A stretch of DNA of 64,000 nucleotides. It comes from Staphylococcus phage SAC. The position numbers were made by a program, and so were the translations under genes. Of this stretch, positions 1 through 64,000 are shown piece by piece; positions within the stretch are counted from its first letter, which is position 1; each line of letters starts with the position of its first letter. Under the pieces are notes generated by a model. The model saw only the letters and a program-made list of their open reading frames with translations, made no database searches and was not told the origin of the DNA. Location: sequence record OR234014.1. The stretch is one strand, 5' to 3'.

Positions 1-264
1 ATATATGAGGGTGATATTATTGAGTTCGAAGATGAAGTGTTAGCAATACCAGGTGATTTTGAATCTGCAGTAGAAACAATTAACAGAGCAGTGATATCTA
101 TTGATGTTGTAAGTGGCATTCACTTAAAAGACTTTATGTTTGAGAGCGCAATCTCTGAAAATGATTACTTTGAGTATACAGACAAAAAATCTTTCCTTAT
201 GTACGACTGTGAGGTTAAAGGCAACGTATTTGAATCATCTCATTTATTGGAGGTAATAGAATGA
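1..264 (+). CDS. hypothetical protein, 5' partial (reading frame open to window edge)
   Basis: Frame 1 has no stop from nt 1. 'IYEGDII' resembles the YopX core motif of the next gene. Its stop overlaps the next start (ATGA). Confidence 0.4.
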   Translation: MYEGDIIEFEDEVLAIPGDFESAVETINRAVISIDVVSGIHLKDFMFESAISENDYFEYTDKKSFLMYDCEVKGNVFESSHLLEVIE

Positions 265-614
265 TACCGAAATTTAGAGCATGGGATAAAGAATCACAAA
301 GAATGTTTAATATTGCTAGATTTGACTTTGCAGACCATACAGTATATTCACACCTATTTGCTTGTGATGGTTACTTAGGAGAAAACCTTGTAATTATGCA
401 ATCTACAGGACTTGAAGATAAGAATGGTACTGAAATATTTGAAGGTGATATACTTAGATATTGGGGGGATTGTAGACCTGTAATATTTAAAGAAGCTTCT
501 TTTGGATGGGTTGAAGGGGGAGATTACATACCATTCTCTATGATGTGCATTTCAGAGATTGGTAATACTGAAGTTGTAGGAAATATCTATGAAAAAAGGA
601 GTAAAAAAGAATGA
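261..614 (+). CDS. YopX-family phage protein
   Basis: N-terminal 'MIPKFRAWDKESQRM' and 'MQSTGLEDKNGTEIFEGDIL' match the conserved YopX signature (FRAWDK...M; TGLKDKNGKEIYEGDI). Confidence 0.6.
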   Translation: MIPKFRAWDKESQRMFNIARFDFADHTVYSHLFACDGYLGENLVIMQSTGLEDKNGTEIFEGDILRYWGDCRPVIFKEASFGWVEGGDYIPFSMMCISEIGNTEVVGNIYEKRSKKE

Positions 615-850
615 AATATTACCAAGTAGAGCATGATAATTGTGAGCTATACGAAGACAGCTACTCTTATAGAGAAGATAAAATATATACTAGTAAAGAA
701 CAGCTTGTTAAAGACATTAAATCTGAAGGATACAAAGAATTACAAGGCATGTCTAGAAATCATGATGGTATTGCTTACCTTAAACATATAGATGATTTTA
801 GAGATGACATGATTACAATACATGAAATAGAAATCGTGGACAATAAATAA
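611..850 (+). CDS. hypothetical protein
   Basis: 79-aa ORF, translationally coupled (ATGA overlap) to the YopX gene. Confidence 0.45.
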   Translation: MKYYQVEHDNCELYEDSYSYREDKIYTSKEQLVKDIKSEGYKELQGMSRNHDGIAYLKHIDDFRDDMITIHEIEIVDNK

Positions 851-864
851 GGAGGTATTAAAAA

Positions 865-1431
865 ATGTATACAAATGAATTTATTAAGAAGGTAAATAAT
901 TTAGGATATGAAACCAGCCTCGCAAATAAAAATACTACCAAGAGAAAAGAAAAAATACTTATTAAAAAAGAAAACCAACAACCTATTGCTTGGGTATTTC
1001 TAAATGAACCATATTCTTTTCGAAGCTTAGGCACAGATAGTGAGTTATTTGATTTAATGGTAGAATATGCAAAAACACCTGTAAAAGAACGTAGTATAAG
1101 CAATATAGCAAAAGTAAAACCTTTAGACTTAGATACCCTTACAGATGACTATGCTAAAGTAAGAGAGTTTATGCTAAAAGTCTTAATAGACATGGAAGAC
1201 GTAGTAGAGTATATTCAGTACACAGGATATAATAAGAATATCATTAATCAATGGACAGATGGTCAGACATTTAGAGCGATAGACAAACAAGGATACAATA
1301 GCCTGTTTATTAATGCAACTTCAGGTATTGAAAAAGTTTTACATGGTAACTATATTATAAAAGATAAAAAGAAAGGTTTCGAACAAGTAGATAGAGAATT
1401 ATTTGAATATAGATATGATATGTCACATTAA
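865..1431 (+). CDS. hypothetical protein
   Basis: 188-aa ORF preceded by a strong RBS AAGGAGGT 7 nt upstream. Confidence 0.5.
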   Translation: MYTNEFIKKVNNLGYETSLANKNTTKRKEKILIKKENQQPIAWVFLNEPYSFRSLGTDSELFDLMVEYAKTPVKERSISNIAKVKPLDLDTLTDDYAKVREFMLKVLIDMEDVVEYIQYTGYNKNIINQWTDGQTFRAIDKQGYNSLFINATSGIEKVLHGNYIIKDKKKGFEQVDRELFEYRYDMSH

Positions 1432-1578
1432 ATACCTATTAATTTAGGTGTTTTTTATATTGTAAGAAATAGAGTAACACTACTACTATAATAGTAAAGG
1501 CAGTAGAGATAGACAGGACAATAATAACAGTAAAAGAAATCTTACCATGTTTACTTTAATAACAATAATAAAACTATG

Positions 1579-1608
1579 TTGACTTTTTATTATTATATAC
1601 TTTATAAT
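1579..1608 (+). promoter_or_regulatory. sigma-A-type promoter P1 (TTGACT-17/18-TATAAT)
   Basis: TTGACT at 1579-1584 and TTATAAT at 1602-1608. Confidence 0.5.
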
Positions 1609-1647
1609 GTTGACTTTTAATAATAAGTTATATAATATTACTCACTA
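1607..1647 (+). repeat. 41-nt direct repeat copy 1, containing promoter P2 (TTGACT...TATAAT)
   Basis: 'atgttgacttttaataataagttatataatattactcacta' recurs identically at 1872-1912. Confidence 0.7.
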
Positions 1648-1843
1648 CTAATAGTACATAGTATAACTAGTTATTAAAATGGTATACTAAAGAATACCAT
1701 AGAAAACTATATATAAGGAAAGGCTCCTATATACTAAACTACTTATATGCTGTAATATACTAATACTCTAATTAAGTGTAAGGGAAGAGGGGGATATATT
1801 ACTAACTTTATTGTAAAATGAATACAATTAGTTATTAGTAATG

Positions 1844-1872
1844 TTGACATAGTTTAATAAAGTAATGGTTAA
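1844..1872 (+). promoter_or_regulatory. weak promoter-like P3 (TTGACA-17-GGTTAAT)
   Basis: Consensus -35 TTGACA at 1844-1849; the -10 is poor. Confidence 0.25.
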
Positions 1873-1912
1873 TGTTGACTTTTAATAATAAGTTATATAA
1901 TATTACTCACTA
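1872..1912 (+). repeat. 41-nt direct repeat copy 2, containing promoter P4 (TTGACT 1875-1880, TATAAT 1896-1901)
   Basis: Identical to 1607-1647. It faces the GC-rich element and the terminator at 2032-2066. Confidence 0.7.
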
Positions 1913-1916
1913 ATTA

Positions 1917-1990
1917 GGTTCCTTAGGTAGCCCCATAGCCCTGTCAGACCCACCCACTTTAGTGGCATTTTACCCCTGCCCCCGTATAAT
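1917..1990. other. GC-rich island (about 60% GC) in AT-rich DNA; possible core of a small RNA or protein-binding site
   Basis: 'ggttccttaggtagccccatagccctgtcagacccacccactttagtggcattttacccctgcccccg'. Contains the palindrome ccactttagtgg and the direct repeat tagcccca/tagccc. Confidence 0.3.
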
Positions 1991-2031
1991 ATATTTATAT
2001 TAACCTATTGTATACAATCCTAATAAATAAT

Positions 2032-2066
2032 AAAAAAAAAGAAAGGGAGTTTATTCCCTTTCAATT
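2032..2066. terminator. bidirectional rho-independent terminator
   Basis: A9 run, stem GAAAGGGA / TCCCTTTC with loop gtttatt, then a T-rich tail. U-tracts are present for transcripts of both strands. It overlaps the stop of the 2071..2415 gene. Confidence 0.7.
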
Positions 2067-2070
2067 TGTT

Positions 2071-2415
2071 TTACATCATTTCTATAGCTTCTGATTTAAT
2101 TTGTTCATAGTCTTTAATGTGTTTATTAAACTCTTCAACACGCATATGTTCCAATATATAATCTGCTAACTCAAACACTTTATTATCAACTAGTCTTATT
2201 GTTGTATCGTCTGTAAAGTCTAGGTTAGACGGTATATATTCTAATGGTGTTATGTCTTTATTCTCTTTTAATTGGTTTACAATATGAATGTATTTGCATA
2301 GTAAATCGTGTTCAACAACATCTACCTCTATTGTTTCATAGATAGCTGTTAATAATAAGTCAAATTCAATTCCTTCAAGTTCTGCTGTTTGTTCCATTTG
2401 GTTAAGTAATTTCAT
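2071..2415 (-). CDS. hypothetical early protein (paralogue of 2758..3108)
   Basis: 114 aa. Shares the pattern L..AI.E...V.E.D.L.KY.H...QL...PSN.D...HM..E.F with 2758..3108. Own promoter upstream. Confidence 0.6.
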   Translation of the reverse strand: MKLLNQMEQTAELEGIEFDLLLTAIYETIEVDVVEHDLLCKYIHIVNQLKENKDITPLEYIPSNLDFTDDTTIRLVDNKVFELADYILEHMRVEEFNKHIKDYEQIKSEAIEMM

Positions 2416-2458
2416 AGTTTATCAATCCCTTTTCTTTTATTTGTATTTCCTTAATTAC

Positions 2459-2486
2459 ATTATATCAAATATACAGTTAATTGCAA
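2459..2486 (-). promoter_or_regulatory. promoter TTGCAA-16-TATAAT
   Basis: Minus-strand TTGCAA (2481-2486) and TATAAT (2459-2464), upstream of the 2415 start. Confidence 0.5.
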
Positions 2487-2519
2487 TAGTTTTAGTTAAT
2501 TATTTTGGGAAGTTTTACA

Positions 2520-2780
2520 CTAATGATTATTCAGTAATTCTTTTATTACGTCTGGTGCTAGTGTTGTTATGTCATAGTCTTGTCTTAACTCATCTAAACT
2601 ATTGTACTGTTTAATCGTTCCGCTGTCTTTGTCACTGCCTTTAATTGTTTGTTTGCTTACTGTTTCGTTAATAGCTTCATCAATATCAGTGAAGCTATTA
2701 ACGTTGTCCATTATATCTATAAGTTCTTTATCAGATAAGTTCATGTGTAATGTCTCCTTAGAATAGCATTTGTTCTGCAT
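2520..2780 (-). CDS. hypothetical early protein
   Basis: 86-aa ORF co-oriented in the early gene array. Confidence 0.5.
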   Translation of the reverse strand: MQNKCYSKETLHMNLSDKELIDIMDNVNSFTDIDEAINETVSKQTIKGSDKDSGTIKQYNSLDELRQDYDITTLAPDVIKELLNNH

Positions 2781-3108
2781 TAAATTCTAGTGTTTCAATA
2801 TCCATAATCATTTGTTCAAATTGTTCTTTGTTCATGTGGTTTAAGATAACGTTAGTAAAGTGTTCTGCTTTGTCTTGTGCTAATATAGCTCCCTCGTAAG
2901 TGCTATAATCAATGTTAGATGGTTTACGTTCTGCTTGTGTTAATGCTTCCTTGTTTAATAACTGTTGTTCTAAGTGGTTGTATTTATCTAATGCATCATA
3001 TTCAACAAGCTCTGTCATAACCGCTTCCTCAATTGCTAAAACTAATAATCTTTCAAGTTTAGTGTTTCCGTTTGCCATTTCTTTTACTGTGTTTTTCATT
3101 ATAATCAA
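2758..3108 (-). CDS. hypothetical early protein (paralogue of 2071..2415)
   Basis: 116 aa. Conserved early promoter immediately upstream. Confidence 0.6.
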   Translation of the reverse strand: MIIMKNTVKEMANGNTKLERLLVLAIEEAVMTELVEYDALDKYNHLEQQLLNKEALTQAERKPSNIDYSTYEGAILAQDKAEHFTNVILNHMNKEQFEQMIMDIETLEFNAEQMLF

Positions 3109-3149
3109 TTCCTTTTCTGTTTGTTTTTTATTTGTTGTGTTCCTTACAT

Positions 3150-3184
3150 CTATTATATTACACTATCTTAGGTGTAGTGTCAAC
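3150..3184 (-). promoter_or_regulatory. early promoter unit (TTGACA-17-TGTAATATAAT plus upstream A/T tract)
   Basis: Minus-strand 'aaaaagtgTTGACActacacctaagatagTGTAATATAATag'. Near-identical copies at 3608, 4544, 5010 and 5399. Confidence 0.7.
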
Positions 3185-3190
3185 ACTTTT

Positions 3191-3292
3191 TTAAAACTTT
3201 TTTAAGTTTTTTTTAGTGTTCTCTATAGTTACAATAGCATCCGTCTTTTGTGTTGAACGGTATTTCTTACCTTTGTATTTAAACTTAATCAT
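3191..3292 (-). CDS. small ORF (33 aa), truncated member of the 'MIK(F/V)KYKGKKYRSTQ' family
   Basis: MIKFKYKGKKYRSTQKTDAIVTIENTKKNLKKF. RBS AAGGGG. The 48-aa paralogue is at 4157..4303. The ORF runs into the downstream promoter's A/T tract. Confidence 0.3.
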   Translation of the reverse strand: MIKFKYKGKKYRSTQKTDAIVTIENTKKNLKKF

Positions 3293-3307
3293 GTTAATAA
3301 TCCCCTT

Positions 3308-3583
3308 TTATTTTGTTTGTACATTGCAATATAGTTTATATTCCAAGTAATCTTCTTTTTTGATGTATTCATTGAAATCCCCTATAACATTTGTTAGGTT
3401 TATCCATGAGTTTGTTGCCTTACTAAAACCTCTTAGTGTTATTAATCCAGTAGGCAATTTGAATTGTTCTCTTTTTAATCCTAATTCTTTTCCTATGCTG
3501 TCTTTGATGTATTTAACATCTTTTTTAATTTCTGTTATTGTTGTTTTTGGTTTAGTTTCTATTTTAATATTCATGTGTATCAA
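3308..3583 (-). CDS. hypothetical early protein
   Basis: 91-aa ORF with the conserved early promoter upstream. Confidence 0.55.
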   Translation of the reverse strand: MIHMNIKIETKPKTTITEIKKDVKYIKDSIGKELGLKREQFKLPTGLITLRGFSKATNSWINLTNVIGDFNEYIKKEDYLEYKLYCNVQTK

Positions 3584-3607
3584 TCCTTTTCTGTTTGTTT
3601 ACTACAT

Positions 3608-3641
3608 CTATTATATTACACTATCTTAATGATAGTGTCAA
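3608..3641 (-). promoter_or_regulatory. early promoter unit
   Basis: Minus-strand 'gtgTTGACActatcattaagatagTGTAATATAATagatgtagtaaacaaacagaaaagg'. Confidence 0.7.
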
Positions 3642-3700
3642 CACTTTTTTAAAACTTTTTTAAGTTTTTTTATTTGTTTGCTGTTCTTTGTTGTGTTCCT

Positions 3701-3991
3701 TTATAGTCTTCCTGCATTAATAAATAACTCTAACTGTTTGTTTAACTCATCCATAATAAAGCTATCAAGTTCATGAGCAGTAATATTATATTTCTTGTTT
3801 CCTGATGTCATTGAAACTACATTGTACACGTTATCGAATTTGTTAAAGTAAATACCATATTGTAACAAACCCCAATCATTAACATAAATATCAGTAACAT
3901 CTAAGTTATTATGTTTGCTTGAAGCTTCGTTCTGTGTTCTAATAACTGTATAATCTTGGTTTAATTCTTCTAAAGTTTTATAGTTTTTCAT
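3701..3991 (-). CDS. hypothetical early protein
   Basis: 96-aa ORF. RBS AGAGGGA. Confidence 0.55.
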   Translation of the reverse strand: MKNYKTLEELNQDYTVIRTQNEASSKHNNLDVTDIYVNDWGLLQYGIYFNKFDNVYNVVSMTSGNKKYNITAHELDSFIMDELNKQLELFINAGRL

Positions 3992-4043
3992 AAGTAATCA
4001 ATCCCTCTTCTTTTTTTGTTTGTTGTGTTCCTTACTACAATTA

Positions 4044-4075
4044 ATATATTACAGTATAAGCTCGTATTTGTAAAG
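4044..4075 (-). promoter_or_regulatory. early promoter variant (TTTACA-17-TGTAATATATT)
   Basis: Minus-strand 'TTTACAaatacgagcttatactgTAATATAtt'. Confidence 0.5.
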
Positions 4076-4142
4076 TATTATATCAAAGAAATAAGGGAAG
4101 TTTTACACTAATGTGAAGCGGTTATATAGGCATAAAAAAATA

Positions 4143-4165
4143 AGGGTGGTTAGCCCTTATCTAAT
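4143..4165 (-). terminator. rho-independent terminator
   Basis: Stem ataaggg / cccttat with loop tggttag. Followed by a T7 run on the minus strand (plus-strand A-run at 4134-4140). Confidence 0.6.
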
Positions 4166-4303
4166 AAATATATTAATATTCTCTTGTAATCTAATAAACC
4201 AGTCTATCAATGTGATTACTGCTGTACCACCTAGAATAGTTACAATAGCATCTGTATTTTGTGTTGAGCGGTATTTCTTGCCTTTATATTTAACTTTAAT
4301 CAT
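4157..4303 (-). CDS. small protein (48 aa), 'MIKVKYKGKKYRSTQ' family, C-terminal hydrophobic segment
   Basis: MIKVKYKGKKYRSTQNTDAIVTILGGTAVITLIDWFIRLQENINIFIR. RBS AAGGGA. Its stop lies inside the terminator stem. Confidence 0.45.
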   Translation of the reverse strand: MIKVKYKGKKYRSTQNTDAIVTILGGTAVITLIDWFIRLQENINIFIR

Positions 4304-4355
4304 TGTGTATCAATCCCTTATTTTTATTTTTTAAGCCTATGTAATAGGCTTTTGG

Positions 4356-4502
4356 CTATGACCAATTTATATCTTGTCTTTCTTTCTCTAGTTTTACCAG
4401 TTGTCTACGTAAAAAACGTGCTAACTCTCTGCTATTCCTACCATATATTAAGGCTTGCTGTACCTCGTCAATTTCTCTTAAAACTATTCTTATATCTCTC
4501 AT
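4356..4502 (-). CDS. small basic helical protein (48 aa)
   Basis: MRDIRIVLREIDEVQQALIYGRNSRELARFLRRQLVKLEKERQDINWS. Sits directly downstream of an early promoter. Confidence 0.4.
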   Translation of the reverse strand: MRDIRIVLREIDEVQQALIYGRNSRELARFLRRQLVKLEKERQDINWS

Positions 4503-4543
4503 TTTAATACCCGCCTTTTTTGATTTGTTTTTGTATTACATCT

Positions 4544-4575
4544 ATTATATTACAGTATCTTAAATGTAATGTCAA
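4544..4575 (-). promoter_or_regulatory. early promoter unit
   Basis: Minus-strand 'TTGACAttacatttaagatactgTAATATAATagatgtaatac'. Confidence 0.7.
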
Positions 4576-4583
4576 ACATTATT

Positions 4584-4817
4584 TTAACCTTTTTTAACAA
4601 GTTTTGTTTTTCCATTTTCAAGTGTTAGTTTCACGCATTTGTCTGTTGTTGTAATTTCTTTTACATTGCTATTGTAAAGAGCATGACAAGCTTTATTAAT
4701 ATGATAGTATAAATCATCACATTCTTCCATATCTGACCACAGTCTATAATCATTTGATATAGAACCTTGTGCTTTAATTCTGTTATAAGTTCCTTTAATG
4801 TAATATAAATATTTCAT
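4584..4817 (-). CDS. hypothetical early protein
   Basis: 77 aa. RBS GGAGG lies in the 3' end of the upstream small ORF. Confidence 0.55.
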   Translation of the reverse strand: MKYLYYIKGTYNRIKAQGSISNDYRLWSDMEECDDLYYHINKACHALYNSNVKEITTTDKCVKLTLENGKTKLVKKG

Positions 4818-4818
4818 A

Positions 4819-4974
4819 TTATTTAACCTCCGTATAGTGTATTACAAGGCTATAACCTTGCTTTGTTGGTTCGTGGTATGCTCGTGTGATAATTACGTTG
4901 TTTTCTCTCTCGAATTGTTCCATTTCATAGCCGTAGTTCTTATATGGTTTACTGTTAGTAATTAGTGTTTTCAT
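4819..4974 (-). CDS. small ORF (51 aa)
   Basis: MKTLITNSKPYKNYGYEMEQFERENNVIITRAYHEPTKQGYSLVIHYTEVK. Stop TAA is 1 nt before the next ATG. Confidence 0.4.
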   Translation of the reverse strand: MKTLITNSKPYKNYGYEMEQFERENNVIITRAYHEPTKQGYSLVIHYTEVK

Positions 4975-5009
4975 AATTAATCAATTCCTTTTCTGTTTGT
5001 TTACTACAT

Positions 5010-5044
5010 CTATTATATTACACTATCTTAATGATAGTGTCAAC
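5010..5044 (-). promoter_or_regulatory. early promoter unit
   Basis: Near-identical to the 3608-3641 copy. Confidence 0.7.
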
Positions 5045-5046
5045 TA

Positions 5047-5361
5047 TTATTTTAACTTTTTTTCTTTAATAATTTCTGCATTCTCATTCACTAGGTATAA
5101 CGTATTATCTAGCTCTATAAATAAGTGTTTGTTCACTACCTTAACATTAATGTTAATTGGTAATCTATTTGAATGTGATACGCTAAAGACTTTCGTTTCT
5201 TTAAATAGTTCTAATGTTTCATAACTACCATCAATGTAAGCTAAATATTTAACTTGATAATGTGTTGAGTATTTTAAGTCATTTCTATAGTAGTTATTGC
5301 TTTTGTAACCGTCCATGTCTAAAAGTTCTATTAGTATATCTCCAATTTGATTTACGTTCAT
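5047..5361 (-). CDS. hypothetical early protein
   Basis: 104-aa ORF. Confidence 0.55.
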   Translation of the reverse strand: MNVNQIGDILIELLDMDGYKSNNYYRNDLKYSTHYQVKYLAYIDGSYETLELFKETKVFSVSHSNRLPININVKVVNKHLFIELDNTLYLVNENAEIIKEKKLK

Positions 5362-5398
5362 ATCTTATCAATTCCTTTCGGTTTGTTTACTACGCTTA

Positions 5399-5429
5399 TT
5401 ATATTACAGTATCTTGTATTTAATGTCAA
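5399..5429 (-). promoter_or_regulatory. early promoter unit
   Basis: Minus-strand 'TTGACAttaaatacaagatactgTAATATAATaagcgtagtaaacaaaccgaaagg'. Confidence 0.65.
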
Positions 5430-5685
5430 TAGGTTATACGAAAGTTTTTCAAAAGAAATGATTTCTTACTATTATATAGAAGAAACTAGAAATTACAGCT
5501 TAAATTAATTATTATAATCAATCGATTTAATTGTATACAATGCAGTGTAAAAATAACCATTTAATTTGATTAAAGGTATTGCATTTATATGTCAGTCTAT
5601 TAAAAGAAATAATGATATAGAAACAATAAAAAAGTTAGAAAAAGAATTACAAGAATTATATAAAAGAATTATATAAAAGAGTTAT

Positions 5686-5715
5686 AGATTAGGCTATTAA
5701 CCTAATCTTTTTTTA
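5686..5715 (+). terminator. plus-strand rho-independent terminator
   Basis: Perfect 8-bp stem agattagg / cctaatct, loop ctattaa, followed by T7 on the plus strand only. Confidence 0.6.
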
Positions 5716-5943
5716 TGTTGTTTGAAGCGGTTAATATAAAGGGAAAACAGCGCCTGCTACTTAGGAAAATCATAGATTTATACTTATGATGTTTATAACA
5801 GTAAGAGAGCATTAAGCTTATAGGTCTATATTCAACGGTAATACTTTTTAGGTAGTATTTATCCTATAATATTTACTTGCTTATATAAGGTAGTTAAATA
5901 GGCAATACAAGCATATGAAAAAGCTAGAGTAAAGCAACCCTAG

Positions 5944-6351
5944 CTACTTAATTTGATTCAAAATATCCTTAACAGCTTCTAATGTTAAATCTGATAACTT
6001 AATATTCTTATCACTATTAGTATCAATAATTACAGTATAGTTATCTACATCATACTGTATAACTTTAAGTACTGAATAAGTAACTAACTCGTATTCTGTA
6101 TGTGTGTGATATTCTATCATTGCGTACCCTATACCTAATTCAGTTAAGATAGGTTCTAATGTTTTTCTTCTCTCCATAAAATCTTTAATAGTATATTGCA
6201 TACCGTCTTTACTTAAAAATGCAGGCTCGTCATTGTAAATATAAAATAAATTCTCAATAAGTTCTAGTAAATCTTCTTCTGTTCCCTCACAAAGACTTAC
6301 TGTATAAAGTAATTCATCGTATAATTTATCCTTTGCTTCTTGAATATTCAT
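5944..6351 (-). CDS. hypothetical protein
   Basis: 135-aa ORF. RBS AGGAGG. Confidence 0.55.
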   Translation of the reverse strand: MNIQEAKDKLYDELLYTVSLCEGTEEDLLELIENLFYIYNDEPAFLSKDGMQYTIKDFMERRKTLEPILTELGIGYAMIEYHTHTEYELVTYSVLKVIQYDVDNYTVIIDTNSDKNIKLSDLTLEAVKDILNQIK

Positions 6352-6964
6352 TGATATTCCTCCTTTATCCTATCCTAAGTGTATCATAAGTTTTAGGTAA
6401 TGTAAAGTATTTTATTTTAACCAGTATCTAACTTATCCGCTTCATTAATCCAACCTTAATTTAATCCCTGATACTTATCTTTTATCATACATACCTGTAA
6501 TAATTACTTGTCTGCAGAAAAGGTCTAAAGCTTTCATATTCAATATATTGTAGTAACAAAACATACTTAGCAACTTGTAACATAACTGTAATATTATTAT
6601 AATGCTGTTGTAACTAAATTCTCATCTAATTCTCATAAACATATGTTATAATCTAAACAACAATTAATTAGTTGTTAGTATTTTAATACGAATAACTTAT
6701 TACAGGCGTTACCTTGTTGTAGCGTAGCGTAAAACAACAAGGTATACGCTGTTTTGTTCTTATCTTTTTAAAAAGATAAGTCGTACGGTTAGTACGAAAT
6801 ACAAATATATAAATAAGTAATAACAAATATTTATACATAACTAACAGATAAATATACAAATTATTAGATTAACTATGTTGAAACGGGCATACTATGCTCA
6901 AATTGATATACAATTATTAGCCAAGATTAAATACAACATAATTACTCAGAATATAAATATAATA

Positions 6965-6993
6965 TAAAAAAGAAGCGGTTTAATACCGCTTCT
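6965..6993 (-). terminator. rho-independent terminator
   Basis: Stem agaagcggt / accgcttct with loop ttaat. T-run follows on the minus strand. Confidence 0.55.
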
Positions 6994-7160
6994 ACTTCTT
7001 CAATATGATATTATAAATACTGTTTATCTTCTTTAACTAACCTTAATAAAGCATACTCATTCTCAATGACACTATAACCCTATAAGATATCTTGTAATAT
7101 TAATCTAGTCCCTACAGGTGTTAGTGTACATACTGATGTTCATTAAAGTCAGCCTCTCTA

Positions 7161-7442
7161 TTATTTACCAAATCTTTCTTTAGCAATCTTTTTCATTTGC
7201 TCTTTGCGCTCATTACTTACCGGTTTTCTTAATGTAATTAAATCCTCATCTAATACAACTTTAACCAATACTGGTGTTTCATTTTCTAATTGTTCTAATA
7301 CTTCCACCTTATCAGGGTACTTTTTCATAATATCAGTAATATAAGGTTTTCTACTTGCATAAATAATCCATTGCCCTTGATTATAATTCATACTTACTTC
7401 TTGTTCTTCAAAACTATATCCTCTACTTACAACTTTAGTCAT
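7161..7442 (-). CDS. hypothetical protein
   Basis: 93-aa ORF. RBS AAGGAGGG. Confidence 0.5.
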   Translation of the reverse strand: MTKVVSRGYSFEEQEVSMNYNQGQWIIYASRKPYITDIMKKYPDKVEVLEQLENETPVLVKVVLDEDLITLRKPVSNERKEQMKKIAKERFGK

Positions 7443-7568
7443 TCTAATACCCTCCTTTATATTTAAGACCCTTAAGCTAGGGACGTTATAGTTCTATATT
7501 AAACGATAATCATTTTCTAGTAGTATTTATCCTATAAAATAACTTAATCTTTAAGAGCCTAATAACCT

Positions 7569-7877
7569 TTATAATAAATTAGTGATTAACCTAACTGTTT
7601 CTAAGGTAATAGGGTTGCTTTTACTGTCTACATAAGACAGTTCACTATCGAAACCAGAACCACTTAAATAGATTTGATTACGTTCCACATTAAATACAAT
7701 TAATTTAGTAGGGTCTACTTTACTAAACACTACTACATATTCCTTGCCATTGGCTAAAGGAAGAATAGCTCCGCCTGTTATTTTTTGAATTTTTTTGATT
7801 ACAACAGAATCGTCTTCCATCATAGTTTCTTCTTTGTTCATACCTTCTTGTACTATTTTTCTTTTTATTGTTTTCAT
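7569..7877 (-). CDS. hypothetical protein
   Basis: 102-aa ORF. Confidence 0.5.
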   Translation of the reverse strand: MKTIKRKIVQEGMNKEETMMEDDSVVIKKIQKITGGAILPLANGKEYVVVFSKVDPTKLIVFNVERNQIYLSGSGFDSELSYVDSKSNPITLETVRLITNLL

Positions 7878-7879
7878 TG

Positions 7880-8089
7880 TTATTTCCCCTTATCCATAAA
7901 TACAGTAACTATAATGTTTTGTAAACACTTAATAATCTTATCTCTTTGAGTGTCAGATACTTCATACAAGTCTTCTGTATTATCTAAGAAGCGGTTAAAT
8001 TCATCTTGATTAGTAAAATCTACACCTTTATTAGTCTCATCTAAAAATTTCTCAATAACTCTTTCTGCTATTTTTTTATTACTACTCAT
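7880..8089 (-). CDS. hypothetical protein
   Basis: 69-aa ORF, tightly packed with its neighbours. Confidence 0.45.
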   Translation of the reverse strand: MSSNKKIAERVIEKFLDETNKGVDFTNQDEFNRFLDNTEDLYEVSDTQRDKIIKCLQNIIVTVFMDKGK

Positions 8090-8103
8090 TATCTATTCTC
8101 CTT

Positions 8104-8406
8104 TTATTTTTTAGTAACTGTATAATACTCGTCATTAGTAAGTTTACTAATATCTATATCTTCTTCAGAAAAATATAGATTTTTATCATCTTTACTTAAT
8201 TGTTTTAATACACTATCAATGTATATAGGTAATACCTTCCCATCATTAAAAACCACATCAATACTATCTTTTAAGTATATATGATTCTCATCTATGATTG
8301 TATAAATATTATAATCTTCTAATACCTTACTCCCAATTAACGCTACTTTTCCGTTACTCATATTAAGAACTCCTTTTATATAATATTTGAAGTGGTTATA
8401 CTTCAT
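8104..8406 (-). CDS. hypothetical protein
   Basis: 100-aa ORF. Confidence 0.5.
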   Translation of the reverse strand: MKYNHFKYYIKGVLNMSNGKVALIGSKVLEDYNIYTIIDENHIYLKDSIDVVFNDGKVLPIYIDSVLKQLSKDDKNLYFSEEDIDISKLTNDEYYTVTKK

Positions 8407-9133
8407 TCATAGGATATTCCAGATAATACTTAATTGTTTGTAAAGGTTTATGTACATTAGTGCCATAACCATAGGAATAAATTCCATAAGTATCAGAGTA
8501 AAATTTCTTTATATCAATTAACTCAACTTCTCTATATACTACAACATTATATGGAGATACTACAAACTCATAATCTCCTCCCATAAAAGTATTATATAGT
8601 ACTTGTTTTAACTCAAGACCACTAGTGACTATATCCTTATAGAAGAAGTTGAGATAGTTATCTACTGTATTAAGAAAGTCTTTTACACCTGTATACTCTT
8701 TATAAATATTAATCCAACCTAATTCTAATTCATAATATAGGTTACCCTCTTCATCAAAACTTAGTTTAAGTTTAACCGTATCAATATCTTTACGATGTAT
8801 ATTAAAAGATTGCTCTAAGAAACCTACATCCCAAATATGCTTAACTCCATTAAAATTCTTTAAACCTTTGATACTTAACTGAGCAATAGCTTTGGACATT
8901 AACTTTTCTTCTTTGGTATTTAACTTATGTCTTGATAAGTATTCATAACCATTAAAGTCATATACATATTGGTTATCATCTTTACCTACGCTAATTGACT
9001 TTAAATATTTTTTATTAGTTTCTACATAGTATAAAACACCACCAAGACCAAATAATCCTAAAAAACCACCAATATAATCAACAGAGTAACCTTGTTTCTT
9101 ATACTCTTTAATTTCTTTTCTCTTACTAAACAC
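8396..9133 (-). CDS. hypothetical protein
   Basis: 245-aa ORF. Confidence 0.55.
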   Translation of the reverse strand: MFSKRKEIKEYKKQGYSVDYIGGFLGLFGLGGVLYYVETNKKYLKSISVGKDDNQYVYDFNGYEYLSRHKLNTKEEKLMSKAIAQLSIKGLKNFNGVKHIWDVGFLEQSFNIHRKDIDTVKLKLSFDEEGNLYYELELGWINIYKEYTGVKDFLNTVDNYLNFFYKDIVTSGLELKQVLYNTFMGGDYEFVVSPYNVVVYREVELIDIKKFYSDTYGIYSYGYGTNVHKPLQTIKYYLEYPMNEV

Positions 9134-9152
9134 TATAGCACTCCCTTATACA

Positions 9153-9512
9153 TTATTCTACTTGCTCTTCCATAGATTGAATTGTATGTAGTACCATAGT
9201 AGCTAAATCTCTAATTATCTCAAGTTCATCACTATCTTCATATACATTAGTTAAAGTATCACAGAAAGAGCATGAACCGTAAAAATCACTAACAGTGATA
9301 TCTGGAACACCCTCTACCTTTGATTTAAATTTAGATATAATAGTACCTGAGTAACCATCACCATCATTAATAACAATAGGGTTTGTGTCATGTGTATCTT
9401 TCAACACTAACTCCCCTGCTAACTTGTGTAAGTCTTCATAGAAATAATGCTCATGTTCATCAATAAATTCCATAATATAATCTGTAGTTATACCTTTAGC
9501 TTGTTCTAACAT
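9153..9512 (-). CDS. hypothetical acidic protein
   Basis: 119-aa ORF. RBS AGGAGGA. Confidence 0.5.
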   Translation of the reverse strand: MLEQAKGITTDYIMEFIDEHEHYFYEDLHKLAGELVLKDTHDTNPIVINDGDGYSGTIISKFKSKVEGVPDITVSDFYGSCSFCDTLTNVYEDSDELEIIRDLATMVLHTIQSMEEQVE

Positions 9513-9537
9513 TATATTTTCCTCCTTATTTTTACAA

Positions 9538-9939
9538 TTATTTTAAATTATCTATCGTACTCTTAATCAAATATCCTTCTGGATTAAAAATCTCTTGAAT
9601 AGCAATAGGCAAGCCTATTAATAGCACTAAAAAAGAAATAATAGACAGAGTAACAGCAAATATAATTACTGTGCATCCTGCAGCAGAAAGCTCTTTTTCA
9701 TTCTTATAAACAAACTCAAATAATAGGGTACTATGACCTTCATTAGACTTTTTATCTGACTTATACAAAGCCACCCATAAGATAGCTGTTATAGATAATA
9801 ATATACTTATTGAACATAAATCTATAATACCTTGAGTAACTGTGTATTTAATTAAGGATTCATAACCATGTGTACCTGCTTGCTCTAACTTACCACCTAA
9901 ACTATCTAAACGTTCTAATACTTCTTTATTCATATCCAT
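9538..9939 (-). CDS. membrane protein (2 predicted TM helices)
   Basis: Two hydrophobic segments: ILLSITAILWVALY and TVIIFAVTLSIISFLVLLIGLPIAI. Confidence 0.5.
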   Translation of the reverse strand: MDMNKEVLERLDSLGGKLEQAGTHGYESLIKYTVTQGIIDLCSISILLSITAILWVALYKSDKKSNEGHSTLLFEFVYKNEKELSAAGCTVIIFAVTLSIISFLVLLIGLPIAIQEIFNPEGYLIKSTIDNLK

Positions 9940-9964
9940 ATTATATTCACTCCTTTAATCTTTA

Positions 9965-10003
9965 TATACTAAGTATAAACCTTAACACACATAAAATCAA
10001 CAC
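9965..10003 (-). promoter_or_regulatory. class-2 promoter with TATACT-N-AGTATA palindrome
   Basis: Minus-strand TGTTGA...TTATACTTAGTATA...AAAGGAG. Same architecture at 13113, 15481, 16933 and 22090. Confidence 0.45.
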
Positions 10004-10089
10004 ATTTATGTAAGAGATATAAAAAAATACCTATAGTTATAATAGCTATAGGTATAAATTTTCATATAGAAGCGGTTATATATAATACT

Positions 10090-10398
10090 CTACTTACCTA
10101 GGAACGTACGAATTTCCTTTAGACGCTCTTTTTCTTTTCTGCACTTTTCATCTAAAGATTCCTCATAGTAATCAATAAGACTATAGATACTACTGAATCC
10201 TTTAGGTAGTAATGTGTCACTGTTAATAACCTCTTTTACTACTCTACCATTTTTGATAAACTTCATGTTATTATAATGTTTATCATCATTAACTTTAATA
10301 CAGTAACCTTCACCTAAGTCATAAGTATACCAATCCCCACTACCAAAGTTACAATGACCTAATATATACTCAAATAATTCACTTACCATAATATCCAT
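10090..10398 (-). CDS. hypothetical protein
   Basis: 102-aa ORF, ATGA-coupled to the upstream gene. Confidence 0.5.
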   Translation of the reverse strand: MDIMVSELFEYILGHCNFGSGDWYTYDLGEGYCIKVNDDKHYNNMKFIKNGRVVKEVINSDTLLPKGFSSIYSLIDYYEESLDEKCRKEKERLKEIRTFLGK

Positions 10399-10745
10399 TA
10401 TTCTAACCTCCCATACTCATACATAACTTTATTTTCATATTCTGTATATAAATACCCTAGTAATATATAGATATTAGTATACAAACCTTCTAGCTCCTCT
10501 AAGTCTTTAATTGTTCCCACCTCAAGCGTATCACTCAAAGGAAATACTATATTATCCGCTTCCTCAAACCTAGCAATGATATGGTTGTCTTTATATACAA
10601 GAATATAAATAAGGCTATTACCTACTCTACACCTTACTTTATAACCCCTACCTAAGTACACCTCATAATCTGTAATATTCTCCATTATGCCAGTAACTTC
10701 TCCATACTTCCTACAAAACTTAGCTAATTTTGACATAGTAACCAA
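10398..10745 (-). CDS. hypothetical protein
   Basis: 115-aa ORF. Confidence 0.5.
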   Translation of the reverse strand: MVTMSKLAKFCRKYGEVTGIMENITDYEVYLGRGYKVRCRVGNSLIYILVYKDNHIIARFEEADNIVFPLSDTLEVGTIKDLEELEGLYTNIYILLGYLYTEYENKVMYEYGRLE

Positions 10746-10870
10746 CTCCTTTTTTACCTTTTAAACTTTTCTTCTAGGGAAAACCTATCTAATTTTACCT
10801 AAATGTCAACCATAGAATGCGGGTTCAAGCCCTATTTTTACCTTTGACTACTTTTTCCTAGAGAAAAACT

Positions 10871-11209
10871 TTAGTTATACTGTTCTACTTGTTCTCCAAA
10901 TATATTATACATATATTTTTGATAAGCACTATCTTTTAAATACTTATCATACTCATCTACTAGTATCTTATACATATTACTAACTACATCTTTCAATAAG
11001 GAAACATACACCTTACCTGTACCTTGTACTACTACTTCATACTCACTCATATCATCATATACCATAATAGCACAACCAAAATAAGTATCTTCCAGAAAGA
11101 ACCTATAAATATACTTATCATCACTTGTTCTTATACAATTTGTATACTTAAACTCACCTATACCTGATTTATTATGTAACACTCTATCTAGTATATCTAA
11201 TTCTTCCAT
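10871..11209 (-). CDS. hypothetical protein
   Basis: 112-aa ORF. Confidence 0.5.
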   Translation of the reverse strand: MEELDILDRVLHNKSGIGEFKYTNCIRTSDDKYIYRFFLEDTYFGCAIMVYDDMSEYEVVVQGTGKVYVSLLKDVVSNMYKILVDEYDKYLKDSAYQKYMYNIFGEQVEQYN

Positions 11210-11414
11210 AATAAGCCCCTTTCTATTGTGTTAATAAAACACCTACTCCATATATAAACATAATCAATATAAGTATAGTTAAAAACACTGCTAACTTAAA
11301 TCTATTACTATTACCTTCTTTACTATATACTCTATAACATATATCTATATCTATAACTAAATACATTAATGATAAACTTACTACAAAGTAACCTATACTA
11401 ATACCCTCTTTCTA

Positions 11415-11615
11415 TTACATACCTAACATATGTAGTATTATAGAAGCAAAAACTAAAACAGTTAAAACAAAAGAAACAATAAGATATATACTAAAAAACA
11501 CTTCTTTCTGCTTAATAGATTTAACTATATCAGTAATTAAAGCACTAAGCATACCAACTATAATACTAATACCTAAAATACTAACCGCAATATACATTAA
11601 AGTTGAACTTATCAT
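11415..11615 (-). CDS. small membrane protein (2 TM)
   Basis: 66 aa, almost entirely hydrophobic. Confidence 0.45.
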   Translation of the reverse strand: MISSTLMYIAVSILGISIIVGMLSALITDIVKSIKQKEVFFSIYLIVSFVLTVLVFASIILHMLGM

Positions 11616-11855
11616 CTACAACTCTCCTATATAATAAAGTACTCTACTTACTATGTAACCTAAACTCAAAACAATAGAAATAGTACCAATACAAATACTC
11701 ATAAATAATAAACCAAACACACAAGCTGATTCTAAATCACTAACACTATCATAATTATCAAGTACATGCTTATAATACTTCTTACCAAACCTTATACTTA
11801 GTACAATACCAATAGTAGCTAAAAATATAGCAACGATACTTATAAATATACTCAT
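11616..11855 (-). CDS. small membrane protein (2 TM)
   Basis: 79 aa, hydrophobic. Confidence 0.45.
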   Translation of the reverse strand: MSIFISIVAIFLATIGIVLSIRFGKKYYKHVLDNYDSVSDLESACVFGLLFMSICIGTISIVLSLGYIVSRVLYYIGEL

Positions 11856-11920
11856 AAACTAATCCCCCTTTTTATTGAAGCGGTTTTTATTTCCATTACT
11901 TACCTTACAAAAACCGCTTC

Positions 11921-12106
11921 CTAAATACCAAATAAAGCTAATATACTTGATACCAGTACAACCGTCATAACTGTAAATGATACGATATTAGTCCACTTAT
12001 CAAACCTATCATACTTAATTGACTGAACCATTTCTACTAGAATAAAGGTATACATAAACAAAACCATTACAGCTACTATTGTAAGTAACATTGTTAGTCC
12101 TATCAT
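11921..12106 (-). CDS. small membrane protein (2 TM)
   Basis: 61 aa, hydrophobic. Confidence 0.4.
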   Translation of the reverse strand: MIGLTMLLTIVAVMVLFMYTFILVEMVQSIKYDRFDKWTNIVSFTVMTVVLVSSILALFGI

Positions 12107-12108
12107 AT

Positions 12109-12303
12109 CTATCTCTCCTTCCTATCAGACATATGATGTAATACAGAGAGTATAAAAGCAAGTACAAAAGCAAGTACAAAAGGAATTAAACATGTAATAG
12201 GAATTACCTCTTCCCCTATGATTAAATTCCCTACCCACATACCTAAAATTACTCCTGCTAAACAAAATATATAACGTAAAATAAACTCCAATGCTTTACT
12301 CAA
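12109..12303 (-). CDS. small membrane protein (2 TM)
   Basis: 64 aa, hydrophobic. Adjacent to three similar genes. Confidence 0.4.
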   Translation of the reverse strand: MSKALEFILRYIFCLAGVILGMWVGNLIIGEEVIPITCLIPFVLAFVLAFILSVLHHMSDRKER

Positions 12304-12350
12304 CTTACTTCCTCCTTTATAATTATTCTCAAGTATAACTTAACAAAATA

Positions 12351-12560
12351 CTACTTTAATAACCTTTGTTTAAAGAATCTTACTACGTCTTCACCATAAC
12401 ATACAGATAAAAATACATTATCCCCTGTAACCCTAAAACCACTATCTATACATCTATTTTCGATGTAGTAGTCATTAACTTTTAATGTACTCATGTCCCC
12501 TAAAACTTCTATTTTATATCCTAACTGATTTAAATGTACATAAATATCTGATAAACTCAT
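12351..12560 (-). CDS. hypothetical protein
   Basis: 69-aa ORF. Confidence 0.4.
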   Translation of the reverse strand: MSLSDIYVHLNQLGYKIEVLGDMSTLKVNDYYIENRCIDSGFRVTGDNVFLSVCYGEDVVRFFKQRLLK

Positions 12561-12685
12561 AATACAACTCCTCGTTACTAAGTCTTTATTGAAGCGGTTA
12601 TTTAACCCCTCTATATACTAGTACTACACATAATAATACAAGTGCTGTACATATGTAAGTATACTGAATATTACTATATACCAAA

Positions 12686-13087
12686 TCACAATACGTTACC
12701 ATCTTTCCATATAGTAACTAACTCATTATCTACAACAGTACTAACAGACAATAACCATGTATTTTTACCTTCGACATAGTAGTCAATAACTTCATTAATA
12801 CTACTTCTATACCATACTGAGTTTAATACACTGTTACCTTGCTTATAAGTAACTACTATACTACTTAACTCAGTAGAAGCATCTATAACCGCTTCTACAA
12901 TAAACTTAGTGTCATTAGGTATAGTAATAGATTTATTAGGATACAATGCATTATAAAACGATATATCATCAACAGTTATAACAACAATAAACTGACTATC
13001 AGTAGAATAGTGTCGACCTTTTTTTATATCACCTTTATAATACATATACATTAATTCTATAAACGAAACTTCTCTTTTAATCTTCAT
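12686..13087 (-). CDS. hypothetical protein
   Basis: 133-aa ORF. RBS AAAGGAG. Class-2 promoter upstream. Confidence 0.5.
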   Translation of the reverse strand: MKIKREVSFIELMYMYYKGDIKKGRHYSTDSQFIVVITVDDISFYNALYPNKSITIPNDTKFIVEAVIDASTELSSIVVTYKQGNSVLNSVWYRSSINEVIDYYVEGKNTWLLSVSTVVDNELVTIWKDGNVL

Positions 13088-13112
13088 AATAAATCATCTC
13101 CTTTAACTTTAT

Positions 13113-13149
13113 ATACTTAGTATAAACCATAAGTAATATACTGTCAACA
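13113..13149 (-). promoter_or_regulatory. class-2 promoter (TTGACA-17-TATACT with palindrome)
   Basis: Minus-strand 'gTTGACAgtatattacttatggttTATACTaAGTATAtaaagttaaaggag'. Confidence 0.55.
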
Positions 13150-14119
13150 CATATGTGTAAAATAGTTAAAATTTCTTTATTGTTCGGAAATTACTAAATA
13201 TATTAAACTTTTACTCTAGGGAAAATTAAGTCAATACTACCACAGAAACAAACTATATATATATATTAAATAAGCAATGTTCAGAATTATAGTATACCAT
13301 ATACACAATATCTGATACTAAATATACCTTTATACACAGTAAATACTACTTCAGCTTAGTTTAACTACACATTAGAATAGTTTAGCATATAATCAGCATA
13401 GTTTAATACTACATAAGCATAGTTCACAGTAGTTAAAACTATATAAAAATAAATAGTTAGATGTCTAATAGTTAGATACCTAACTATTTATACACTATGA
13501 AGGTGGGAAGCAAAGAAATTCCTAGGTAACTGTTCTTACTTGCTACTTGCTACTTAGTATATAGGTATACCATGTACCTGTTTTCTTTTAATTACTTACT
13601 AGCTATTACTTAGTATCTACTTATTTATCTATCTAGAAGATGTAAAGAAATTACTAGGTAACTGTTCTTACCTAACCTAAGTGATAGTGGTAGCTACTTT
13701 CTTTTAGCTACTTTCTTTTAGTTACTTACCTATTACTTAATATCTATTACTTACTATTAGAATATTTATTAATACTTAAGTTACTTAATAATTCTTTCTT
13801 CTTATTATTCATATCTTCAAACTGTTATACAGTATTTATTTACTTATTTATTTACTTATCTATTTAGCTATTACTTATACACTACCTACTACCTACTGCT
13901 TATCTATGTGCTATCAATTATTGTTTTTTTATCTATTATTTATTTCCTTGATATATAGGTACTTATAATATCAGTTGTTTCTTTATGTGTTACTTATCTG
14001 ATTTCTTTATCTACTTATATATATTGCTTTCTTTTACCTATTACTTACTTATATAACTTCTACCTACATCAATCTCTATACCTATTTGTTTGTCTGTTTG
14101 GTTGTTTACTCTTCTACAC
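13130..14119. repeat. 1-kb non-coding CT-rich (plus strand) low-complexity region with iteron-like repeats
   Basis: The plus strand is almost G-free. Degenerate TTACTTA / CTAC units. 28-nt direct repeat at 13512-13539 and 13644-13671 (27/28 identical). Tandem 'agctactttctttta' x2 at about 13693-13722. No ORFs. Confidence 0.6.
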
Positions 14120-15154
14120 TTACCTATATACATGTCTATATCTTTTAATTACTTCTTTACTATCTATATTAGAGTATTTAAATGTTCTTTGTAGGTTACT
14201 TAATATATGTTTAAAGGTAGATTTTCTAGCATCAATCTCTATATATTGTATACTATTTTCTTTACAATATTCTCTCTTTTCTATGTCTGATAATTTTGTT
14301 TTCTGGTGGTTCATGTATCCACTGACTTCTTGGTAATGTTGAACACCGTGTACTTCTATAACGGTATTATACTTAGGTAAGAAAAAATCAAATCTTTTTT
14401 TACCTAATTCTTTAAATTTATATTCTCTAATATACTCTATGTTTGCAATATCTAAATAACTTTGTGTTAATCTTTCTCCGAAGCTAGAGTATTGTTTAGA
14501 GCATTGACAGCTATAGTTATCTTTAATTAAATCTGTAATTCTAATATCTTTTTTTCTTTTACAATTAGGACAAATCGTTTCTATCTTTTTCTTAGTTGTA
14601 TACTTATATTTAAATAAGTCTTTATATTTAACATACTTATGAATATGTTTCTTATGGTATAACATCTTAGATTGAGGAATAGTACCATATGGTATATAGT
14701 TATCAGTTTTATATTTTAGTAAATTTTGTTTACTTACTTTACCATAGACTTCTTCCTTTATGTTATATACATAAAGTTGTGTACCTAAATGAGTGTCTAC
14801 TACTTTTAGTACTTCGCAATTTTTAATAATATCTCCTTGTTTTATATTATGAACAGTATAAGACTTCTGACCTTGGGTAATAAAGTTGAATTTAACCTTA
14901 TAGACATTAGCTACTTGGGTAGCTTGGGTTTTATTGTTGTAAGTTATTTCTACTCTAGATTCTTTTTTAGTTGGTGTAAGGTATTTAATATAGAGCTTAC
15001 CTTTCGTGCTATGATACTCAAAGGGTATATAATGGTTTACATTTACCCAATCAATACGAGACTTCTTTTTAGGTAAGGAAGATAAGTCTATATAGCTTAT
15101 AACACCTTGTTTTGTTTTTGAATAATATATGTCTTGTTCTTTCCAGTACTCCAT
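14120..15154 (-). CDS. putative free-standing endonuclease (DUF559 / Vsr-like PD-(D/E)xK with Zn-ribbon)
   Basis: 344 aa. 'CPNCKRKKD...CQCSKQ' Cys cluster. C-terminal 'RFDFFLPKYNTVIEVHGVQHY' resembles the DUF559 catalytic motif (fDF.lp...iEvdG..H). Confidence 0.4.
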   Translation of the reverse strand: MEYWKEQDIYYSKTKQGVISYIDLSSLPKKKSRIDWVNVNHYIPFEYHSTKGKLYIKYLTPTKKESRVEITYNNKTQATQVANVYKVKFNFITQGQKSYTVHNIKQGDIIKNCEVLKVVDTHLGTQLYVYNIKEEVYGKVSKQNLLKYKTDNYIPYGTIPQSKMLYHKKHIHKYVKYKDLFKYKYTTKKKIETICPNCKRKKDIRITDLIKDNYSCQCSKQYSSFGERLTQSYLDIANIEYIREYKFKELGKKRFDFFLPKYNTVIEVHGVQHYQEVSGYMNHQKTKLSDIEKREYCKENSIQYIEIDARKSTFKHILSNLQRTFKYSNIDSKEVIKRYRHVYR

Positions 15155-15175
15155 AATAAGTGCTCCTCTTACTCT

Positions 15176-15448
15176 TTATTGAACCTGTTCTCCTGTATCT
15201 TGATTAAACACTTTAGCATTTGGGTTATGTGTTTCACCTTCTTGATACTCTGTACCCCATAATCTTTTACGTTCTTCACTAACGTCTTTATGCTCTCCGT
15301 TATTCTCAGGTACGTATGAAGTATGGTCATCTGCATCATTATTTTGAGATTCTTGGTTACTTTGTTCTACTTGCTCTTGGTTTTTCAACACATTGATTAT
15401 TGTTAGTACAATTAATACGGATAAAACTAAACTTAATATTTTTTTCAT
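15176..15448 (-). CDS. small secreted or membrane-anchored acidic protein
   Basis: N-terminal signal-like peptide MKKILSLVLSVLIVLTIINVL, then an acidic, low-complexity region. Confidence 0.45.
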   Translation of the reverse strand: MKKILSLVLSVLIVLTIINVLKNQEQVEQSNQESQNNDADDHTSYVPENNGEHKDVSEERKRLWGTEYQEGETHNPNAKVFNQDTGEQVQ

Positions 15449-15480
15449 GATTAATGTCTCCTCTATAATTATTTAACTTA

Positions 15481-15518
15481 TATACTTATTATAAACCTTA
15501 CACTTATTCATGTCAACA
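15481..15518 (-). promoter_or_regulatory. class-2 promoter
   Basis: Minus-strand TTGACA (plus tgtcaaca 15511-15518) followed by TATAAT/AAGTATA (15481-15493). Confidence 0.45.
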
Positions 15519-15588
15519 CTTATATATGAAAAAAGTAGGATATTTTATCCTACTTATTACTTACTAAGAAATACTCATACTTAAATTA

Positions 15589-16320
15589 TTATAGCTGGTT
15601 TTTAAAGAACTGATAAGCTAGTACAATGTTGGTACGCTCTTTATTATCTCCTTCATTCATTTCTAATCCTTTTTTTAGAAATTCTTCTAAATTTCCTTCC
15701 CAACATCCTACAAATACTTTATTATATTTAGGTAGGTACGTTACTTTATTTTTAAAACTACCAATATTATCTATAGAATACATTTCTAAACCTCTAATAC
15801 CTTGAGTACTTGCCCAAGACAGCTCAGCACCTGTTAAATCAACATAGCTTAAGTTAACATCTAATAAATTAGCAGACCTTAAATCAGCGTTTGTTAAATT
15901 AATACCTGATAAGAAGGCACGCTTTAAGTCAGCCTCTATTAAAGTAGCATTTGTTAAATCACTATCTAATAAATCAACACCTGTTAAGTTAGCTTCTTCT
16001 AAAGAAGCATATCTTAAGCTAGAACTTAATATATCAGCATAGTTTAAATCCGCATATGCTAAGATAGCTTCTGTTAAATTAACTTCTATTAGTTTAGCAC
16101 AACTTAAATCAGCATGCCTTAAATCTGCTCCTGTTAAATCTACATAACTTAAATCAGCACCTATTAAGGTAGCTTCTCTTAAATCAACATCCTTTAAATC
16201 TAGGTCACGTAAGTCTGTAAAACTTAAATCTGCTCTTTTACCTTCTTCCTCATTGCTTTCTATCCATAATTTATGTTCTTCTAGAGCTTTATTTAATTCT
16301 TCTTTTGTTATTGTTTTCAT
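15589..16320 (-). CDS. pentapeptide-repeat protein PRP-1 with conserved C-terminal domain
   Basis: Tandem A(D/N)LxxA(D/N)L pentapeptides (ADLSYVDLTGADLRHADLSCAKL...). N-terminal 'MKTITKEELNKALEEHKLW' and the C-terminal region are shared with 20190..20846. Confidence 0.8.
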   Translation of the reverse strand: MKTITKEELNKALEEHKLWIESNEEEGKRADLSFTDLRDLDLKDVDLREATLIGADLSYVDLTGADLRHADLSCAKLIEVNLTEAILAYADLNYADILSSSLRYASLEEANLTGVDLLDSDLTNATLIEADLKRAFLSGINLTNADLRSANLLDVNLSYVDLTGAELSWASTQGIRGLEMYSIDNIGSFKNKVTYLPKYNKVFVGCWEGNLEEFLKKGLEMNEGDNKERTNIVLAYQFFKNQL

Positions 16321-16712
16321 TATTCTCCTCCTCTATTAAAATAATCATCATTTCTCCATACATTAATAAAGGTACCATCGATTAAGATACTGATAGTTAA
16401 TAATTCATCTCCGTATATTTCTATACAATCATTAATACTCACATTACCTGTGTTATCCATGAATAGTTCTTTTGCATGACTATTTAATAATACCCAGCAG
16501 TTTTCTAGTTTTGTGTCATTAGTAATTTCTTCTTCTACTATAAAACTAGCGTCCAAAGGTACTTGATATCCAATAGTCATACGGTTATTTTCTAACAGAA
16601 GGTAATAAGTATCTAAGCCATCGGATGTACCTGTGTAAGTACCTTCTTTTAAATAACCATTAAAGTATTTTTCTATTAATTCTTTACAAGTATATGTCTT
16701 TTGAATTATCAT
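16320..16712 (-). CDS. hypothetical protein
   Basis: 130 aa. ATGA-coupled to PRP-1 downstream. Confidence 0.5.
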   Translation of the reverse strand: MIIQKTYTCKELIEKYFNGYLKEGTYTGTSDGLDTYYLLLENNRMTIGYQVPLDASFIVEEEITNDTKLENCWVLLNSHAKELFMDNTGNVSINDCIEIYGDELLTISILIDGTFINVWRNDDYFNRGGE

Positions 16713-16909
16713 TATTCTCCCACCTTATAAAATTTATTTAGAATAAGATACAACTCTTTTAATGTCTCTCTTTTCTCTTTGTTTTCGATAGGTAAATCTA
16801 AAAAGTCTTTAATCATTCTATGTGCATTTACATATGATACATCATCAATATCTTTATTCAACACCCTGTTTGCTTCATTATATAATTGTTCTAATTGTTT
16901 ATTATTCAT
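16712..16909 (-). CDS. hypothetical protein
   Basis: 65 aa. First gene of the operon. RBS AAAGGAG. Confidence 0.45.
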   Translation of the reverse strand: MNNKQLEQLYNEANRVLNKDIDDVSYVNAHRMIKDFLDLPIENKEKRETLKELYLILNKFYKVGE

Positions 16910-16932
16910 TTTGTTTATCTCCTTTAACTTTG

Positions 16933-16970
16933 TATACTAAGTATAACCCACACTTATAACAATGTCAACA
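16933..16970 (-). promoter_or_regulatory. class-2 promoter (TTGACA-17-TATACT)
   Basis: Minus-strand 'GTGTTGACAttgttataagtgtgggTTATACTtAGTATAcaaagttaaaggag'. Confidence 0.55.
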
Positions 16971-17012
16971 CTTATTTATAAAAAAAGTAGGGAAATTCCC
17001 TACTTTCCACCT

Positions 17013-17537
17013 TTACTCAATAGTTCCAATACATACTTTTGATTCAGGTAATAAATCTTCTGGAATGTCTTCTACTAAAACTACATTACTTACAATATTA
17101 CCTACTTCACTTAAAGTAAAAACATCTGCCTCAACCAACCCATAAAAGTCTATAATATGTTGTTTATATTTATGATTACATACTACTAAAGGTACATTGT
17201 ACTCAAACGCTAAGAGTTTAACAGTAAATGAATTAATACTATTTTTATCAGTCCCTATTTGTAAAAGAGATTCATATGATTCTACCTCTAAATCATATGT
17301 GTCTACTTCTCGTGAACTTAACACTAAAGATTCTCTCTTTTTTAATGCCTCTAGAAAAGTGTCATAATAGTACTTTGATAACTCTTTATCTCTTTCTAGT
17401 ATACGTTTTAGCGTACTAATTGCTTTATTTCTACCTTGTTCAACTTCATTATAATAAATATCTGCCAAATATTCTCTATCTATGTTAATATCCCATTCTC
17501 TTTCAATAATATTTATAATTTTACCTAAATTTTTCAT
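17013..17537 (-). CDS. hypothetical protein
   Basis: 174-aa ORF. Confidence 0.5.
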   Translation of the reverse strand: MKNLGKIINIIEREWDINIDREYLADIYYNEVEQGRNKAISTLKRILERDKELSKYYYDTFLEALKKRESLVLSSREVDTYDLEVESYESLLQIGTDKNSINSFTVKLLAFEYNVPLVVCNHKYKQHIIDFYGLVEADVFTLSEVGNIVSNVVLVEDIPEDLLPESKVCIGTIE

Positions 17538-17554
17538 TATTCATACCCCTTTTT

Positions 17555-18451
17555 TTAAAATACCACAGTATTATTATTCAATGTTTCCTCTACTATTTCC
17601 TGTATATCAATTGCTTTTTGCACATACCTGTTAGTTAGTAGTATACCATCTCTATATACCTTAACATTAGATACATCATTACTCACTACAAATTCGTATT
17701 TACTTGTTTTAGTAGCAGTAATTTTAAAATAAGGTTTAATATCTACCTTTAATTTATACCCATTAATAGTTCTTACTTCTTTTACCCAGTCGTATAAATC
17801 AATTCTAACAAATCTACAGTAAGCTTCATACTTATCACAAAAATCTTCTAGTGTACTAAAGTTTTGTACATAACCATTCTTTGTAATTTTAGCAGTTAAA
17901 TCACCATAAATATATATTGTAATATAACCTAACACATATTCATTCCTATGATTAAGCAATTCATTTTTAAATGTATGCTTAGCTGTGACAGGTACTTTAT
18001 TAAGTATATCTTTTAATTTATTTACTTCATCTTGTTTTAATAAGATACTCGACTCATATGTTACATTATTAATAATGTATTGGTATTTTGTATTAGAATC
18101 GTAGATGTATTCATACGTATCTTTATACACTACCTTTTTTAAGTACTTATCGTTAACATGTAAGATAATTTTGTCTTCATTACTAGAAGAGTCAATAGTT
18201 ACAGTAGAGACAGTATACTCTTTCTTTATGTTTTCAATTACCTCTTCTACTTTAGTTTGAATAATGTGTTCAGTAGGTGTTATATACTTTTCATAGTACT
18301 CAGAAGCCATGTCTTTAGTATATTGACTATAGTTAATATCTGCGTCTTCTTTACGTTTTTTTGCTTTGCTTAAATCTGGTATAACAATAATTAGTACACT
18401 TAGCAATATAATACCTAAAACAATTAAAAATGTAATCACCATACCTACCAT
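17555..18451 (-). CDS. membrane-anchored protein (N-terminal TM)
   Basis: 298 aa. N-terminal MVGMVITFLIVLGIILLSVLIIVIP followed by a K/R stop-transfer sequence. Confidence 0.5.
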   Translation of the reverse strand: MVGMVITFLIVLGIILLSVLIIVIPDLSKAKKRKEDADINYSQYTKDMASEYYEKYITPTEHIIQTKVEEVIENIKKEYTVSTVTIDSSSNEDKIILHVNDKYLKKVVYKDTYEYIYDSNTKYQYIINNVTYESSILLKQDEVNKLKDILNKVPVTAKHTFKNELLNHRNEYVLGYITIYIYGDLTAKITKNGYVQNFSTLEDFCDKYEAYCRFVRIDLYDWVKEVRTINGYKLKVDIKPYFKITATKTSKYEFVVSNDVSNVKVYRDGILLTNRYVQKAIDIQEIVEETLNNNTVVF

Positions 18452-18702
18452 TCCCCTTCCTCCTCTATATCTCTTTTTATTGCATATTCAATTAAATCTT
18501 CTTTGTCATATGGTATCATATACCAACTACCATAACTATAAATCATTATACCTAGTTCAGTAAGCTCATAATGTGTCCTATTTAATACGCATAAAAAGTC
18601 AGCACCTGACTCACCATCTACAGTATCTAACCAACAAATATATGGTAATCTATCCATAACATTAAGTATATGTTTATGTTCGTCTGAATTAAATTTTATC
18701 AA
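18445..18702 (-). CDS. hypothetical protein
   Basis: 85 aa, overlaps its neighbours. Confidence 0.45.
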   Translation of the reverse strand: MIKFNSDEHKHILNVMDRLPYICWLDTVDGESGADFLCVLNRTHYELTELGIMIYSYGSWYMIPYDKEDLIEYAIKRDIEEEGEW

Positions 18703-19408
18703 TTTCTTTCACTCCTTTAAAGAAATCGTAAGCTAATTTAATTTTCTTTGAGACTTCTTTTATTCTATCTTCTTCGTACTCAAGTGTAGGTTCTAGTTTA
18801 CCAAACTCTTCAAGGGTATATTCATTATAATTACTAATAATTCTATCATAATCAGGTAAATAAGTTACATGCTCGTCAAAATCAAGTACATTACTTATAG
18901 TATATATACTTATTCCAAATACGTCAAGAGTATTAGCATAATATAATGTTGTATTAGTTAGGTTTGTACCACCGAAATCTGCACCTTTTAAATTAGCCTT
19001 ACTTAAGTTAGCATTTTTCATATTAGCCCACCTAGCGTCTGCTTCACTTACATTAGCTTCAGCTAAGCAGGCATTTTCTAAGTTTGCTTTTACTAAATTA
19101 GCCCCCTCTAAGTTAGTATGATACAACTCAATATCATTCATTCTAGCATGTGTAAATCTCGTAGATATACACTCATTGTAACTTAAATCAGAATAACTTA
19201 AATCACAATAACTTAGGTTAGCATCACTTAAACTAGACATTACAATAGTTGAATATTGAAGGTCAGCGGAATGAAAGTCAAGATTTCTTAAATCTACACA
19301 CTGTAAAAAAAGCTTTTCTCCTTCCTTTTCATTTGTAGCTAGCCATTGTTCATGCTTTTCTATCAATAAATCTAATTCAGGTTGTGTTATCCTTTTTAAG
19401 TCTTGCAT
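18689..19408 (-). CDS. pentapeptide-repeat protein PRP-2
   Basis: Runs of A(N/D)L(S/T)xA(N/D)L pentapeptides (ANLSYCDLSYSDLSYNE...ANLVKANLENACLAEANVSEADARWANMKNANLSKANLKGADF). The C-terminal 'VTYLPDYDR...LAYDFF' resembles PRP-1 and PRP-3. Confidence 0.75.
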   Translation of the reverse strand: MQDLKRITQPELDLLIEKHEQWLATNEKEGEKLFLQCVDLRNLDFHSADLQYSTIVMSSLSDANLSYCDLSYSDLSYNECISTRFTHARMNDIELYHTNLEGANLVKANLENACLAEANVSEADARWANMKNANLSKANLKGADFGGTNLTNTTLYYANTLDVFGISIYTISNVLDFDEHVTYLPDYDRIISNYNEYTLEEFGKLEPTLEYEEDRIKEVSKKIKLAYDFFKGVKEIDKI

Positions 19409-19614
19409 TATTCCACGTCCTTTAATACAATTTGCTCTATATTAAATCTATTAAATCCATATACATAAGCTTTTAAATCGTCAATATCAATTTTACTTTT
19501 AGGTAAACAAATAACATCATAGTCTGCCTCAATAATTACTTTAGTACTTGTAACTGTTATAATTATTTCTTTATCTTGATTTATATAATCTTCAATTAAA
19601 TCTTTTAAACACAT
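19408..19614 (-). CDS. hypothetical protein
   Basis: 68 aa. ATGA-coupled to PRP-2. Confidence 0.45.
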   Translation of the reverse strand: MCLKDLIEDYINQDKEIIITVTSTKVIIEADYDVICLPKSKIDIDDLKAYVYGFNRFNIEQIVLKDVE

Positions 19615-19619
19615 TATTA

Positions 19620-20171
19620 TCAGTCCTTTAATCTTTTATGAATGTCTTTTAATTCTACATAATACTTATGTGCTGTTTTCTTTACACCTTCTATACTATT
19701 TAATAGTAAAGATTTATTTCTTTCAAGTTCAACAATATTTTTGTTAATTATATCTTTTGTCTTAGGGTTTCTTGTTTTAATCATGCTGATATGTGCTTCA
19801 TGGATACTAATATCTATTCTATCTAATTTAGTAAATAGAGGTGTAACAGTTCTTTTTAGCTTACCTTTAATATACGTATCTATTTGTTCTCTTGCTTCTT
19901 TTATACCTTCCCAATTATCATCTTCAGTATCTATAACTGTAATAATAGTTAGATGCTTATCAATAACAATTCTATAATTTTTAAATACATATACTTCATT
20001 ACCGCCTTTTTGTGTATGTTCAAAAGTAGCTTGCATTAAAGCACTAGCAAACCACTGACAAGCACGTTCTTTACTATCGTTACTAACTCTTAAAGTATAA
20101 CGTTCATACGCATGTTTAGTTAGGTTAATATGCTTACTCTTTATGGGTTTTCGTTGTTCTACAATGTTCAT
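19620..20171 (-). CDS. hypothetical basic protein
   Basis: 183-aa ORF. Confidence 0.5.
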   Translation of the reverse strand: MNIVEQRKPIKSKHINLTKHAYERYTLRVSNDSKERACQWFASALMQATFEHTQKGGNEVYVFKNYRIVIDKHLTIITVIDTEDDNWEGIKEAREQIDTYIKGKLKRTVTPLFTKLDRIDISIHEAHISMIKTRNPKTKDIINKNIVELERNKSLLLNSIEGVKKTAHKYYVELKDIHKRLKD

Positions 20172-20189
20172 AATTAATCATCCTTATAT

Positions 20190-20846
20190 CTATTTACGTT
20201 TACTAAAAAAGCAGTAAGCATCTCTTATTTCCTCAAGTTTACTATTATTTCCTTCATTCATCTCTAATCCCTTTTCTAAAAACGCTTCTAAACTACCTAT
20301 CCAACACCCTGCGTATACTCTATCTAAGCTAGGAATATAAGTCACTTTACCATTAAAAGTTCCAATATTATCTATAGAGTATACTTTTAGTCCTTTGATA
20401 TTTTGAGTACTTGCTTGGGATAATTTAGCATCTGTTAAATTGGTATTTGTTAAGTCTGCATATTCTAAATTAGCCTCATTTAATCTGGAATCTGTTAAAT
20501 TAGCTTTTCTTAAATCAGCATAATATAAATCAGTTCCATATAAAACAGAACCTTCTAAGTTAGCATCATCTAAATCAACACAGCTTAAGTTAGCACGTGT
20601 TAAGTTAGCTCTTGTTAAATCCGCACCTTTTAAGATAGCACCTCTTAAATTAGTATCCTCTAAATCAGCATACCTTAAGACAGCACCTCTTAAATTAGCA
20701 CTCCTTAAGTCAGCATCTACTAAATTAGCATTTCTTAAGATAGTATAACTTAAATCTGCTTTAGCTCCTTCTTCACTATTACTATCTAACCATAATTTAT
20801 GCTCTTCTAAAACTTTATGTAGTTCTTCTTTTGTTATTGTTTTCAT
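20190..20846 (-). CDS. pentapeptide-repeat protein PRP-3 (start reassigned to the internal Met)
   Basis: The ORF track gives 20190..20984. RBS GGAGA sits before the ATG at 20846 and the N-terminus is MKTITKEELHKVLEEHKLW, as in PRP-1. Repeats ADLRSANLRGAVLRYADLEDTNLRGAILKGADLTRANL. Confidence 0.75.
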   Translation of the reverse strand: MKTITKEELHKVLEEHKLWLDSNSEEGAKADLSYTILRNANLVDADLRSANLRGAVLRYADLEDTNLRGAILKGADLTRANLTRANLSCVDLDDANLEGSVLYGTDLYYADLRKANLTDSRLNEANLEYADLTNTNLTDAKLSQASTQNIKGLKVYSIDNIGTFNGKVTYIPSLDRVYAGCWIGSLEAFLEKGLEMNEGNNSKLEEIRDAYCFFSKRK

Positions 20847-20868
20847 TGTTATTCTCCTATACCCTTTA

Positions 20869-21375
20869 TTAATTTGCTTGTACTCCAGCCTCAGCCTTTT
20901 CTTGTTGCGAGCGTTGTAACCATTGCTCAAAGCTCTCATTAGCACCTGCATAATTCCATGAGGCTCCTCCGCCTCCACCGCCACTAGCTTTATCTACTTC
21001 AGTTCTGTTTTCTAATTCTGCTTGTGCTTGTTGAGCTTCTCTATACTGATTGTATTTGTCCGCATACTCAGCATTAGATAGTCCATTATGTTCACTTCTG
21101 CTTGCCTCTTGCATTTGTTCGTTCTGTTGTGCTTGGTTACCTTGTACTTGGTTATCTTGTTGGTTATTTTGAACAGTGTTGTCTTCTTGAATTTGTTTAT
21201 TTTCTTGTTCTTCTACTTTAGATGAACCATCTTTCTTATTTTCTTTCTTATTTTCTTTCTTATCTTCTTTATAATCATGTGTTGGTGTATCTTCTTGTGA
21301 GTAGTAAGCACAACCTCCTAATAATAGTGTAGTGCTAAAGAATACTCCTGTTAAAATTTTATATAAGTTTTTCAT
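20869..21375 (-). CDS. phage lipoprotein (lipobox LLGGC), Q/N-rich with a Gly6 run
   Basis: MKNLYKILTGVFFSTTLLLGG|CAYY is a signal peptidase II lipobox. ATG at 21375 has RBS GGAG. Low-complexity Q/E/N-rich body with GGGGGG. Confidence 0.6.
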   Translation of the reverse strand: MKNLYKILTGVFFSTTLLLGGCAYYSQEDTPTHDYKEDKKENKKENKKDGSSKVEEQENKQIQEDNTVQNNQQDNQVQGNQAQQNEQMQEASRSEHNGLSNAEYADKYNQYREAQQAQAELENRTEVDKASGGGGGGASWNYAGANESFEQWLQRSQQEKAEAGVQAN

Positions 21376-21509
21376 ATTTATCAATCTCCTTTTTCTTTGT
21401 TAAGTTAATTATACAACTTGTTATTTAGTAAGTCAACATTTATTTTTTCTTTTTTGTCATTTTATTTTGATACTCTTTTAATTGTGTTCTTTGTTCTGGC
21501 GTTAGCATG

Positions 21510-21755
21510 TTATACATCTCCTTTTAAAATTAATTCTAAATACTTAAATAATAAATCTAATGACTCAGTACTTTTTAAACTTTTCATATTAGTAAGTTCT
21601 AAACCTTTTTTAGTTCTTATATACACTTTTCTATTTGTAAAGTCTTTTATACTATAATCTACAAGACTAACCGATGTATTTAAGTTATGTTGTGTATTTA
21701 GATTATCACTAATCAATTCCAACGTCAAGCGTTTTTGTTTATTTAAATTTTTCAT
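21510..21755 (-). CDS. hypothetical protein
   Basis: 81-aa ORF. Confidence 0.4.
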   Translation of the reverse strand: MKNLNKQKRLTLELISDNLNTQHNLNTSVSLVDYSIKDFTNRKVYIRTKKGLELTNMKSLKSTESLDLLFKYLELILKGDV

Positions 21756-21757
21756 TT

Positions 21758-22072
21758 TTACTGTCCTCTCTGTAATTTATAATACGTATACATATCTTTA
21801 CATACTAGTTTAGCAAAATAATTTATCATGTATTGTGCTGTCGTTTTTTTAATTCTATCATAATGAAAGTCAATAATAGGAGTTGCTACACTAAACCTAC
21901 CTATATAATTACCGTTATCTCTAACTTCAAATACTAATGTATCTTCTTTCCAGTTAATAATCTTAAATGTTTCTGTGGTACTTAATTCTTTTGGAAAAGA
22001 CCACCACTCTTTGTAAGTTGCTAATATTTCTATAGCATTAGATAGCTGTCTATGAACTTTTTCTTTACACAT
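21758..22072 (-). CDS. hypothetical protein
   Basis: 104-aa ORF. Confidence 0.5.
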   Translation of the reverse strand: MCKEKVHRQLSNAIEILATYKEWWSFPKELSTTETFKIINWKEDTLVFEVRDNGNYIGRFSVATPIIDFHYDRIKKTTAQYMINYFAKLVCKDMYTYYKLQRGQ

Positions 22073-22089
22073 AAAAAATCACCTCTAAC

Positions 22090-22133
22090 GTTTTGTTACT
22101 CTTAGTATAAAGCAACATGTTAAAGGTGTCAAC
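22090..22133 (-). promoter_or_regulatory. class-2-like promoter (degenerate)
   Basis: Minus-strand 'gTGTTGACAcctttaacatgttgctTTATACtaagagta'. Confidence 0.35.
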
Positions 22134-22135
22134 AC

Positions 22136-22438
22136 TTATTTTTGATTTTCTAAATCTTTATTTGATTCTGATATTGTAAACTGTAAACTTTTTGCTAAAT
22201 GACCAAGTGCAATACGTTCAGGCACTTTTAAACCTACCTTATCAAAATAGGTGTATACTAATCCTCCCTCAACAATTAACATAATAATACCATCTACAAC
22301 ACATAAATACTTATTTTCTTTTGTAACTAGTTTTACTTCTTTATTTAATAAATTACTTGCTAATTCTTGAATACTAACCAAGATACTATGTGTAATATGG
22401 ATTAAATTTCTATATTTTTCTGTATACATACTAACCAC
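22136..22438 (-). CDS. hypothetical protein
   Basis: 100-aa ORF. Confidence 0.5.
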   Translation of the reverse strand: MVSMYTEKYRNLIHITHSILVSIQELASNLLNKEVKLVTKENKYLCVVDGIIMLIVEGGLVYTYFDKVGLKVPERIALGHLAKSLQFTISESNKDLENQK

Positions 22439-22441
22439 CCT

Positions 22442-22726
22442 TTAGAATATAATATTTGTTATGCCTTTATTATATAAATCTTTAGTAAACTTGTCAAGCG
22501 CAATACGTGCTACTTTTAATTCTTGCATAAAACTTTCTACTTCACTAGCATTTACATATGTACATGGTATTTTTAATTCCAAGAGTAACTTTTCTGTAGT
22601 ATACCCTATAATTTCAGGGGTATATTTGTTTACTGATTTTTTAAAAGATGATACTTCATACTTACCTTCATTATCTATGACACAAATATAATATCCTCTA
22701 CATTCATTCTCATATACTACTTCCAT
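22442..22726 (-). CDS. hypothetical protein
   Basis: 94-aa ORF. Confidence 0.5.
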   Translation of the reverse strand: MEVVYENECRGYYICVIDNEGKYEVSSFKKSVNKYTPEIIGYTTEKLLLELKIPCTYVNASEVESFMQELKVARIALDKFTKDLYNKGITNIIF

Positions 22727-22990
22727 TTAGTAACCTCCTATCAAATACTTTATCATTATATAACTAAGTATAAAAGGTACTAATACTAGAGTAGCCCAAA
22801 CTAACGTAATAATAACTTGATGAATCAAATAAGGTAATAAACCTTTAACCCATCCCTTACGAACATAATACTTAATAACTATATCAGATATTAAAGAAGT
22901 TAATTTCCAGACTTCCCATAAGTACCAAATAAATACACCTACATAAAACAATAAAATAAAACCTAACATGAGTTTATCTACTATATCCAT
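22727..22990 (-). CDS. small membrane protein (2-3 TM)
   Basis: 87 aa with three hydrophobic segments. Confidence 0.45.
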   Translation of the reverse strand: MDIVDKLMLGFILLFYVGVFIWYLWEVWKLTSLISDIVIKYYVRKGWVKGLLPYLIHQVIITLVWATLVLVPFILSYIMIKYLIGGY

Positions 22991-22999
22991 TTATATCAC

Positions 23000-23251
23000 C
23001 TACCTATATCCTTTTGTAGCAAGGTCTACAATTTTATGTTGCAAGAACTTGTAATTATCTTTAAATATTTTTAATTCATCTTTACCAAATGTATGTTTAA
23101 TTTCTTTCTTAACTGTCCATGTAGTTTTACCTTCTAATACTTTACTTAGTACATCTAAACCAATTGGAATTATACGCTCATCAGGTAAAACACCGTTCTT
23201 AATACTTACGACCACAATATGCAAATTATCTAAATCACTTTTTTTCATCAT
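23000..23251 (-). CDS. hypothetical protein
   Basis: 83-aa ORF. Confidence 0.45.
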   Translation of the reverse strand: MMKKSDLDNLHIVVVSIKNGVLPDERIIPIGLDVLSKVLEGKTTWTVKKEIKHTFGKDELKIFKDNYKFLQHKIVDLATKGYR

Positions 23252-23287
23252 TTATCATCTCCTTATATTTAAACTATAACACAGCAT

Positions 23288-23316
23288 AAAAAAAGAGTCA
23301 AGCATAAACTTGACTC
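23288..23316 (-). terminator. rho-independent terminator
   Basis: Stem gagtcaag / cttgactc with loop cataaa. Minus-strand T7 run follows. Confidence 0.6.
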
Positions 23317-23391
23317 AATCCTTGTTAAATAAATAATATATAATAGCAAAACATACTAGTATAATTACTACTGTCATAGACTATCATACCT

Positions 23392-23790
23392 TTACTTTTT
23401 ATTTAGTACTGCTTCAAACCTATACTTATGTACTGGATTATTGTCATTATCCTCCGTATACACACGAATAAGTTTAAAGTTTACACCTTCTCTAAATTTA
23501 CTAGTCCTATAATATCTCATATCAATACTTTTATCACTTGTTCTTCCTGGTAAATAGGTAGGTAGTTTTTCCATAAAGTATGCTTTGTTGTCTACTACTT
23601 TCTTAAGCGTGTAATCTCCTACGTACTCTACATTCTTATCTTTTTTTAGTTTACCATGATGTGTTAATTGGTCTGTAACTTGTGATTTGGTTTTTTCATG
23701 ATATAAGTATGAGGACACGTAATAAGTAGATATAGATAAAGCTAACATAACTAAGATAATTACATAAGCAATTATTGCTTTTTTACTCAT
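23392..23790 (-). CDS. membrane-anchored protein (N-terminal TM)
   Basis: 132 aa. MSKKAIIAYVIILVMLALSISTYYV. Confidence 0.5.
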   Translation of the reverse strand: MSKKAIIAYVIILVMLALSISTYYVSSYLYHEKTKSQVTDQLTHHGKLKKDKNVEYVGDYTLKKVVDNKAYFMEKLPTYLPGRTSDKSIDMRYYRTSKFREGVNFKLIRVYTEDNDNNPVHKYRFEAVLNKK

Positions 23791-23825
23791 AGCGCACCAT
23801 CCTTTACTACTTATAATATAATAAC

Positions 23826-24461
23826 TTAGTCTATAACTTTAATACATTTTAACAGTAAAGGACAATATATCATTCTATTGTCTCCGACAAGTTCTTTTAG
23901 TTTAAGAAAATGTTTTAAATAATAGTCAGGATTTTTTAACTCATAATACTTTAGTAGTGCTTCTTCCATACTACTATCAAAGTAGTGCTTATCAACAATT
24001 TCTAAATGTGTAATAAGATTATTTGACATTAAACTTAATTTATCTTTAATCTTTACATCACTAATACTTGTACCTACTTTAATGTCATTAATCATATCAG
24101 CCTGAGTATAATCTATATCAGTATTTTCTATCTTAATTAGTGGTTGCATAACATGCGCTTTCTCATACACACTCCTAGGAACTTGACCTATTAGATGGTC
24201 GAAAGCAGGGTCTTCAGATACATACCCTACATCTATACCTATATACTGACCACTTTCTATATGGTCGGAGTTATAATCTTCTGGTATTGTACATAGGTAT
24301 AAATTACTTTCATTAATCTCTTTACTAGAAGTATCAAAGTCAGGTACTAAGTCTTGTAAAGATTCTTTGTTAAATAAACTATTTTCTATTCCTTGTATAG
24401 TTAAATTATTATCAATGCTCTTTACATTATACAAGTAATCTACAATTCGTTCTTTGCGCAT
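23826..24461 (-). CDS. hypothetical protein
   Basis: 211-aa ORF. Confidence 0.5.
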   Translation of the reverse strand: MRKERIVDYLYNVKSIDNNLTIQGIENSLFNKESLQDLVPDFDTSSKEINESNLYLCTIPEDYNSDHIESGQYIGIDVGYVSEDPAFDHLIGQVPRSVYEKAHVMQPLIKIENTDIDYTQADMINDIKVGTSISDVKIKDKLSLMSNNLITHLEIVDKHYFDSSMEEALLKYYELKNPDYYLKHFLKLKELVGDNRMIYCPLLLKCIKVID

Positions 24462-24471
24462 ATGACACCTC

Positions 24472-24915
24472 TTATTCTACCTCGATAGTATCTTCTAAGG
24501 CTTTCTCTTTTAAATCTGATTTTCTTTCAATATTATACAAATCTAAAATATAATATAAACCATTCTTATGAATGTTATACTTTTTATAGATACTTTGTAA
24601 ATCCATATATTGATAATCTTTAATTAAGGCTTGTACTTTATTCTTATCATTAGTAATATGTTTTACACGTTTTGCTACTCTAGATTTCTTATGTTTCTTA
24701 GGTACTTTATAGAAGTTTAACACTGTATAAATCAAACCCATACTTACTTTAGCTTCCTTAGCAATATCAGTCACAGGTACACCTTTATTATAACTTGTAA
24801 CAATATATTCTTCTTTTGGTGTATTGAACTCTTTATTCTTACTTAATGGCGTATAGTTGCTTTTATTTTCTAATAATGCTTTCTCTTCTTCATTTAATGT
24901 AATAATCATAATCAA
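24472..24915 (-). CDS. putative HTH DNA-binding protein
   Basis: 147 aa. 'VTDIAKEAKVSMGLIYTVL' is HTH-like. Basic C-terminus. Confidence 0.4.
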   Translation of the reverse strand: MIMIITLNEEEKALLENKSNYTPLSKNKEFNTPKEEYIVTSYNKGVPVTDIAKEAKVSMGLIYTVLNFYKVPKKHKKSRVAKRVKHITNDKNKVQALIKDYQYMDLQSIYKKYNIHKNGLYYILDLYNIERKSDLKEKALEDTIEVE

Positions 24916-24973
24916 TTGCTCCTTTTATTGTTTGTAATAAAAGAATAACACACCCATATGAGTGTGTCAATCA

Positions 24974-25432
24974 TTAATTTTTAATTTTATTAAGTTTATC
25001 TTCATTATATAAAGATGTTTCTCCTGAAAGTGCATAGAAATAATTACCTTTACTATCTACTAAAATATCTTTAACCTTAGCTACATCTGATTCTTGATTA
25101 TCTCTTACATATTCTACAATTGTGTTCTTAGGGAACTTAACTTTTGTAGATTCTACATAATCGTCTTCTAAATAAACATCAAAAGTTAGTAAAGAATTAA
25201 TAGATACATTATACAGTACCCAATACCTTTTATAGAACATGGTTTCTTTATCTAAGTCTCTTGACACTTCAGTAAACTTATGTTTTCCAGTACTTAGTCT
25301 AAGTAATATATCTCCTTGGTTCTCTTGTTTAACTCTAAGTACATCACCTTTATGTAGGTGTGTTATAATATCTACTATATCTGTAAGTGGTTTAACATCT
25401 TTTATTGGAATTAAACTAATTTCTTCTGTCAT
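24974..25432 (-). CDS. hypothetical protein
   Basis: 152-aa ORF. Confidence 0.5.
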   Translation of the reverse strand: MTEEISLIPIKDVKPLTDIVDIITHLHKGDVLRVKQENQGDILLRLSTGKHKFTEVSRDLDKETMFYKRYWVLYNVSINSLLTFDVYLEDDYVESTKVKFPKNTIVEYVRDNQESDVAKVKDILVDSKGNYFYALSGETSLYNEDKLNKIKN

Positions 25433-25449
25433 ATGTATTACCTCATTAT

Positions 25450-26181
25450 CTATATTGTATAGCCTACTCTATCTAATGTATCTTTTAACTTTCTTCCTTC
25501 TTCATCTAAATCTAAGTTTTTATAGAACTCTTCTTGTAATTGCTCCATTCTTTGAAGAACTTCTTCATGTTTATCTTCAGGAATAAACTCAAGCATAACT
25601 TCTGTCATAGCAGTATCTTGTGCTTGTTGTTTAATCATTAGTTCTCTTAGTCCTATGAATGACATACCTTTTAGTTGGTTACCCGTAATTCTATCTTTTG
25701 TTTCCATAGCTTTAATCATTAAAGCAGGGTCTAATGTTTCTACAAAGTTTAAACCTTTAGCACCTTTTTGAATAATCATATCTAGTATTTGAATATCATC
25801 ATATATTGTTTGTACATTCTGTGTAGCCAGTTCAAAAGGTGTATAATTTTCACTATCTAATTCTTTCATAGGGTTTTCTTTTTTTTGTATCTGAGTAGCA
25901 CTAACTTTCTTTCTTTTATCAATAAGTTCACCTAAGTCCCATCCATTTTCAATAGCTTCTTTACGTTTACTCTTATATCTTGTAATAGCAGATTTGGATA
26001 ACTCTAAGTCATACTCTTTACATAGGTCTATAATATCATCATAGCTAACATCTTCATCTATAGCATTATCCACTTTAGACCTTAATAGTTTATTATTATA
26101 TAATTTAGATAGAATACTTTCCTTATCTGGAACTACCTTTATATCAGATTTTTTATTTCTTAAATTCTTTTTTCTAGCCAT
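25450..26181 (-). CDS. hypothetical protein
   Basis: 243-aa ORF. Long AT-rich promoter region upstream (26182-26553). Confidence 0.5.
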   Translation of the reverse strand: MARKKNLRNKKSDIKVVPDKESILSKLYNNKLLRSKVDNAIDEDVSYDDIIDLCKEYDLELSKSAITRYKSKRKEAIENGWDLGELIDKRKKVSATQIQKKENPMKELDSENYTPFELATQNVQTIYDDIQILDMIIQKGAKGLNFVETLDPALMIKAMETKDRITGNQLKGMSFIGLRELMIKQQAQDTAMTEVMLEFIPEDKHEEVLQRMEQLQEEFYKNLDLDEEGRKLKDTLDRVGYTI

Positions 26182-26553
26182 TATATGTTCCCTTCTTGTC
26201 TCAAGTGTCTTTACATATGTGTGAACTAAAATAAGGAGTATGTATATTTACATAACCTTATCAAATCAACTGTTTTATACTTTACACTATATAATATATC
26301 ACAATTTCTGCACCTATTTTATTTTCATAATAGATACTCTAATTTTTTACACTACATTGTAAATATTTTAAGCAATATAAATCTTTTTTCTAAAACCCTA
26401 TACCTAAAAGGTATTTTAATGTTTTATAAATATAATTTTAAAATAAGAATAATACCTTTTAAAAATTAACTAACTACTTGAAAAAATATGTATAAAAAAT
26501 CCCTTATATACGTATATTTATACCTTAGTATACATATTTAAGGGAGTATTATA

Positions 26554-27408
26554 CTATAAGAGAATTGTTAGCTCATCATTACTAACAAGATTAACAACCA
26601 TCTTATAGTTATTATCACTAACTTTCTCTACCTTACTACTAACAATATCTTTATATCTAACTTTTACATAGGATTGACCACAAGCAATAATTAAGTCTTT
26701 ATCATCATCTAAAAAGAAAATACCGGTCTCATATGTATTATATAAACTATAATGATATTTATTCGTATCTAACTTAACAGAAAACACACTTCTATTTATT
26801 AAATTATTACCCTTAAAGAATGTAAGAACTTTTATGGTATCTAACTTATTCAGTATACCCTGATTACACAATGTCCCTATAAAAGATTGACCATCATATT
26901 GCTTATCAGTTACTAGTAAGTATACAACATGTGTGTAATCATTTAAAGGAGATACATCTTCGATAGTGTATAATCTAAGTTTTAATTCTTTATTAATAGT
27001 AGTATCTTGGTACATAATAGTAGGTTCAATAAAAGTTGATACAATGTCTACTTTCTTTGTTGAAGTTAATTCTGTTCCTTTAGATAATAAATCTGTCATT
27101 AATCCAGTATTTTCTAATCTTTTATTTAACTGCTCTGTTTTAACATAACCTAGTCCTGAATCACTTATCATATTATTCATACCTACAATAGCAGGTTTTA
27201 AGTTCTCAGTAACTATTACTTTATTCGTAAATTCTATACCATCTTCTACTTGTGATATATCCTCTAAATAAGGTATTATTGTTACACCGCTAGGGAAATA
27301 ATCACTATCATAGGATACTCCTAACAGTGTAATATCTTTACTTTGTAGTTTCTTAAATAAAGTACTTACATTTGTTTTTTTAGCTTTTGTTCTTAAGTAT
27401 TTAACCAT
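26554..27408 (-). CDS. hypothetical protein
   Basis: 284-aa ORF. Confidence 0.5.
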   Translation of the reverse strand: MVKYLRTKAKKTNVSTLFKKLQSKDITLLGVSYDSDYFPSGVTIIPYLEDISQVEDGIEFTNKVIVTENLKPAIVGMNNMISDSGLGYVKTEQLNKRLENTGLMTDLLSKGTELTSTKKVDIVSTFIEPTIMYQDTTINKELKLRLYTIEDVSPLNDYTHVVYLLVTDKQYDGQSFIGTLCNQGILNKLDTIKVLTFFKGNNLINRSVFSVKLDTNKYHYSLYNTYETGIFFLDDDKDLIIACGQSYVKVRYKDIVSSKVEKVSDNNYKMVVNLVSNDELTILL

Positions 27409-27914
27409 TATTTACCACCTTTATATATCATTTTCTTTGGTGTTCTTTTCTTATCTAATCTACTATTTTTGCGTACAGATATTCTATGTCTAGTACTAAA
27501 AATGTAGATTAAATGTGTACCTCTAAATGTACGTTGTTCACGAATGCTACATTTACCTATTAATTTCTTACCTCTATAAACATAATAAACTCTATCCGTA
27601 TGTAGAATAGTTTGTGTTAATTTACCTTTTTGCTTCATTACAAGATATTTCTTCTTTATATTCACAGCTTCACTAATTAAGTCTAACGCATACTTCTTTT
27701 GTATTTTAATGTCTGTAGCAGTAACATTATCAAACCTTTTAACAAACAAAGGTTTGTATTTAACAACAATACTTTCATCTGGTATATCTTTTCTTTTTTT
27801 ATTAAAAAAAGAAGTACTTCTACCTGATAAGTTACCTGTAGGAGCAAAGTTAACAGGTTGATGTTTATATCCGTTAGATTTAGGTTTAAATGTATCAGGT
27901 TTCCTCTTTGCCAT
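27408..27914 (-). CDS. hypothetical highly basic protein
   Basis: 168 aa, K/R-rich. ATGA-coupled. Confidence 0.5.
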   Translation of the reverse strand: MAKRKPDTFKPKSNGYKHQPVNFAPTGNLSGRSTSFFNKKRKDIPDESIVVKYKPLFVKRFDNVTATDIKIQKKYALDLISEAVNIKKKYLVMKQKGKLTQTILHTDRVYYVYRGKKLIGKCSIREQRTFRGTHLIYIFSTRHRISVRKNSRLDKKRTPKKMIYKGGK

Positions 27915-28656
27915 ATAATACCCTCACTCCGTTCTGTATAACTTTAAAGAAATCATCTTCTAATATCTGCCATCTATTACTATAACCATAGATAACACCT
28001 CTAGTAAATATCTTATAAGAGTTCTCTACACCTAAATAATGAATAACTTGGTTAATAATAGCTGACTTTTTCATTCTCATACGTTGTGTTCCTTCTATAT
28101 AACTGCCTTCATTGTTAGTATTTTTACCGTGCTCCCTATAGTTATATCCAGTTAGGTATGTATTATAATCTCTTAACTGTTTAAGTATAGTCATTAAATG
28201 TTGCTTCCATAAAATATTTAATGTATGATAAGGACTTCTTAGTGGTGATGGTGTAGCTTCTTTATACTTACCTACTACAGGACTACCCTTGAAGTTAATA
28301 TAGCTCATAATACCTACATGATGGTGTTTATACCTTTTTAGTATTTGCTCTACTTTAGGTACATGCTTATCATGACACATCACATAAACATACTTACATA
28401 CTAGACTATAATAGTATAACTGTTTATTAAGTCTTTGTGTAGAGTCTCGTTCTGTTTTTATCTCTATACCCATAACAGTACCATTTCTATCAAGAATTAA
28501 ACAGTCAGTTCTACATTTACCTTGACAAATAGCTTTTTCATTAAATATTCTAATATCTTGTATATTACTTGTTATCTCATCATCTTTAAACATATGTCTC
28601 TTAGTTCTAATTAAATCTTTAATGTCCTGCTCATAGAATTTAGTTATCTCAGACAT
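27895..28656 (-). CDS. hypothetical protein, possible PD-(D/E)xK nuclease fold
   Basis: 253 aa. 'DCLILDRNGTVMGIEIKTERDS' resembles a D...(E/D)xK motif. Weak. Confidence 0.35.
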   Translation of the reverse strand: MSEITKFYEQDIKDLIRTKRHMFKDDEITSNIQDIRIFNEKAICQGKCRTDCLILDRNGTVMGIEIKTERDSTQRLNKQLYYYSLVCKYVYVMCHDKHVPKVEQILKRYKHHHVGIMSYINFKGSPVVGKYKEATPSPLRSPYHTLNILWKQHLMTILKQLRDYNTYLTGYNYREHGKNTNNEGSYIEGTQRMRMKKSAIINQVIHYLGVENSYKIFTRGVIYGYSNRWQILEDDFFKVIQNGVRVLYGKEET

Positions 28657-29185
28657 TTATTCTATCCCCTTTAATACGTTGATAATATTGTAATATACTG
28701 TCTAAAGGAGTATAGGACTTAATCCATTTAATATTAGATAAACATATAAATACTCCTGTATATTCACCATGTATAACTTTAGTGCCTTCTTTTTGTGTAA
28801 TAGTTACTCTATCTTTTTCTCTTTCGAAAAACCCTTTACCTACAGCACCTGTAGTTGTATCTGTACCTAAAGGTATAATATTAGCTAAAAAGATAGGAGG
28901 TTCATATACCTTTTTATACTTCTTATTATTAGGTAGCATTGACTTAATTGTATTACTTAATATCGTACCACCTCTAATAGTTTTACTTACTGTTTCTATT
29001 TTATATTTCTTTTGTGGTACTTCATCATCAACACTATGTATGTTATATACTAATACATACTCAGAAGTTTCATCTTGGACATGTTCTATATAGTAATAAG
29101 GAACACCTCTAAAAGAGTAAACACCTTCACTTACTTTTGTCTTAATAATTTCATTATCAAATTTACCAAAATTTAATTGCAACAA
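28649..29185 (-). CDS. hypothetical protein
   Basis: 178-aa ORF. Confidence 0.5.
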   Translation of the reverse strand: MLQLNFGKFDNEIIKTKVSEGVYSFRGVPYYYIEHVQDETSEYVLVYNIHSVDDEVPQKKYKIETVSKTIRGGTILSNTIKSMLPNNKKYKKVYEPPIFLANIIPLGTDTTTGAVGKGFFEREKDRVTITQKEGTKVIHGEYTGVFICLSNIKWIKSYTPLDSILQYYQRIKGDRINV

Positions 29186-29211
29186 AAATCACCTCATATC
29201 TAATATACCAC

Positions 29212-29246
29212 AAATAATAAAAGGAGTCAAGTATAAACTGGACTCC
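29212..29246 (-). terminator. rho-independent terminator
   Basis: Stem ggagtc / gactcc with flanking pairs. A-run on plus strand, so T-run on minus strand. Confidence 0.5.
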
Positions 29247-29254
29247 CTTCTTTA

Positions 29255-29584
29255 CTATTCTTTATTTTTTGTTACGAAACTCAATACTAATAATACTAAC
29301 GCTGTTAACAATACATCTATTACAATAAGCGCAATAATAGCAAAAAGAACTTCTATCCTTGTTGTAATTTTATAAATCGAATCCCCAAAATAAACAACAA
29401 TACCTAAGAGGATAATACCACATAAATTAGGTAATAGCACATTATAGTACTGCCAATTGGGTAGAGGGTTACCTCCTTTTTTTACTAAATCACGCTCACC
29501 ACGTAACATACCTACAAAGTTCATTGTGGTATTAACAATAATAATGATAAGCAATGTTAAAGCTATAATTGATAGAGTGTCCAT
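29255..29584 (-). CDS. membrane protein (3 TM)
   Basis: 109 aa, hydrophobic. Confidence 0.5.
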   Translation of the reverse strand: MDTLSIIALTLLIIIIVNTTMNFVGMLRGERDLVKKGGNPLPNWQYYNVLLPNLCGIILLGIVVYFGDSIYKITTRIEVLFAIIALIVIDVLLTALVLLVLSFVTKNKE

Positions 29585-29595
29585 ATTATCTCTCC

Positions 29596-30849
29596 CTAAT
29601 CTAAGAATACAGTTTTAATGTCAATGTCTTTATTTTTTTTATTTAAAAATAGTAGTTGTTGTGATGGTTTTGTTCTAGATAAATGTAGTTCTTTAGCATA
29701 ATTATTATATCCCATAGGACTACTTGCTACAATATGCATTCTATTGTAATCTTCTTGTGTTACTGAGAAGTGGTGTACATGACCTGTAATTAACAAATCA
29801 ATGTGAGTGTTCTCAATAAATTTAGGAATATGCTTACCTTTACCTTTAAGTCCATCTCCATGGTTTATAATAATATTTAAGTTACATACTGTGTCTTTAA
29901 TAGTATATACATCTTTTCTATTGTCGATAATCTCAATACCTTCTAATACACCGTTTTCTTTTAACAGCAGTAAAGAATCCAATACAATATAAGCTACACT
30001 ATCATTGTATACTTTTTGGTTCTTATTACCCTGTACACGGTCGTGGTTACCTGCTATCATGCCGAAACGTAAATTACCCCATACATATGGAGATAATTCT
30101 GTTAAGAAGTCAATTAATAGTCTAGTTCCTTTTGCTACCTGCTCTGCCATAGTGAACTCAGTATCAAAAGCTTGGTTAACATCTCTCATATTAATATGCT
30201 CTATTAAATCACCTACAAAGTATACTGTAACATTACTAATACCACGTTTACTAATATCCTTAATAGTTTCCTGTAGTAGCTGATTTAATCTTCTTTTTAG
30301 TACCTCAAAGTTATACTCATTAGTTAAATCTTGAAAAGAACAACCTACATGGAAGTCCGACAGTAAGATAACCAGCTCTTCTTCTTCCTCAGTAGAAGCA
30401 TACTTACTTACTTTATGGTCTAGTAACTTATTCCCTTTGAGCTCATTAACCATAGTACGCTTTAATTCATCAAACAAAATAGTAGGGTATGCATTTTGTC
30501 TATTAATCTTTCGTAATTCCCTTAGTCTAGATAGTTCTTTTTCATGGGCTACTACATAAGATGATACTTCTTCATGATAATCATTACCCTCAAATACTTG
30601 TTTATCTTCTACATCTCTTAAGTCCTCTAATAACACTTCACCTTTAACTGCTTTATTTTTCAAGTCATTTAAGTATGTGTCTTTCCTAATATTATCTACA
30701 ATATCTTTTAATTCATTGCGATTTACTCTATCAATACCAAAACTTGCTAATACTTTATTAAATTTAGAGGTAACTACTTTACCTTCATCTTTAAGAAACA
30801 CACCTACAATAACTGCTTGTAACTCTTCTACTGTTTTATAATTACTCAT
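29596..30849 (-). CDS. calcineurin-like metallophosphoesterase
   Basis: Motifs LSDFHVG (DxH), GDLIEH (GDxx), GNHD and GHVHH. Confidence 0.75.
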   Translation of the reverse strand: MSNYKTVEELQAVIVGVFLKDEGKVVTSKFNKVLASFGIDRVNRNELKDIVDNIRKDTYLNDLKNKAVKGEVLLEDLRDVEDKQVFEGNDYHEEVSSYVVAHEKELSRLRELRKINRQNAYPTILFDELKRTMVNELKGNKLLDHKVSKYASTEEEEELVILLSDFHVGCSFQDLTNEYNFEVLKRRLNQLLQETIKDISKRGISNVTVYFVGDLIEHINMRDVNQAFDTEFTMAEQVAKGTRLLIDFLTELSPYVWGNLRFGMIAGNHDRVQGNKNQKVYNDSVAYIVLDSLLLLKENGVLEGIEIIDNRKDVYTIKDTVCNLNIIINHGDGLKGKGKHIPKFIENTHIDLLITGHVHHFSVTQEDYNRMHIVASSPMGYNNYAKELHLSRTKPSQQLLFLNKKNKDIDIKTVFLD

Positions 30850-31615
30850 AAATACTTCCTTCCGTTATTAAATACTTATTCATATTCTCACCTAACACAT
30901 GAATATGGCTATCAATAAATATACTAAATATGTTAGAATTTTCATTATAAGATGCTCCGAATGTTTTAGCAACACTATTAACATCATAACCTTTTACATA
31001 GAAAGTAAGGATATCACTAGTACCTCTTGTTTGTGAACCTATAACAACAATACCTTTTTCTTTATCCTTAAGACATTCATATGCTAAAGGTAATTTATAC
31101 TCAGGTGCTACTTCATATAGTACATACAAATCATTTACGTTGTAAAACTTGTCAACCATAATAGGTAATACTATATCTGCAGGGTAACCTACTAGACCCC
31201 TTTCTTTTGCTTCCTCATAAGTAGATTTAAAGCTAAACAACTCAGTATACTTATGAGCAATGTCTTTTGGATAACTACTGAAATTAATATTTAAACCTCT
31301 ATCATCTAGAACCACAAGTTGCTCTAATAAGGACAGGTACTTTAAATCATCACCTACTGTAATAAAATCTTTGTTATCAGGTAAGTTTATATTAGAAACA
31401 AAGTATAATTTTGTACCTTTTAATAATTCTTTATATTTTAAGTAATCCTCATTATTGTATATAAAACCTAAAAAAATAACAGAATCATACGTATTATCAC
31501 TAGCTAAATGTAATGCCGAGTCAAAAGATATCACACTTTCAACGTCGAACATATCTATACCTTCGGATAAATGTTCTGTATGTGAAGCTACTTCATTTAA
31601 AATAAATAACATCAA
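30842..31615 (-). CDS. hypothetical protein
   Basis: 257-aa ORF. Confidence 0.5.
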   Translation of the reverse strand: MMLFILNEVASHTEHLSEGIDMFDVESVISFDSALHLASDNTYDSVIFLGFIYNNEDYLKYKELLKGTKLYFVSNINLPDNKDFITVGDDLKYLSLLEQLVVLDDRGLNINFSSYPKDIAHKYTELFSFKSTYEEAKERGLVGYPADIVLPIMVDKFYNVNDLYVLYEVAPEYKLPLAYECLKDKEKGIVVIGSQTRGTSDILTFYVKGYDVNSVAKTFGASYNENSNIFSIFIDSHIHVLGENMNKYLITEGSIYE

Positions 31616-31866
31616 TCCTCAATCCTTTCTATTAAATACCCTACCTTTTCATTTTCCTTATCATTATTAGATAATCCATACTCAACAATTTTATACCTAT
31701 ACATATGCACTAGGTCTTTAATAACATTAATAACCATAATGATATTGACCTTACTTACTGATTTATTATCATACGCAACTGCAATATACTTTTCCTTATT
31801 TTCCATTAATTTTTTAACTTTCAAATGGTCGTTATCTGAAGTTAAGTGTACTGTTTTAATATCCAT
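31612..31866 (-). CDS. hypothetical protein
   Basis: 84-aa ORF. Confidence 0.45.
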   Translation of the reverse strand: MDIKTVHLTSDNDHLKVKKLMENKEKYIAVAYDNKSVSKVNIIMVINVIKDLVHMYRYKIVEYGLSNNDKENEKVGYLIERIED

Positions 31867-31925
31867 ATAGTACCTCCTTTATTAATTCTTGTTTAACTAT
31901 AGCATATAAATAAATATAAGTCAAT

Positions 31926-31955
31926 AAAAAAAAGCCCAACAATTAAGTTGGACTT
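31926..31955 (-). terminator. rho-independent terminator
   Basis: Minus-strand aagtccaac / gttgggctt (one G-U pair) followed by T9. Confidence 0.65.
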
Positions 31956-31962
31956 TAATTTA

Positions 31963-32175
31963 TTATAGCTCACTATGTGGTGCTGTCTTAAATTCAGGTA
32001 CATCTACCTTTTCTGATTCACCAGACTCATTAGAGTATGCTACTTTATAAGTTCCTTTAGGATACGTAGTATCTGCTGTTAAACCACTAATAGAAATAGT
32101 TGTTTTACCTGTTTGTTCAGCAGTCTTAGTACCTACTACTTCACCATCTTTATATACTTTTAGTGTTTTTTCCAT
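31963..32175 (-). CDS. Fn3-like single-domain protein (module 3)
   Basis: 'KVYKDGEVVGTKTAEQTGKTTISISGLTADTTYPKGTYKVAYSNESGESEKVDVPEFKT' parallels the N-terminus of 32192..32704. Strong RBS GGAGGT. Confidence 0.65.
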   Translation of the reverse strand: MEKTLKVYKDGEVVGTKTAEQTGKTTISISGLTADTTYPKGTYKVAYSNESGESEKVDVPEFKTAPHSEL

Positions 32176-32191
32176 TGATTTTTACCTCCGA

Positions 32192-32704
32192 TTATGCTGT
32201 AATATCAGCTGTTGTTTCTTTAGGGTCTACAGTTACATCTGTAGGAGCTTCAGGTACTTTATCTTTAACAACTACAGTTACAGTATCTGTATGATTACCA
32301 TCATCAGTTGTAACAGTGATTGTAGTCTGACCTTTTGCTTTAGCTTCTACTAAACCTTTACTTGATACACTAGCAACATCATCATGTTCTGAAGTAAATG
32401 TATAAGTAGCTTTTGTTGCGTTACTAGGTTCAATCGTAGCTACTAAATTATGTGTTTCTCCTACTTTTAAATCTAGTGTTTCTACATCTAAAGTAACGGA
32501 TGCTACTTTAATGTCCTTAGTCTTAAACGCAGGAACATCTACTTTTTCTGATTCTCCTGATTCATTAGAGAAAGATACTTTATATGTACCTTGTGGGTAG
32601 TCTGTGTTAGCAGTTAAGTTATCAATTGTAATTGATGTTTTACCTGCTTGTTTCTCTTCACTTTTTAATAGCTGGTCACCTTTATATAAATTTAATTTAT
32701 CCAA
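32192..32704 (-). CDS. Fn3-like plus Big_2 (bacterial Ig-like) domain protein (module 2)
   Basis: Big_2-like 'VASVTLDVETLDLKVGETHNLVATIEPSNATKATYTFTSEHDDVASVSSKGLVEAKAKGQTTITVTT'. TTG start with RBS AAAGGA. Ends '...KETTADITA'. Confidence 0.6.
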   Translation of the reverse strand: MDKLNLYKGDQLLKSEEKQAGKTSITIDNLTANTDYPQGTYKVSFSNESGESEKVDVPAFKTKDIKVASVTLDVETLDLKVGETHNLVATIEPSNATKATYTFTSEHDDVASVSSKGLVEAKAKGQTTITVTTDDGNHTDTVTVVVKDKVPEAPTDVTVDPKETTADITA

Positions 32705-32725
32705 ACTAAGTCATCCTTTATATAA

Positions 32726-33358
32726 TTATTCAGCTGTAATATCAGCTGTTGTTTCTTTAGCTGTTACTGTTACATTTTTAGGTACTGAAGGTTCTGAAGT
32801 ATCTCCTTGACCTTCTCCTGAGTCTACTCCTTTAACGTCTTTACGTAGTGGACTAGCAGGAAACTCAGCGCTCACGTCTTCATGAGGTTTCTCATTACTA
32901 TCTACTACTTTTTTAGCATCTTTACTTTCAGCATCAACTAAAGCAAAAACATCCTTCTTGTTATTAGCAAGGAATACATTGTATACTCCAAAGCTGAAAC
33001 GGTCTTCAACGAATGCTAAAAACGCTTGAATTAATTGTTTACCTTTATCTTTACCTTTAATATTTTCAGTTCTAATAAAAGCATGGTTGTAAGGGTCTTT
33101 AACAGTATTAACTACAAAATGAATTTGGTCTCCATCTGTATAAGCAACAGGAGCCTTTTTCATAATTTTAATATTTCCTCTACCATCTGTTTCAATCGGG
33201 TATAAGAATAATTCTCCCTTATTATCTACTACTTTGTAGTTATACTGACCACGGTGTGTACGTGTATAACCATCTTGCTCTACTTGAACTTGTAAATACT
33301 TATCTGCTACAGTAGTGGTATCTTGTTTTAATACTTCATTAATATTTTTCTTAGCCAT
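32726..33358 (-). CDS. protein with unknown N-terminal domain and C-terminal Fn3-start segment (module 1)
   Basis: 210 aa ending '...VTVTAKETTADITAE', the same tail as module 2. RBS GGAG. Confidence 0.6.
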   Translation of the reverse strand: MAKKNINEVLKQDTTTVADKYLQVQVEQDGYTRTHRGQYNYKVVDNKGELFLYPIETDGRGNIKIMKKAPVAYTDGDQIHFVVNTVKDPYNHAFIRTENIKGKDKGKQLIQAFLAFVEDRFSFGVYNVFLANNKKDVFALVDAESKDAKKVVDSNEKPHEDVSAEFPASPLRKDVKGVDSGEGQGDTSEPSVPKNVTVTAKETTADITAE

Positions 33359-33464
33359 AATAATTAAGCTCCAATCATTATTTTTTACATTATAACATAG
33401 AAAAAACCTCCCTATGTTATTATTTTTTTCACTAATAATATAACAAAAGGGAGGCTTATTCAGG

Positions 33465-34124
33465 TTATTCCCACATATGATTTTGCTTATCTACTTTATT
33501 ATCTTTGATATACCTTTTGGCATTTTGTTCATGATAAGCATTAATTTTAAATTTAACATAATCTTTAAGTTCTGTAAGCTCTCTAGCTACTTCTGAACGT
33601 TCTACCTCTAACCTATTAGCTACAGTAGACACAATAAATGCGTTGTCTTCTTTATCCGTATTAATAAGGAGCTCTTTTAGCAGTTCACTTTGTACTTCAG
33701 TAAATTGTGTATCATCAAAGACATAATTAAGTAATTCATTTTCTTCTAATCCCACATTTAACTCCTGTGTTAAGGACTCTACTGTATAATCTGTTTTACC
33801 TACAAGTTCAGTACGTTTATATTTATTGTTCTTCTTAACATAACTGTTCTGTACTCGTAGTGTTAGTTTAGTTTTAATATACCCTGGAAAATCTACTTTA
33901 CTTTGTATATCATACTCCTTAACTAACTTAATAAACTGCTCATCTATGTATTCCCGTAGCTCTTGTTTCTCAAAGTCATGACTCATACCTCTAGAGTACC
34001 TATGAAATAATGACCATCTAAGGTTCTTATACCTTTTTAAAAGCATATCTAAGTCTCTACCAAAGTCAGTAGGAATACCATCTAAGTCTATAATATATCT
34101 ATTCCCATTATTAACTTTCTTCAT
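33465..34124 (-). CDS. RNA polymerase sigma factor (sigma-70 family, phage-encoded)
   Basis: Region 2-like 'FPGYIKTKLTLRVQNSYV' and region 4 HTH 'STVANRLEVERSEVARELTEL'. Start placed at the Met with RBS GAGGGAG (the track ORF starts at 34226 with no RBS). Confidence 0.65.
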   Translation of the reverse strand: MKKVNNGNRYIIDLDGIPTDFGRDLDMLLKRYKNLRWSLFHRYSRGMSHDFEKQELREYIDEQFIKLVKEYDIQSKVDFPGYIKTKLTLRVQNSYVKKNNKYKRTELVGKTDYTVESLTQELNVGLEENELLNYVFDDTQFTEVQSELLKELLINTDKEDNAFIVSTVANRLEVERSEVARELTELKDYVKFKINAYHEQNAKRYIKDNKVDKQNHMWE

Positions 34125-34464
34125 AAGGATGTGCTCCCTCAAATACAATCTTAATCCTGTGTACATCATTTGATACATAGATATCTGAGTAATGTATTGT
34201 TTTAGGTACTTTGACTTCAGAACCATTATAACGTACTAAAGAGTAACCTCCTGCCCATCTTGACTCTACATGCTCAATATACATAACTGTAGAATCAGTG
34301 TAAGGAAATCCCGACTCTTCTACAATGATAGGCTCCTTATTATCTCTAGCTTTTTTAAAACGTTCTGCTATTTCAATATAAGGTAAGGGCAATACATCAT
34401 TTGTATTAGCCCTACCTAATGCTTCTTTAACACTATTAATATTTCTATCTATTAGATTATTCAT
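34111..34464 (-). CDS. hypothetical protein
   Basis: 117-aa ORF. Confidence 0.5.
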   Translation of the reverse strand: MNNLIDRNINSVKEALGRANTNDVLPLPYIEIAERFKKARDNKEPIIVEESGFPYTDSTVMYIEHVESRWAGGYSLVRYNGSEVKVPKTIHYSDIYVSNDVHRIKIVFEGAHPYEES

Positions 34465-35479
34465 TTACATCTTCCTTAGTCTCTTTATTAGTAGAGCTAA
34501 GCTCTTCGTAGTAATCTTGTAATGCTTTAAACTCTTCTAATTGAGTAGTGTCTACTTTTGTATTGTTTAAAGGTGCATACTTATGAGGGAAATTCTCGTG
34601 GTAAACTCTACTAAATAATTCTAAGTATAATTCATGGTTGTCCATTAATGTCGGTACCCAATCTTTATCATATTTTTTAATTTCTTCACCATTTAACGTA
34701 ACATAATTACGCCATGTTCCTTTAGTAATTAAACCACGCTCAACGGCTTCTTTATAGATAGTATGATAAGGGTCAACACCGTTTAATTGAATAGTATCTT
34801 CATCAGAACCTACTTCATAACCTGATAATAAATCAACTTCCGCTTTTTGACCAGGTCTAGATAGCTTAGACTTCTTAGTCTCAATACGCATAACATGACC
34901 TTTATACGTAGGTTTACCTGTCATAGCATCATTCTGTTTTAATTCTGATTCTTTACCTTTAGATACTTTAATACGTAAACTAGCACCATGTTCAAAAGCT
35001 CTTCCTCCTGTAGACTTAATAGGGTCATCATAAGGATTACTCATATTTAAATTATCACGTGCTTGGTTAATAACAATTAATCCTGTATTTGTATCATTAA
35101 GCTTAGGTGAAATAGCATTTACTACTTTTTGTGTACTTGTCGCTTTCGTTCCAAGTTTTTTATGGTCTACTCCTGCATCAATTTCATCTTGTGTACGTGT
35201 AGCTCCTAGGGAATCCCAAATGAACAAAATAGGTACGCCTGGTGCTTTCTCATTAAATGTATCAATCCAGTATTCTAACTCTTTACCTACGGTTTCTACT
35301 GATAGTTCAGTAACATTTTTAAGTCTACCTTCACCTGACTGTATTGAGAACAATTTAGATACGTCTACACCTAACTGTTCCATACGTTGGTTATCCGCTG
35401 TTCCTTCAATGTCAATCCAAACTGTAATAACTCCTAATTGTGTTGCTACTCTAGATAAGTGTACTGCAAAAGTCGATTT
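34457..35479 (-). CDS. RecA/UvsX-like recombinase, exon 2
   Basis: Frame opens at 35479 with 'KSTFAVHLSRVATQLGVITVWIDIEGTADNQRMEQLGVDV...', which matches RecA '[31 protein letters not shown]'. Confidence 0.8.
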   Translation of the reverse strand, partial: KSTFAVHLSRVATQLGVITVWIDIEGTADNQRMEQLGVDVSKLFSIQSGEGRLKNVTELSVETVGKELEYWIDTFNEKAPGVPILFIWDSLGATRTQDEIDAGVDHKKLGTKATSTQKVVNAISPKLNDTNTGLIVINQARDNLNMSNPYDDPIKSTGGRAFEHGASLRIKVSKGKESELKQNDAMTGKPTYKGHVMRIETKKSKLSRPGQKAEVDLLSGYEVGSDEDTIQLNGVDPYHTIYKEAVERGLITKGTWRNYVTLNGEEIKKYDKDWVPTLMDNHELYLELFSRVYHENFPHKYAPLNNTKVDTTQLEEFKALQDYYEELSSTNKETKEDVNE

Positions 35480-36839
35480 CAGTTACTACCCCTAGTTTCC
35501 TAGTACTTTAACACTAACTTAATAGTGGGCTTAGACTATATCTTTAATTGCCTGGTATGCAAGTTTTTGTTTTCGGTCTATATGAATATTATTATCTCGA
35601 TATAATGTTTTCATTAATTTTTTAGCTTTTTTACCTGTATAACCTATTCTATAAGAGGTAGAAGTTTTAGATATTGTAGGACATTTAAAACCTAATAAGT
35701 CTTCAATCCAACTACCTACTTCTTTTAAAAATTCAGGATGATTGTTAACTAAAGTTATTGACCATCTATTATTATAACATCCAATAGAACCATCACCATC
35801 AAACAATCCTCTTAAGTAATGTTTCCTTAAATCATAAGGTATGTCTTGTGTTAACCAATCTGTTTTTTTAGTTTTCATAGGTATTATACCATATTTAGCT
35901 AAATCATTACATAGTTTTTCATCGGTAACACTAAAAGTATACGTAGAATTTTCATTTTTTATATAATCTCTTTTTCTATGAGATTCATAAATTTTACTGT
36001 CTGAATTCAATTCTTTTTGAACTCTTTCTACTATTTCTTTATCAATTAACTCTAGTGTTAAGTAACATTGACCTTCTCTTCTATATCTAACACAACCGTC
36101 AGCCATCAATAAACCTAAAATATATGCTTTCTCTTCAGTATCAATTACTTCAAAGAAATCTTTATTAATATTTCTATTAACTCTCCTAGGTTGATAGTAA
36201 GATGTATCAATACCAAAGTCTCTTAATATTTTACTTATCTCTCTTGCATGTGTTGTATAGACTGCTTTTATCTCTGCAATAGTCATAGACTCCTCAGTGT
36301 ACATTCTTAAAATATCTTGTTTTTGTTTACTAGTCCATCTTCTCTTGCTATTTGTGTCAATATTAAACTCATCTAGTACTTTTTTAATTGTAAAGTAATG
36401 TGCATTATACTTTTTTTGTATTTCACTAAATTTCTTACCTTCTTGAAAGGATTTCACTATATCTTGTTTTTCTTCATTAGACCATACTCGTTTTACCATA
36501 TTATACTACTCTCCATTTTAAATAGATTTCGTAGGCAATTCCCACGTACTTCGGTTTCCCTACTCTACTCAGTTACTCACTAATACTTCTCAATATTAGC
36601 TACCTTTTCGATAGTCGTTGAACCTTCTCCATTTTACAGGAGCTTGGATGCTGATTACCTACACTATATAATATAACAGTTTAATAACTCGTTATACCAT
36701 ATAACTCATATACTTGTTATTTTTAACATTCACGCTTACCGTTTCCAGTTACGTTGTAGTTAACAAGTCTTTAAGGCTTCCCAGCAATTCACGTGGATTT
36801 GTAATAACTCATTATAAGCCATTGTGGCTATTTAAGGTA
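35480..36839 (-). mobile_element. group I intron in the recA-like gene (1360 nt) carrying a LAGLIDADG homing endonuclease gene
   Basis: Splits Walker A: exon 1 ends ...YGLTGSG(GGT) and exon 2 starts KSTF. The upstream exon ends in U and the intron ends in G. GC-richer structured flanks. Core motif 'aagatatagtct' about 55 nt from the 3' end. Confidence 0.8.
35531..36499 (-). CDS. LAGLIDADG homing endonuclease (double-motif), intron-encoded
   Basis: Two motifs: 'YILGLLMADGCV' and 'LRGLFDGDGSI'. Confidence 0.8.
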   Translation of the reverse strand: MVKRVWSNEEKQDIVKSFQEGKKFSEIQKKYNAHYFTIKKVLDEFNIDTNSKRRWTSKQKQDILRMYTEESMTIAEIKAVYTTHAREISKILRDFGIDTSYYQPRRVNRNINKDFFEVIDTEEKAYILGLLMADGCVRYRREGQCYLTLELIDKEIVERVQKELNSDSKIYESHRKRDYIKNENSTYTFSVTDEKLCNDLAKYGIIPMKTKKTDWLTQDIPYDLRKHYLRGLFDGDGSIGCYNNRWSITLVNNHPEFLKEVGSWIEDLLGFKCPTISKTSTSYRIGYTGKKAKKLMKTLYRDNNIHIDRKQKLAYQAIKDIV

Positions 36840-37052
36840 ACCACTACCAGTTAATCCGTAAACTTCTGTAAGTCTTCCTAGAGGAATACCTCCACCTAAA
36901 ATTCTATCATATTGTGGAATCATAGTAGGAATGATATTCTTAATATCTGCTCTATTACTATCTGATAGTAAAGTTAAACCTAATTCTTTACCTAAGTCAA
37001 TAGTATTTAAATTTGTAGTATCTACTTCTTTACCTTTTTTTGCTCTAGCCAT
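36840..37052 (-). CDS. RecA/UvsX-like recombinase, exon 1
   Basis: 'IPTMIPQYDRILGGGIPLGRLTEVYGLTGSG' is RecA '[31 protein letters not shown]'. The track ORF reads through into the intron (YLK*). Confidence 0.8.
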
Positions 37053-37114
37053 TATATCATCCTTTTATATGAAATTTAAATAAAAGAGTGCTAAGATAGC
37101 ACTCTATAAAGTTA

Positions 37115-38290
37115 TTATAAATCTAAACCTGCTAATACATCATCTACACTCTTAGGTTGATTTTGTTTAGGTGGTTCTGGTGTTGATTCATTTGTGTTGA
37201 ATGGGATTTGAGAATCGTCAATGTTATTAGCATCAAAGTTCTCAAATGGATTACTTTGTTCTTGTTGTGTTGGTTGCTGTGATGTCTGTTGCTGTGGTGC
37301 TTGTTGCACAGGTGTTCCTTGACCAAACTGTGTATTTTGTTGTGGGGGAACTTGTGGTGTTGGTTGTTGTACAGTATTAAAGTTTGGTTGTGTGTTATTT
37401 TGCCCACCTAAATTATCTGGCAACTGCTGTTCTATGCTTTGTTGCGTAGGAGCTTGTGTTTGCTCTTGTGTTGATGGTTCTTCACCTAATGTGTTTGTTT
37501 CTCTATTGAATTTAAAATTATCATGAGAAACTTCTGTGTTATTAACATTGTTAATCAACCAGTTTACAAAGTTAGGGTTATTTTCTTCTGTTGGTGTAGC
37601 TAACTTATCTAAATCAGATAACTGCTGTTCCCAACCTTGAGGTAAAGCACCTAATTTTACTGTAGGATAAACAGTTACATTCCATGATTTTTCACCTTTT
37701 TTAGCTTTAGCAATATTAATAGGGAATGCATCATCTGCTGAAATAAAGCTATGTGTAGCAGTAGGTGATGGTGATAACATTTTATCTTTTAATCGGTCAA
37801 TCAATTGAGACAGACCTGTATTAGATAGCTCCATAGGTTGGATAACAACATTACCTTGTTCATCTGTGTTAGGAACTAATTGACCGTTTTGATTAAAGTA
37901 TTCAATAACATGAATATATGCTCGTCGTGCAGGTTTATTAGGGAAGTTACTAAATTGTACACCTTGCTTTAACCATGTATTTACATAAGGGTCTACAACA
38001 GATGAGTTAACTTTCTCGGGTAAAGTAAGCATAGAGAACTTTTGTGCTCCATCTTTTTTAACATAGTTAATACCTAGTGTTCTAAATTCCTTAAAGAACT
38101 CATTAGAACCTTCTACAGGCGGTAGTACACGTACAAGTGCAGACTCTTTATTGATTTGGTTACCGTTAGCATCTTTTACTTTACCTAAGCGCAAAACGAG
38201 TTGTTTTGGCTTGTATAATTCTACCTCATTGTCAAAACCACTTGATTGTAGCTTTTCTGATTGCTGATTAATAAATTGATTAAAATCCAT
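37115..38290 (-). CDS. single-stranded DNA-binding protein (T4 gp32-like) with Q/P-rich linker and acidic SSB tail
   Basis: 'LRLGKVKDANGNQINKESALVRVLPP' resembles gp32 'LKLDNAGNGQAVIRFLPS'. Long Q/P/T low-complexity region. C-terminal 'FENFDANNIDDSQIPF' resembles the SSB DDDIPF tail. Confidence 0.55.
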   Translation of the reverse strand: MDFNQFINQQSEKLQSSGFDNEVELYKPKQLVLRLGKVKDANGNQINKESALVRVLPPVEGSNEFFKEFRTLGINYVKKDGAQKFSMLTLPEKVNSSVVDPYVNTWLKQGVQFSNFPNKPARRAYIHVIEYFNQNGQLVPNTDEQGNVVIQPMELSNTGLSQLIDRLKDKMLSPSPTATHSFISADDAFPINIAKAKKGEKSWNVTVYPTVKLGALPQGWEQQLSDLDKLATPTEENNPNFVNWLINNVNNTEVSHDNFKFNRETNTLGEEPSTQEQTQAPTQQSIEQQLPDNLGGQNNTQPNFNTVQQPTPQVPPQQNTQFGQGTPVQQAPQQQTSQQPTQQEQSNPFENFDANNIDDSQIPFNTNESTPEPPKQNQPKSVDDVLAGLDL

Positions 38291-38360
38291 AATATCTTTT
38301 CTCCTTTTATTTTAAAAATTACTTAATTAGTATAACATGTTTTCTTTTGTTTGTCAATAC

Positions 38361-38843
38361 CTAATGTGTAAATGGGTTAGTAACACCACCATTTTTATTT
38401 GTTTGTCTTAGTTCCGCACTAATCTGTACTAACATAGTTGTACGTGTTTCAAAAGCTTTTACGATATAATGTAATTGTTTTTCTCTATAATTCCATGCTT
38501 CTACAACCTTTGCTTGCTGTTGATATTCATCAGAAAGAAATACAGCAGACTCTACTTGGTCTTTTGTAGGTTTCTTTCCCTGTTGTTCGTACTGAGCTCT
38601 AATTTGTAGATTAAGTTGAGCTCCTATTTTTTCTAACTTACGTTGCTCTGCTTCGGTATAATTACTCACACGTTCTTTTAATGAAGCCCACCATGCAAAT
38701 TTAGACGACTGTTGGTACATTTCGTCTTGAATTGTATATTCACTAAGTTTTAGTTCATCATGGATATTAAAAGTCTGAGTGTTTCCATTGTTATCTTTTA
38801 AGGTTAACTCATTGAAATCTAATGTATCTAAATGTATCTCCAT
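38361..38843 (-). CDS. hypothetical protein
   Basis: 160-aa ORF. Confidence 0.5.
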   Translation of the reverse strand: MEIHLDTLDFNELTLKDNNGNTQTFNIHDELKLSEYTIQDEMYQQSSKFAWWASLKERVSNYTEAEQRKLEKIGAQLNLQIRAQYEQQGKKPTKDQVESAVFLSDEYQQQAKVVEAWNYREKQLHYIVKAFETRTTMLVQISAELRQTNKNGGVTNPFTH

Positions 38844-38867
38844 AATACCCTCCTCTATTTTACTGTA

Positions 38868-39557
38868 CTATATAACTTTGAAACTGTCAATATTATTTTT
38901 AATATATTCCGTTTTTTGTTTGTACTGCTCTTCAGTTAGTTTATCTGATTCATAGTAGTCTTTGATTTGTTGTAAGGCTAATTTATACTTAATATATCCT
39001 TTATACGAATTAAATTGCTTTATTAACTCTTCGTTGTATTCTACCATATCATTATATGTTAATCCTATCTCTATATCTGCATCTATAGGATACTGTCTTA
39101 ACTCACCATTAATTTTTATTTTTAAGAAATCATAAGGAAGGTTCTCCATTACATGGACAATAACTTTAGCCATAATATTAACTTCTTCAGGAGGTGAGTC
39201 TACTACAATACTATCATGAACAGTAGCTACTAACTTCGATTTCATATTCTTATTTTGAATAAAGTCGTCAATATAAGTAATAGCCATGTTAGTAAGGTAA
39301 CCACCTGTACCTTGAATAATCGTGTTAAAGGACTGTCTAAGACCCTCATTTTTAATCTTTTTATCTCTAGATTGTGCTGAGTGTATATATCTTCTGTGTC
39401 CATTCATTGTTTCTACATATCCATGTTTTTGAACAAACTCATGAGTTTCATCTATAGACTTCTTAATAGCAGGTTTATTAGAATAAAACTTATTAAATAT
39501 TTCAGTAGCTTCATCAACTGTCATATTATTTTTACCTGCAAACGAAAACTCTGACTC
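38868..39557 (-). CDS. DNA polymerase (family A), exon 2
   Basis: Frame opens at 39557 with 'ESEFSFAGKNNMTVDEATEIF', parallel to Pol I 'MSAFGLARQLNIPRKEAQKY'. Motif C is 'LVATVHDSIVVD'. Confidence 0.8.
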   Translation of the reverse strand, partial: ESEFSFAGKNNMTVDEATEIFNKFYSNKPAIKKSIDETHEFVQKHGYVETMNGHRRYIHSAQSRDKKIKNEGLRQSFNTIIQGTGGYLTNMAITYIDDFIQNKNMKSKLVATVHDSIVVDSPPEEVNIMAKVIVHVMENLPYDFLKIKINGELRQYPIDADIEIGLTYNDMVEYNEELIKQFNSYKGYIKYKLALQQIKDYYESDKLTEEQYKQKTEYIKNNIDSFKVI

Positions 39558-40637
39558 CGTTTATACCCTCGGTTTCCCGATATTTATTAGGGGACTAGAC
39601 TATATCTTAAGTAAATACGTTACTATCTACTTCTAGGCTATTCCATGTAGGTATGAGCTACATGTACTCTACTCGGTTATATTGCAATAAGCCCTCTCGG
39701 CGTAAAGCTCACCTTTTGATAGTCGTTCGATAAAATAATTTAAGTGTTTAAGTGTAATCAAATCGTTCTCTTTTCTCTATTTTGAATGTAATCCCATAAC
39801 AATCTTCACCGGTTTCCATTTTTCTAAAGTTAGTGCCTGACGTAGGTATATTTAGTCTCTTTAGTAGCTTAGTTTTTACTCTATCATAATCAATTTCCAC
39901 ATGATTCTTATAAGCAACATAGTGAGGTGCATAAAGTTTAGAAGGGTTTTCTACAGGTTGATAATTATATTCTTGTAGTGTTTTAAAAACCCAGTTCTTA
40001 TGATGTTTTCTTTCCCCTCTAAGAACTGCAGAAATATGGCTTTGAATTAAGTTATGTTCCTTAGCAAATTTAGACTGATTGAAGAATATATATTCTTTAC
40101 CTGTAGGGTCTATACCTAATATCTTTTTACTTCTTGAAGGTACAAATCCTAAGTTCTCTTCTCTAGTAGCCCATTTACATTTATCTAAGCTATATACTTT
40201 ATTACCTAGTTCTTTAATATCCTTATCTAACACTAACTCACCATTTTTATACTTCTCTAAACTCCAACCATCAATTAACTCTACATCCTTAAGAAAGTTA
40301 TTAAAATTATGCCATCTATCGTCTACTGTTATTCCTAGTAATCCATAATATTTATATTCCTTACATTTAGGATTATAACATCTGTCTATCATATGAGACC
40401 ATACATGAGCTAATTTAGAATATAGCTTATTGTGATTATATCTTTCTCCTATTTTAAATTCTATTTAAATCATCCTTACTTATTAAATTACACTTAAATT
40501 ATTCTACACAGGATTAGCATTTTAAAGCCTTCCCTGTTAGCATAGTTCTTAACTACCATTTCCTGTAGCTCCTAACGTGAACTATACACCCTATACTCAA
40601 TAGGTTTACCTAGTTTTACTACGGCTATATTTTGTTA
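39558..40637 (-). mobile_element. group I intron in the DNA polymerase gene (about 1080 nt) carrying an HNH-type endonuclease gene
   Basis: Inserted inside polymerase motif B (RQASKAVAFGLIYG | ESEFSFA). Exon 1 ends in U (TAC GGT) and the intron ends in G. Core motif 'aagatatagtct' about 50 nt from the 3' end. Confidence 0.75.
39748..40392 (-). CDS. intron-encoded homing endonuclease (HNH_3-like with C-terminal NUMOD/IENR-type HTH)
   Basis: 'LDKCKWATREENLGF' resembles the HNH_3 'NLRWVTRSEN' motif. 'FFNQSKFAKEHNLIQSHISAVLRGERKHHKNWVF' is typical of the C-terminal DNA-binding module of phage HNH/GIY endonucleases. Confidence 0.5.
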   Translation of the reverse strand: MIDRCYNPKCKEYKYYGLLGITVDDRWHNFNNFLKDVELIDGWSLEKYKNGELVLDKDIKELGNKVYSLDKCKWATREENLGFVPSRSKKILGIDPTGKEYIFFNQSKFAKEHNLIQSHISAVLRGERKHHKNWVFKTLQEYNYQPVENPSKLYAPHYVAYKNHVEIDYDRVKTKLLKRLNIPTSGTNFRKMETGEDCYGITFKIEKRERFDYT

Positions 40638-43160
40638 ACCGTAAATTAAACCAAAGGCTACAGCTTTACTGGCTTGTCTTTCTTCTGCTGTTACGTCCTT
40701 CATACTTTTACCATACATAATACTTGCCGTATTTTTATGAATATCTTGTCCTGTTAAAAACATCTCTAACATTTCTTTATCATCTGTATATAGTGCCGTA
40801 ATACGCATCTCTAAGGCACTATAGTCGGCTTGTAAAATTACACCATCTTTAAATCTAGAGATAAAAGAACGTTTAATAGGGTGGTGATAATCAAACTTAT
40901 TTATATCAGATGTATGAGCAGGTAATTGTTGCATATTAATGTTTGAACTACTTAATCGACCTGATGCAGTTCCTGTACTATTATAGTTACCATGTAAATT
41001 ATGTGTATTCTTATTTACTCTTTTAGGTAATTTCTTAGTAAAAGAATTTCTTTTAGTTTGCAAAGAGGCATAATAAATAAGTAAGTCTAGTAGCTTTTTA
41101 TTATCTTCATTCTCAACCAAAGATAATGCCATCTTTATAGACTTAGTATCTGTTTTGTAGTCTTTCCATGATAACTCATCTTCTTTAGTACTATTACTGA
41201 AAGGTTTATCCTTAACTGTCTCTTTACTATAAGGTAACTGTATACCTAAAATGCTATATAATACTTCACCTTTATGGTCTCCTGAGCTTGGTTTGAACTT
41301 CCAACCTTCATCTTTAAATTTAGCTCTATACTCATGTATTTCTTTGTCTCTATCAGATGGTTTCTTCTCATGTTCTGCTAGGGCTAGTTGGTATAAATTA
41401 TACCTAGTTTCTTCAAATTCTTGGATAGCCCAATGCTCTCTAATTTCTTGGTGGGTTTTTTCCATCTCATTAATATAAAATTCATCATTTTTATGCATGT
41501 ATTCTAAGTCACAATGTAAACCATTTGATTGTATTCTAGCTAATGTTCTAATTAATCTAGGGTAACTTATTGACATTAAGTTCAATGCTTTAGGTCTATT
41601 TTGTTCTTTTAACTTTTCAATAACATCACAGTATATTCTTCTACAGACATCGGTGTCACCACTGGCATAAGGATGCATAAGCTCTAATGGAATCCAATCA
41701 TAATTAAAGTCACCTCCATCTACCTCATTAATAACTTTAGTATTGTCCTTATACGTGTTAATTAAATTAATAGATGTACCTAATACATAATCTTTAGCTT
41801 TGTTAGATAAACTCATATACTCGGGTGATGATTCGGCTACTTCTTTAAATTCAGAATCCATAAGCATATTCTTTGTAATAACCTCAGGTGTTAGTTTTAA
41901 CTCTAAGTATCTTTTTTGCTCTTCTGTGATACCATAATACTTATCTTCATCTGTTAGTTCTATATCAATGTTATCGAGTTTATTTTTCAACCAAGTATCA
42001 TACTCATTTGATTTTATGTTATATTCTTTCTTAGCAACTTTTTTATTTTCTTTTTTAATCTCTTTTAGTTTATCTGATAAGAATCTTAGTAGCTTCAATA
42101 CATACCACTCTTTAAAATCTTCAAGAGGTTTGTCATATCCTCCTACATCTGTTACTTCGTAAGCAAGGTCTGATAATCTTAGAGACTCTGCTTGTTCTTG
42201 TGTTACAGCTAAATACCAACCTACCTTAGTGTCTTGATTATTTTCAAAGTCTGTGAAACCTTGTGTTGTCATTAGAAAATTTATATCATAAGTAGCATTA
42301 TGTAGTACCTTAATGTCTTCTTTGCTAGCTACCCATTCTTTTAATAAGGAAAGAATTTCATCAATATCTTGTTGTCCATTCTCCCAAGTAAAGTCTGATT
42401 TATATAAAGGTATTGTAACACCTTGACCATTTTCCCAACTCATTGATAATACTAAGGGTTTACTTCCTTCTCTATCAGGACTAAGTGAGTTAGTTTCTAA
42501 ATCCCATGCGGTAATGTCTACACCGTCATGATTATCATTCTTTACTTCTTTATTAAATATTTCTCTTACACGCTCAATACTTGTAACAAGTTCATACTTA
42601 ACTTCTTTAGGTTTAAATACGTCTTCACCTTGTTCTACAAACTTACCTAATAACTTAAGGTCAGCTACTACATGACGCTCACTATTCTTATTAACGTTTG
42701 TGTACTCTATGCTATAAGTAGGTAATACCCAAACATCATGTTTTTTATCTTCACTAGTAATAGTTACTTTATTAGGTACACCTCTAACTTTACCGATAGC
42801 TGATACATTTAATAAATATTTAACCCCTAGCTTACCTAAAGGAATAATAATATCGTACTTATTGTTTATGATTATTTGACTCATTCTTTCATAGTAAGGT
42901 TTAACTTCAGATAACTTAACGTCTTGGTACTTAATTGTTTTACCATAGTTATTCTTAATAGGTGTAGGTACTTTAGGATATAAAAAATCAATGTCATAAT
43001 CCTTTGTGCTCCTATCTCTATTAATACCAGAAATATTAGACAATAGTTGTTTTAGTACTCTACCATTAGGTGTATTTAATAGTACATTCTTAACACTACC
43101 ATCATTACTAACTGAAAAGTGTTCCTCTCTGATATAGTCGTATAAAATTAAAACTTTCAT
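40638..43160 (-). CDS. DNA polymerase (family A) with 3'-5' exonuclease domain, exon 1
   Basis: Exo I 'ITAWDLETNSL' and Exo III 'YASGDTDVCRRIY'. Pol motif A 'ILQADYSALEMRI' and motif B 'RQASKAVAFGLIYG'. Confidence 0.85.
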
Positions 43161-43192
43161 GTTATTACCAATCCCTTCTTTAACTTAAATAC

Positions 43193-43221
43193 AGTATAGC
43201 ATATCTAATCATAGTAGTCAA
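43193..43221 (-). promoter_or_regulatory. promoter of the DNA polymerase gene (TTGACT-17-TATACT)
   Basis: Minus-strand 'TTGACTactatgattagatatgcTATACT', then RBS AAAGAAGGGA. Confidence 0.55.
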
Positions 43222-43250
43222 TAAAAAAAAGAGGAACTTAATCCTCTTTG
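43221..43250 (-). terminator. rho-independent terminator
   Basis: Minus-strand aaagagga-ttaagt-tcctcttt followed by T8. Overlaps the stop of the HU-like gene. Confidence 0.65.
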
Positions 43251-43540
43251 TTTAATACATCTATAACTTTATCTAATTCAGACAAAGGTTTAAACTTTAG
43301 TGCCTTTCTATTAGGTAAAGTGAAGTATGTTTTATTTAGTCCATCCCATGCTTTTTTACCCTTACGCTCTACTACTTCTATTTGAAAGTACTTATGATTC
43401 TTTACCTTATCGTAATCTTCAAGTAGTAATTCAGAAATAGCTTTTGTTTCTGCTTCTAGTATCTCTTCTACGTCTTGGATATAGTACCCTGTACTCTCAG
43501 ATATCTTTCTTGCTATATCTCTTCTATTTGCTGTACTCAC
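43238..43540 (-). CDS. HU/IHF-like DNA-binding protein
   Basis: 'RRDIARKISESTGYYIQDVEEILEAETKAISELLLEDYDKV...KYFQIEVVERKGKKAWDGLNKTYFTLPNRKALKFKPLSEL' follows the HU fold pattern (F.V..R.ar.GrNP.T.....P....f.pgk.L). Confidence 0.65.
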   Translation of the reverse strand: MSTANRRDIARKISESTGYYIQDVEEILEAETKAISELLLEDYDKVKNHKYFQIEVVERKGKKAWDGLNKTYFTLPNRKALKFKPLSELDKVIDVLNKED

Positions 43541-43548
43541 AAAATCAC

Positions 43549-44151
43549 CTAAATCTTAATCTTTCTTTGTCTTTTTAATTCAGTAAGTAGGTCTTCTATT
43601 ATTTCATAATCTTTATTTTCTTTACTAGCAAGAATATAGATATACATTTTCCACACGGACAAAGAAACCCTTAATTTGTCTGCAAAGTCAAGCGTATACC
43701 TAGGTTTTAGTTTATAAGCTTCTTTATCATACGTGTAGTACTTACCTTGTTTAGCGTCTATAGAACTAATACGAGGGAATGATAGATGAACCTCGTCTAC
43801 ATTCGTTTTAACATCGTATAAACTTCTAATAATATCGTAAGGATTGACGTAAGGAAATACAACTGAAATATCAATAATGACTTTTGTTCCCATGAAACTC
43901 AAAGCTATATTATCCATATCTTTGTTACTAAACTTACTACGCATTCTATATACAACTGATGATTTAGGGTGAGCTGATAAATCTTTAAGCACATAGTAAG
44001 GAATTACTGAATCGGTATAGTATGTTACTTGTCCACCGTGCTTGCATATTTTTTCAATCAACTTATCATTGTTATACTTCTCATTAAATAGCATGTAATG
44101 TTTATCATCTCTTAGTATATACCTAGTTGATTTATTAGCTAAGTTGTCCAT
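43549..44151 (-). CDS. hypothetical protein
   Basis: 200-aa ORF. Confidence 0.5.
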   Translation of the reverse strand: MDNLANKSTRYILRDDKHYMLFNEKYNNDKLIEKICKHGGQVTYYTDSVIPYYVLKDLSAHPKSSVVYRMRSKFSNKDMDNIALSFMGTKVIIDISVVFPYVNPYDIIRSLYDVKTNVDEVHLSFPRISSIDAKQGKYYTYDKEAYKLKPRYTLDFADKLRVSLSVWKMYIYILASKENKDYEIIEDLLTELKRQRKIKI

Positions 44152-44357
44152 ATCTTTTTCTATCTCATCTTCATTTAAAGTTGTAACTTTAATAGCTTTA
44201 GATAATTCATCTTTGTTTTTTACATGTATATTAAAATATCTATCACTATTATATATAGTTAATGTTTTATTTTTTGCGATAACTATTCATCCTTTCATGA
44301 AAAAACCTACTACCTTTTACTAATATAAGTATAGCATAAGTAGTAGGTAATTACAAA

Positions 44358-44690
44358 TTAAAGTAAATCTAATTCCATTAAGTTTTTAGGTGTTACTTGG
44401 TCTTCGAACTTCTTAGCAAGTTCCCCATCTTTATATCCAATAAGTACAGGTGTACTCATAATGTCAAATAACTTGACCGCTTTTTCTCTATCTACATCTT
44501 TATCATCTAAGTTAATAACATAAACAGGTTTAGTAATATCTCCTTCTGCTTCGAAAAGAGGAATCACACTTTTTAAAATTTCACATTTAGCACACTCATC
44601 TTGTGTAACCATGACAATAACATCCTGTTTTTGTCTGATTGTTGTATTTAACTCTAATAAACTATTCACTTTTTCCATTTTCTGTATCAT
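44358..44690 (-). CDS. thioredoxin/glutaredoxin-like protein (NrdH-like redoxin)
   Basis: CxxC active site 'DECAKCE' in a redoxin-sized protein of about 110 aa. Adjacent to the nrd genes. Confidence 0.6.
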   Translation of the reverse strand: MIQKMEKVNSLLELNTTIRQKQDVIVMVTQDECAKCEILKSVIPLFEAEGDITKPVYVINLDDKDVDREKAVKLFDIMSTPVLIGYKDGELAKKFEDQVTPKNLMELDLL

Positions 44691-44988
44691 CCTTTTCTAG
44701 TGTGTCAATAATATCTTTAAATGTTTCAATATCAGCTACATGTGTTAACTGCACCATACCATCAGCTTTAAATAACTTCAATGTACCTTCGTATATAAGA
44801 ATGTATACATATGTATTATAAATAAACTCTAGCTGAAATTTACTGGATTTACTATCTGCTTTAGTATCATCTCCCCTATTAAACATCTTAATAGGGTCTT
44901 GTACATTACTTACTTGTGAGAAAATATCATTTGATTTGAATATATCTTCAGTTCTACTTAGTAATCCAAACGCTTCTTTTTTATTCAT
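44662..44988 (-). CDS. hypothetical protein
   Basis: 108-aa ORF between nrdE and the redoxin gene. Confidence 0.45.
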   Translation of the reverse strand: MNKKEAFGLLSRTEDIFKSNDIFSQVSNVQDPIKMFNRGDDTKADSKSSKFQLEFIYNTYVYILIYEGTLKLFKADGMVQLTHVADIETFKDIIDTLEKDDTENGKSE

Positions 44989-45000
44989 TTAGTCACCTCT

Positions 45001-45936
45001 TTAGGCTTCACAATTAATACAAATTTTAGATAAATTGAATTGTTGTGATGCATTTGTACCATGTTGATAATACAATGACTTAATACCATTAGACCATGCA
45101 AAGAGATAAAGTTCATTTAACTCCTCTGCTGTAACATGTTTAGGGTTAATCATAATGTTTATAGATTGTCCTTGGTCAATATATTTTTGTCTTGTAGAAG
45201 CTTGGTCTAATATATTATATTGATTAATTTCACCATATGTTTTAAATACTTCCTTTTCATAATCACTTAAGAAAGTTAGGTGTTGAACGGAACCATCATT
45301 GTCCCTAATACTCTCAATAACTTTTTTATTGTCCTTTCCTTTTTCTTTTAATAGTCTTTTAAGGTAAGGATTAATCATAGTTTTCTTTACTTTAGCAGTG
45401 TCTACAACGTAATAATTACTCATAAAAGGTTCAATTGATTTAGAAACTTGACCTAGGATAAATGAGCTCGAAGTCGTAGGAGCTACCGCCATCAAACACG
45501 AATTCCTTCTACCATACCCTTTAAGAATAGTAGGCTCTCCATAAAGTTTAGCTAACTGCTCACTAGCTTTATAAGTTTTTTCTTTTAATAATTTAAATAT
45601 CTCTTCATTAATTTGACTAGCTTTAATACTTTCAAAAGGTATGAGTTTTGATTGTAGGTATGAATGATATCCAAGAACGCCTATTCCTAAGGCTCTGTTC
45701 TCAACAGAAAAGTTATAAGCTCTCTCCATAAATTTAAATGCTTCTTGTTTATCTTTTTCAGCTGAGTCTCTTAGATATTCTAAGTCTCTAATAAACTCAG
45801 ACATAACAGCATCTAAAAAGTAAACAAGTGTCTCTACAGCATCCGTGTGTTTCCATTCATCATACTTAACAAGGTTCATACTAGATAGGTCACATACAAA
45901 TGACCAATCTTCTTTATTAGGTAACATAATTTCACT
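45001..45936 (-). CDS. nrdE: ribonucleotide reductase large subunit NrdE-like, exon 2
   Basis: Frame opens with 'SEIMLPNKEDWSFVCDLSSMNL', which is NrdE 'SEILQVN...CNLGSLNL'. C-terminal Cys pair 'KICINCEA'. Confidence 0.8.
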   Translation of the reverse strand, partial: SEIMLPNKEDWSFVCDLSSMNLVKYDEWKHTDAVETLVYFLDAVMSEFIRDLEYLRDSAEKDKQEAFKFMERAYNFSVENRALGIGVLGYHSYLQSKLIPFESIKASQINEEIFKLLKEKTYKASEQLAKLYGEPTILKGYGRRNSCLMAVAPTTSSSFILGQVSKSIEPFMSNYYVVDTAKVKKTMINPYLKRLLKEKGKDNKKVIESIRDNDGSVQHLTFLSDYEKEVFKTYGEINQYNILDQASTRQKYIDQGQSINIMINPKHVTAEELNELYLFAWSNGIKSLYYQHGTNASQQFNLSKICINCEA

Positions 45937-46775
45937 CCTACATGTTCAATAGTGGTCGTTAATCACTACCAGTTCTCTAATTAACAATATTTATAGTTAG
46001 GGAATTTTTCAGAATTACATCTTCTGGTTAATGTATTTCTGTTTATTCCTAGCTCTTCAGAGCATATACCCATATTTTTATAAACTACGCCATCAACAAT
46101 AACTTTTTTAGCATTAGCGCTTTCTTTACCATACATCGGATTGTTTTTTCCTCGTCTATCCATTATATTCCACCCAAAACCTATCTCCATATTATAACCT
46201 TTTTTTACAGATTCGTACATGTCTATAAAAATTTGCTCTACCATGTAAGCAAACTTTTTATCCTCTGTACTAAAAGTGTATAATTCTTCTACATAAAAAT
46301 TCTCTTCACCATGTTTCATCATTGATTGGTGTAAATTAGTTGTTGAGCCTATCTTAGCTTTTCTAATATGATTTTTAAATCTATGTTGAACTGTTTTTGA
46401 TGTAATTCCGATGTATATTTTATTATTGTTTTTGTTTGTAATTTTATAAATATGGTACTCCATTTTCGACCCTCTTAATTATTATTGTTAATATGAACTT
46501 CTATATGTTTCCATATAGAGCAGACTATATCATCTTCCTTAATAAGGAAGTCCACCATTTCGATTTAAATAAGATTTACTTGATTATTACTCAATACTTA
46601 TACCACTTGGCTCTAACCTTATCCCTTCACTTATGTGAATAGGTTACGGATAGTCGTTAGGCATTTACAGATTTATAATCTGATTTAGCACGGTGTTGTC
46701 GTATATTTTAACTTAGATATTCACCGTTTAGATGGATTTTTCGATAGTAATTACTTACTAAAGGTGCAAATTTTT
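45937..46775 (-). mobile_element. group I intron in nrdE (839 nt) carrying a GIY-YIG homing endonuclease gene
   Basis: Splits the active-site 'SNLC|SEI'. Exon 1 ends TGT (U) and the intron ends ...GTAGG (G). The 'gatatagtct' core (46531-46545, minus) is 5' of the ORF. Confidence 0.8.
45981..46463 (-). CDS. GIY-YIG homing endonuclease, intron-encoded
   Basis: 'HIYKITNKNNNKIYIGITSKTVQHRFKNH' is the GIY-(10)-YIG motif with the conserved R. Confidence 0.8.
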   Translation of the reverse strand: MEYHIYKITNKNNNKIYIGITSKTVQHRFKNHIRKAKIGSTTNLHQSMMKHGEENFYVEELYTFSTEDKKFAYMVEQIFIDMYESVKKGYNMEIGFGWNIMDRRGKNNPMYGKESANAKKVIVDGVVYKNMGICSEELGINRNTLTRRCNSEKFPNYKYC

Positions 46776-47522
46776 ACACAAATTTGAGTTATTAATAGTC
46801 AATCCTTTGTCTTTATATACATCTACTGTATTACTATTTGCATTATCATGAAAGAAGATATAGGGGTATCCTATTTGTGTTCTTCTTGTTAATACTTTAG
46901 CCCATGTTTTTCTTTTTTCTTTGTCCCCATTAATCATGTCTAATAACCAATCATCAGTAACTGTTACCGCATGTGTTAAGTTTTGAATTGGATTACCTTC
47001 GGTACCAATCTCTAAAAACTCGTCAATATCTTTGTGTTCTATAGGTAGATAAGGGCTAAATCTTCCTCTTCTTTGGCTACCCTGACTTATCGTATCTGTC
47101 ATTTGCTCAAATAGCTTCATAAAATGAACGGAACCACTTGTCAGTCCATTATCAGTGATTTCTGAGCCTCTAGGTCTGATGTTACCGAAGTAACCACTTG
47201 TACCACCACCGTATTTACTCATCATACCTACTTCACTAGCAGTATTAAGTATCGATGGTATAGTATCATCTACCCAACTACCAAAACAACTAATACTAAA
47301 TCCTCTATCTTTCCCGAAATTAGACCATATAGGACTGGATAAGGAATAATAACCTTTACTCATATAATCATAAAACTTGTCAGAAAACCCATCAATACCT
47401 AAAATATCTTCAGCGTAATCTGCAATATCTTTAATTCTTTGTTCTGGTGTTTCACCATCACTTAAATAACCACGTTCTAGAAAAACTCTAGAATCATTAT
47501 TTAACCATTCAAAATTACTCAT
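46776..47522 (-). CDS. nrdE: ribonucleotide reductase large subunit NrdE-like, exon 1 (N-terminally short)
   Basis: 'SCFGSWVDDT' loop, 'GGGTSGYFGNIRPRGSEI', 'GYPYIFFHDNAN', and ends 'SNLC'. It starts about 95-140 aa later than typical NrdE. Confidence 0.8.
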
Positions 47523-47537
47523 CTATATACACTGCCT

Positions 47538-48875
47538 TTATATCATTTTTAGTCTTAAAATAGCGTTTACTTTATCTTTAGTAACTCGTTTACCAGTATT
47601 TTCAAAATCAGATTCCGTTGAAAAAATAGTATCTTCCGTTACAGAATTACTAAATTTTGTATAGTTTACAGAACGTTTAGATAAAAAGTCCGTTAACTTA
47701 GTACTAATAACTTCATCATCAAACCATGACACTTCACTTAGTAACTCTTCATCAACATCAAAAAGTTTAGTATACCCAACAGCTACTAGAGAGTTATTAA
47801 GCCTATTTTTAATAAATTCTTGTACTACTTTCTTAGGTAAGAACTCTAGTTCCCCATCTTCATACATCCAATCAAGTAACCGTGTTTCTGATTCATAAGA
47901 TTTTTTACAGGCTGTGTAAACTGCATCTTCCATTTCTTTGTTGAACCACTCAGGTCTTTCTTCTCTAAGAATATTAATGATTTCTGTTCCAAATAATCCA
48001 TGGATTTGCTCTTCTTTAGATGTAGCTTCAATAGCATTTGATAAACCTCTAAATAAGTTTTTATATTTATTAAAACTCATCATAATTAAAAATTGACTAA
48101 ATAAAGATACATGTTCAATAAATATAGAAAATAATAAAACAGATAGTACGTAATCTCTATCATCCTCACTCTTACTTAGTTTTACATGCATCGCTAACTC
48201 ATCAACACGTTCTTTAAGAGCAGGAATATCGTCAATTGTTTTAAACTCCTCATTCAAACCTAAAATCTCTAATAAATGTGAATAAGCGTCGGCATGACGT
48301 GCTTCACTCTCACTAAAAGTTGCACCCACAGCTCCAGTTTCCCATTTAGGCATTCTATGATATAGGTCACCCCAGAAAGTCTTTACTGCTACTTCTACTT
48401 GGGCAATTGCTAGCATAGCTTTTTTAATGGTCATTTGCTCATTGTATTTAACGTTATTCTTATAGTCTTGAATATCTGATGTATAGTTAAACTCAGTGTG
48501 TACCCAGTAACTTTGGCGTATAGCATCTTTATATTCTAATAATTCAGGGTATTCATAGGGTTTTAATTCTTTTCTTGGTTTGAATAAGTCTCTTTTACGC
48601 TCTCTTTTCTTTTTATCCCTATATAAAATAAAAGCTTTAGCAGTATCTTTATACATACTACTAAATAAAACTTCTTCTACTATATCTTGTATTAATTCTA
48701 CAGTAATGATAGTGTCTTGTTCTTCTAGTAAAGAGTCTACGTCATCTACAAGAGAATCAATAACATCTTCAATATATTCTTCTGTTTCTGAGTTGGCTCT
48801 TAAAATAGCATTAGTAACTTTACTTAAATCATAATCTACAACGGAACCATCACGTTTTTTTATTTGTGTAATCAA
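47538..48875 (-). CDS. nrdF: ribonucleotide reductase small subunit (R2/NrdF-like) with N-terminal ATP-cone domain
   Basis: N-terminal 'ITQIKKRDGSVVDYDLSKVTNAILRA...VELIQDIVEEVL...AKAFILYR' is ATP-cone consensus (VIKRDG..E.F...KI..AI; EEIQD.VE; A.AYI.YR). R2 core 'SESEARHADAY' (ExxH + Y radical), 'EEQIHGLFG', and C-terminal 'DFLSKRSVNYTK...ESDF'. Confidence 0.8.
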   Translation of the reverse strand: MITQIKKRDGSVVDYDLSKVTNAILRANSETEEYIEDVIDSLVDDVDSLLEEQDTIITVELIQDIVEEVLFSSMYKDTAKAFILYRDKKKRERKRDLFKPRKELKPYEYPELLEYKDAIRQSYWVHTEFNYTSDIQDYKNNVKYNEQMTIKKAMLAIAQVEVAVKTFWGDLYHRMPKWETGAVGATFSESEARHADAYSHLLEILGLNEEFKTIDDIPALKERVDELAMHVKLSKSEDDRDYVLSVLLFSIFIEHVSLFSQFLIMMSFNKYKNLFRGLSNAIEATSKEEQIHGLFGTEIINILREERPEWFNKEMEDAVYTACKKSYESETRLLDWMYEDGELEFLPKKVVQEFIKNRLNNSLVAVGYTKLFDVDEELLSEVSWFDDEVISTKLTDFLSKRSVNYTKFSNSVTEDTIFSTESDFENTGKRVTKDKVNAILRLKMI

Positions 48876-48889
48876 CTAGTATCCCTTCC

Positions 48890-49498
48890 TTATATACCAT
48901 CAAGTAAATCATCAATCAACTTATCTTCTTTTTTACTAACTTTAGATATTTTAGATTTGACAACTCTATATGGTTTAATCTCTTTTTTGTTGTAGCAAGA
49001 TATAATATAAGAAGGTGTTAAGTTAGTCAACCCATCTATCGTAGTTATAAGAACATCATAAAAATGTTTGTCTTTTCTAACATTCTCTATAATAAAATCT
49101 GTTCTCATAATAGGGTACTCTTCATCTCTTAACTTAACATATACATCTTCTATATAAGGTAATGCTACATATGACTGTGCTCTATTTCTTGTAAATATTA
49201 AACAAGGAGTTTTATTAACTTGCAAACTATCTCCTATAACTTGTTCCCACCATGTATGAGGTTCTTTATTATTAAGTAGAACATTATCCATAATCCAATT
49301 TTCTCTATGTTTACACTCTACAACTAATGGAAAATTAGACTCTAAAGGTGCTACAATGTCACCGACAGCATTATTGTTAGCTCCCCATGATGCACCTCCT
49401 GATTGTGGAGACCTACTAAAAGGATAACCCCACCAATCAGAAAGTTCTTTGGCAATCTTTCTTTCGAATACATCACCTTTTTTTTTACTATTTGTCAT
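48890..49498 (-). CDS. putative Holliday-junction resolvase / PD-(D/E)xK nuclease (Hjc/RecU-like)
   Basis: 'GDVFERKIAKELSDWWG...VGDIVAP...LVVECKHRE' has G..FER...L...D...ECK spacing like Hjc-type resolvases. Confidence 0.45.
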   Translation of the reverse strand: MTNSKKKGDVFERKIAKELSDWWGYPFSRSPQSGGASWGANNNAVGDIVAPLESNFPLVVECKHRENWIMDNVLLNNKEPHTWWEQVIGDSLQVNKTPCLIFTRNRAQSYVALPYIEDVYVKLRDEEYPIMRTDFIIENVRKDKHFYDVLITTIDGLTNLTPSYIISCYNKKEIKPYRVVKSKISKVSKKEDKLIDDLLDGI

Positions 49499-49925
49499 GT
49501 TTCTTCAACTGCACTACTTTTTCATTATCTTCTTTTGCTTTATGCTCTTCTTGTTTTTTTCTTACTTCTTCTTGTTTTTCTTCTAAATACTTTTCACGTT
49601 TTTCTTTTAATTTAAGTTGCGCCTTCTCTACTTGCTCAGTAGTTACATCTAGGTTATCTTCCATAACAATCATTAACAAATCAATAGCATTAAAAGCATC
49701 ATTAAAGGCAGATGCATACTCTTGAACTGTAACGGCATTAATTGCTCGTGCAATTCTAGTAGCCTCATCTAATGATACACTACGTGCTCCAATACGATGT
49801 AATTGCTTAGCAGTGTCCTCAGTTAATTCCTTGCCTTCTACTGTTCCTTGTGTAATAGCTTCTAACCACATGTCCATATCTTTTTGTGAAATACCTTTTG
49901 TATGTGTACTAATATTTTTTTCCAT
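49488..49925 (-). CDS. hypothetical protein with K/E-rich C-terminus
   Basis: 145-aa ORF. Confidence 0.5.
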   Translation of the reverse strand: MEKNISTHTKGISQKDMDMWLEAITQGTVEGKELTEDTAKQLHRIGARSVSLDEATRIARAINAVTVQEYASAFNDAFNAIDLLMIVMEDNLDVTTEQVEKAQLKLKEKREKYLEEKQEEVRKKQEEHKAKEDNEKVVQLKKHDK

Positions 49926-50281
49926 TATTCTTCATCCTTTTCTTTTGATTCTTCAATTGCTTCCTCAATATATTTTAATACGTCATCGTTAACTAACTCA
50001 GCTTTGTATAAAGCATCAATTAGAATGTTTAAGTTTAACTCTGTATTTTGCTCTAGGTCAACCATTTGTTTATTAACACCTAACAATAAGTTAGTAATAG
50101 CTTTCATAACATCTGTTAAAGTTGCTGTTTGTTCTTTACCTAACTCTTCTAATTGGTGCATACGCTGTTCATTACCTACACGTAATGCTGTAACATACTC
50201 ATCTACAAAATGTAGAATATCTTTCTCTTCCAAAATAACACTTCCTTTATTTTTATATATGTATTGTAACATACTATACAT
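49925..50281 (-). CDS. hypothetical acidic protein
   Basis: 118-aa ORF, ATGA-coupled. Confidence 0.5.
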   Translation of the reverse strand: MYSMLQYIYKNKGSVILEEKDILHFVDEYVTALRVGNEQRMHQLEELGKEQTATLTDVMKAITNLLLGVNKQMVDLEQNTELNLNILIDALYKAELVNDDVLKYIEEAIEESKEKDEE

Positions 50282-50293
50282 TATAATGCAAGA

Positions 50294-51370
50294 TTAAAGT
50301 TTTAACTTTTGTTGTAACTTGTAACTTTGAATACTTTCAGGTGTAACTAAAAATCTATTGTGTTTCAAAGTACTAAAAGCTTTTTCCATACCCATATCAT
50401 TAGCATCTTCATTACCATGTGGTACTAAATACACTACATTGAAATGTGAGATAAGCTTATTAGCTAAATTAATACTAAAGTCTGTAGCGTCTGTGTCTAA
50501 CATAATATATATAGGTGTTTCTTTAGGAATACTTGAAATGAGGTTATTAACTTGTATCTTTGAAACTTGTTTACCAAACGTAGCTATACCGTACTTATCA
50601 AATGTAAGGGCGTCAAAAACACCCTCAGTTATAACAACAAACTTTTGTTTACTAGCTATATTTAAATTAAATATAACATCGCTTTTACCATACTCATTAG
50701 GTTTAGAAGGTGCATTTATAGATTTAATATATGGATTTGTTTCAATACTTCTTGTATTCCAGTATATATACTTACCTTCATTGTCATAAGTAAAAAATAT
50801 AACACTATTTCTAAGTACTATTTTCTTTTTCTCATTATTAATACCATAAGAATAGCAATAACCATTTATAATATACCCTATACTATAGTCTAGGATTTGC
50901 TGTAGTGTAATACCTCTATTCTTGAGATATCTTAAATACGGTACTACTTCTTTATTATTTAAGTTATCTTTAATCAATTTAAACCCTATAGGTAGTTCAG
51001 GTGCTTTTGATTTTATACTACTATTATCTTTTGTATATCCATTAAGCCTTAGTAATAATTTCTCACTTTCAGTTAAATCTGTGTTATATATTTCTAATGT
51101 TGGTGAGAATTGTATATCAATATTCTTTGTTTCTAATAACTCAAAAGCTTGTCTACCTGTAATACTATAATAAGATTTCATAAAAGTAATAGGGTTACCA
51201 TGTTCTCCACACTTCTTACAATGATACATACCATTAGTAGAGTCTAAAGACTGCTTAACATAAAACTTGTATTTCTGTTCCCCACAAAAAGGACAACAAT
51301 ATCGTAATTCTCCTACAGTATTCTCTTTGGGTGTTCCAATCTCTTGACTTAAAAAGTCTTCAAACCTCAT
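50294..51370 (-). CDS. DNA primase (DnaG-like: zinc-binding plus TOPRIM)
   Basis: Zn finger 'CCPFCGE...HCKKCGEHGN'. TOPRIM 'FVVITEGVFDALT' (E.G) and 'IYIMLDTDATD' (DxD). Confidence 0.85.
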   Translation of the reverse strand: MRFEDFLSQEIGTPKENTVGELRYCCPFCGEQKYKFYVKQSLDSTNGMYHCKKCGEHGNPITFMKSYYSITGRQAFELLETKNIDIQFSPTLEIYNTDLTESEKLLLRLNGYTKDNSSIKSKAPELPIGFKLIKDNLNNKEVVPYLRYLKNRGITLQQILDYSIGYIINGYCYSYGINNEKKKIVLRNSVIFFTYDNEGKYIYWNTRSIETNPYIKSINAPSKPNEYGKSDVIFNLNIASKQKFVVITEGVFDALTFDKYGIATFGKQVSKIQVNNLISSIPKETPIYIMLDTDATDFSINLANKLISHFNVVYLVPHGNEDANDMGMEKAFSTLKHNRFLVTPESIQSYKLQQKLKL

Positions 51371-51383
51371 TTTCAGTCACTTC

Positions 51384-51977
51384 CTATATAGAAACAATTT
51401 TCTTCATTAATAGTAACATATTATAGATTTGACTTAAATCACTATAAGTATCATCTACCAGTGTTGTACTGTACTTGAGTACTTCATTTAATTGATAATC
51501 CTCTGATTTCTTACTAAAGGTGTTAATCTCTTCAATTGTTTTATCTTTCAAGTACTCGTTTGTACTGATTGTTTTTAGTGTTTGGAAAATAACACCTAAG
51601 TCACTAAATCCTTGCTTTACATCTTTACTTGTGAAGGGTTCATCTATAGTAGGTAAACCGTACAACTTAGCTTTCTCAATAATTTTCTCATTATCTTCTT
51701 TTATTTTTTCGTTATACCATAATCCTAATTTACATTTAACAGTTTCACATTTATATAAGGTTTGGTGAGTTAACCCATAAGACACAGGTAAGCTAGAGCG
51801 TAATCTCTTTAGTTCAATATATCCAAAGTCATTACTAGCTTTATACTCGTATGCATTACTTAAAGGATACCAGTCTACTAAAGTAGAAACAGGAATATTA
51901 TCTATATGTAACTTTGCATTGTTTGTATAATTTACTGTTAAAGATGCAAACTGGTTATCTTTAATCTTTAGTTTCAT
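51384..51977 (-). CDS. hypothetical protein
   Basis: 197-aa ORF between the primase and sbcC. Confidence 0.5.
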   Translation of the reverse strand: MKLKIKDNQFASLTVNYTNNAKLHIDNIPVSTLVDWYPLSNAYEYKASNDFGYIELKRLRSSLPVSYGLTHQTLYKCETVKCKLGLWYNEKIKEDNEKIIEKAKLYGLPTIDEPFTSKDVKQGFSDLGVIFQTLKTISTNEYLKDKTIEEINTFSKKSEDYQLNEVLKYSTTLVDDTYSDLSQIYNMLLLMKKIVSI

Positions 51978-53904
51978 TATTTAATTCCTTTCTTAGTGTA
52001 GCTACACCGTTTTCTTTTACTACCGTAATTGTATTCTCAAATAAAGGTGCTAGACTCTTATTATGAGTAATAACAAAAATAGTACCTACTGTTTTTAGTC
52101 TATCTTTTAGTAGTTTAACTACGTTCTCACAACCAATAGTGTCTAGACCATCAAAGCATTCATCGTAAAGGGCTATATTTGTAGATATATCTTCTTTACT
52201 CATAATTAAGTCTTGGATAGCAAAACTAATAGCTAGGTCAATACGTTTTTGCTCTCCTGCTGAATTAGATTTGTAAGACTCTCCTCCATTGTTATTCTTA
52301 ACAATAACATCGAACTTATCTTTAAGTTCTCCCTTAGCATTTTCTACTTGTGTTTGAAATTCAATTTCGATATCCGAACCCGCTAATATTTGTAAATACT
52401 CATTAGCTTTATCATTTAAGAACGGTGTAATAAAGTCTAATATTACAGAACGTAATCCTTTATTACTAAATGCATCTACAGCTTGTTTATATTTTGTTTT
52501 CTTACTCTCTAATTGTACTATATTTTCCTTATGTTTGTCAATAGTATTGTCAATATCTTTTAGTTCTTTATTGTGTAATTCTTCATTAGGTTCTTCTATA
52601 TAAGAGTAATCATTTAATATTGGTTCTTTTAAATTAGCTTTAGTGTTTTCTAATTGGCTAATTTCATCATATACTTCTTGCTGTTCTCTGTATTGCCGTT
52701 GAATATCATCATCATGTTTTTTCTTTTCTATATCTTCTTGCTGTATAAATTGTTGTAATTCTTTAGATTTAGCTAGTAGCTCTTCTTTCTTATTAATTAT
52801 AGTCTGCTCATTATGTTCGTACTGAGATATTTTAGCTTGTTTTTCTTTAATTTGTAATTCTAAGTTTTCTTTTTCTTTTATTTTGTGTGTATTATCTATA
52901 GGAGAACCACAAACAGGACAATGGTCATTTGTATCTAGTTTATTAATAGATTGTTTTAATTGATTAATTATATTTAGAGTTGTATTCTTATTTGTTGTTT
53001 CTTGACTCAATAATGGCAATAATTTATCATTAATATTTGTGTTAATCTTTTCAATACCTTGGTTAGCTTTTGTATAATTTTCACTAAATACAAATTCAAA
53101 GTCTTCAACTTTAGGAATACTACCTTTACATACACCAATCTGATTGTCTAAATCTTTTAATTTATTCTCGTACTCTTGTTTCTTTTGATTAAACTGTTCC
53201 TCTTCTTGCTTCTTACGCTCTAATAAGTTATTATATTTATTTACTTCATTATTATATTGTTCTTGTTTTAGGTTTCTTTTATATTCTAGTTTTTCTATTT
53301 CTTGTTGTTCTTTACTTTGTTTCTCCTCTACTTCTTTAACTTTTTCTTTAGCTACTTCTTGGGCTTGCTTATAAATATCAGTCTTAGTAATAGATTCTAG
53401 TATTTCTTTTTTACCTTTGTCGGTAGCTTGTGAAAACATAGGAATGTCTCCTTGACCATATATAATAGCATTTACATATGTATTAAAAGGAATACCAAAT
53501 AACTCTTGTATTTGAGTATCCGTAACATCATTTGTAGAGCCTGTTATCTCTTTGTTATTACAGAACAGCTTAACCTTGTTCTTGTGTTCCTTGTGTTTAC
53601 GATATCTTTCGATTAAATACTCGTCTTTACCTATGTTGAAAGAAAGCTTAACGTAGGTGTCTTTCTTCTTATACTTATTAACAACATCATCTGCCTTTAA
53701 ACCTTTCTCAGTCTTTCCGAACAGTGCATATGTGATAGAGGATATCATGCTTGTTTTACTTGTTCCATTACTTTCAAAACTATCATTTGTTTTATTAATA
53801 CCTTCAATAAGTACAAGACCTTGCTTATCCAGATTTAGCTTGATATGCTCAATAGCTAAAAAGTTATTCATCTCTACATAATTAAACTTAACCATTTGTA
53901 CCAC
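51961..53904 (-). CDS. sbcC: SbcC/Rad50-like ATPase
   Basis: N-terminal P-loop region, long coiled coil, zinc hook 'CPVCGSPI'. C-terminal signature/Walker B/H-loop: 'NSAGEQKRIDLA', 'ALYDECFDGLD', 'VITHN'. Confidence 0.8.
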   Translation of the reverse strand: MVQMVKFNYVEMNNFLAIEHIKLNLDKQGLVLIEGINKTNDSFESNGTSKTSMISSITYALFGKTEKGLKADDVVNKYKKKDTYVKLSFNIGKDEYLIERYRKHKEHKNKVKLFCNNKEITGSTNDVTDTQIQELFGIPFNTYVNAIIYGQGDIPMFSQATDKGKKEILESITKTDIYKQAQEVAKEKVKEVEEKQSKEQQEIEKLEYKRNLKQEQYNNEVNKYNNLLERKKQEEEQFNQKKQEYENKLKDLDNQIGVCKGSIPKVEDFEFVFSENYTKANQGIEKINTNINDKLLPLLSQETTNKNTTLNIINQLKQSINKLDTNDHCPVCGSPIDNTHKIKEKENLELQIKEKQAKISQYEHNEQTIINKKEELLAKSKELQQFIQQEDIEKKKHDDDIQRQYREQQEVYDEISQLENTKANLKEPILNDYSYIEEPNEELHNKELKDIDNTIDKHKENIVQLESKKTKYKQAVDAFSNKGLRSVILDFITPFLNDKANEYLQILAGSDIEIEFQTQVENAKGELKDKFDVIVKNNNGGESYKSNSAGEQKRIDLAISFAIQDLIMSKEDISTNIALYDECFDGLDTIGCENVVKLLKDRLKTVGTIFVITHNKSLAPLFENTITVVKENGVATLRKELNNETKD

Positions 53905-54154
53905 CTTCTTTTAACAATTTAAAGAAACATTGATGTGAACCATAATCTAGAATATAACAATCTTCTTGTTCAATAACCCTCGTATAATAATGAGCGTAGT
54001 TAGCTTCCTCTAGTACTTTGTTAATAAGGTACATCGCATCATCAATATTTTTAACATTACATACATCATATGTTCTTTTATTATGTAAGAACTGTAAAAT
54101 AGGTTTAGATTTATCTATACTTGGTTTAATATTCTTTATAATAATATCTATCAT
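53888..54154 (-). CDS. hypothetical protein
   Basis: 88-aa ORF between sbcD and sbcC. Confidence 0.45.
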   Translation of the reverse strand: MIDIIIKNIKPSIDKSKPILQFLHNKRTYDVCNVKNIDDAMYLINKVLEEANYAHYYTRVIEQEDCYILDYGSHQCFFKLLKEGGTNG

Positions 54155-54155
54155 A

Positions 54156-55187
54156 CTACAACACCGCCTTTAAACACTCTAGAAGCTCATCTTTTGCTTC
54201 TGGATAGTATTTGTCTGCATAACTAGAAGTAATCGTTATAGGGCTGTCAGACACGTCAGCGTCGACTCTCTTTTCTACCGTGTATTCTTTCTTCATTTGT
54301 ACTTGTACATTAGATTCATCTTCTGTTTTATCTAATTCAATTACTTTAGCTTGTTCTGGAGTACCAATAAACCTAATAAAGTGACCTTGGTTTACTAAAT
54401 CATTCATGTTATCTGGTACATTGTCACCTTGCACTGTAATAAACTTTCTAGTATCTAATGGAATGAACGTTGATGTTAGCTTATCTGTATCTATTAAATG
54501 TACACCATTAGCTTCTTGTTCATCTGAAAAGGATTGTTGCATTAGAGAACCACCATACATATGATTAGGGTTATTGTTTAAATATTGTCTTCTATGATAG
54601 TGACCAAGAAGAATAAAATCATATTTTTCTGGTAATAGGTCTTGGTAACCAAATGCACCTTCTAATCTGTGTGAGCCTTTACCTGTTAAACTATTCTCTA
54701 CGCCTAAATGTGCTACTAATATATTTACTTTATCTTTTTGGTAAGATTTTTTAATATACTCCTTAATTTCTTCTGTTTCATCTCCATAAGCACACATAGT
54801 TAATTGTACTTTACTAGAAAGTGAGTCACTACGTAAATCTTTAGTTACTTCCACATTAGGTAATGTTTCAAAGATATCAATACTAGATTCCGTATATAAA
54901 GAATTAGACACAGCATCATGATTTCCTCTAACCATATATACTTTAACATCTTGATTCTTAGCAAAGGTTTCAAATACCTTATTATATACTCTAGTATCTA
55001 CCGCATTTCTCTTATGGAATAAATCTCCTCCAAATATAACTTTAGCTTTATTTTCTCTAGCTAAATCAAATACTTTTTGTAATGTCTCAATTTGTTCTTT
55101 AAATCTATCATTACCATATTCTTCATCAGGTTTACTATAATTCGTAAACATATGAAAATGGCTATCTGTAAAAAATATAAATTTCAT
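54156..55187 (-). CDS. sbcD: SbcD/Mre11-like nuclease
   Basis: Phosphoesterase motifs 'FFTDSHFH', 'GGDLFH', 'GNHD' and 'GHYH'. Confidence 0.85.
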   Translation of the reverse strand: MKFIFFTDSHFHMFTNYSKPDEEYGNDRFKEQIETLQKVFDLARENKAKVIFGGDLFHKRNAVDTRVYNKVFETFAKNQDVKVYMVRGNHDAVSNSLYTESSIDIFETLPNVEVTKDLRSDSLSSKVQLTMCAYGDETEEIKEYIKKSYQKDKVNILVAHLGVENSLTGKGSHRLEGAFGYQDLLPEKYDFILLGHYHRRQYLNNNPNHMYGGSLMQQSFSDEQEANGVHLIDTDKLTSTFIPLDTRKFITVQGDNVPDNMNDLVNQGHFIRFIGTPEQAKVIELDKTEDESNVQVQMKKEYTVEKRVDADVSDSPITITSSYADKYYPEAKDELLECLKAVL

Positions 55188-55256
55188 TAGTGTCCTCCTT
55201 TAGTACGTTATGATAAAAGTATAACCCTTAACAAACATGTTGTCAAGGGTTTTGTT

Positions 55257-55946
55257 TTAATTTGTATTATTTAGTAATCTATCTTGTGCCATACTGAAGT
55301 ATTCTTCTGATAATTCACAACCAATAAAATTCCTATTTAACTTTTTACATGCGACACCTGTTGTTCCGCTTCCCATGAAGCAGTCTAGAACAATGTCTCC
55401 TTCATTAGTTAAGCACTCTAACAACCATTCCATAGCATATAAAGGTTTCTGTGTTGGGTGTCCTTTGCCCTGCTTTTCACTTCTAGGTGTTACACTTGTT
55501 TTAATACAAGGTCTTTCATATTTTTCATCTAAACGGTTAAAAGTCCATTTAGCTCCTTTTTTAACAAAATAAAGAGCAAATTCAGTATCAAAAATAAATC
55601 GTCTATCCCTATTACGAGGCATAGGGATAGATTTTTTCAGACGAATAACATCTTTAAATTCACAGCCTAATTCTTCCATAGTATTAATGATGAGTGTGAA
55701 TTGTCTCATGTCACAAAACACAACGATATTACCACCTTTTTTAACTTTTGGTATAGCTTTATTAATCCATAAAGTAGCTTCAAAATTTTTATCCCATTCC
55801 CCAAAATCAATACCAGCTCTACCCATAGTTGTGAACCTGTTCTCTTTTGCAATATTGTATGGTGGGTCTGTGATAATAGCATCTACACTACTATCTTCAA
55901 TTGTATCTAATAACTCTAAGCAATCCCCCTGTAATAATTTTATCAT
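55257..55946 (-). CDS. DNA methyltransferase (beta-class N6-adenine/N4-cytosine, DPPY)
   Basis: 'AIITDPPYNI' (motif IV) near the N-terminus and 'VLDCFMGSGTTGVAC' (motif I) near the C-terminus. Confidence 0.85.
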   Translation of the reverse strand: MIKLLQGDCLELLDTIEDSSVDAIITDPPYNIAKENRFTTMGRAGIDFGEWDKNFEATLWINKAIPKVKKGGNIVVFCDMRQFTLIINTMEELGCEFKDVIRLKKSIPMPRNRDRRFIFDTEFALYFVKKGAKWTFNRLDEKYERPCIKTSVTPRSEKQGKGHPTQKPLYAMEWLLECLTNEGDIVLDCFMGSGTTGVACKKLNRNFIGCELSEEYFSMAQDRLLNNTN

Positions 55947-56194
55947 TATTTTACTCCCTCTTCACTAATTTCTATAACATCATGATTAGCAAACTCCTGT
56001 AATTTAAACATATGATTGTCATTAATCTCATTTAGTAGCTTACTTGAATAAAAATGTATCAATTCACATACCTCATCTGTGTAAGGCTCTCCTCTTAATA
56101 TATCTTCAAGGATATCCATTGCTTCTTCCGTATCTACCTTTACGTGTCTTAAAAATTCAGTCTTATCTTGTAGTTCCTGTATTGTCATTTTCAT
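55946..56194 (-). CDS. hypothetical protein
   Basis: 82-aa ORF, ATGA-coupled to the MTase. Confidence 0.45.
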   Translation of the reverse strand: MKMTIQELQDKTEFLRHVKVDTEEAMDILEDILRGEPYTDEVCELIHFYSSKLLNEINDNHMFKLQEFANHDVIEISEEGVK

Positions 56195-56645
56195 TGTTTA
56201 GTATCTCCTTATGTTTTTCTATTCTTTCACTGGCTAAATTATAGTATTCTTCGTCTAATTCAAAACCAATGTAATTGCGGTTAGTACTCATACAAGCAAT
56301 AGCAGTAGTGCCACTACCAATAAACCCATCTAAAACCACATCTCCTTTATTACTATGCTTCATAATACATTGTTTTATTAAATCTAATGGTTTTTCATTT
56401 TGGTGTAATTGTTTTTTACCACTTACCCTATCAAATTCCCATACATCAGTTAATCTTCTCCCATTAAAATGTTTTTTGCCCTTTACTACTAAAAATAAGA
56501 TTTCGTATTTTCTACCAAAAGAACCTTTTAAATCTCCTGCTGTATGATTGTTTTTTACCCATATAATCATATTTTTTATTTTAAATTTCTTCTCTAATTG
56601 TTGTTTAAAAAAATCTACTTTCTCTGATGAGCAGAACATATACAT
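56163..56645 (-). CDS. N-terminally truncated DNA methyltransferase-like ORF (lacks the DPPY catalytic motif; possible pseudogene or remnant)
   Basis: Has 'VVLDGFIGSGTTAIAC' (motif I) and aligns to the C-terminal two-thirds of 55257..55946 from 'FCD/FCS'. There is no DPPY. An in-frame stop lies 10 codons upstream of the first Met. Confidence 0.55.
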   Translation of the reverse strand: MYMFCSSEKVDFFKQQLEKKFKIKNMIIWVKNNHTAGDLKGSFGRKYEILFLVVKGKKHFNGRRLTDVWEFDRVSGKKQLHQNEKPLDLIKQCIMKHSNKGDVVLDGFIGSGTTAIACMSTNRNYIGFELDEEYYNLASERIEKHKEILNNENDNTGTTR

Positions 56646-56649
56646 AGCG

Positions 56650-56886
56650 CTAGTGTTTAATTTTATTGTTTGTTAATTCTAACTCTATAATACTTCTTTT
56701 AGGCTTAATATTAAACAATTTACAACCATACTTATCTATTACGTAATTATCCAATGTATTAAATATATCGGTTGAGACATCCTCTAACTCCTTTTCAGAG
56801 TACTTTGTGTTTATAGTCTCTATAAATCCGTGCTTATTAATGACTTTAAAGTTTTTTAATTTTACTTTTGCTTCATTTAAGTTCAA
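56650..56886 (-). CDS. hypothetical protein
   Basis: 78-aa ORF. Confidence 0.45.
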   Translation of the reverse strand: MNLNEAKVKLKNFKVINKHGFIETINTKYSEKELEDVSTDIFNTLDNYVIDKYGCKLFNIKPKRSIIELELTNNKIKH

Positions 56887-56955
56887 ATCTTACCACCTCT
56901 TTATTGTTTATAATAAAAGTATAAGCCTTAACAAATACATTGTCAAGGCTTTTTC

Positions 56956-57213
56956 TCAATTTTTTAACTTATATTCAATTGCTTTAATTACTTCTTGATG
57001 TGTATTGCAAGGTATAGCAGGTACTTTATTAGACATAACGTTGTACTTATATCCTGTTGTATTATTCCTTGCTATAGAGTCTAGTAATGTAACACATACA
57101 TTAGTTCCTTTTAATTGGAAGGTTCTTAATCCTGTATTTGTATAATCCCATTCTGCTTTATTACGTGTAAATGTTCTACGTACTTTTTTATAAAGCTTAG
57201 TAAAGTCATCCAT
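56956..57213 (-). CDS. hypothetical protein
   Basis: 85-aa ORF, ATGA-coupled to the DnaB-like gene. Confidence 0.45.
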   Translation of the reverse strand: MDDFTKLYKKVRRTFTRNKAEWDYTNTGLRTFQLKGTNVCVTLLDSIARNNTTGYKYNVMSNKVPAIPCNTHQEVIKAIEYKLKN

Positions 57214-58661
57214 TAAAAACTCAGCCCTCCAAAAGAATTATTAATAGCTTCAGCTTTATTAGGTTTTTCTTTAAATCTACTTTTATCTTCACCATTAAGT
57301 TCCGCTAGTATTTGCTTATGTTCTTCTGCCTCTTCTGGTGTTTCATCTCTAACAACCATTTTAGTAGGCTCTACTTTAAGATTAACAAATCTCTCACCTG
57401 TGTTTGAACTGTTTCTTACTTTGTCTAAGTACAATCTTAAAAAACCATTTTTAAATTCTTCATCTTTTTGGTTAACGGCAAAAGCAACCTCTACAGCATT
57501 GACAATCTTTCTACTTCCCTCAACATGTTCACTTGTAATAATTTCTGAACCATAAGCTGTTCTGTTTGTTTGTGCTAATGTCCAACAAACAAAATTGTAT
57601 TCTTGTGATAATTTTCGAATATCTTCAAAGATACGACCACCAGCATCTGATTCACTTTGATACTTAAGGTAAGGGTTACGCATAAGTTTAGGATAATCAA
57701 TAATAACAACATCTATATGCTTATCTTTCTTAATTGTTGTATTAATTATAATTTGTTCTAATTGGTTTGGTGTTACCTCACCAGGCATATGTTTAACGAT
57801 ATAAAAGTTACCTAGCAGTTGTCTATTCTTTTTATAATGTTCTTGTATCTTATTATAAGCATCTGTGTTTAAAGATAAGTCACCATTAAGTAATTGATTC
57901 TTTTGTACACCTACCATTTGTTGTTCCGCTCTTAATACCATTCTATCCATCTTTTCCTCTAGGGCAATATATAAAACATTTAAACCTTGTTTAACATAGT
58001 TCTTACCTAAATTACTTGCCATAAGAGACTTACCTCTACCTGTAGGTGCGATAACTAATCCTACTTCCCCTCTACCTATACCACCTTCAATTTGCTGGTC
58101 TATAGAATGGAAACCTGTAGAGTACTTATTAATACTTAAGTTGCTTAATAGTTCTCTCTTTTTATCTACGTCTTCAAAGAAGTCAATAAATTCTCCGTCA
58201 GTACCATTAATGTCACTGACTTCTATTTGTTTTAGTTTCTCTACTAGTTCAGGTAAGTTATCTGAGTCCTCTTGCTTATTCTCAGCTATGAACTTAACTA
58301 ATACTTCTTTAGACATTTCTGTTTTAATATACTTTTCTACTTCATAGTTTACAGAATCGTCTTTATTATTCATGTCTACTGTATATAAGCTATCTAAATA
58401 TTTTAATGTTTGTGTTACTTTTTCATCATCTTGTTTATCACTACCCATTAATTGCTCTACTTTAATAGCTAAAGATTCATTTGACATTTTATCAGCAATG
58501 TGTGCTGTTCTTTTTATAGCTGTGAATAAGTAACCCATGTTTTCCGATTCTGTAGCAAATAGACTTTTAGGTAACTTATCTAGTACTTCTCTTGCAAAAT
58601 GTATATCCTTCATAGACTTATGTAGGATAATCTCCTTAATTCGTTTACTCATATGTGTCAT
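57213..58661 (-). CDS. DnaB-like replicative helicase
   Basis: RecA-fold C-terminal domain: 'GFHSIDQQIEGGIGRGEVGLVIAPTGRGKSLMASNLGKNYVKQGLNVLYIALEEK' (DnaB Walker A region), 'VVIIDYPKLM' (Walker B-like). Confidence 0.7.
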   Translation of the reverse strand: MTHMSKRIKEIILHKSMKDIHFAREVLDKLPKSLFATESENMGYLFTAIKRTAHIADKMSNESLAIKVEQLMGSDKQDDEKVTQTLKYLDSLYTVDMNNKDDSVNYEVEKYIKTEMSKEVLVKFIAENKQEDSDNLPELVEKLKQIEVSDINGTDGEFIDFFEDVDKKRELLSNLSINKYSTGFHSIDQQIEGGIGRGEVGLVIAPTGRGKSLMASNLGKNYVKQGLNVLYIALEEKMDRMVLRAEQQMVGVQKNQLLNGDLSLNTDAYNKIQEHYKKNRQLLGNFYIVKHMPGEVTPNQLEQIIINTTIKKDKHIDVVIIDYPKLMRNPYLKYQSESDAGGRIFEDIRKLSQEYNFVCWTLAQTNRTAYGSEIITSEHVEGSRKIVNAVEVAFAVNQKDEEFKNGFLRLYLDKVRNSSNTGERFVNLKVEPTKMVVRDETPEEAEEHKQILAELNGEDKSRFKEKPNKAEAINNSFGGLSF

Positions 58662-60231
58662 CCTTTACTATATCAATAACCTTATTATAGTTCAACATAC
58701 CTTCTTTTGTCAATGGTATTTTATCAATTAAATTATATTTTTCAATTATAGACTTAACTTCTTTTAAATTAACCTCATAACCTAAGTAATTACTATACAT
58801 TTGTAGAATATATGATGTTGAAGTAAATCTTCTCATATGTAGATAATTCATTGTTGTTTGTTCTATATTTACAATATCTTGTTTACTTAAGTCTGTAGTG
58901 TTTACTAAACTTATACCTATTAAGTCTCTTCTATCTATACCACCATTTAATTCTGCGATATTTGCTTTATACTCTTTTTGCATTAAAAACATAGATAGTC
59001 TAGCATTGTTAGGTATTGTAGTAGGTGAATACTCATTTACAATACATTGTTTAATAAATTTATTTAATAAGTTTTTATGTTTACTAGGTAATTTTTCTAT
59101 TAGATGTTCTATATATTTATTATATGATAAAAGTATAATATGTTTCATGCCATTAAATATACCATAAATAGTATCTTCTATATCTAAAGCTGTTTTAAAC
59201 ATTGTATCAATATCATGTATCTCTTCATTTAAAGGTGTTGTATATAATTGATGTAATTGTGCTACAGCAGGATTTAATAGGTAATCAGATGACTTAATTA
59301 AAGACTCTACTTCCCCAATTTGTCTATTTGTTTTATTTACACCTCGTTTAATACCTTTTACATAATTTTCATAATTAGTTAGATATTTATCTGAACTAAA
59401 AAAGTTAGGTGCAGGTATAGGATAAGGTTGTGTTTTATTCTCAAACCCAAATGTGGTATTCTTAAAAACATTTTGCATATATTTAAAAACATTAATGTTC
59501 TTATCTTTTATCTTTAAGTAAAAGTTGTAGAATGTATTAAATGTCTTACTACCAAAGAAGTCTTTACAAATACTATCTCGTGATAAATTCTGTAACATTT
59601 TCTTTCTGTAGTACTCAGATAAATGCTTATGTCTATCTACGTCTTCATTACCATTTGATAATGTTAAATGTTGTATATATTTAGCATTCATGTGTGCTAT
59701 AGCATATTGGTCATATAACTTACATAAGATATAAGATTTATAAAAACCCTCGGGGTCATAAGACATATTAAAAATATCTTTAGTAGGGTAAGGTAAACTA
59801 CTATTATAAAAATTCATATCTGATATTATTTTCCTGTTTTTATCTTTACTAGCATTATATTGAACCATTTCTAGTTTTGTTCTACGTTTATTTTCTTTTC
59901 TTTCATATACGTAGCTAGGAAAAAATCTATTTCGTAATTCAGTAGCGTATTCTAGATTAGAAGTAATAACATTGTCATCTGTATCATTAAAATGTAAGAG
60001 ACTATCTGTATCATAGTCTCTTACTAGTGATATAACAATACCACCTTTATTTCCTCTTTTAGAAACAACATTAATTTTGTTATCCTGCTCTAATCTTTTA
60101 AGGTTTTTAGATAAAGTAGAGACTGAGACATCTAGCTCTTCTGCTAACTCTTTTTTAGTAGCTATTTGATAAGTATTATTTTTTGATTTTTTTTCAATGT
60201 AATCATATAATCTTCTTTCTGTCTTAGTCAC
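58645..60231 (-). CDS. putative replication-associated protein with N-terminal winged-helix HTH
   Basis: 528 aa. N-terminal 'KKELAEELDVSVSTLSKNLKRLEQDNKINVVSKRGNKGGIVISL' is HTH-like. Confidence 0.35.
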   Translation of the reverse strand: MTKTERRLYDYIEKKSKNNTYQIATKKELAEELDVSVSTLSKNLKRLEQDNKINVVSKRGNKGGIVISLVRDYDTDSLLHFNDTDDNVITSNLEYATELRNRFFPSYVYERKENKRRTKLEMVQYNASKDKNRKIISDMNFYNSSLPYPTKDIFNMSYDPEGFYKSYILCKLYDQYAIAHMNAKYIQHLTLSNGNEDVDRHKHLSEYYRKKMLQNLSRDSICKDFFGSKTFNTFYNFYLKIKDKNINVFKYMQNVFKNTTFGFENKTQPYPIPAPNFFSSDKYLTNYENYVKGIKRGVNKTNRQIGEVESLIKSSDYLLNPAVAQLHQLYTTPLNEEIHDIDTMFKTALDIEDTIYGIFNGMKHIILLSYNKYIEHLIEKLPSKHKNLLNKFIKQCIVNEYSPTTIPNNARLSMFLMQKEYKANIAELNGGIDRRDLIGISLVNTTDLSKQDIVNIEQTTMNYLHMRRFTSTSYILQMYSNYLGYEVNLKEVKSIIEKYNLIDKIPLTKEGMLNYNKVIDIVKDDTYE

Positions 60232-60240
60232 TACCCATAC

Positions 60241-61551
60241 CTACTTTCCTAATTCTTTAATTTCAAATTTTTCTTCTTCATATATTTTTCTACGCTCATT
60301 AGAATGTTTATATAAAAACTTATGTGTCATATCATTAAAATCAAATATCTGTGTTGTATTATCTTCTTTCTTTTTACGTAACGCACGACCTACACGTTGT
60401 AGTGTTTGTCGTAAAGATTTACCACCTGCACCTAGGATTAATGAACGAATACCACTGATATCAACACCCTCATCAATAAGGCTTGTAGCAATCATAACTT
60501 TAAGTTTACCATTACGCATTTCATCTAACTTTTGTTTACGCATATCCGACTCTATTTCACCATGTAAAAAGAAATTCTCTACACCCATTTCATTCAACAT
60601 AGTGGATAGTATTTCACCATGCTCAACAAAATTAATAATAATAAGCGTAGCTTTATCTTGATTATACCACTTAGCTGTTAGTTTTGCAATAAGTTTATTT
60701 CTAAACTCGTTATGTACAATACCTTTATTATATGCATCCCTGTAATCCTTAATATTATCTATATCATCAGGGTTAGCAATAGGGATAATATTTATTGTAG
60801 GTCTAGCTGAATAGCCATTCTCGATTAAAAACTCATTAGATGTTCTTACAATAATATCTCCGAATAATGCTTGCATACGCATCCATAGTAGCTCATCTTT
60901 CATGTCTATGGAGCCTGTTAGTGCTATCCTGTATAGTGCATTCTCACAGGACATTAAACTTGTATACCATGAATCTGATTTACTGTGATGTGCTTCATCA
61001 ACTATCATTACAGCTATAGAGTCTAGGAACTCACGCATTTTATGATATTTATCATAGCTCTTTTGATTTTTCTTTCTTACTTCTTTTTGGAAAATAACAT
61101 TATGATTGTTTAATGCCATTAATACTTCAGCATCCGTCTTTGAATTATGATAAATATCTTGAAGTATATCAAGCACATTCTGCTCTACTTTAGTTTTAGG
61201 TGTTGTACTTTCTAATAATAACTTAAGTAACCTTTTTTGATTTTTACCACCTTCAAATTTAGGAAGTATCTCTTTAGCTATCTTTTTACTTAAGTTTACT
61301 TTAGCAGATACTTTTACTCCTTCTGTAGGGTCTTTTAAGTTAGAGTTAACAGTAGGAATCATAACTACAGTTACTTGTTTAACATCAAACTTACCAGAAC
61401 CTACTTTACCTACTGATATATTCAATCGTTCACTTAAACGGTCAGCAGATTGATTAAAAATCTCAGTAGAACTTGTAAAAAAAGCTACACGCTCTCCTTT
61501 TTCTAGTTGTGGTAATAGTTGGTCTATGATACCGCTAGCAACCTCTGTTTT
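60241..61551 (-). CDS. SF2 (DEAH-box) helicase, exon 2
   Basis: 'MIVDEAHHS' (motif II) and 'LQRVGRALRKKK' (motif VI). The track's 'M' at 61554 is a TTG inside the intron 3' end. Confidence 0.8.
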   Translation of the reverse strand, partial: KTEVASGIIDQLLPQLEKGERVAFFTSSTEIFNQSADRLSERLNISVGKVGSGKFDVKQVTVVMIPTVNSNLKDPTEGVKVSAKVNLSKKIAKEILPKFEGGKNQKRLLKLLLESTTPKTKVEQNVLDILQDIYHNSKTDAEVLMALNNHNVIFQKEVRKKNQKSYDKYHKMREFLDSIAVMIVDEAHHSKSDSWYTSLMSCENALYRIALTGSIDMKDELLWMRMQALFGDIIVRTSNEFLIENGYSARPTINIIPIANPDDIDNIKDYRDAYNKGIVHNEFRNKLIAKLTAKWYNQDKATLIIINFVEHGEILSTMLNEMGVENFFLHGEIESDMRKQKLDEMRNGKLKVMIATSLIDEGVDISGIRSLILGAGGKSLRQTLQRVGRALRKKKEDNTTQIFDFNDMTHKFLYKHSNERRKIYEEEKFEIKELGK

Positions 61552-61798
61552 CAATTATGTTACGATTAGGTTCGTTACTCCTAACCTTCTTGTAGTCTCC
61601 TACAAAGTTCAGACTATATCTTAACCATATCTAATGAGACTTAGGTTCTCCCTGTTTCCAATCACTTGATTGTACATAATAGTCGTTGCACCTTCCTAGT
61701 AATTTATTAAGCTTGGCTCATGATTGTCTCAAATGAGAGAGTTCCCATGAATTAAAGGAGTTACACTTATAATATTTCTACTATAAGGGGCAAAATTT
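61552..61798 (-). mobile_element. small ORF-less group I intron (about 247 nt) in the helicase gene
   Basis: Splits Walker A 'ATNAGK|TEV'. Exon 1 ends GGT (U) and the intron ends ...TTG (G). GC-richer structured sequence with the 'aagatatagtct' core about 60 nt from the 3' end. In-frame stops in the intervening sequence. Confidence 0.7.
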
Positions 61799-62236
61799 AC
61801 CTGCATTGGTAGCTTGCTTACATATACCATTATAATTGACTAAACTATTAAACACAGCTTCATACTGATAGTCACGTAATGTAATCTTACCTACGTTATT
61901 ATCTAGTAGCTGTATTTCATCATCAATATCTTCTTCAGCTAAAAAGCTTTCAGATTTTTCATCAATAATTTCGTATTGAAAGTTATGTCTTGATTGTAAC
62001 TCACCTAGTAATGTTATCATCTTAGGTAACAACCCACTAGGGAATTTGTTCTCAGCATAATCGTAGAAATCCACATAACCATCCCACACACCTCGTTTAA
62101 AAGCTAAGCTATGTTGATAGCCCTCTTTCTTAGCTCCTAACGTTTTATGAACACGCTTAAGTATGATATCTTTAATATACCCGTCACTTTCATCAAAATC
62201 TACATATGTATATATATTCTGTTGTCTTAATTGCAT
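61799..62236 (-). CDS. SF2 helicase, exon 1
   Basis: 'LRDYQYEAV' (Q-motif/Ia-like) and Walker A start 'ATNAG'. Confidence 0.75.
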
Positions 62237-62294
62237 ATATTCTCCTTTCTTTTTATTCCTTTATTATCTTACCATATTTATTAAAGTTAGTCAA

Positions 62295-62326
62295 GAAAAA
62301 AAAAGACTAGGAATTATCCTAGTCTA
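62295..62326 (-). terminator. rho-independent terminator
   Basis: Minus-strand agactagg-ataatt-cctagtct followed by T9. Confidence 0.7.
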
Positions 62327-63688
62327 TGGTAAAGAGATACCTACAACACGTGTAACATATTGGTCTTTATTATTATTTACTGCACTATCTTTAATTGTCC
62401 ATGTATCACCAGTAATAGATAAAGTTACTCGATAGTACTCTACTCCAATATTAGAGTCTCCTGATACATAAGCTCCTGAACATGTGTAAATACCATCTCC
62501 ATCTATATAAAACTTATGACATAAAGTACCTGTTTTATCCGTACCTTTTGTGTTTTGTAAGGCTCTGTATCTTGTGTATATCTCTACGTATTGGTAGTTA
62601 GATATAGAATCAGACATAGTTTCTTTTTTATTTGTATCTTTAAAGTTATGTGCTCCATTCCATAGTTCTTTAAAACCAGGTAATGTTTTTGTTGTGTTCC
62701 ATGTATTACCATTTACGGAACCATTAATAGTTCTACCGTCAGTACCTATTGCGGTATATACACCATATAAATTAGTATAGTTGTTTGAGTCTGATATAAA
62801 TATACCTCTGCAACTAACCGTAGACGGAGAGCCTGAAACACCACCTTGTATATAGAAAGTAAAAACAGTTTTACTCGTTTCTTCAATATGTTTAGCTATA
62901 GCTTGTTGGAATGTTATATTGTCTGCTGTATATACGGATAATGAGTAATTATTGTTTTCCGCATCTCCATTTACATTAGATACAAGATATTTGCTTATCT
63001 TTTGTACGTCTAAATCAGTTCTCCAAGCACCCCAATTGTCATACGATTTCTTAACATTAAGATATTCTTTTCCCGTGCTACTATCCGTTAATCTTAACAT
63101 TCTATTATCATTACTGTCTATGGAAACTTGTAAGAATCCTTCATAAACACCACTAGGCATATCCGACATATTAGACACGTAATATGTACCTTGTGTATTA
63201 ATATCAAAAGGACTTCCACCTATATGTGATGTATATTTATTATTAGGTAAACTTTGTACTACTTGCCATTGTGATGTTTGGTAGTTAGTAACGAATCGGT
63301 GCATCACTTTTGATTTACTGTCCGCCGTTGACAATGTATACAATATTTGTATTACTCTATCCTCAGTATCTAATGTTAATACTTGCAGTAATACATCTAT
63401 ATTTTCCATATCTGGTTTATCATACATAGTAGCCAATGTACGTGCTCCTATGTAATATAAACCTACTTTTTTAATGTCTCTTAAGTAATTGGTATAATCT
63501 ATATCTTTAGCTAATCCTCTATCCGTTGTTAACTTAACTTTCTGTGCTTTACTTACGTCTAATTGTAAGTCTGTAGTTACTTCAAAGATATTTCTATCCT
63601 CAGTTAATACACTACCTATGTTATTAACTTGTTTTGTTAGGTCTGCTATTGTACTGTTTTCCGTAATAGGTGTAAAATTTAGTGCCAT
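62324..63688 (-). CDS. putative structural protein (tail fibre / receptor-binding-like)
   Basis: 454 aa, S/T/N/G-rich beta-type composition. Last gene before the replication module, with its own terminator. The function is inferred from position only. Confidence 0.35.
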   Translation of the reverse strand: MALNFTPITENSTIADLTKQVNNIGSVLTEDRNIFEVTTDLQLDVSKAQKVKLTTDRGLAKDIDYTNYLRDIKKVGLYYIGARTLATMYDKPDMENIDVLLQVLTLDTEDRVIQILYTLSTADSKSKVMHRFVTNYQTSQWQVVQSLPNNKYTSHIGGSPFDINTQGTYYVSNMSDMPSGVYEGFLQVSIDSNDNRMLRLTDSSTGKEYLNVKKSYDNWGAWRTDLDVQKISKYLVSNVNGDAENNNYSLSVYTADNITFQQAIAKHIEETSKTVFTFYIQGGVSGSPSTVSCRGIFISDSNNYTNLYGVYTAIGTDGRTINGSVNGNTWNTTKTLPGFKELWNGAHNFKDTNKKETMSDSISNYQYVEIYTRYRALQNTKGTDKTGTLCHKFYIDGDGIYTCSGAYVSGDSNIGVEYYRVTLSITGDTWTIKDSAVNNNKDQYVTRVVGISLP

Positions 63689-63693
63689 ACTAT

Positions 63694-63987
63694 TTATCCT
63701 TTCTTAGATAACAATTCTTGTAACATTCTTTTTAGTTCCTCTACTTCACTCTCTAATTTTTTGTAGTCTTCTTTAGGTACAAACTCTTCTGGTGGTTGGT
63801 ATTCTATGTCCTCTACACTCTTCGAGTTATCTTCAAAGCTTTTATTATATATTACTTCGTTAGTGTTCTTATAATACGCATACTTATTACTAACAAAATC
63901 AACAAAGAATCCATCAGGTAGAATAGACCTTGATACTTTTACATCACCATTGTTCTCTTCATATCCACCTACAATAGTATATCCCAT
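63694..63987 (-). CDS. hypothetical protein with C-terminal coiled coil (5' end possibly beyond the window)
   Basis: 97 aa ending 'KLESEVEELKRMLQELLSKKG'. The frame stays open upstream of the first Met to the window edge. Confidence 0.4.
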   Translation of the reverse strand: MGYTIVGGYEENNGDVKVSRSILPDGFFVDFVSNKYAYYKNTNEVIYNKSFEDNSKSVEDIEYQPPEEFVPKEDYKKLESEVEELKRMLQELLSKKG

Positions 63988-64000
63988 AATATACTTATTA

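What the first reader, a model, noticed from the sequence alone, without database searches (positions are those of the whole stretch)
31963..33358. Fn3/Ig-like module genes whose domain boundary straddles the ORF junctions, each ending '...KETTADITA(E)'
ORF 1 and ORF 2 both end with the first beta-strands of an Fn3-like domain ('...VTVTAKETTADITAE', '...VTVDPKETTADITA'). The rest of that domain type ('LYKGDQLL...TSITIDNLTANTDY...NESGESEKVDVP') begins the next ORF. ORF 1 and ORF 2 are in the same frame separated by two stops (TAA, TGA) and a duplicated 'LYKG'. ORF 3 is +1 relative to ORF 2 and has a strong GGAGGT RBS. The 33-nt block 'cagctgtaatatcagctgttgtttctttag' is repeated at both junctions (32201 and 32740). 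This looks like a recently modular, possibly recoded or decaying, tandem Ig-like decoration-protein array.
Basis: seen in the sequence. Interest (0 to 1): 0.55.

Follow-up and report, generated by a model that had tools for sequence, protein, structure and literature searches.

The report
Split Fn3 connectors in phage decoration genes
Three small neighbouring genes of a Staphylococcus phage each carry half of a fibronectin-type domain at their ends, which probably lets the separately made proteins dock into a chain on the phage head; the same split recurs in many other phages of Gram-positive bacteria.

Summary
The window is a Silviavirus (Stau2/Romulus-like). On the minus strand lie ORF1 (33358-32726), ORF2 (32704-32192) and ORF3 (32175-31963). 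ORF1 and ORF2 each end with about 20 residues that match strands A-B of an Fn3 domain (the "tag"). ORF2 and ORF3 each begin with strands C-G (the "catcher").

The "recoded or decaying" reading is not supported:
- The split is kept across Twortvirinae genera.
- Each downstream ORF has its own ribosome-binding site and start codon.
- The frame relation at both junctions varies between phages, even within Kayvirus.
- The in-frame double stop and the duplicated LYKG are therefore local accidents.

ORF1 is the homologue of the phage 812 head cement protein (PDB 9rox).

About 80 homologue clusters all start exactly at the catcher. Contiguous Fn3 homologues span the junction. In siphophages (phi12, phiSHEF2, iLp84 and metagenomic contigs) the tag sits in an alternative frame at the 3' end of the major tail or capsid gene, and a catcher gene follows.

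Best explanation: three separate proteins joined non-covalently by trans-complementation of a split Fn3. This docking step is inferred; AlphaFold2 did not settle it. I found no description of it in the searchable literature.

The parts
33419..33446 (-). Promoter-like site upstream of ORF1
   Evidence: Consensus scan. It coincides with the promoter annotated in Romulus at L001 3055-3082. Inferred, not tested.
32726..33358 (-). ORF1, 210 aa: homologue of the head cement protein. It has an N-terminal capsid-binding domain, an arm/linker and a C-terminal tag.
   Evidence: PDB 9rox_A 'Putative Ig-like protein' aligns to residues 2-175 (E=9.5e-83). Phage 812 gp151 is annotated 'head cement protein; structural component of the capsid'. 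It matches phrog_1240 and phrog_215, category head and packaging. The N-domain is shared with A511 gp145 and with Enterococcus and Bacillus Herelleviridae.
32729..32791 (-). Tag 1: ORF1 residues 190-210, PSVPKNVTVTAKETTADITAE, equal to Fn3 strands A-B
   Evidence: Aligns to the A-B region of contiguous Fn3 homologues. The pattern PxNVxVxPGExxA[DE][IV]xAE is kept in 17 of 20 ORF1 homologue clusters.
32705..32725 (-). Junction 1: 21-nt spacer with the AAAGGA ribosome-binding site (32714-32719) and an in-frame TGA
   Evidence: GAATAA..AAAGGATG..N7..TTG is conserved in Kayvirus and Baoshanvirus, but the gap length and frame vary.
32192..32704 (-). ORF2, 170 aa, TTG start: catcher 2 (aa 1-62), intact Big_2 (aa 67-144) and tag 2 (aa 151-170)
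   Evidence: Pfam Big_2 E=1e-16. phrog_341 matches from profile position 2. 86 homologue clusters were found, and the ~80 related ones start at the catcher.
32519..32704 (-). Catcher 2: Fn3 strands C-G at the N-terminus of ORF2
   Evidence: AlphaFold2 pLDDT is 80-87 for this part. Foldseek top hits are Fn3 domains.
32195..32254 (-). Tag 2: ORF2 residues 151-170, PEAPTDVTVDPKETTADITA
   Evidence: tblastn self-match to tag 1. The same C-terminal pattern is seen in many ORF2 homologues.
32176..32191 (-). Junction 2: 16-nt spacer with the GGAGGT ribosome-binding site (32184-32189)
31963..32175 (-). ORF3, 70 aa: catcher only, with no tag. Inferred to be the chain terminator.
   Evidence: 60% identical to catcher 2. 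32 homologue clusters of 70-82 aa all start at the catcher. The Kayvirus homologue was detected in virions (RS_159, 73 aa).
31931..31956 (-). Intrinsic terminator after ORF3
   Evidence: Scan. It corresponds to the annotated Romulus terminator.
32196..32223 (+). Exact 28-nt repeat, copy in tag 2
   Evidence: 0 expected by chance.
32733..32760 (+). Exact 28-nt repeat, copy in tag 1. This is the substrate of the KSAP7 deletion of ORF2.

Best explanation
The locus is a late operon with one promoter and one terminator. It encodes three separately translated virion proteins.

- ORF1 is the Herelleviridae head cement protein. Its N-terminal domain binds the capsid. Its flexible C-terminal arm ends in a 21-residue tag, which is strands A-B of an Fn3 domain.
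- ORF2 starts with the remaining five strands (C-G, the catcher), continues with an intact Big_2 Ig-like domain and ends in a second tag.
- ORF3 is a catcher with no tag.

I infer that each tag completes the incomplete Fn3 sandwich of another polypeptide in trans. This is fold complementation, formally like donor-strand complementation in pili. The result would be non-covalent chains ORF1-ORF2-ORF3, and also ORF1-ORF3, that project Ig-like modules from the capsid.
- ORF1 would be the anchor, ORF2 the extender and ORF3 the cap.
- The weak TTG start of ORF2 against the strong GGAGGT-ATG of ORF3 would keep chains short.
- Tight gene adjacency would favour pairing during translation.

The same two-part system appears to be general in phages of Firmicutes. 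In siphophages the tag is supplied to a fraction of major tail or capsid subunits by a frameshift at the end of that gene, and a catcher gene follows.

Shown: gene structure, conservation, homology of the halves to one contiguous domain, and the capsid identity of ORF1.
Inferred: the physical tag-catcher docking, chain stoichiometry and the frameshifts.
For: 1. Independent translation.
- Every junction in seven phages has a stop, a Shine-Dalgarno sequence and a start codon. Gap lengths are 14-68 nt and frame offsets vary.

2. The halves belong to one domain.
- A fused tag1+catcher2 query was run with HMMER against 1.84 billion representatives. It aligns contiguously in P0144, P0145, P0152, P0146 and others.
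- The profile register fits the 10th Fn3 of fibronectin.
- Foldseek hits of the model are Fn3 domains.

3. The split is systematic.
- About 30 of 54 representatives have the catcher at protein residues 2-5.
- The ~80 related ORF2 homologue clusters and all 32 ORF3 clusters start at the catcher.
- PHROG profiles 341, 4178, 29134, 14018 and 37836 begin at catcher position 1-4.

4. Tags are retained.
- The pattern is kept in 17 of 20 ORF1 clusters.
- It is also kept in Fi4S2, where ORF1 carries an extra Big_2 before the tag.

5. Tags and catchers co-occur.
- The window has 2 tags and 2 catchers.
- KSAP7 lost ORF2 by tag-tag recombination, leaving 1 tag and 1 catcher.
- SEP1-type phages keep the ORF1 tag and carry a 92-aa catcher+tag gene elsewhere in the genome.

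6. Independent siphophage lineages show a tag in an alternative frame, then a Shine-Dalgarno sequence, an ATG and a catcher.
- L014/L015: the tail gene ends CCC_TAA, and the +1 frame reads NAPQTIDVVANSRSATLSIQ*.
- phi12: tail gene, +1 frame ANPQNVEVAVNSKSATVSAE*.
- phiSHEF2: head gene ends CCC_TAG, +1 frame reads ...VTPADTSVSIELS*.
- L016: capsid gene, +1 frame KPKNVEVVANAKSATISAE*.
- iLp84: head gene, -1 frame ...APSGVSATPTSDGALITAE*.

7. ORF1 is a capsid protein. The ORF1 and ORF3 homologues are detected in purified Kayvirus virions, and the Romulus record annotates them as structural proteins.

8. Homologues in A511 and Enterococcus phages carry Ig-like domains covalently on the same N-domain. 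Displaying Ig modules is therefore the ancestral role of this protein.
Against: - No direct evidence of binding exists.
- AlphaFold2 of the fused tag1+catcher2 had no alignment depth on the tag. It gave only a low-confidence strand A (pLDDT about 50) and no strand B. The single-sequence model of the whole chain was uninformative (pLDDT 45).
- The Kayvirus virion proteome table lists the 210-aa and 73-aa proteins but not the 170-aa ORF2 homologue.
- The phage 812 record calls gp152 a 'tail protein'. PHROGs call ORF2 and ORF3 'major tail protein'. These are probably names transferred from neighbours in siphophages, but they have not been disproved.
- The 9rox chain stops at residue 175, so the arm and tag are not seen.
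- Three ORF1 clusters have degenerate tails.
- The siphophage frameshifts are read from sequence only.
Confidence: 0.62

Rival explanations
1. The three proteins are made separately but do not dock through the split domain. The tags are flexible or vestigial tails. The catcher is a self-sufficient small beta domain that binds the capsid or tail directly, or ORF2 and ORF3 are tail components unrelated to ORF1.
For: - AlphaFold2 folds the catcher part with pLDDT 80-87 while leaving the tag poorly placed.
- Database names say 'tail protein' or 'major tail protein'.
- ORF2 is not in the fRuSau02 virion list.
- Three ORF1 clusters have degenerate tails.
Against: - It does not explain why a tag always precedes a catcher gene, in myophages and in at least five siphophage lineages, or why the tags keep the A-B strand pattern.
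- An Fn3 without strands A and B keeps only strand E of one sheet and exposes its core (established fold knowledge).
- Contiguous homologues show that the two halves are one domain.
Confidence: 0.2
2. Complementation occurs, but partly in cis. ORF2 is a circularly permuted protein whose own C-terminal tag completes its own N-terminal catcher. Only the ORF1 tag and the ORF3 catcher pair in trans.
For: ORF2 and many homologues carry both halves on one chain. KSAP7 shows that ORF1 and ORF3 can exist without ORF2.
Against: - Only about 6 residues separate the Big_2 domain from tag 2.
- In Ig and Fn3 folds the N- and C-termini lie at opposite ends. The tag would therefore have to reach back across two domains (inference from fold geometry, not modelled).
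- Many homologues have a catcher but no tag, or two Big_2 domains between the halves.
Confidence: 0.08
3. Translational recoding (stop-codon readthrough at junction 1, +1 frameshift or ribosome hopping at junction 2) produces a fused ORF1-ORF2-ORF3 polypeptide with intact Fn3 domains.
For: - In this window ORF1 and ORF2 are in frame, and a repeated TTATATAAAGG resembles take-off and landing sites.
- Ig-like domains on phage structural proteins are often added by programmed frameshifts (Fraser et al. 2006, from my own knowledge).
- The siphophage relatives here appear to use such shifts to add the tag.
Against: - Frame offsets differ between close relatives. Clo6 is 0 and phage 812 is +1 at junction 1. 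Junction 2 is +1 or +2.
- Two in-frame stops would have to be read through.
- Both ORF stop codons are followed by T. UAAU is a strong terminator context in bacteria (my own knowledge).
- There are no matching take-off and landing codons.
- The first 'LYKG' is the AAAGGA ribosome-binding site and is absent in Kayvirus.
- Every downstream ORF has a Shine-Dalgarno sequence and a start, and starts 2-5 residues before strand C in about 110 clusters.
Confidence: 0.05
4. The locus is a decaying or mis-sequenced single gene: a pseudogenised Ig-like array, or assembly errors at a repeat.
For: Stops fall inside a domain. A 28-nt exact repeat at both junctions could mislead assembly.
Against: - 71 of 72 megablast records cover at least 80% of the locus.
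- Lengths of 210, 170 and about 70-78 aa recur across Silviavirus, Kayvirus and Baoshanvirus at 73-75% nucleotide identity or less.
- Tags and catchers are conserved.
- The products are found in virions.
Confidence: 0.02

Closest known systems
Phage 812 (Kayvirus) gp151 head cement protein, PDB 9rox/9roz, and its Herelleviridae homologues (Listeria A511 gp145; Enterococcus Kochikohdavirus 'structural protein with Ig domain')
   Same: ORF1 residues 2-175 align with the solved chain at E=9.5e-83. The locus has the same genomic position after the sigma-factor gene. The N-terminal domain is the same and Ig-like modules are displayed at the C-terminus.
   Different: In A511 (one Big_2) and the Enterococcus phages (two Big_2) the Ig-like domains are covalently part of the cement protein. 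In Twortvirinae the array is cut into separate polypeptides, always inside an Fn3 domain.
Donor-strand complementation in chaperone-usher pili (FimA/PapA type)
   Same: An Ig-like fold is encoded incompletely, and the missing strand(s) sit on a terminal extension of another subunit. This allows head-to-tail chains with an anchor, extenders and a terminator (own knowledge of that system; the analogy is inferred).
   Different: Pilins lack one C-terminal strand (G), which is donated by an N-terminal extension with help from a chaperone and usher. Here two N-terminal strands (A-B) are missing and are carried on a C-terminal extension. The fold is Fn3, and no chaperone is evident. There is no sequence relation.
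Ig-like or Fn3 extensions added to phage structural proteins by programmed frameshifting (SPP1 gp17.1*, Listeria PSA Cps/Tsh, lactococcal 936 MTP extension; Fraser et al. 2006)
   Same: Decoration of capsid or tail by Ig-like modules. In the siphophage relatives found here a frameshift site of the CCC_stop type lies at the 3' end of the major tail or capsid gene.
   Different: In the known cases the shifted frame encodes the whole extra domain (own knowledge). Here it would encode only about 20 residues, the tag. The rest of the domain begins a separate gene with its own ribosome-binding site. In the window itself no frameshift is needed at all.
SpyTag/SpyCatcher and other engineered split Ig-like domains
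   Same: A short peptide plus a truncated Ig-like domain reconstitute one fold.
   Different: SpyTag/SpyCatcher is engineered from a CnaB2 domain and forms an isopeptide bond. No evidence for a covalent bond was sought or found here, and this split is natural.
Capsid decoration proteins with a capsid-binding domain plus Ig-like domain (T5 pb10, T4 Hoc)
   Same: The overall logic is an anchor domain plus outward-facing Ig-like modules of modest, probably adhesive, function (PMC5292684 listed; own knowledge).
   Different: Those are single polypeptides with no detectable sequence relation to this locus. No split domains have been described for them.

Membership tests
Herelleviridae head cement protein (phage 812 gp151 / PDB 9rox) | Sequence homology over the structurally solved capsid-binding region | tested here: met
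   phmmer against PDB: 9rox_A, E=9.5e-83, query 2-175 = chain 1-174. The KJ206563.2 annotation of gp151 reads 'head cement protein; structural component of the capsid'.
Herelleviridae head cement protein (phage 812 gp151 / PDB 9rox) | Syntenic position: late operon downstream of the sigma-factor gene and upstream of the DNA-repair exonuclease | tested here: met
Herelleviridae head cement protein (phage 812 gp151 / PDB 9rox) | Physical location on the capsid of this phage | not testable with these tools
   Only inferred from the homologue. Romulus gp085 is annotated 'structural protein'.
Fibronectin type III fold (tag + catcher together) | Match to Fn3 profiles above the curated threshold | tested here: inconclusive
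   Pfam fn3_2 E=1.2e-4, 22.6 bits, below the 27-bit cut-off. A PDB profile search hits fibronectin at E=0.006-0.08, in full-length register.
Fibronectin type III fold (tag + catcher together) | Seven-strand sandwich; structural similarity to solved Fn3 domains | tested here: inconclusive
   The AlphaFold2 model has mean pLDDT 70, with the catcher well formed and the tag poorly placed. Foldseek top hits are almost all Fn3 domains, but with E>=0.06.
Fibronectin type III fold (tag + catcher together) | The two halves are contiguous in homologues | tested here: met
   P0144, P0145, P0152 and P0146 align across the junction.
Big_2 bacterial Ig-like domain (PF02368) | Profile match above the gathering score | tested here: met
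   ORF2 residues 67-144, 61.1 bits against a cut-off of 22.8, E=1e-16.
Programmed translational recoding (readthrough, frameshift or bypass) | Conserved frame relation between the two ORFs across relatives | tested here: not met
   Junction 1 offsets are 0, 0, +1, 0, +2, +1. Junction 2 offsets are +1, +2, +2, +1, +1, +2.
Programmed translational recoding (readthrough, frameshift or bypass) | Downstream ORF lacks its own initiation signals, or a conserved slippery or take-off/landing site is present | tested here: not met
   A Shine-Dalgarno sequence plus ATG or TTG is present at every junction. The repeated TTATATAAAGG is confined to Silviavirus.
Fold (strand) complementation between subunits, as in chaperone-usher pili | One subunit encodes an incomplete Ig-like fold, and the missing strands lie on a terminal extension of another polypeptide | tested here: met
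   By sequence only.
Fold (strand) complementation between subunits, as in chaperone-usher pili | Demonstrated inter-subunit strand insertion | tested here: inconclusive
   AlphaFold2 on a covalent fusion gave low confidence for the tag. No multimer prediction or experiment was possible.
Pseudogene or decaying gene | Stops not conserved; loss of constraint on the fragments | tested here: not met
   The stops, starts and lengths are conserved across genera. The tag pattern is conserved.

The most novel reading that the evidence does not exclude
A natural, widespread 'tag/catcher' system exists in phages of Firmicutes. An Fn3 domain is deliberately encoded in two pieces on different polypeptides. 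A structural protein that carries the 20-residue tag can then recruit exchangeable Ig-like decoration modules after translation.
- The tag is constitutive on the myophage cement protein.
- In siphophages it is added to a fraction of major tail or capsid subunits by a programmed frameshift.
- Modules that carry both halves could polymerise into chains, capped by catcher-only proteins.
This would be a phage analogue of donor-strand complementation in pili.
Probability: 0.5. Interest if true: 0.8.

Novelty: new variant of a known kind. Interest (0 to 1): 0.62.

Why it matters
- Ig-like decorations on phage heads and tails are common. They are usually thought of as covalent domains, sometimes added by frameshifting. 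A conserved split that turns the Fn3 domain itself into a connector would add a new assembly principle: post-translational, modular docking of decoration modules.
- It would explain why hundreds of small 'major tail protein' and 'Ig-like' genes in Staphylococcus, Enterococcus and Lactobacillus phages are misnamed fragments.
- It would explain why the frameshift extensions in these siphophages are only about 20 residues long.
- It could offer a natural peptide/domain pair for displaying cargo on therapeutic Staphylococcus phages (Kayvirus, Silviavirus) without editing capsid genes.
- The gene-level part (separate genes, not recoding) also prevents a wrong annotation of recoding in these therapeutic phage genomes.

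Tried and rejected
1. Readthrough, bypass and frameshift were rejected on the junction table.

2. Structure prediction:
- The directly fused chain (tag1+ORF2+ORF3) without an alignment gave pLDDT 45 and was uninformative.
A1 was still used for the PDB profile search.
- A block alignment of the ORF1+ORF2+ORF3 fusion with all homologues (A2) was misaligned by MAFFT, which placed the ORF1 homologues on the ORF2 block. It was discarded.
- The second prediction (A3) had alignment depth only on the catcher, so the tag remained low-confidence.

3. Literature searches:
- Searches for 9ROX, the phi812/812 capsid or cement protein, A511 gp145 and split Fn3 or strand complementation in phages found no description of this locus's architecture.
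- The phage 812 neck paper concerns other proteins, gp164 and gp56.
- Novacek et al. 2016 is not held in the library.

4. Other checks:
- A search for further tags or catchers in the window found none.
- Covalent (isopeptide) joining was considered but not tested.
Full report
**Identity of the window and the locus**

The region 31800-33500 is 99.9% identical to Staphylococcus phage Stau2 and 98.6% identical to Romulus and Remus (Herelleviridae, Twortvirinae, Silviavirus). The finding lies on the minus strand:
- ORF1: 33358-32726, 210 aa, ATG start.
- ORF2: 32704-32192, 170 aa, TTG start.
- ORF3: 32175-31963, 70 aa, ATG start.

In Romulus the three genes (gp085-087) lie between an annotated promoter and an annotated rho-independent terminator. 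The corresponding promoter-like site (33446-33419) and terminator (31956-31931) are present in the window. The three genes therefore form one operon, downstream of the sigma-factor gene.

**Check of the observation**

- ORF1 ends ...PSVPKNVTVTAKETTADITAE*. ORF2 ends ...PEAPTDVTVDPKETTADITA*.
- ORF2 starts (L/M)DKLNLYKGDQLL. ORF3 starts MEKTLKVYKDGEVV.
- Junction 1 is in frame, with TAA and then TGA. Junction 2 is +1 and has GGAGGT.
- The junction repeat is an exact 28-mer at 32196-32223 and 32733-32760, with none expected by chance. It lies within a 68-nt repeat of 79% identity.

ORF2 carries an intact Big_2 domain at residues 67-144 (E=1e-16). Only the Fn3-type domain is split.

**Are the two halves really one domain?**

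I fused tag 1 to catcher 2 (91 aa) and ran HMMER against 1.84 billion representative proteins. Two classes of hit came back.
- About 22 proteins contain the domain internally. In several, the alignment runs straight across the junction: P0144 (query 8-88 = residues 77-154), P0145, P0152 (7-90 = 99-179) and the 3322-aa P0146. BLASTP alignments show ...ITVIPGSTTANITDNTDRLTSTDDHLNLYDGKGNLIF..., with the junction falling in the loop between strands B and C.
- About 30 proteins match only from query position 27-33 onward, and do so at their own residues 2-5. These proteins begin exactly where ORF2 and ORF3 begin.

Other tests agree on the fold, though none is strong:
- A profile of tag+catcher hits fibronectin Fn3 modules weakly, but in full-length register: profile 49-90 = residues 53-94 of a 96-residue Fn3.
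- Foldseek hits of the AlphaFold2 model are almost all Fn3 domains.

So the tag corresponds to strands A-B and the catcher to strands C-G of one Fn3-like domain.

**Recoding or decay?**

The three-ORF layout recurs with nearly the same lengths in several groups:
- Kayvirus: Clo6, Stab22 and phage 812, at 73-75% nucleotide identity.
- Baoshanvirus phiSA_BS2.
- Sciuriunavirus SscM-2.
- The unclassified Fi4S2.
- Twort has the 212-aa ORF1 homologue.

The junction table is decisive.
- Junction 1 has gaps of 21, 21, 22, 18, 68 and 16 nt, with frame offsets 0, 0, +1, 0, +2 and +1. Clo6 and phage 812 are both Kayvirus and already differ.
- Junction 2 has offsets of +1 or +2.
- Every downstream ORF keeps a Shine-Dalgarno sequence at normal spacing and a start codon.
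- The first 'LYKG' of the window overlaps the AAAGGA ribosome-binding site and is not present in Kayvirus.
- Both stop codons are followed by T. This is a strong termination context in bacteria (my own knowledge).

Readthrough, frameshifting and hopping are therefore not supported as a conserved mechanism. Decay is excluded by the conservation of stops, starts, lengths and the tag pattern. That pattern (PxNVxVxPGExxA[DE][IV]xAE) is kept in 17 of 20 ORF1 homologue clusters.

**What ORF1 is**

- ORF1 residues 2-175 match PDB 9rox/9roz 'Putative Ig-like protein' at E=9.5e-83.
- The current phage 812 K1/420 record annotates the homologue gp151 as 'head cement protein; structural component of the capsid'.
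- PHROGs place ORF1 in 'head and packaging'.
- The N-terminal domain occurs across Herelleviridae (554 phage records).
- In Listeria A511 (gp145) it is followed in the same polypeptide by one Ig-like domain. In Enterococcus Kochikohdavirus it is followed by two Big_2 domains.

Displaying Ig-like modules from the capsid is therefore the family's normal role. Twortvirinae do it with separate polypeptides.

Kayvirus virion LC-MS/MS lists the 210-aa protein and the 73-aa ORF3 homologue (PMC5618024). Romulus annotates gp085 and gp087 as structural proteins.

**The split is systematic and modular**

- The ~80 related ORF2 homologue clusters begin with M-x(1-6)-L-x-[LV]-Y. They fall into two C-terminal classes: with a tag, or without one (PEPEPE or Thr-rich tails).
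- All 32 ORF3 homologue clusters begin the same way.
- Several PHROG profiles begin at the catcher's first residues.
- In Fi4S2, ORF1 contains an extra, intact Big_2 domain before its tag. The cut is therefore specific to the Fn3.
- KSAP7, a Silviavirus, has lost ORF2 by recombination between the two tag repeats, leaving ORF1 with junction 2 and ORF3.
- SEP1 has ORF1 with its tag followed directly by a terminator. Sepunaviruses carry a lone 92-aa catcher+tag gene elsewhere in the genome.
- The window contains exactly two tags and two catchers.

**The same system in siphophages**

A tblastn search with a catcher finds 603 phage records: Staphylococcus 498, Enterococcus 96 and Lactobacillus 5. 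In five lineages I looked upstream of the catcher gene. Each time I found a tag-like sequence in an alternative frame at the 3' end of the major structural gene, then a stop, a ribosome-binding site and the catcher's ATG.

| Lineage | Gene | End of main frame | Alternative frame |
|---|---|---|---|
| Metagenomic contigs L014/L015 | major tail protein | ...GEVTP* at CCC_TAA | +1: NAPQTIDVVANSRSATLSIQ* |
| S. aureus phi12 (Triavirus) | major tail protein | ...SLPS* | +1: ANPQNVEVAVNSKSATVSAE* |
| Enterococcus phiSHEF2 | major head protein | ...TPAP* at CCC_TAG | +1: STPPVVGQVTPADTSVSIELS*, then a 66-aa catcher-only gene |
| S. xylosus 40-kb element L016 | capsid gene | not recorded | +1: KPKNVEVVANAKSATISAE* |
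| Lactobacillus iLp84 | head gene | ...TTTSK* | -1...APSGVSATPTSDGALITAE* |

CCC_stop is the type of +1 site known from SPP1 gp17.1* and Listeria PSA (my own knowledge). The shifts here are inferred, not shown.

**Mechanism proposed**

The three proteins are made separately. The tag of one completes the Fn3 sandwich of the next in trans. ORF1 would be the anchor, ORF2 the extender and ORF3 the cap.
- An Fn3 without strands A and B keeps only strand E of one sheet, so the catcher should need a partner (fold knowledge).
- In Silviavirus the two tags share KETTADITA, so pairing is probably promiscuous (ORF1-ORF3, ORF1-ORF2-ORF3, and possibly ORF2 repeats).
- The conserved weak TTG start of ORF2 against the strong start of ORF3 would limit chain length.
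- Gaps of 14-22 nt between the genes would favour pairing of products from one mRNA.

All of this is inference. AlphaFold2 did not settle it:
- The single-sequence fused chain was uninformative (pLDDT 45).
- The fused tag1+catcher2 had alignment depth only on the catcher. That model gave a well-formed catcher (pLDDT 80-87), a low-confidence paired strand A and no strand B.

**Rivals**

- No docking; the tags are vestigial: 0.2.
- Cis-complementation within ORF2: 0.08.
- Recoding: 0.05.
- Decay or artefact: 0.02.

**Comparison with what is known, and novelty**

The genes themselves are annotated in dozens of genomes. ORF1's capsid role is in a public record and a PDB entry. The following appear in none of the papers I could search:
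- that the Fn3 domain is split at the B-C loop across genes;
- that this is conserved and systematic;
- that siphophages appear to supply only the tag by frameshift.

The paper behind 9rox/9roz was not found and might touch on this.

The system resembles donor-strand complementation in pili and engineered tag/catcher pairs in logic, but it is not related to them in sequence. I rate it a new variant of a known kind (Ig-like phage decoration, fold complementation). Interest is moderate to high, limited by the lack of direct evidence for docking.

Noticed in passing
L004 (KSAP7, LC492751.1) 1640-2498, compared with window 32192-32760: A natural Silviavirus isolate lacks ORF2 entirely. The deletion end-points lie in the 28-nt repeat shared by the two tags, so ORF1 now ends ...KETTADITA* and is followed by junction 2 and ORF3. 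This is a ready-made delta-ORF2 mutant.
   Followed up: yes
L014 2820-2900; L017 (phi12) ~1690-1780; L019 (phiSHEF2) ~1660-1750; L016 ~4630-4710; L020 (iLp84) ~1340-1420: In siphophages the Fn3 tag is encoded in an alternative frame overlapping or following the stop of the major tail or capsid gene. It is +1 at CCC_TAA or CCC_TAG in two lineages and -1 at A_AAA_TAA in iLp84. This implies unannotated programmed frameshift products only about 20 residues longer than the main product.
   Followed up: partly
L018 (Quidividi, Sepunavirus) 1801-2079; L012 (SEP1) 2501-3160: Sepunaviruses keep the tag on the cement protein but have no ORF2 or ORF3 next to it. A 92-aa catcher+tag gene, annotated 'minor tail protein', sits about 100 kb away in the terminal region.
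   Followed up: partly
window 32792-32833 (ORF1 residues ~176-189) and homologues: The motif G-V-D-S-G-E-G-Q-G-D-T-S-E-P, just before the tag, is more conserved (0.79 mean column identity) than the tag itself (0.60) or the preceding arm (0.66). It lies beyond the residues present in PDB 9rox. Its role is unknown.
   Followed up: no
L006 (Enterococcus phage KEN04) 2495-3457 and 3478-3921: Kochikohdaviruses carry two paralogues of the cement-protein N-domain in tandem. One has two Big_2 domains; the other is the bare N-domain (147 aa).
   Followed up: no
L013 (SscM-2) 3692-4294: In Sciuriunavirus the third gene is 200 aa. It has a divergent N-terminal part ending ...VDVPGFKT and an extra C-terminal domain, which suggests module exchange at the cap position.
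   Followed up: no
Silviavirus and Kayvirus records (places_in_record = 3): A third catcher-like match exists elsewhere in these genomes. It is not in this window, where only two were found. It could be another docking module or an intact Fn3.
   Followed up: no
L001 (Romulus) 1-2044, upstream of the locus: In Romulus the RecA-like recombinase gene is interrupted by an intron-encoded endonuclease. The window's recombinase region (about 34457-35383 and beyond) was not examined for the same insertion.
   Followed up: no
P0001 (V1SA19 ORF1 homologue, 249 aa): One deposited Silviavirus annotation extends ORF1 by 39 residues at the N-terminus relative to all other homologues (210 aa). This is probably a mis-called start.
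   Followed up: no
P0144 residues 1-60; P0152 residues 24-82: The multi-Fn3 proteins that contain contiguous copies of this domain themselves begin with a catcher-like half domain (MTFIIKKGNEEIAK...VQVPEFE). They too may dock onto a tag.
   Followed up: no

Follow-up and report, generated by a model that had tools for sequence, protein, structure and literature searches.

The recA/UvsX-like recombinase gene of this phage is, with high probability, interrupted by a mobile subgroup IA-type group I intron whose insertion point separates the G codon from the K codon of Walker A (GLTGSG|KST). The element is already known, and the present copy is an allele of one that has been annotated and published for this phage group. 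Introns of this kind were reportedly first catalogued in Vandersteegen 2013 and Lobocka 2012. GenBank records annotate it in StAP1, Romulus, MSA6 (as I-MsaII) and 812 (as I-812II), and it is described in four papers (PMC5618024, PMC7497331, PMC7698491 and PMC2504315).

The gene lies on the minus strand, and its locus is 100% identical to that of Staphylococcus phage StAP1 (Silviavirus) over the region searched. Positions below are those of the window, i.e. the whole 64-kb stretch of DNA that was analysed. The main parts of the locus are:

37052..36840, minus strand: recA/UvsX-like recombinase exon 1, 71 codons, ending ...GLTGSG, its last base the U of GGU
36839..35480, minus strand: group I intron, 1,360 nt, starting UACCUUAAAUAGCC, with its terminal G at 35480
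35531..36499, minus strand: LAGLIDADG homing-endonuclease ORF, 322 aa, with Shine-Dalgarno GGAGAG at 36514..36509
35479..34457, minus strand: recombinase exon 2, 340 codons plus stop, opening AAA UCG ACU, the KST of the Walker A motif

Splice boundaries. A sequence-only reading had placed a group I intron at 35480-36839, within a recA-like frame said to stop right after TEVYGLTGSG and to continue as KSTFAVH downstream in the same orientation. Its coordinates and its reading of the letters are borne out, for the minus strand, with an intron of exactly 1,360 nt, and both reading frames confirm the interruption: the exon-1 ORF (36828..37052, minus strand) reads ...TEVYGLTGSG followed by YLK and a stop, the final base of exon 1 is the T at 36840, and the frame resumes at 35479 with KSTFAVHLSRV.... 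The intron runs from 5′ TACCTTAAATAGCC to 3′ ...GTAGTAACTG, so that a U closes the exon and a G closes the intron (...AACUG at 35480), as had been claimed. These boundaries are exact, because the uninterrupted alleles of the related phages phiIPLA-RODI and phiIBB-SEP1 read GGT|AAA at the same point; the intron-less target around the G|K site is ...GGATTAACTGGTAGTGGTAAATCGACTTTTGCAGTACAC..., and the SEP1-type allele is GGTTCAGGTAAATCC. Splicing in silico yields a 411-aa product with a Pfam RecA match of 6e-27. Aligning this product, a check proposed at the outset, gave colinearity with the uninterrupted RODI recombinase (79% identity, gap-free at the junction) and an alignment across the P-loop with E. 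coli RecA, for which a solved structure exists; together with the intron-less alleles, these alignments bear out the split of Walker A between GLTGSG and KST. The assertion that the intervening DNA is GC-richer fared less well. It is true of the ribozyme segments (34.4% in the 5′ segment, 37.0% in the 3′ one) and false for the intron as a whole, whose 29.5% lies below both exons (31.0% and 33.9%) in a window of 29.3%, the ORF being at 27.2%; GC-richness was dropped as evidence for an intron.

Conserved ATPase motifs are typical intein sites, inteins carry LAGLIDADG (DOD) domains, and some records call the ORF 'intein DOD homing endonuclease'; the structural matches described below also include PI-PfuI and the TliVMA intein. 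An insert translated in frame with the recombinase and excised by protein splicing is nevertheless refuted by stop codons, and we give it next to no credence. The exon-1 frame hits a stop three codons past the junction, the exon-2 frame contains stops just upstream of exon 2, and the ORF itself ends 51 nt short of exon 2. Moreover, the ORF starts at an ATG and has a Shine-Dalgarno sequence, both of its own, and is preceded by 340 nt of non-coding structured RNA, in which the covariation reported next would have no role under protein splicing, and a Pfam search found no Hint or intein-splicing domain.

Ribozyme fold. The group I intron was modelled by hand as 93 pairs in 18 helices, and the model was tested on 11 distinct homologous introns. 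Its elements are:

36824..36844, minus strand: P1, exon GUGGU plus intron UA (36844..36838) with UAGCCAC (36830..36824)
36804..36822, minus strand: P2 hairpin, closing pair A-U, G-C or G-U
36542..36796, minus strand: P3, CCACGU (36796..36791) with ACGUGG (36547..36542), compensatory change in four of six pairs
36649..36786, minus strand: P4-P5 domain, with an extension of about 110 nt formed by P5a, P5b (GAAA loop) and P5c
36623..36647, minus strand: P6, two helices in the comparative model
36612..36616, minus strand: P7 5′ strand GACUA, partner 35538..35534, invariant
36553..36600, minus strand: P7.1 (36600..36579, GAGA loop) and P7.2 (36560..36553), seven covarying pairs
36533..36540, minus strand: P8 5′ strand AAUUGCCU, partner 35553..35546, the P8 loop housing the ORF
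35534..35553, minus strand: P8 3′ strand (35553..35546), J8/7 AAGAUA and P7 3′ strand UAGUC (35538..35534)
35480..35529, minus strand: P9.0, P9, P9.1 (GAAA loop) and the terminal G, three helices in the comparative model

The P3 span encloses P4, P5, P5a/b/c, P6, the P7 5′ strand, P7.1 and P7.2. Across the 11 introns 97.7% of cells pair, as against 29-43% when the partners are slid. Changes on both sides occur in 22 pairs, a count matched by none of 500 shuffles, the introns being kin (mean column identity 90%), such that several compensatory changes may be inherited rather than independent. Covariation is present in P2, P3, P4, P5a, P5b, P6, P7.1 (three pairs of its 9 bp), P7.2 (four pairs), P8 and P9, while P5 is conserved; the 5′ 313 nt have a folding z-score of -3.3. 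Covariation has nothing to say on P1, P7, P9.0 and P9.1, because no compensatory change occurs in them among the 11 introns; the last three are invariant. P7 (GACUA/UAGUC) agrees with the Rfam J8/7-P7 consensus AAGAUAUAGUCU. P1 places a U·G pair (U at 36840) at the splice site and pairs at seven of seven positions in all 11 introns; neither its guide GCCAC nor any of the five exon-guide pairs shows variation, and more distant copies retain AGTGGT| together with GCCAC. The stop codon of the exon-1 frame, UAG at 36830..36828, overlaps this guide. A search for P10 yielded no convincing pairing of the first bases of exon 2 (AAAUCG) with the P1 loop.

Two other foldings were set aside. A different P2 register (alignment columns 37-40 with 45-48) is broken in Alsa_3, whereas columns 30-34 with 44-48 pair in 11 of 11 introns. 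A terminator-like hairpin at 36546..36530 (CGUGGG-AAUUG-CCUACG) competes with the P3 3′ and P8 5′ strands; we take it as chance or a minor alternative fold, because by eye it is absent in MR003 and MSA6, whereas P3 covaries. The class originally proposed is thus supported by the U·G of P1, the terminal G, and a P3-P9 core and P3/P7 pseudoknot with compensatory changes. For the subgroup, we take P7.1 plus P7.2 to be the mark of IA (IA2-like) introns in the Michel-Westhof scheme.

Rfam detection. The Infernal/Rfam scan that had been suggested as a check did not reach the Rfam threshold, the fold being shown instead by the comparative analysis. Scanning the whole window at the gathering threshold left this intron unmatched, the sole match being a different intron at 61589..61808, and scanning it at E<=0.01 had the same outcome. 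Restricted to the region, Intron_gpI (RF00028) gave two partial matches colinear with our model and below the cut-off of 50 bits: one over P3-P6 and the P7 5′ strand (23.8 bits, E=0.0017), the other over J8/7, the P7 3′ strand and P9 (17.6 bits). The match is split and sub-threshold because a 1-kb ORF lies inside P8 and the P5 extension adds 110 nt. RF00028 gives 99 bits to an intron at this site that has no ORF, and 61.5 bits to a Serratia-phage intron with identical core blocks. The gathering score is a detection threshold and not a defining property of the class; the case shows that ORF-bearing group I introns evade the curated threshold and that ORF-aware or comparative detection is needed. 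The ribonucleotide reductase gene of the window contains a GIY-YIG-associated element that was probably missed for the same reason.

A low Rfam score would also be expected had a free-standing endonuclease gene simply inserted here with no splicing, leaving the fragments as pseudogene remnants or separate polypeptides, and many annotators do list two separate 'recombinase' CDSs. Proteomics is blind to the difference between one chain and two fragments: peptides from both Rec halves were detected in fRuSau02 virions (PMC5618024), which falls short of proving a continuous Rec polypeptide. We judge such a dead or split gene very improbable, since a complete group I core, in which 22 pairs are compensated, persists in the flanking non-coding RNA of four phage genera, the guide matches the exon end in every copy, and both exons are intact, with 79% protein identity to the uninterrupted homologue. 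Furthermore, two chains dividing Walker A at G|K would presumably be unable to bind ATP. A search of the accessible literature for RT-PCR, junction-spanning reads, and splicing or cleavage assays of this intron found none.

Endonuclease. The 322-aa product of the intron ORF is predicted to be a monomeric double-motif LAGLIDADG homing endonuclease. It begins with two HTH units, after which come two LAGLIDADG subdomains; it contains YILGLLMADGCV and LRGLFDGDGSI, the motifs of the sequence-only reading, and Pfam LAGLIDADG_3 matches it in two stretches (E=3.7e-16). Among 57 homologues, D134 of motif 1 (YILGLLMADG) and D234 of motif 2 (LRGLFDGDG) are invariant, and D236 is kept in at least 90%. A sequence search of the PDB with the ORF gave no LAGLIDADG chain at E<=1, only two chance-level matches to the N-terminal region, and no chain of any kind below E=0.1, so a fold search was needed. 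The AlphaFold2 model (pLDDT 91.3) has the expected alpha-beta-beta-alpha-beta-beta-alpha order over residues 122-322, and its best Foldseek matches in the PDB are monomeric LAGLIDADG enzymes (I-Tsp061I at 1.1e-9, bI3 maturase, I-AniI, I-SceI and the I-OnuI family; probability 1.00). Like I-Tsp061I, I-AniI, I-SceI and the I-OnuI family, the protein has two subdomains per chain, each with a LAGLIDADG helix ending in an acidic residue, although sequence identity to the monomeric enzymes is only 11-21%; the additional pair of three-helix HTH units at its N terminus (residues 8-94) is absent from the solved intron-encoded enzymes.

In the Twortvirinae recombinase gene, intron-less and intron-bearing alleles both occur. 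Even homologues of the ORF at only 45-54% identity are still flanked by an exon 1 of 69-77 aa and an exon 2 of RecA_N type, and in L021 and L023, whose contigs include exon 1, the flanks are AGTGGT| and |AAATCG. An intact ORF always at the same site suggests continued homing. The ribozyme might instead still splice while mobility has been lost, the LAGLIDADG protein being nuclease-inactive or a maturase only. In favour of this, bI3 maturase and the bifunctional I-AniI are among the closest solved folds, core elements fall within the ORF, and introns without an ORF or with a degraded one occupy the same site in V1SA20, Koomba-kaat_1 and V1SA19, as the endonuclease-loss cycle predicts. We nonetheless hold this to be unlikely: the acidic motif residues D134 and D236 are conserved to the extent given above, and the ORF is intact, always at one site, in every examined intron of this type, a set that spans at least four genera of Twortvirinae and includes metagenomic relatives at 45% identity. 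As to the overlap, the P8 3′ strand, J8/7 and the P7 3′ strand all lie within the seven codons that end the ORF (Q A I K D I V, then a stop).

For the mobile intron, splicing steps are deduced from the fold in the light of established group I behaviour, and mobility steps from analogy with the family. The primary transcript would fold into the group I core, where the GCCAC guide would pair with the terminal GUGGU of exon 1 and set the U·G at the 5′ splice site. Free guanosine held in P7 would attack this site; the G at 35480 would then take the same pocket and exon 1 would attack the 3′ splice site, giving the GGU|AAA junction and restoring the 411-aa recombinase. A ribosome arriving from exon 1 would halt three codons into the intron, at the UAG that overlaps the guide, while the endonuclease would be translated from its own ribosome-binding site. 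During mixed infection the endonuclease would cut intron-less recombinase alleles at or near G|K, and repair templated by the intron-bearing genome would copy the intron in.

The endonuclease may also have a transcript of its own, from the following motif:

36669..36678, minus strand: TGTTATATTA, phage late-promoter -10 motif, homologous to pL154 of Kayvirus 515A1

It lies inside the ribozyme, in the P5c 3′ strand, 170 nt upstream of the endonuclease ATG, and by analogy is a putative active promoter in this phage. Such a transcript could encode the endonuclease but would lack P1-P5 and hence be unable to splice. In Kayvirus 515A1 the intron-internal late promoter is without a clear rise in RNA-seq coverage (PMC7698491). 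A scan for sigma-70-like promoters returned nine sites, fewer than the 15.4 in shuffles, and none convincing.

For annotation, SAP1_109 and SAP1_111, the two CDSs called 'recombinase' or 'hypothetical' in StAP1-like records, should become one 411-aa RecA/UvsX-like protein, and the label of the 322-aa ORF should read LAGLIDADG homing endonuclease, intron-encoded. Correct gene models are of some practical value, because these phages are phage-therapy candidates. Otherwise the intron is another case of selfish elements aimed at the most conserved codons of DNA-metabolism genes and brings no new principle.

In Twortvirinae-like genomes the exact G|K site is occupied by at least three different introns. 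One is of the StAP1 type, another also bears a LAGLIDADG gene but differs at its 3′ end, and a third is 257 nt long and has no ORF. The StAP1 ribozyme also has two blocks, of 51 and 33 nt, that are perfectly identical in a Serratia jumbo-phage intron interrupting the gene for RNA polymerase beta′; these include the otherwise variable P6 hairpin, and the remainder of the two introns differs. We raise, as a speculation with the odds against it, that the P-loop G|K is a landing site for successive distinct intron lineages whose ribozymes are mosaics swapping modules across very distant phages. Were this recent recombination between introns of phages with Gram-positive and with Gram-negative hosts, it would record the shuffling of ribozyme modules with unusual directness.

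The nearest known systems are the recA/rec introns of Silviavirus Romulus and Remus and of Kayvirus 812 (I-812II) and MSA6/fRuSau02/515A1 (I-MsaII), which interrupt the same gene at the same G|K point. Nucleotide identity is 99% to Romulus over the locus and 85% to the Kayvirus copies over the 5′ ribozyme part; I-812II is 91% identical to the 322-aa ORF and likewise lies in P8, and the intron-internal late-promoter motif is common to the present intron and those of Romulus/Remus and the Kayvirus phages. There are point differences only, including compensated changes in P3, P5a/b, P6, P7.1 and P7.2. With the subgroup IA2 phage introns (T4 td, nrdB and sunY, Twort orf142 and nrdE) our intron shares P7.1/P7.2 between P7 and P3′, the J8/7-P7 consensus AAGAUAUAGUC, a stop codon soon after the 5′ splice site, a DNA-metabolism host gene, and blocks of 80-90% nucleotide similarity, e.g. 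to the Twort nrdE intron. Unlike them, it has a LAGLIDADG endonuclease, a P8 ORF running into P7-3′ and a long P5 extension; phage introns mostly carry GIY-YIG, HNH, PD-(D/E)xK or EDxHD enzymes (reviewed in PMC3984707). The introns of B. thuringiensis phage 0305phi8-36 (I-Bth0305I) and of B. anthracis and B. cereus recA are likewise of group I and likewise interrupt a RecA-family gene in a phage or host from the Firmicutes, and the recA-intron endonuclease there is directed at a conserved functional motif (PMC3239194, PMC2504315). For I-Bth0305I the discussion concerns the L2 DNA-binding loop, whereas the present intron is in the P-loop; I-Bth0305I is an EDxHD/Vsr-like homodimer, unlike the present LAGLIDADG protein, and the ribozyme lineage also differs.

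Staphylococcus phage StAP1 (KX532239; Herelleviridae, Twortvirinae, Silviavirus) matches the region 34400..37100 at 100% identity, and phages Romulus and Remus match it at 99%; the recombinase exons, intron and endonuclease ORF are all on the minus strand. Translation bears out the two frames described in the sequence-only reading, a recA-like ORF that halts after TEVYGLTGSG and resumes downstream with KSTFAVH: the exon-1 ORF, 36828..37052(-), runs from MARAKKG to LTEVYGLTGSG and then YLK and a stop, and 35500..34457(-) opens with stop codons, after which KSTFAVHLSRVATQLG leads on to the end of the 340-codon exon 2. Since the uninterrupted genes of two related phages, phiIPLA-RODI and phiIBB-SEP1, read GGT/AAA at the intron position (slash), the boundaries are fixed: the intron spans 1,360 nt from 36839 to 35480, begins UACCUUAAAUAGCC and ends GUAGUAACUG; exon 1 closes on U (36840) and the intron on G (35480), as that reading had them. 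A boundary shifted by one base was rejected because it would yield GGG against the GGT/AAA of these phages.

The in silico spliced recombinase (411 aa) matches Pfam RecA (6e-27), shows 79% identity to the RODI recombinase in an alignment that is gapless at the junction, and aligns with the solved E. coli RecA through the P-loop. By these alignments, taken with the boundaries, the intron divides the Walker A motif of the recombinase between G and K. The insert had also been called GC-richer, which holds for the ribozyme segments only (34.4% and 37.0%); the whole intron, at 29.5%, falls below exon 1 (31.0%) and exon 2 (33.9%), and its ORF is at 27.2%. An intein, removed at the protein level, is excluded: stop codons flank the ORF on both sides, and a Pfam search gave no Hint domain.

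The Rfam covariance scan did not settle whether the insert is a group I intron. At the curated threshold there was no match at the recA intron locus, only one to a separate ORF-less intron at 61589..61808. A scan limited to the recA region gave two sub-threshold Intron_gpI matches colinear with the model, at 36790..36599 (P3-P6 and the P7 5′ strand; 23.8 bits, E=0.0017) and 35603..35513 (J8/7, AAGAUAUAGUCU, and P9; 17.6 bits); the threshold is missed because a 969-nt ORF separates the two. The structure was therefore built by hand, with the following elements, and tested by comparison.

P1, exon GUGGU and intron UA with UAGCCAC; U·G at the splice site
P2, short hairpin
P3, CCACGU with ACGUGG
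P4-P5, bearing a P5a/b/c extension of ~110 nt; P5b GAAA-capped
P6, after P4-P5
P7, GACUA with UAGUC; pseudoknot with P3
P7.1 and P7.2, between P7 and P3′
P8, AAUUGCCU with AGGCAAUU; loop houses the ORF
P9.0, P9 and P9.1, then the terminal G

P7.1 and P7.2 in this position we take to be a mark of subgroup IA (compare the T4 td and Twort introns). StAP1-type introns were taken from 13 phage records (Silviavirus, Kayvirus, Sepunavirus, Baoshanvirus and Alsa_3), with introns of 1,360-1,376 nt and ORFs of 322-329 aa; the alignment held 11 distinct intron sequences with the ORF interior cut out, and the structure was scored over 93 pairs in 18 helices. Standard pairs fill 97.7% of cells in these 11 introns versus 29-43% after a shift of the 3′ partners by 1-3 columns, and both-sided changes occur in 22 pairs, equalled by 0/500 shuffles. 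Compensatory changes fall in P2, P3, P4, P5a, P5b, P6, P7.1, P7.2, P8 and P9, with P3 compensated at four of six pairs (CCACG/CGUGG, CCAUG/CAUGG, CUCCG/CGGAG); among the 11 introns P1 lacks compensatory changes, and P7, P9.0 and P9.1 are invariant. Folding of the 5′ 313 nt beats 100 of 100 shuffles (z = -3.3), and the minimum-energy fold recovers P4, P5, P5a, P5b, P6 and P7.1. Pairing, compensation and the intron-less alleles thus uphold a group I intron splitting the recombinase P-loop. Covarying RNA pairs, exons kept intact and an insertion inside the P-loop make a dead or split recombinase gene unlikely.

At 36836..36848(-) a 4-bp hairpin joins exon positions -9 to -6 with intron positions +1 to +4, placing the splice site in its loop. 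It is GGUA/UACC, with GGCA/UGCC in Kayvirus and Sepunavirus and one compensated G-C to C-G change in Alsa_3; its covariation is weak (95.5% of cells paired, two of four pairs compensated, score reached by 9/500 shuffles), and one pair is broken in each of phage 812 and Alsa_3. Its formation would come at the expense of P1 and could link splicing with exon-1 translation.

Within the intron, on the P5c 3′ strand at 36678..36669(-), lies the phage late-promoter -10 consensus TGTTATATTA, kept in all 11 aligned introns (Alsa_3 with the known variant TGCTATATTA). It is homologous to pL154 of Kayvirus 515A1, listed as GAAAACTTTT TGTTATATTA TATAGTGTAG, a sequence from the same part of the orthologous intron; the study that lists pL154 noted no clear step in coverage there (PMC7698491). 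A putative late transcript from this motif would lack P1-P5, be unspliceable and serve as mRNA for the endonuclease only.

The 322-aa ORF product matches Pfam LAGLIDADG_3 in two stretches (3.7e-16), also LAGLIDADG_WhiA and Hom_end, and PHROG 4645 ‘endonuclease’ (7e-137). Across 57 aligned homologues G129, D134 and G135 are invariant in motif 1 and R230, G231, D234 and G237 in motif 2, with D236 nearly so; the metal-binding acids are thus retained. The AlphaFold2 model (pLDDT 91.3) has three-helix units at residues 8-44 and 57-94 and then two alpha-beta-beta-alpha-beta-beta-alpha subdomains, a pseudo-dimer in keeping with the two-motif LAGLIDADG protein proposed from sequence. Among solved structures the model is best matched by monomeric LAGLIDADG enzymes and maturases, namely I-Tsp061I (1.1e-9), bI3, I-AniI, I-SceI and the I-OnuI family, none of which was retrieved by a PDB sequence search. 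A splicing-only intron with an inactive nuclease is less likely, given that the acidic residues are conserved and the ORFs intact. Residues 1-108, 36176..36499(-), form tandem N-terminal three-helix HTH units, WSNEEKQDIVKSFQEGKKFSEIQKKYNAHYFTIKKVLDEFNID and WTSKQKQDILRMYTEESMTIAEIKAVYTTHAREISKILRDFGID, which have PHROG matches in DNA-binding and HNH-endonuclease accessory families and a weak match to Pfam HTH_Tnp_1; HTH and LAGLIDADG_3 are also combined in many remote homologues.

A Shine-Dalgarno GGAGAG stands 9 nt 5′ of the ORF ATG. The final seven ORF codons, CAG GCA AUU AAA GAU AUA GUC UAA, double as P8-3′, J8/7 and P7-3′, so that one RNA molecule would not be translated and core-folded at the same moment.

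The ORF has a graded series of database homologues. Three at only 45-54% identity were traced to contigs, each with the ORF just 5′ of a RecA_N exon 2 starting AAATCG; L021 and L023 have a 69-77-aa exon 1 ending AGTGGT, then an intron with a GCCAC guide sequence, and L025 runs out before exon 1. Twortvirinae hold intron-less alleles (RODI, SEP1 and many more) alongside intron-bearing ones. Judged from sequence, this co-occurrence of ORF and site is what one would expect if a homing endonuclease were bound to a single target.

The G/K site carries at least three distinct introns, the StAP1 type among them. The second is ORF-less, 257 nt, in Silviavirus V1SA20 (L003, 1383..1617 region) and Koomba-kaat_1 (L004), at Rfam 99 bits; the third, in metagenomic contigs L021 and L025, ends CATAACATAA(C/A)TG and has a LAGLIDADG homologue ~45% identical, and V1SA19 (L014), ending CGTAACATAACTG, has the same kind of 3′ end. 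In V1SA19 and Alsa_3 the recombinase gene is in three pieces, so that another intron downstream of the first is implied. In Serratia jumbo phages (Moabitevirus: Totoro, Yaphecito, BUCT660, Kodama) a group I intron scoring 59-62 bits in Rfam lies by or in fragments of the RNA polymerase beta′ gene; it shares two identical blocks with the StAP1 recA intron, 51/51 and 33/33 nt, the remainder differing.

L015 2382..2676 and L016 2392..2701 (-), Serratia beta′ intron
Window 36606..36656 and 36727..36759 (-), shared blocks, covering P5b and P4-3′ via P6 to P7-5′

Since the shared P6 hairpin varies even among Staphylococcus copies, the identity looks like module exchange, not general conservation.

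Other genes in the window are interrupted. The ORF-less group I intron at 61589..61808(-) scores 91 bits against Rfam Intron_gpI (E=5e-22). It is flanked by ORF 61781..62236 and helicase-like ORF 60241..61554 (Helicase_C, ResIII), in agreement with a published listing of the Silviavirus helicase gene as split (PMC7497331). At 45001..47522(-) a split ribonucleotide reductase gene has between its parts a GIY-YIG ORF, 45981..46463, with an I-TevI-type DNA-binding domain, and group-I-like blocks at 46492..46534 and 45942..45985 give 82-91% matches to the V1SA20 intron; Rfam gave nothing there even at E<=0.01, and this is probably another ORF-bearing intron overlooked by the Rfam model. The family A DNA polymerase gene, 38868..43160(-), is in two parts (40635..43160 and 38868..39524) around ORF 39748..40392 with an I-HmuI NUMOD-like domain; an intein is also reported in the Silviavirus family A DNA polymerase (PMC7497331).

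The sequence-only reading was correct in observation and interpretation, and the element is already annotated and published. GenBank labels the StAP1 ORF ‘intron-encoded putative endonuclease’, the Romulus features ‘similar to recombinase A’ and ‘intron-encoded endonuclease’, and has a joined rec CDS with I-MsaII in MSA6 and RecA812 with I-812II in phage 812. The phage 812 recA intron was catalogued in 2008 (PMC2504315), a DNA-repair protein gene is among the split genes of Silviavirus (PMC7497331), and for fRuSau02 a group I intron encoding I-MsaII was predicted in the RecA-like recombinase gene and peptides from both recombinase halves were reported (PMC5618024). No direct splicing or cleavage assay of the recA intron was found in the literature searched. 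What remains of value is the gene-model correction and the side observations. The recA introns of B. thuringiensis phage 0305phi8-36 (I-Bth0305I) and of B. anthracis differ from this one in site and in endonuclease family (PMC3239194, PMC2504315).

What the first reader, a model, noticed from the sequence alone, without database searches (positions are those of the whole stretch)
35480..61798. Four introns in replication genes share a conserved 'AAGATATAGTCT' core but carry three different endonuclease families
On the minus strand, revcomp of plus 'agactatatc' occurs at about 35535, 39590, 46535 and 61610. The 35535, 39590 and 61610 copies lie about 50-60 nt from the intron 3' end, consistent with a shared P7-region core. 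The 46535 copy (nrdE intron) instead lies 5' of the endonuclease ORF, about 600 nt from that intron's 3' end. This suggests a single intron lineage that repeatedly acquired different HEGs (LAGLIDADG, HNH-like, GIY-YIG, none).
Basis: seen in the sequence. Interest (0 to 1): 0.6.

Follow-up and report, generated by a model that had tools for sequence, protein, structure and literature searches.

The report
Four phage group I introns, universal core

Summary
GATATAGTCT occurs exactly four times, all on the minus strand, against 0.35 expected by chance. Each copy lies in a precisely delimited group I intron: recA-like 36839..35480, polA 40637..39558, RNR large subunit 46775..45937, and UvsW-like helicase 61798..61552. 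Uninterrupted alleles in related phages confirm every splice junction.

The motif is J8/7 plus the 3' strand of P7, the guanosine-binding helix. Its partner strand, AACGACTAT, also occurs exactly four times. The Rfam group I consensus itself reads AAGAUAUAGUCu, so the motif marks the class, not a lineage.

With the ORFs removed, no two of the four introns share significant similarity. The helicase and RNR introns match a Twort/Bastille-type ribozyme. The polA intron is SPO1/I-HmuI-type. The recA intron is a third, partly mosaic type. Each has closer relatives in other genes and other phage genera than within this genome.

Independent acquisition of the endonuclease genes is well supported. LAGLIDADG sits in the P8 loop, an I-HmuI-related ORF with no detectable HNH motif sits in the P6 loop, and GIY-YIG sits after P9. 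That is the textbook view.

The window is a Silviavirus at about 99% identity to StAP1, SPJ2 and Romulus, where these split genes are already published. This is known biology of low novelty.

The parts
35480..36839 (-). Group I intron in the recA/UvsX-like recombinase gene (1360 nt). It splits the Walker A motif as GSG|KST.
   Evidence: The 5' exon ends in U and the intron ends in G. The spliced junction is contiguous at 100% amino-acid identity in phage RP15 and in Kayvirus phages. The Rfam partial hit covering P3-P7 scores 23.8 bits, E = 4e-4. Helices P1, P3, P4, P6a, P7, P7.1, P8 and P9 were verified by script. The orthologous intron in phage 812 is annotated as spliced, with endonuclease I-812II.
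35531..36499 (-). LAGLIDADG homing endonuclease ORF (322 aa) in the P8 loop of the recA intron. Its 3' end supplies the P8 3' strand, J8/7 and the P7 3' strand.
   Evidence: Pfam LAGLIDADG_3, E = 3.7e-16, two stretches. phrog_4645, E = 7e-137. The ORF ends ...AIKDIV* on the 12-mer. P8 is AAUUGCCU (36540..36533) paired with AGGCAAUU (35553..35546), 8 of 8.
35533..35544 (-). recA intron: J8/7 plus P7 3' strand (AAGAUAUAGUCU)
   Evidence: It pairs with GACUAU at 36616..36611.
36611..36619 (-). recA intron: J6/7 plus P7 5' strand (AACGACUAU)
39558..40637 (-). Group I intron in the family A DNA polymerase gene (1080 nt), of the SPO1/I-HmuI ribozyme type. It splits motif B as AFGLIYG|ESEFSF.
   Evidence: Window bases 40638 and 39557 are adjacent in the intronless RP15 allele. 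P1 is UACGGU/GCCGUA, with a U-G pair at the splice site and a terminal G. The P3-position helix, H1, H2, P4, P7 and P8 are verified and covary across the relatives fetched, up to five sequences per helix. Phage Nemo has the same insertion site and the same guide sequence. Rfam gives only weak hits of 15.7 and 9.6 bits.
39748..40392 (-). Intron ORF (214 aa) in the P6 loop of the polA intron, related to I-HmuI-family endonucleases but with no detectable HNH catalytic domain. It may be truncated or degenerate.
   Evidence: Pfam finds only the I-HmuI NUMOD-like domain. phrog_2081 'HNH endonuclease' matches from profile position 112 onward. It is 37% identical to the Nemo intron ORF, which starts 26 aa earlier. 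There is an in-frame stop 25 codons upstream of the ATG. Only a weak match to the I-HmuI C-terminus, 1u3e. P6 is a 14-bp stem, 40503..40490 paired with 39747..39734.
39597..39608 (-). polA intron: J8/7 plus P7 3' strand
39719..39727 (-). polA intron: J6/7 plus P7 5' strand
45937..46775 (-). Group I intron in the class I ribonucleotide reductase large-subunit gene (839 nt). It is inserted after the Cys codon of the active-site motif, SNLC|SEIMLP.
   Evidence: Rfam RF00028 scores 63.7 bits, above the gathering score, for 46785..46501 as a full-length P1-P9 match when the ORF is excluded. Phage Koomba-kaat_1 has an uninterrupted allele at 98.9% identity. RP15 breakpoints are at 46776 and 45936. 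Helices were verified by script and fit the family alignment with covariation.
45981..46463 (-). GIY-YIG homing endonuclease ORF (160 aa), 3' of P9 and between P9 and the terminal P9.2 hairpin
   Evidence: Pfam GIY-YIG plus I-TevI DNA-binding domain. TIGR01453 'group I intron endonuclease', 59.9 bits, above its cut-off. P9 lies at 46518..46501, and the flanking pairing GUUCA (46498..46494) with UGAAC (45948..45944) brackets the ORF.
46522..46533 (-). RNR intron: J8/7 plus P7 3' strand (AUGAUAUAGUCU, one mismatch to the 12-mer)
46650..46658 (-). RNR intron: J6/7 plus P7 5' strand
61552..61798 (-). ORF-less group I intron (247 nt, Twort orf142-type IA2) in the UvsW-like helicase gene. It splits the Walker A motif as NAG|KTE.
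   Evidence: Rfam RF00028 scores 91 bits, E = 5e-22. Kayvirus phages have a contiguous allele across the junction. It is 72-79% identical to the tail-tube introns of the sister genome. Helices were verified by script.
61611..61622 (-). Helicase intron: J8/7 plus P7 3' strand
61679..61687 (-). Helicase intron: J6/7 plus P7 5' strand

Best explanation
The window is part of a Silviavirus, a Twort-like Staphylococcus myovirus. Four genes on the minus strand are each interrupted by a self-splicing group I intron: the recA-like recombinase, DNA polymerase, the class I RNR large subunit and a UvsW-like helicase. The repeated AAGAUAUAGUCU is the J8/7 joining strand plus the 3' strand of helix P7. It pairs with a second block shared by all four, AACGACUAU (J6/7 plus the P7 5' strand), to form the guanosine-binding helix at the catalytic centre. 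The splicing mechanism is inferred from established knowledge of group I ribozymes. The 5' exon pairs with the internal guide sequence in P1 with a U-G wobble at the splice site, exogenous guanosine bound in P7 attacks that site, and the terminal G of the intron then takes its place for exon ligation. The motif is conserved because the chemistry needs it, not because the four introns are recent copies of one another. It is part of the consensus for the whole class. Outside the core the four ribozymes differ. The helicase and RNR introns are of the Twort orf142/Bastille type. The polA intron is of the SPO1/I-HmuI type, with two extra hairpins between the P3 5' strand and P4. The recA intron is a third type that shares P4-P6 with a tail-tube intron and shares the J7/P7.1 lead and the GAGUAGAGUA block with the SPO1 type. 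Three of them were separately invaded by unrelated endonuclease genes, in P8, in P6 and after P9. These genes drive DNA-level homing into intronless alleles, and such alleles exist in sister phages.
For: Shown here. The motif occurs four times against 0.35 expected, and its partner strand four times against 0.34. The Rfam consensus contains the motif. Rfam scores are 91 bits for the helicase intron, 63.7 bits for the RNR intron without its ORF, and a partial 23.8 bits for recA. All four junctions are contiguous in intronless alleles. P1 with a U-G pair, a terminal G, and P3/P4/P6/P7/P8/P9 were verified. In the helicase/RNR family, 28 of 54 predicted pairs carry compensatory changes while P7 is invariant. 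The P3-position helix of the polA type has five all-Watson-Crick versions. No significant pairwise similarity exists among the four, whereas there are strong links to other introns. Relatives occur in terminase, tail tube, polA, nrdD and hydrolase genes of Staphylococcus, Listeria, Bacillus, Enterococcus and Clostridium phages. Literature: these split genes are reported for Remus and Romulus (PMC7497331), and endonucleases have invaded ORF-less introns on many independent occasions (PMC3984707).
Against: Splicing was not tested. The recA and polA introns fall below the Rfam gathering score, and no match to RF00028 was found for polA in the 14-kb scan, so their assignment rests on junctions, core motifs, hand-built helices and covariation. 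A very old common ancestor of all four cannot be excluded, because all have P7.1/P7.2-type insertions and can be linked through intermediate introns.
Confidence: 0.9

Rival explanations
1. One intron lineage spread to four genes within this phage lineage, for example by reverse splicing or ectopic homing. Its copies then each picked up a different endonuclease gene, or none.
For: All four have an identical P7 helix and the P7.1/P7.2-type insertions typical of phage IA introns. Three of the four 5' exons end in GGU, and the recA and helicase introns both sit in a Walker A GGT|AAA. All four can be joined by single linkage through the tail-tube and Listeria introns. Within the Twort/Bastille type there are ORF-less, GIY-YIG and HNH members.
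Against: There is no significant similarity between any two of the four once ORFs are removed. The polA intron has a different 5' architecture, shared instead with SPO1-type, Enterococcus and Clostridium phage introns. The nearest relatives of each intron lie in other genes and other genera. The 3' end of the polA intron is 100% identical over 46 nt to a Listeria phage terminase intron. The motif used as evidence is common to the whole class.
Confidence: 0.08
2. Reticulate origin. The ribozymes are mosaics built by recombination between different introns, with the short invariant core blocks (AACGACUAU and GAUAUAGUCU) acting as crossover points. On this view 'lineage' applies to modules rather than to whole introns.
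For: SapYZU04 tail-tube intron 1 resembles the recA intron from J3/4 to P7 (75% over 191 nt) and the polA intron from P8' to the 3' end (77% over 69 nt), whereas recA and polA do not resemble each other. The Listeria LP-125 terminase intron resembles the RNR intron at its 5' end and in P6, and it is identical to the polA intron for 46 nt starting inside the 12-mer. A 2025 survey of Bastillevirinae reports 5' and 3' halves that match different subgroups (PMC11878797).
Against: Similarity will always seem to end at universally conserved blocks, so the coincidence of breakpoints is weak evidence. Strong selection on P9 could produce the identical 3' module without recent exchange. Only a handful of introns were compared, and no formal recombination test was run.
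Confidence: 0.35
3. The repeats are a chance or compositional feature of AT-rich coding DNA and have no structural role.
For: With one mismatch allowed in the 12-mer, 4 of 100 shuffles reach four hits. The 9-mer with one mismatch allowed is not enriched, at 20 found against 22.8 expected.
Against: The exact 10-mer occurs four times against 0.35 expected, with 0 of 100 shuffles reaching four. All copies are on the coding strand, each inside an insertion that is absent from the sister alleles, and each has the complementary block upstream. Rfam places the motif in J8/7-P7.
Confidence: 0.01

Closest known systems
Group I introns of Silviavirus phages Romulus and Remus, and the orthologous recA intron of Kayvirus 812 (I-812II)
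   Same: The same genes, sites and ORFs at about 99-100% nucleotide identity for Silviavirus, and 85-90% for the Kayvirus recA intron. [quoted passage not shown]
   Different: Essentially nothing differs. This genome has a different presence/absence pattern from its relatives. It has no RNR inteins, no second RNR intron, no polA intein and no IS-like transposase near polA.
Twort orf142 (tail tube) IA2 introns, and the Bastille polA intron that encodes I-BasI
   Same: The helicase and RNR introns share this ribozyme type. Relative to the helicase intron, the tail-tube introns of the sister genome are 72-79% identical and a Twort intron is 78% identical over 84% of its length. The RNR intron shares the P9 hairpin CUAUAUGGAAACAUAUAG with the Bastille intron, and the helicase intron shares its 3' end GUAACAUAAUUG. 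The family alignment folds into P2-P9 with covariation.
   Different: The host genes and insertion sites differ. The RNR intron has enlarged P7.1/P7.2 and carries a GIY-YIG gene after P9, whereas the Bastille intron appears to carry its HNH gene in the P8 loop and the tail-tube introns carry none.
SPO1/SP82-type polA intron that encodes I-HmuI (seen here in Bacillus phage Goe9), and the Nemo polA intron
   Same: The polA intron shares its fold: the P3 5' strand, two hairpins, J3/4 GCUAA, P4 ACAGGG, the conserved GAGUAGAGUA block and a P8 with loop GUAACG. The P3-position helix covaries in five versions. The insertion site and guide sequence are identical to those in Nemo. The ORFs share the I-HmuI-type DNA-binding module.
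   Different: The SPO1-type intron sits at SSNEP|NAQQFPRK, not at IYG|ESEF, and has its ORF in P8 rather than P6. The window ORF shows no HNH catalytic domain.
Phage T4 td, nrdB and nrdD (sunY) introns
   Same: From established knowledge, these are several IA2 introns in nucleotide-metabolism genes of one phage. They share core sequences, carry different endonuclease genes in different peripheral positions (in nrdD the ORF is 3' of the core), and have ORF ends that overlap core helices. The ORF overlap is documented for td/I-TevI in PMC3073962.
   Different: The host clade, genes and ribozyme subtypes differ. They were not compared by sequence here.

Membership tests
Group I intron (Rfam RF00028) | P1 helix between the end of the 5' exon and an internal guide sequence, with a U-G wobble at the 5' splice site | tested here: met
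   recA GUGGU/GCCAC, polA UACGGU/GCCGUA, RNR GUGU/GCAC, helicase GGUAA/UUGCC. All are fully paired and every exon ends in U.
Group I intron (Rfam RF00028) | The intron ends in G (omega-G) | tested here: met
   The last intron bases, 35480, 39558, 45937 and 61552, are all G. Boundaries were fixed by intronless alleles.
Group I intron (Rfam RF00028) | Conserved core: the P3-P8 and P4-P6 domains, the P7 guanosine-binding helix and the J8/7 strand | tested here: met
   P3, P4, P6, P7, P8 and P9 were found and fully paired in all four. Covariation is seen in the helicase/RNR family and in the polA family. P7 GACUAU/AUAGUC is present in all four.
Group I intron (Rfam RF00028) | Score at or above the curated Rfam gathering threshold (50 bits) | tested here: inconclusive
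   Helicase 91 bits and RNR 63.7 bits with the ORF excluded both pass. recA gives only a partial 23.8 bits, and polA gives 15.7 and 9.6 bits. The model cannot span ORF inserts and is reported to be incomplete for phage introns (PMC11878797).
Group I intron (Rfam RF00028) | Removing the element precisely restores a continuous, conserved reading frame | tested here: met
   Contiguous alleles exist for recA and polA in RP15, for RNR in Koomba-kaat_1 and for helicase in Kayvirus phages. The restored motifs are GSGKST, AFGLIYGESEF, SNLCSEI and NAGKTE.
Group I intron (Rfam RF00028) | Guanosine-dependent self-splicing | not testable with these tools
   This needs in vitro transcription and splicing, or RT-PCR from infected cells.
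Subgroup IA (phage-type, IA2-like) | Extra helices P7.1/P7.2 between the P7 5' strand and the P3 3' strand | tested here: met
   The insert between P7 and P3' is 23 nt in the helicase intron and about 90 nt in the RNR intron. By intron position it is about 63 nt in recA and about 81 nt in polA, each with hairpins. The polA type also has two hairpins between the P3 5' strand and P4, which I could not place in the standard subgroup scheme.
LAGLIDADG homing endonuclease (recA intron ORF) | Two LAGLIDADG-type domains in one chain | tested here: met
   Pfam LAGLIDADG_3, E = 3.7e-16, two stretches, plus a match to the WhiA LAGLIDADG-like domain.
GIY-YIG homing endonuclease (RNR intron ORF) | N-terminal GIY-YIG catalytic domain joined to a DNA-binding domain | tested here: met
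   Pfam GIY-YIG at residues 3-91 and the I-TevI DNA-binding domain at 110-159. TIGR01453 scores above its cut-off.
HNH homing endonuclease (polA intron ORF) | HNH (beta-beta-alpha-metal) catalytic motif | tested here: not met
   No Pfam HNH domain was found at E up to 0.1, whereas I-BasI scores on HNH_3 in the same search. Only the I-HmuI NUMOD-like DNA-binding module is detected. The PHROG named 'HNH endonuclease' matches from profile position 112 onward. The ORF is related to HNH-family intron proteins but is not shown to be an HNH enzyme.

The most novel reading that the evidence does not exclude
The invariant core blocks (AACGACUAU and GAUAUAGUCU) serve as crossover points for exchange of ribozyme modules between different introns of Herelleviridae phages, both across genes and across host genera. 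Examples are the tail-tube intron that is recA-like in its 5' part and polA-like at its 3' end, and the Listeria terminase intron whose last 46 nt, starting inside the motif, are identical to the Staphylococcus phage polA intron. Phage intron evolution would then be modular and reticulate rather than tree-like.
Probability: 0.35. Interest if true: 0.4.

Novelty: already known. Interest (0 to 1): 0.2.

Why it matters
The main value is as a corrective. A short motif shared by several introns in one genome is not evidence that they are related when the motif is the universal catalytic core of the class. In practice, the pair AACGACTAT...GATATAGTC is a cheap and specific flag for group I introns in these phage genomes. 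In a sister genome it found 12 sites, all in gaps of split genes. Rfam's gathering scan reported five group I introns in that genome, only two of which coincide with these 12 sites. That helps avoid annotating exons as separate genes in phages being considered for therapy. The comparison also shows plainly that endonuclease genes colonise ORF-less ribozymes independently. One conserved RNR active-site codon can host either an intron or an intein in sister phages.

Tried and rejected
1. Rfam with permissive thresholds over 34500-48500 found nothing, because the model cannot bridge ORF inserts. Giving it only the ribozyme segments worked for the RNR intron, partly for recA and hardly at all for polA.

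2. I expected the polA intron to sit at the SPO1/Bastille insertion site. Checking the Bastille and Goe9 records showed it does not, although Nemo does share the window's site.

3. I considered a canonical P3 for the polA intron (ACUAU/AUAGU, directly next to J3/4). I rejected it because it is not at homologous positions in Nemo, whereas CUAGG/CCUAG covaries in five sequences.

4. The 247 nt that RP15 has and the window lacks looked like another ORF-less intron because of its length. It is simply the N-terminal coding part of a methylase gene, deleted in the window.

5. The extra GATATAGTC 9-mers at 8627-8635 (minus strand) and 43131-43139 (plus strand) have no AACGACTAT partner and were treated as chance.

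6. The Twort and Bastille primary papers (PMC113830, PMC22036, PMC162337) are not held. Statements about them rest on reviews and on my own knowledge.

7. Several fetched loci never reached the Python sandbox, so some sequences were pasted in by hand.

8. No full phylogeny and no formal recombination test were run.

Full report
**What the window is.** The region 35000-48000 is about 99% identical to Staphylococcus phages StAP1, SPJ2, LSA2308/2311 and Stau2, which are Herelleviridae, Twortvirinae, genus Silviavirus. All genes discussed here are on the minus strand.

**The observation.** The exact 12-mer AAGATATAGTCT lies at 35544-35533, 39608-39597 and 61622-61611. The copy at 46533-46522 is ATGATATAGTCT. 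The shared 10-mer GATATAGTCT occurs exactly four times against 0.35 expected, and none of 100 shuffles reached four. Its chance expectation is 0.34. GACUAU in this block is the Watson-Crick partner of AUAGUC in the motif.

**The four elements are introns with exact boundaries.** Pfam shows each host gene in two pieces with an insert between them.

| Host gene | Insert contains |
|---|---|
| recA-like recombinase | LAGLIDADG ORF |
| family A DNA polymerase | I-HmuI-related ORF |
| RNR large subunit | GIY-YIG ORF |
| UvsW-like helicase | no ORF |

Reading the sequence gives these introns.

| Intron | Coordinates (minus strand) | Length |
|---|---|---|
| recA | 36839..35480 | 1360 nt |
| polA | 40637..39558 | 1080 nt |
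| RNR | 46775..45937 | 839 nt |
| helicase | 61798..61552 | 247 nt |

In each, the 5' exon ends in U and the intron ends in G. Joining the exons restores GSG|KST (Walker A), AFGLIYG|ESEF (polymerase motif B), SNLC|SEIMLP (the RNR active-site cysteine) and NAG|KTE (Walker A).

Natural alleles without the introns confirm the junctions. Silviavirus RP15 has uninterrupted recA and polA. Window bases 40638 and 39557 are adjacent in RP15, and the recA junction matches apart from synonymous differences. Koomba-kaat_1 is contiguous across the RNR junction at 98.9% identity. Kayvirus phages are contiguous across the helicase junction.

**They are group I introns, and the motif is their catalytic core.** Rfam RF00028 matches the helicase intron at 91 bits. 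Its consensus line reads UgAAGAUAUAGUCu at the aligned position, in the joining region just before P9. With the ORF excluded, the RNR intron gives a full-length P1-P9 match of 63.7 bits at 46785..46501. So its whole core lies 5' of the GIY-YIG gene. The recA 5' segment gives a partial match covering P3-P7 (23.8 bits, E = 4e-4). The polA segments give only 15.7 and 9.6 bits.

A script verified fully paired P1 (with the U-G wobble), P3, P4, P6, P7, P8 and P9 in all four and gave their coordinates. From established knowledge of group I ribozymes, P7 forms the guanosine-binding site and J8/7 lines the active site. That accounts for the invariance of these two blocks. From memory, the Tetrahymena rRNA intron carries AAGAUAUAGUCG at the same place.

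**Does the motif indicate one lineage? No.** With ORFs removed, BLAST among the four finds only the two core blocks, 9-17 nt long, plus a GAGTAGAGTA block shared by recA and polA. In a panel that also held the sister genome's four tail-tube introns and a Listeria terminase intron, no pair of window introns gave a hit at E below 1e-3. Each window intron nevertheless had strong partners elsewhere.

| Window intron | Partner | Identity | Aligned length |
|---|---|---|---|
| helicase | tail-tube introns 2-4 | 72-79% | near full length for introns 3-4 |
| RNR | tail-tube introns 2-4 | 72-75% (one further HSP 64% over 159 nt) | 89-110 nt |
| RNR | Listeria terminase intron | 75-81% | 43-51 nt |
| recA | tail-tube intron 1 | 75% | 191 nt |
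| polA | tail-tube intron 1 (3' end) | 77% | 69 nt |
| polA | Listeria terminase intron | 100% | 46 nt, starting inside the motif |

Database searches agree. Relatives of the helicase intron sit in terminase, polymerase, TmpA/tail-tube and hydrolase genes of other Staphylococcus phages. The recA intron has same-site orthologues in Kayvirus, annotated in phage 812 as a spliced gene with I-812II. The polA intron's 5' region matches introns in nrdD of Enterococcus and Clostridium phages and in polA of Bacillus phages. The RNR intron's core matches introns of Vibrio, Yersinia, Klebsiella and Bacillus phages.

**At least three ribozyme types.**

1. *Helicase and RNR introns.* These align with tail-tube introns 2-4 and with the Bastille I-BasI intron. 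RNAalifold recovers P2, P4, P5, P6/P6a, P7, P7.2, P8 and P9, and 28 of 54 pairs are kept through changes on both sides. P7 never varies. P3 read by hand also covaries: CUCCUU/AGGGAG, UCCCUU/GGGGGA, AUCCCU/GGGGAU, CUCCGU/GCGGAG, UCCAUC/GGUGGA and CCCUUC/GGAGGG. The 44 nt after the GIY-YIG gene form the same terminal hairpin as in the helicase intron. The RNR intron has GGUAGUG-AUUAACGAC-CACUAUU, and the helicase intron has GGUUAGG-AGUAACGAA-CCUAAUC.

2. *The polA intron.* This belongs to the SPO1/I-HmuI type. The helix at the P3 position appears in five all-Watson-Crick versions: CUAGG/CCUAG in the window, CACAG/CUGUG in Nemo, CUACG/CGUAG in EFP01, CCCAG/CUGGG in Goe9 and CCACG/CGUGG in CS20. 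Two hairpins between that helix and P4 also covary, and so does P8. All five sequences carry the GAGUAGAGUA block, with one base changed in CS20. Nemo has the same insertion site and guide sequence as the window. The SPO1-type and Bastille introns sit at a different polA site.

3. *The recA intron.* This has a canonical P3-J3/4-P4 region. It shares P4-P6 with tail-tube intron 1. It shares the sequence between P7 and P7.1 and the GAGUAGAGUA block with the SPO1 type.

**Endonuclease genes.** The LAGLIDADG ORF lies in the P8 loop. Its last codons, K-D-I-V-stop, are the 12-mer itself, and sequence just upstream of them supplies the P8 3' strand. The GIY-YIG ORF lies after P9. The polA ORF lies in the P6 loop, closed by a 14-bp stem.

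The polA ORF matches an 'HNH endonuclease' PHROG only from profile position 112 onward. It has only the I-HmuI-type DNA-binding module in Pfam, whereas I-BasI shows HNH_3. It is 37% identical to the Nemo intron protein, has an in-frame stop 25 codons upstream of its ATG, and has no informative match among solved structures. So 'three different ORF families in three different positions' holds, but 'HNH' is not demonstrated.

Within single ribozyme types, the ORF position and family also vary. The Twort/Bastille type has members with no ORF, with GIY-YIG after P9 and, as it appears in Bastille, with HNH in P8. The SPO1 type has its ORF in P6 or in P8. This fits the accepted view that endonuclease genes invade ORF-less introns independently (PMC3984707).

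**The rest of the genome.** In the complete, near-identical genome SapYZU04, the 12-mer with one mismatch allowed hits 12 sites. All lie in gaps of split genes: endolysin, six sites in the terminase-gene region, tail tube, helicase, RNR, polA and recA. Rfam's gathering scan reports five group I introns there, the helicase intron and four in the tail tube. Only two of them coincide with the 12 motif sites. Some introns carry variant motifs, for example GGCAUAGUCU in tail-tube intron 1 and AAGAAAUAGUCU in Nemo.

**Prior knowledge and verdict.** Group I introns splitting the helicase, RNR, DNA-repair and DNA polymerase I genes of Remus and Romulus are already reported, as is the I-RoReV endonuclease in polA (PMC7497331; Romulus record). 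A 2025 study notes that phage 'IA2' introns are heterogeneous, that the 5' and 3' halves can match different subgroups, and that the Rfam model is incomplete for them (PMC11878797).

The finding is therefore a correct observation of known elements. Its evolutionary inference is not supported by the motif, and the rest of the sequence contradicts it in the strict sense. The only mildly novel thread is the mosaic pattern among these introns, which I did not test formally.

Noticed in passing
window 46776-46780 (SNLC site) and about 47061-47079; L002 26774-27770; L001 13546-14533: The RNR large-subunit gene hosts three kinds of mobile insertion. The window has an intron just after the active-site Cys codon. 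RP15 has a 333-aa intein (CVAPYTKILT...GILTGQ|C) just before that same codon. SPJ2, and by their matching 1734-nt exon-1 annotations Romulus and SapYZU04, carry another intein at GS|(Q/T)RRG. Romulus and SapYZU04 also have a second, HNH-bearing insert in exon 2. The window has neither intein.
   Followed up: partly
window 35531-35553: The LAGLIDADG ORF ends K-D-I-V-stop on the 12-mer itself, and sequence just upstream supplies the P8 3' strand. The catalytic RNA core therefore doubles as coding sequence.
   Followed up: yes
window 36840-36851 and 35471-35479 (recA); 40638-40643 and 39549-39557 (polA), compared with L002: The intronless RP15 alleles differ from the window by clustered synonymous changes right at the insertion sites. 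For recA it is GGC TCG GGT|AAA TCG ACC against GGT AGT GGT|AAA TCG ACT. For polA it is TAT GGT|GAA TCG GAA against TAC GGT|GAG TCA GAG. This could reflect endonuclease-resistant target sites or co-conversion tracts.
   Followed up: no
window 36840-36842 joined to 35477-35479, and 61799-61801 joined to 61549-61551: The recA and helicase introns both split a Walker A P-loop between GGT (Gly) and AAA (Lys). The two introns are of unrelated ribozyme types.
   Followed up: no
window 40542-40613: The polA-type ribozyme has two hairpins between the 5' strand of the P3-position helix and J3/4-P4. This feature is conserved and covaries in Nemo, EFP01, CS20 and the SPO1-type Goe9 intron. I could not place it in the standard subgroup scheme from memory.
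   Followed up: partly
window 39748-40467: The polA-intron ORF has no recognisable nuclease domain, and its conserved N-terminal region (RCYNP..Y..YG..GITV..W) matches no solved structure. Its homologue in Nemo starts 26 aa earlier, and the window has an in-frame stop upstream. It may be a degenerate endonuclease gene or an unrecognised nuclease fold.
   Followed up: partly
window 39561-39606; L004 2501-2546: From inside the 12-mer towards the intron's 3' end, 46 nt are 100% identical between this Staphylococcus phage polA intron and an unannotated intron that splits the terminase gene of Listeria phage LP-125. Near-identical copies occur in many Listeria, Enterococcus and Bacillus phages.
   Followed up: partly
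window about 56654-56658 and about 43242-43245, compared with L002: Relative to RP15, the window lacks 247 nt that encode the N-terminus of a DNA methylase. It also lacks a 1.6-kb insert carrying a transposase upstream of polA. In SapYZU04, transposase inserts are flanked by Rfam RAGATH-18 RNAs.
   Followed up: no
window 47538-48875 and 45001-47522: The RNR small subunit carries an N-terminal ATP-cone, and the large subunit is short (about 560 aa when spliced). Related records annotate the large subunit as class Ia, and its nearest non-Staphylococcus relatives are NrdA proteins of Gram-negative phages. 'nrdE' is therefore a loose name.
   Followed up: no
L007 7243-8397 (SapYZU04) and L005 1485-2638 (CIFT_MFB_MRSA16): The tail-tube gene of sister Silviaviruses holds four tandem group I introns separated by very short exons. 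In SapYZU04 the first is of a different ribozyme type from the other three. This region lies outside the window.
   Followed up: partly
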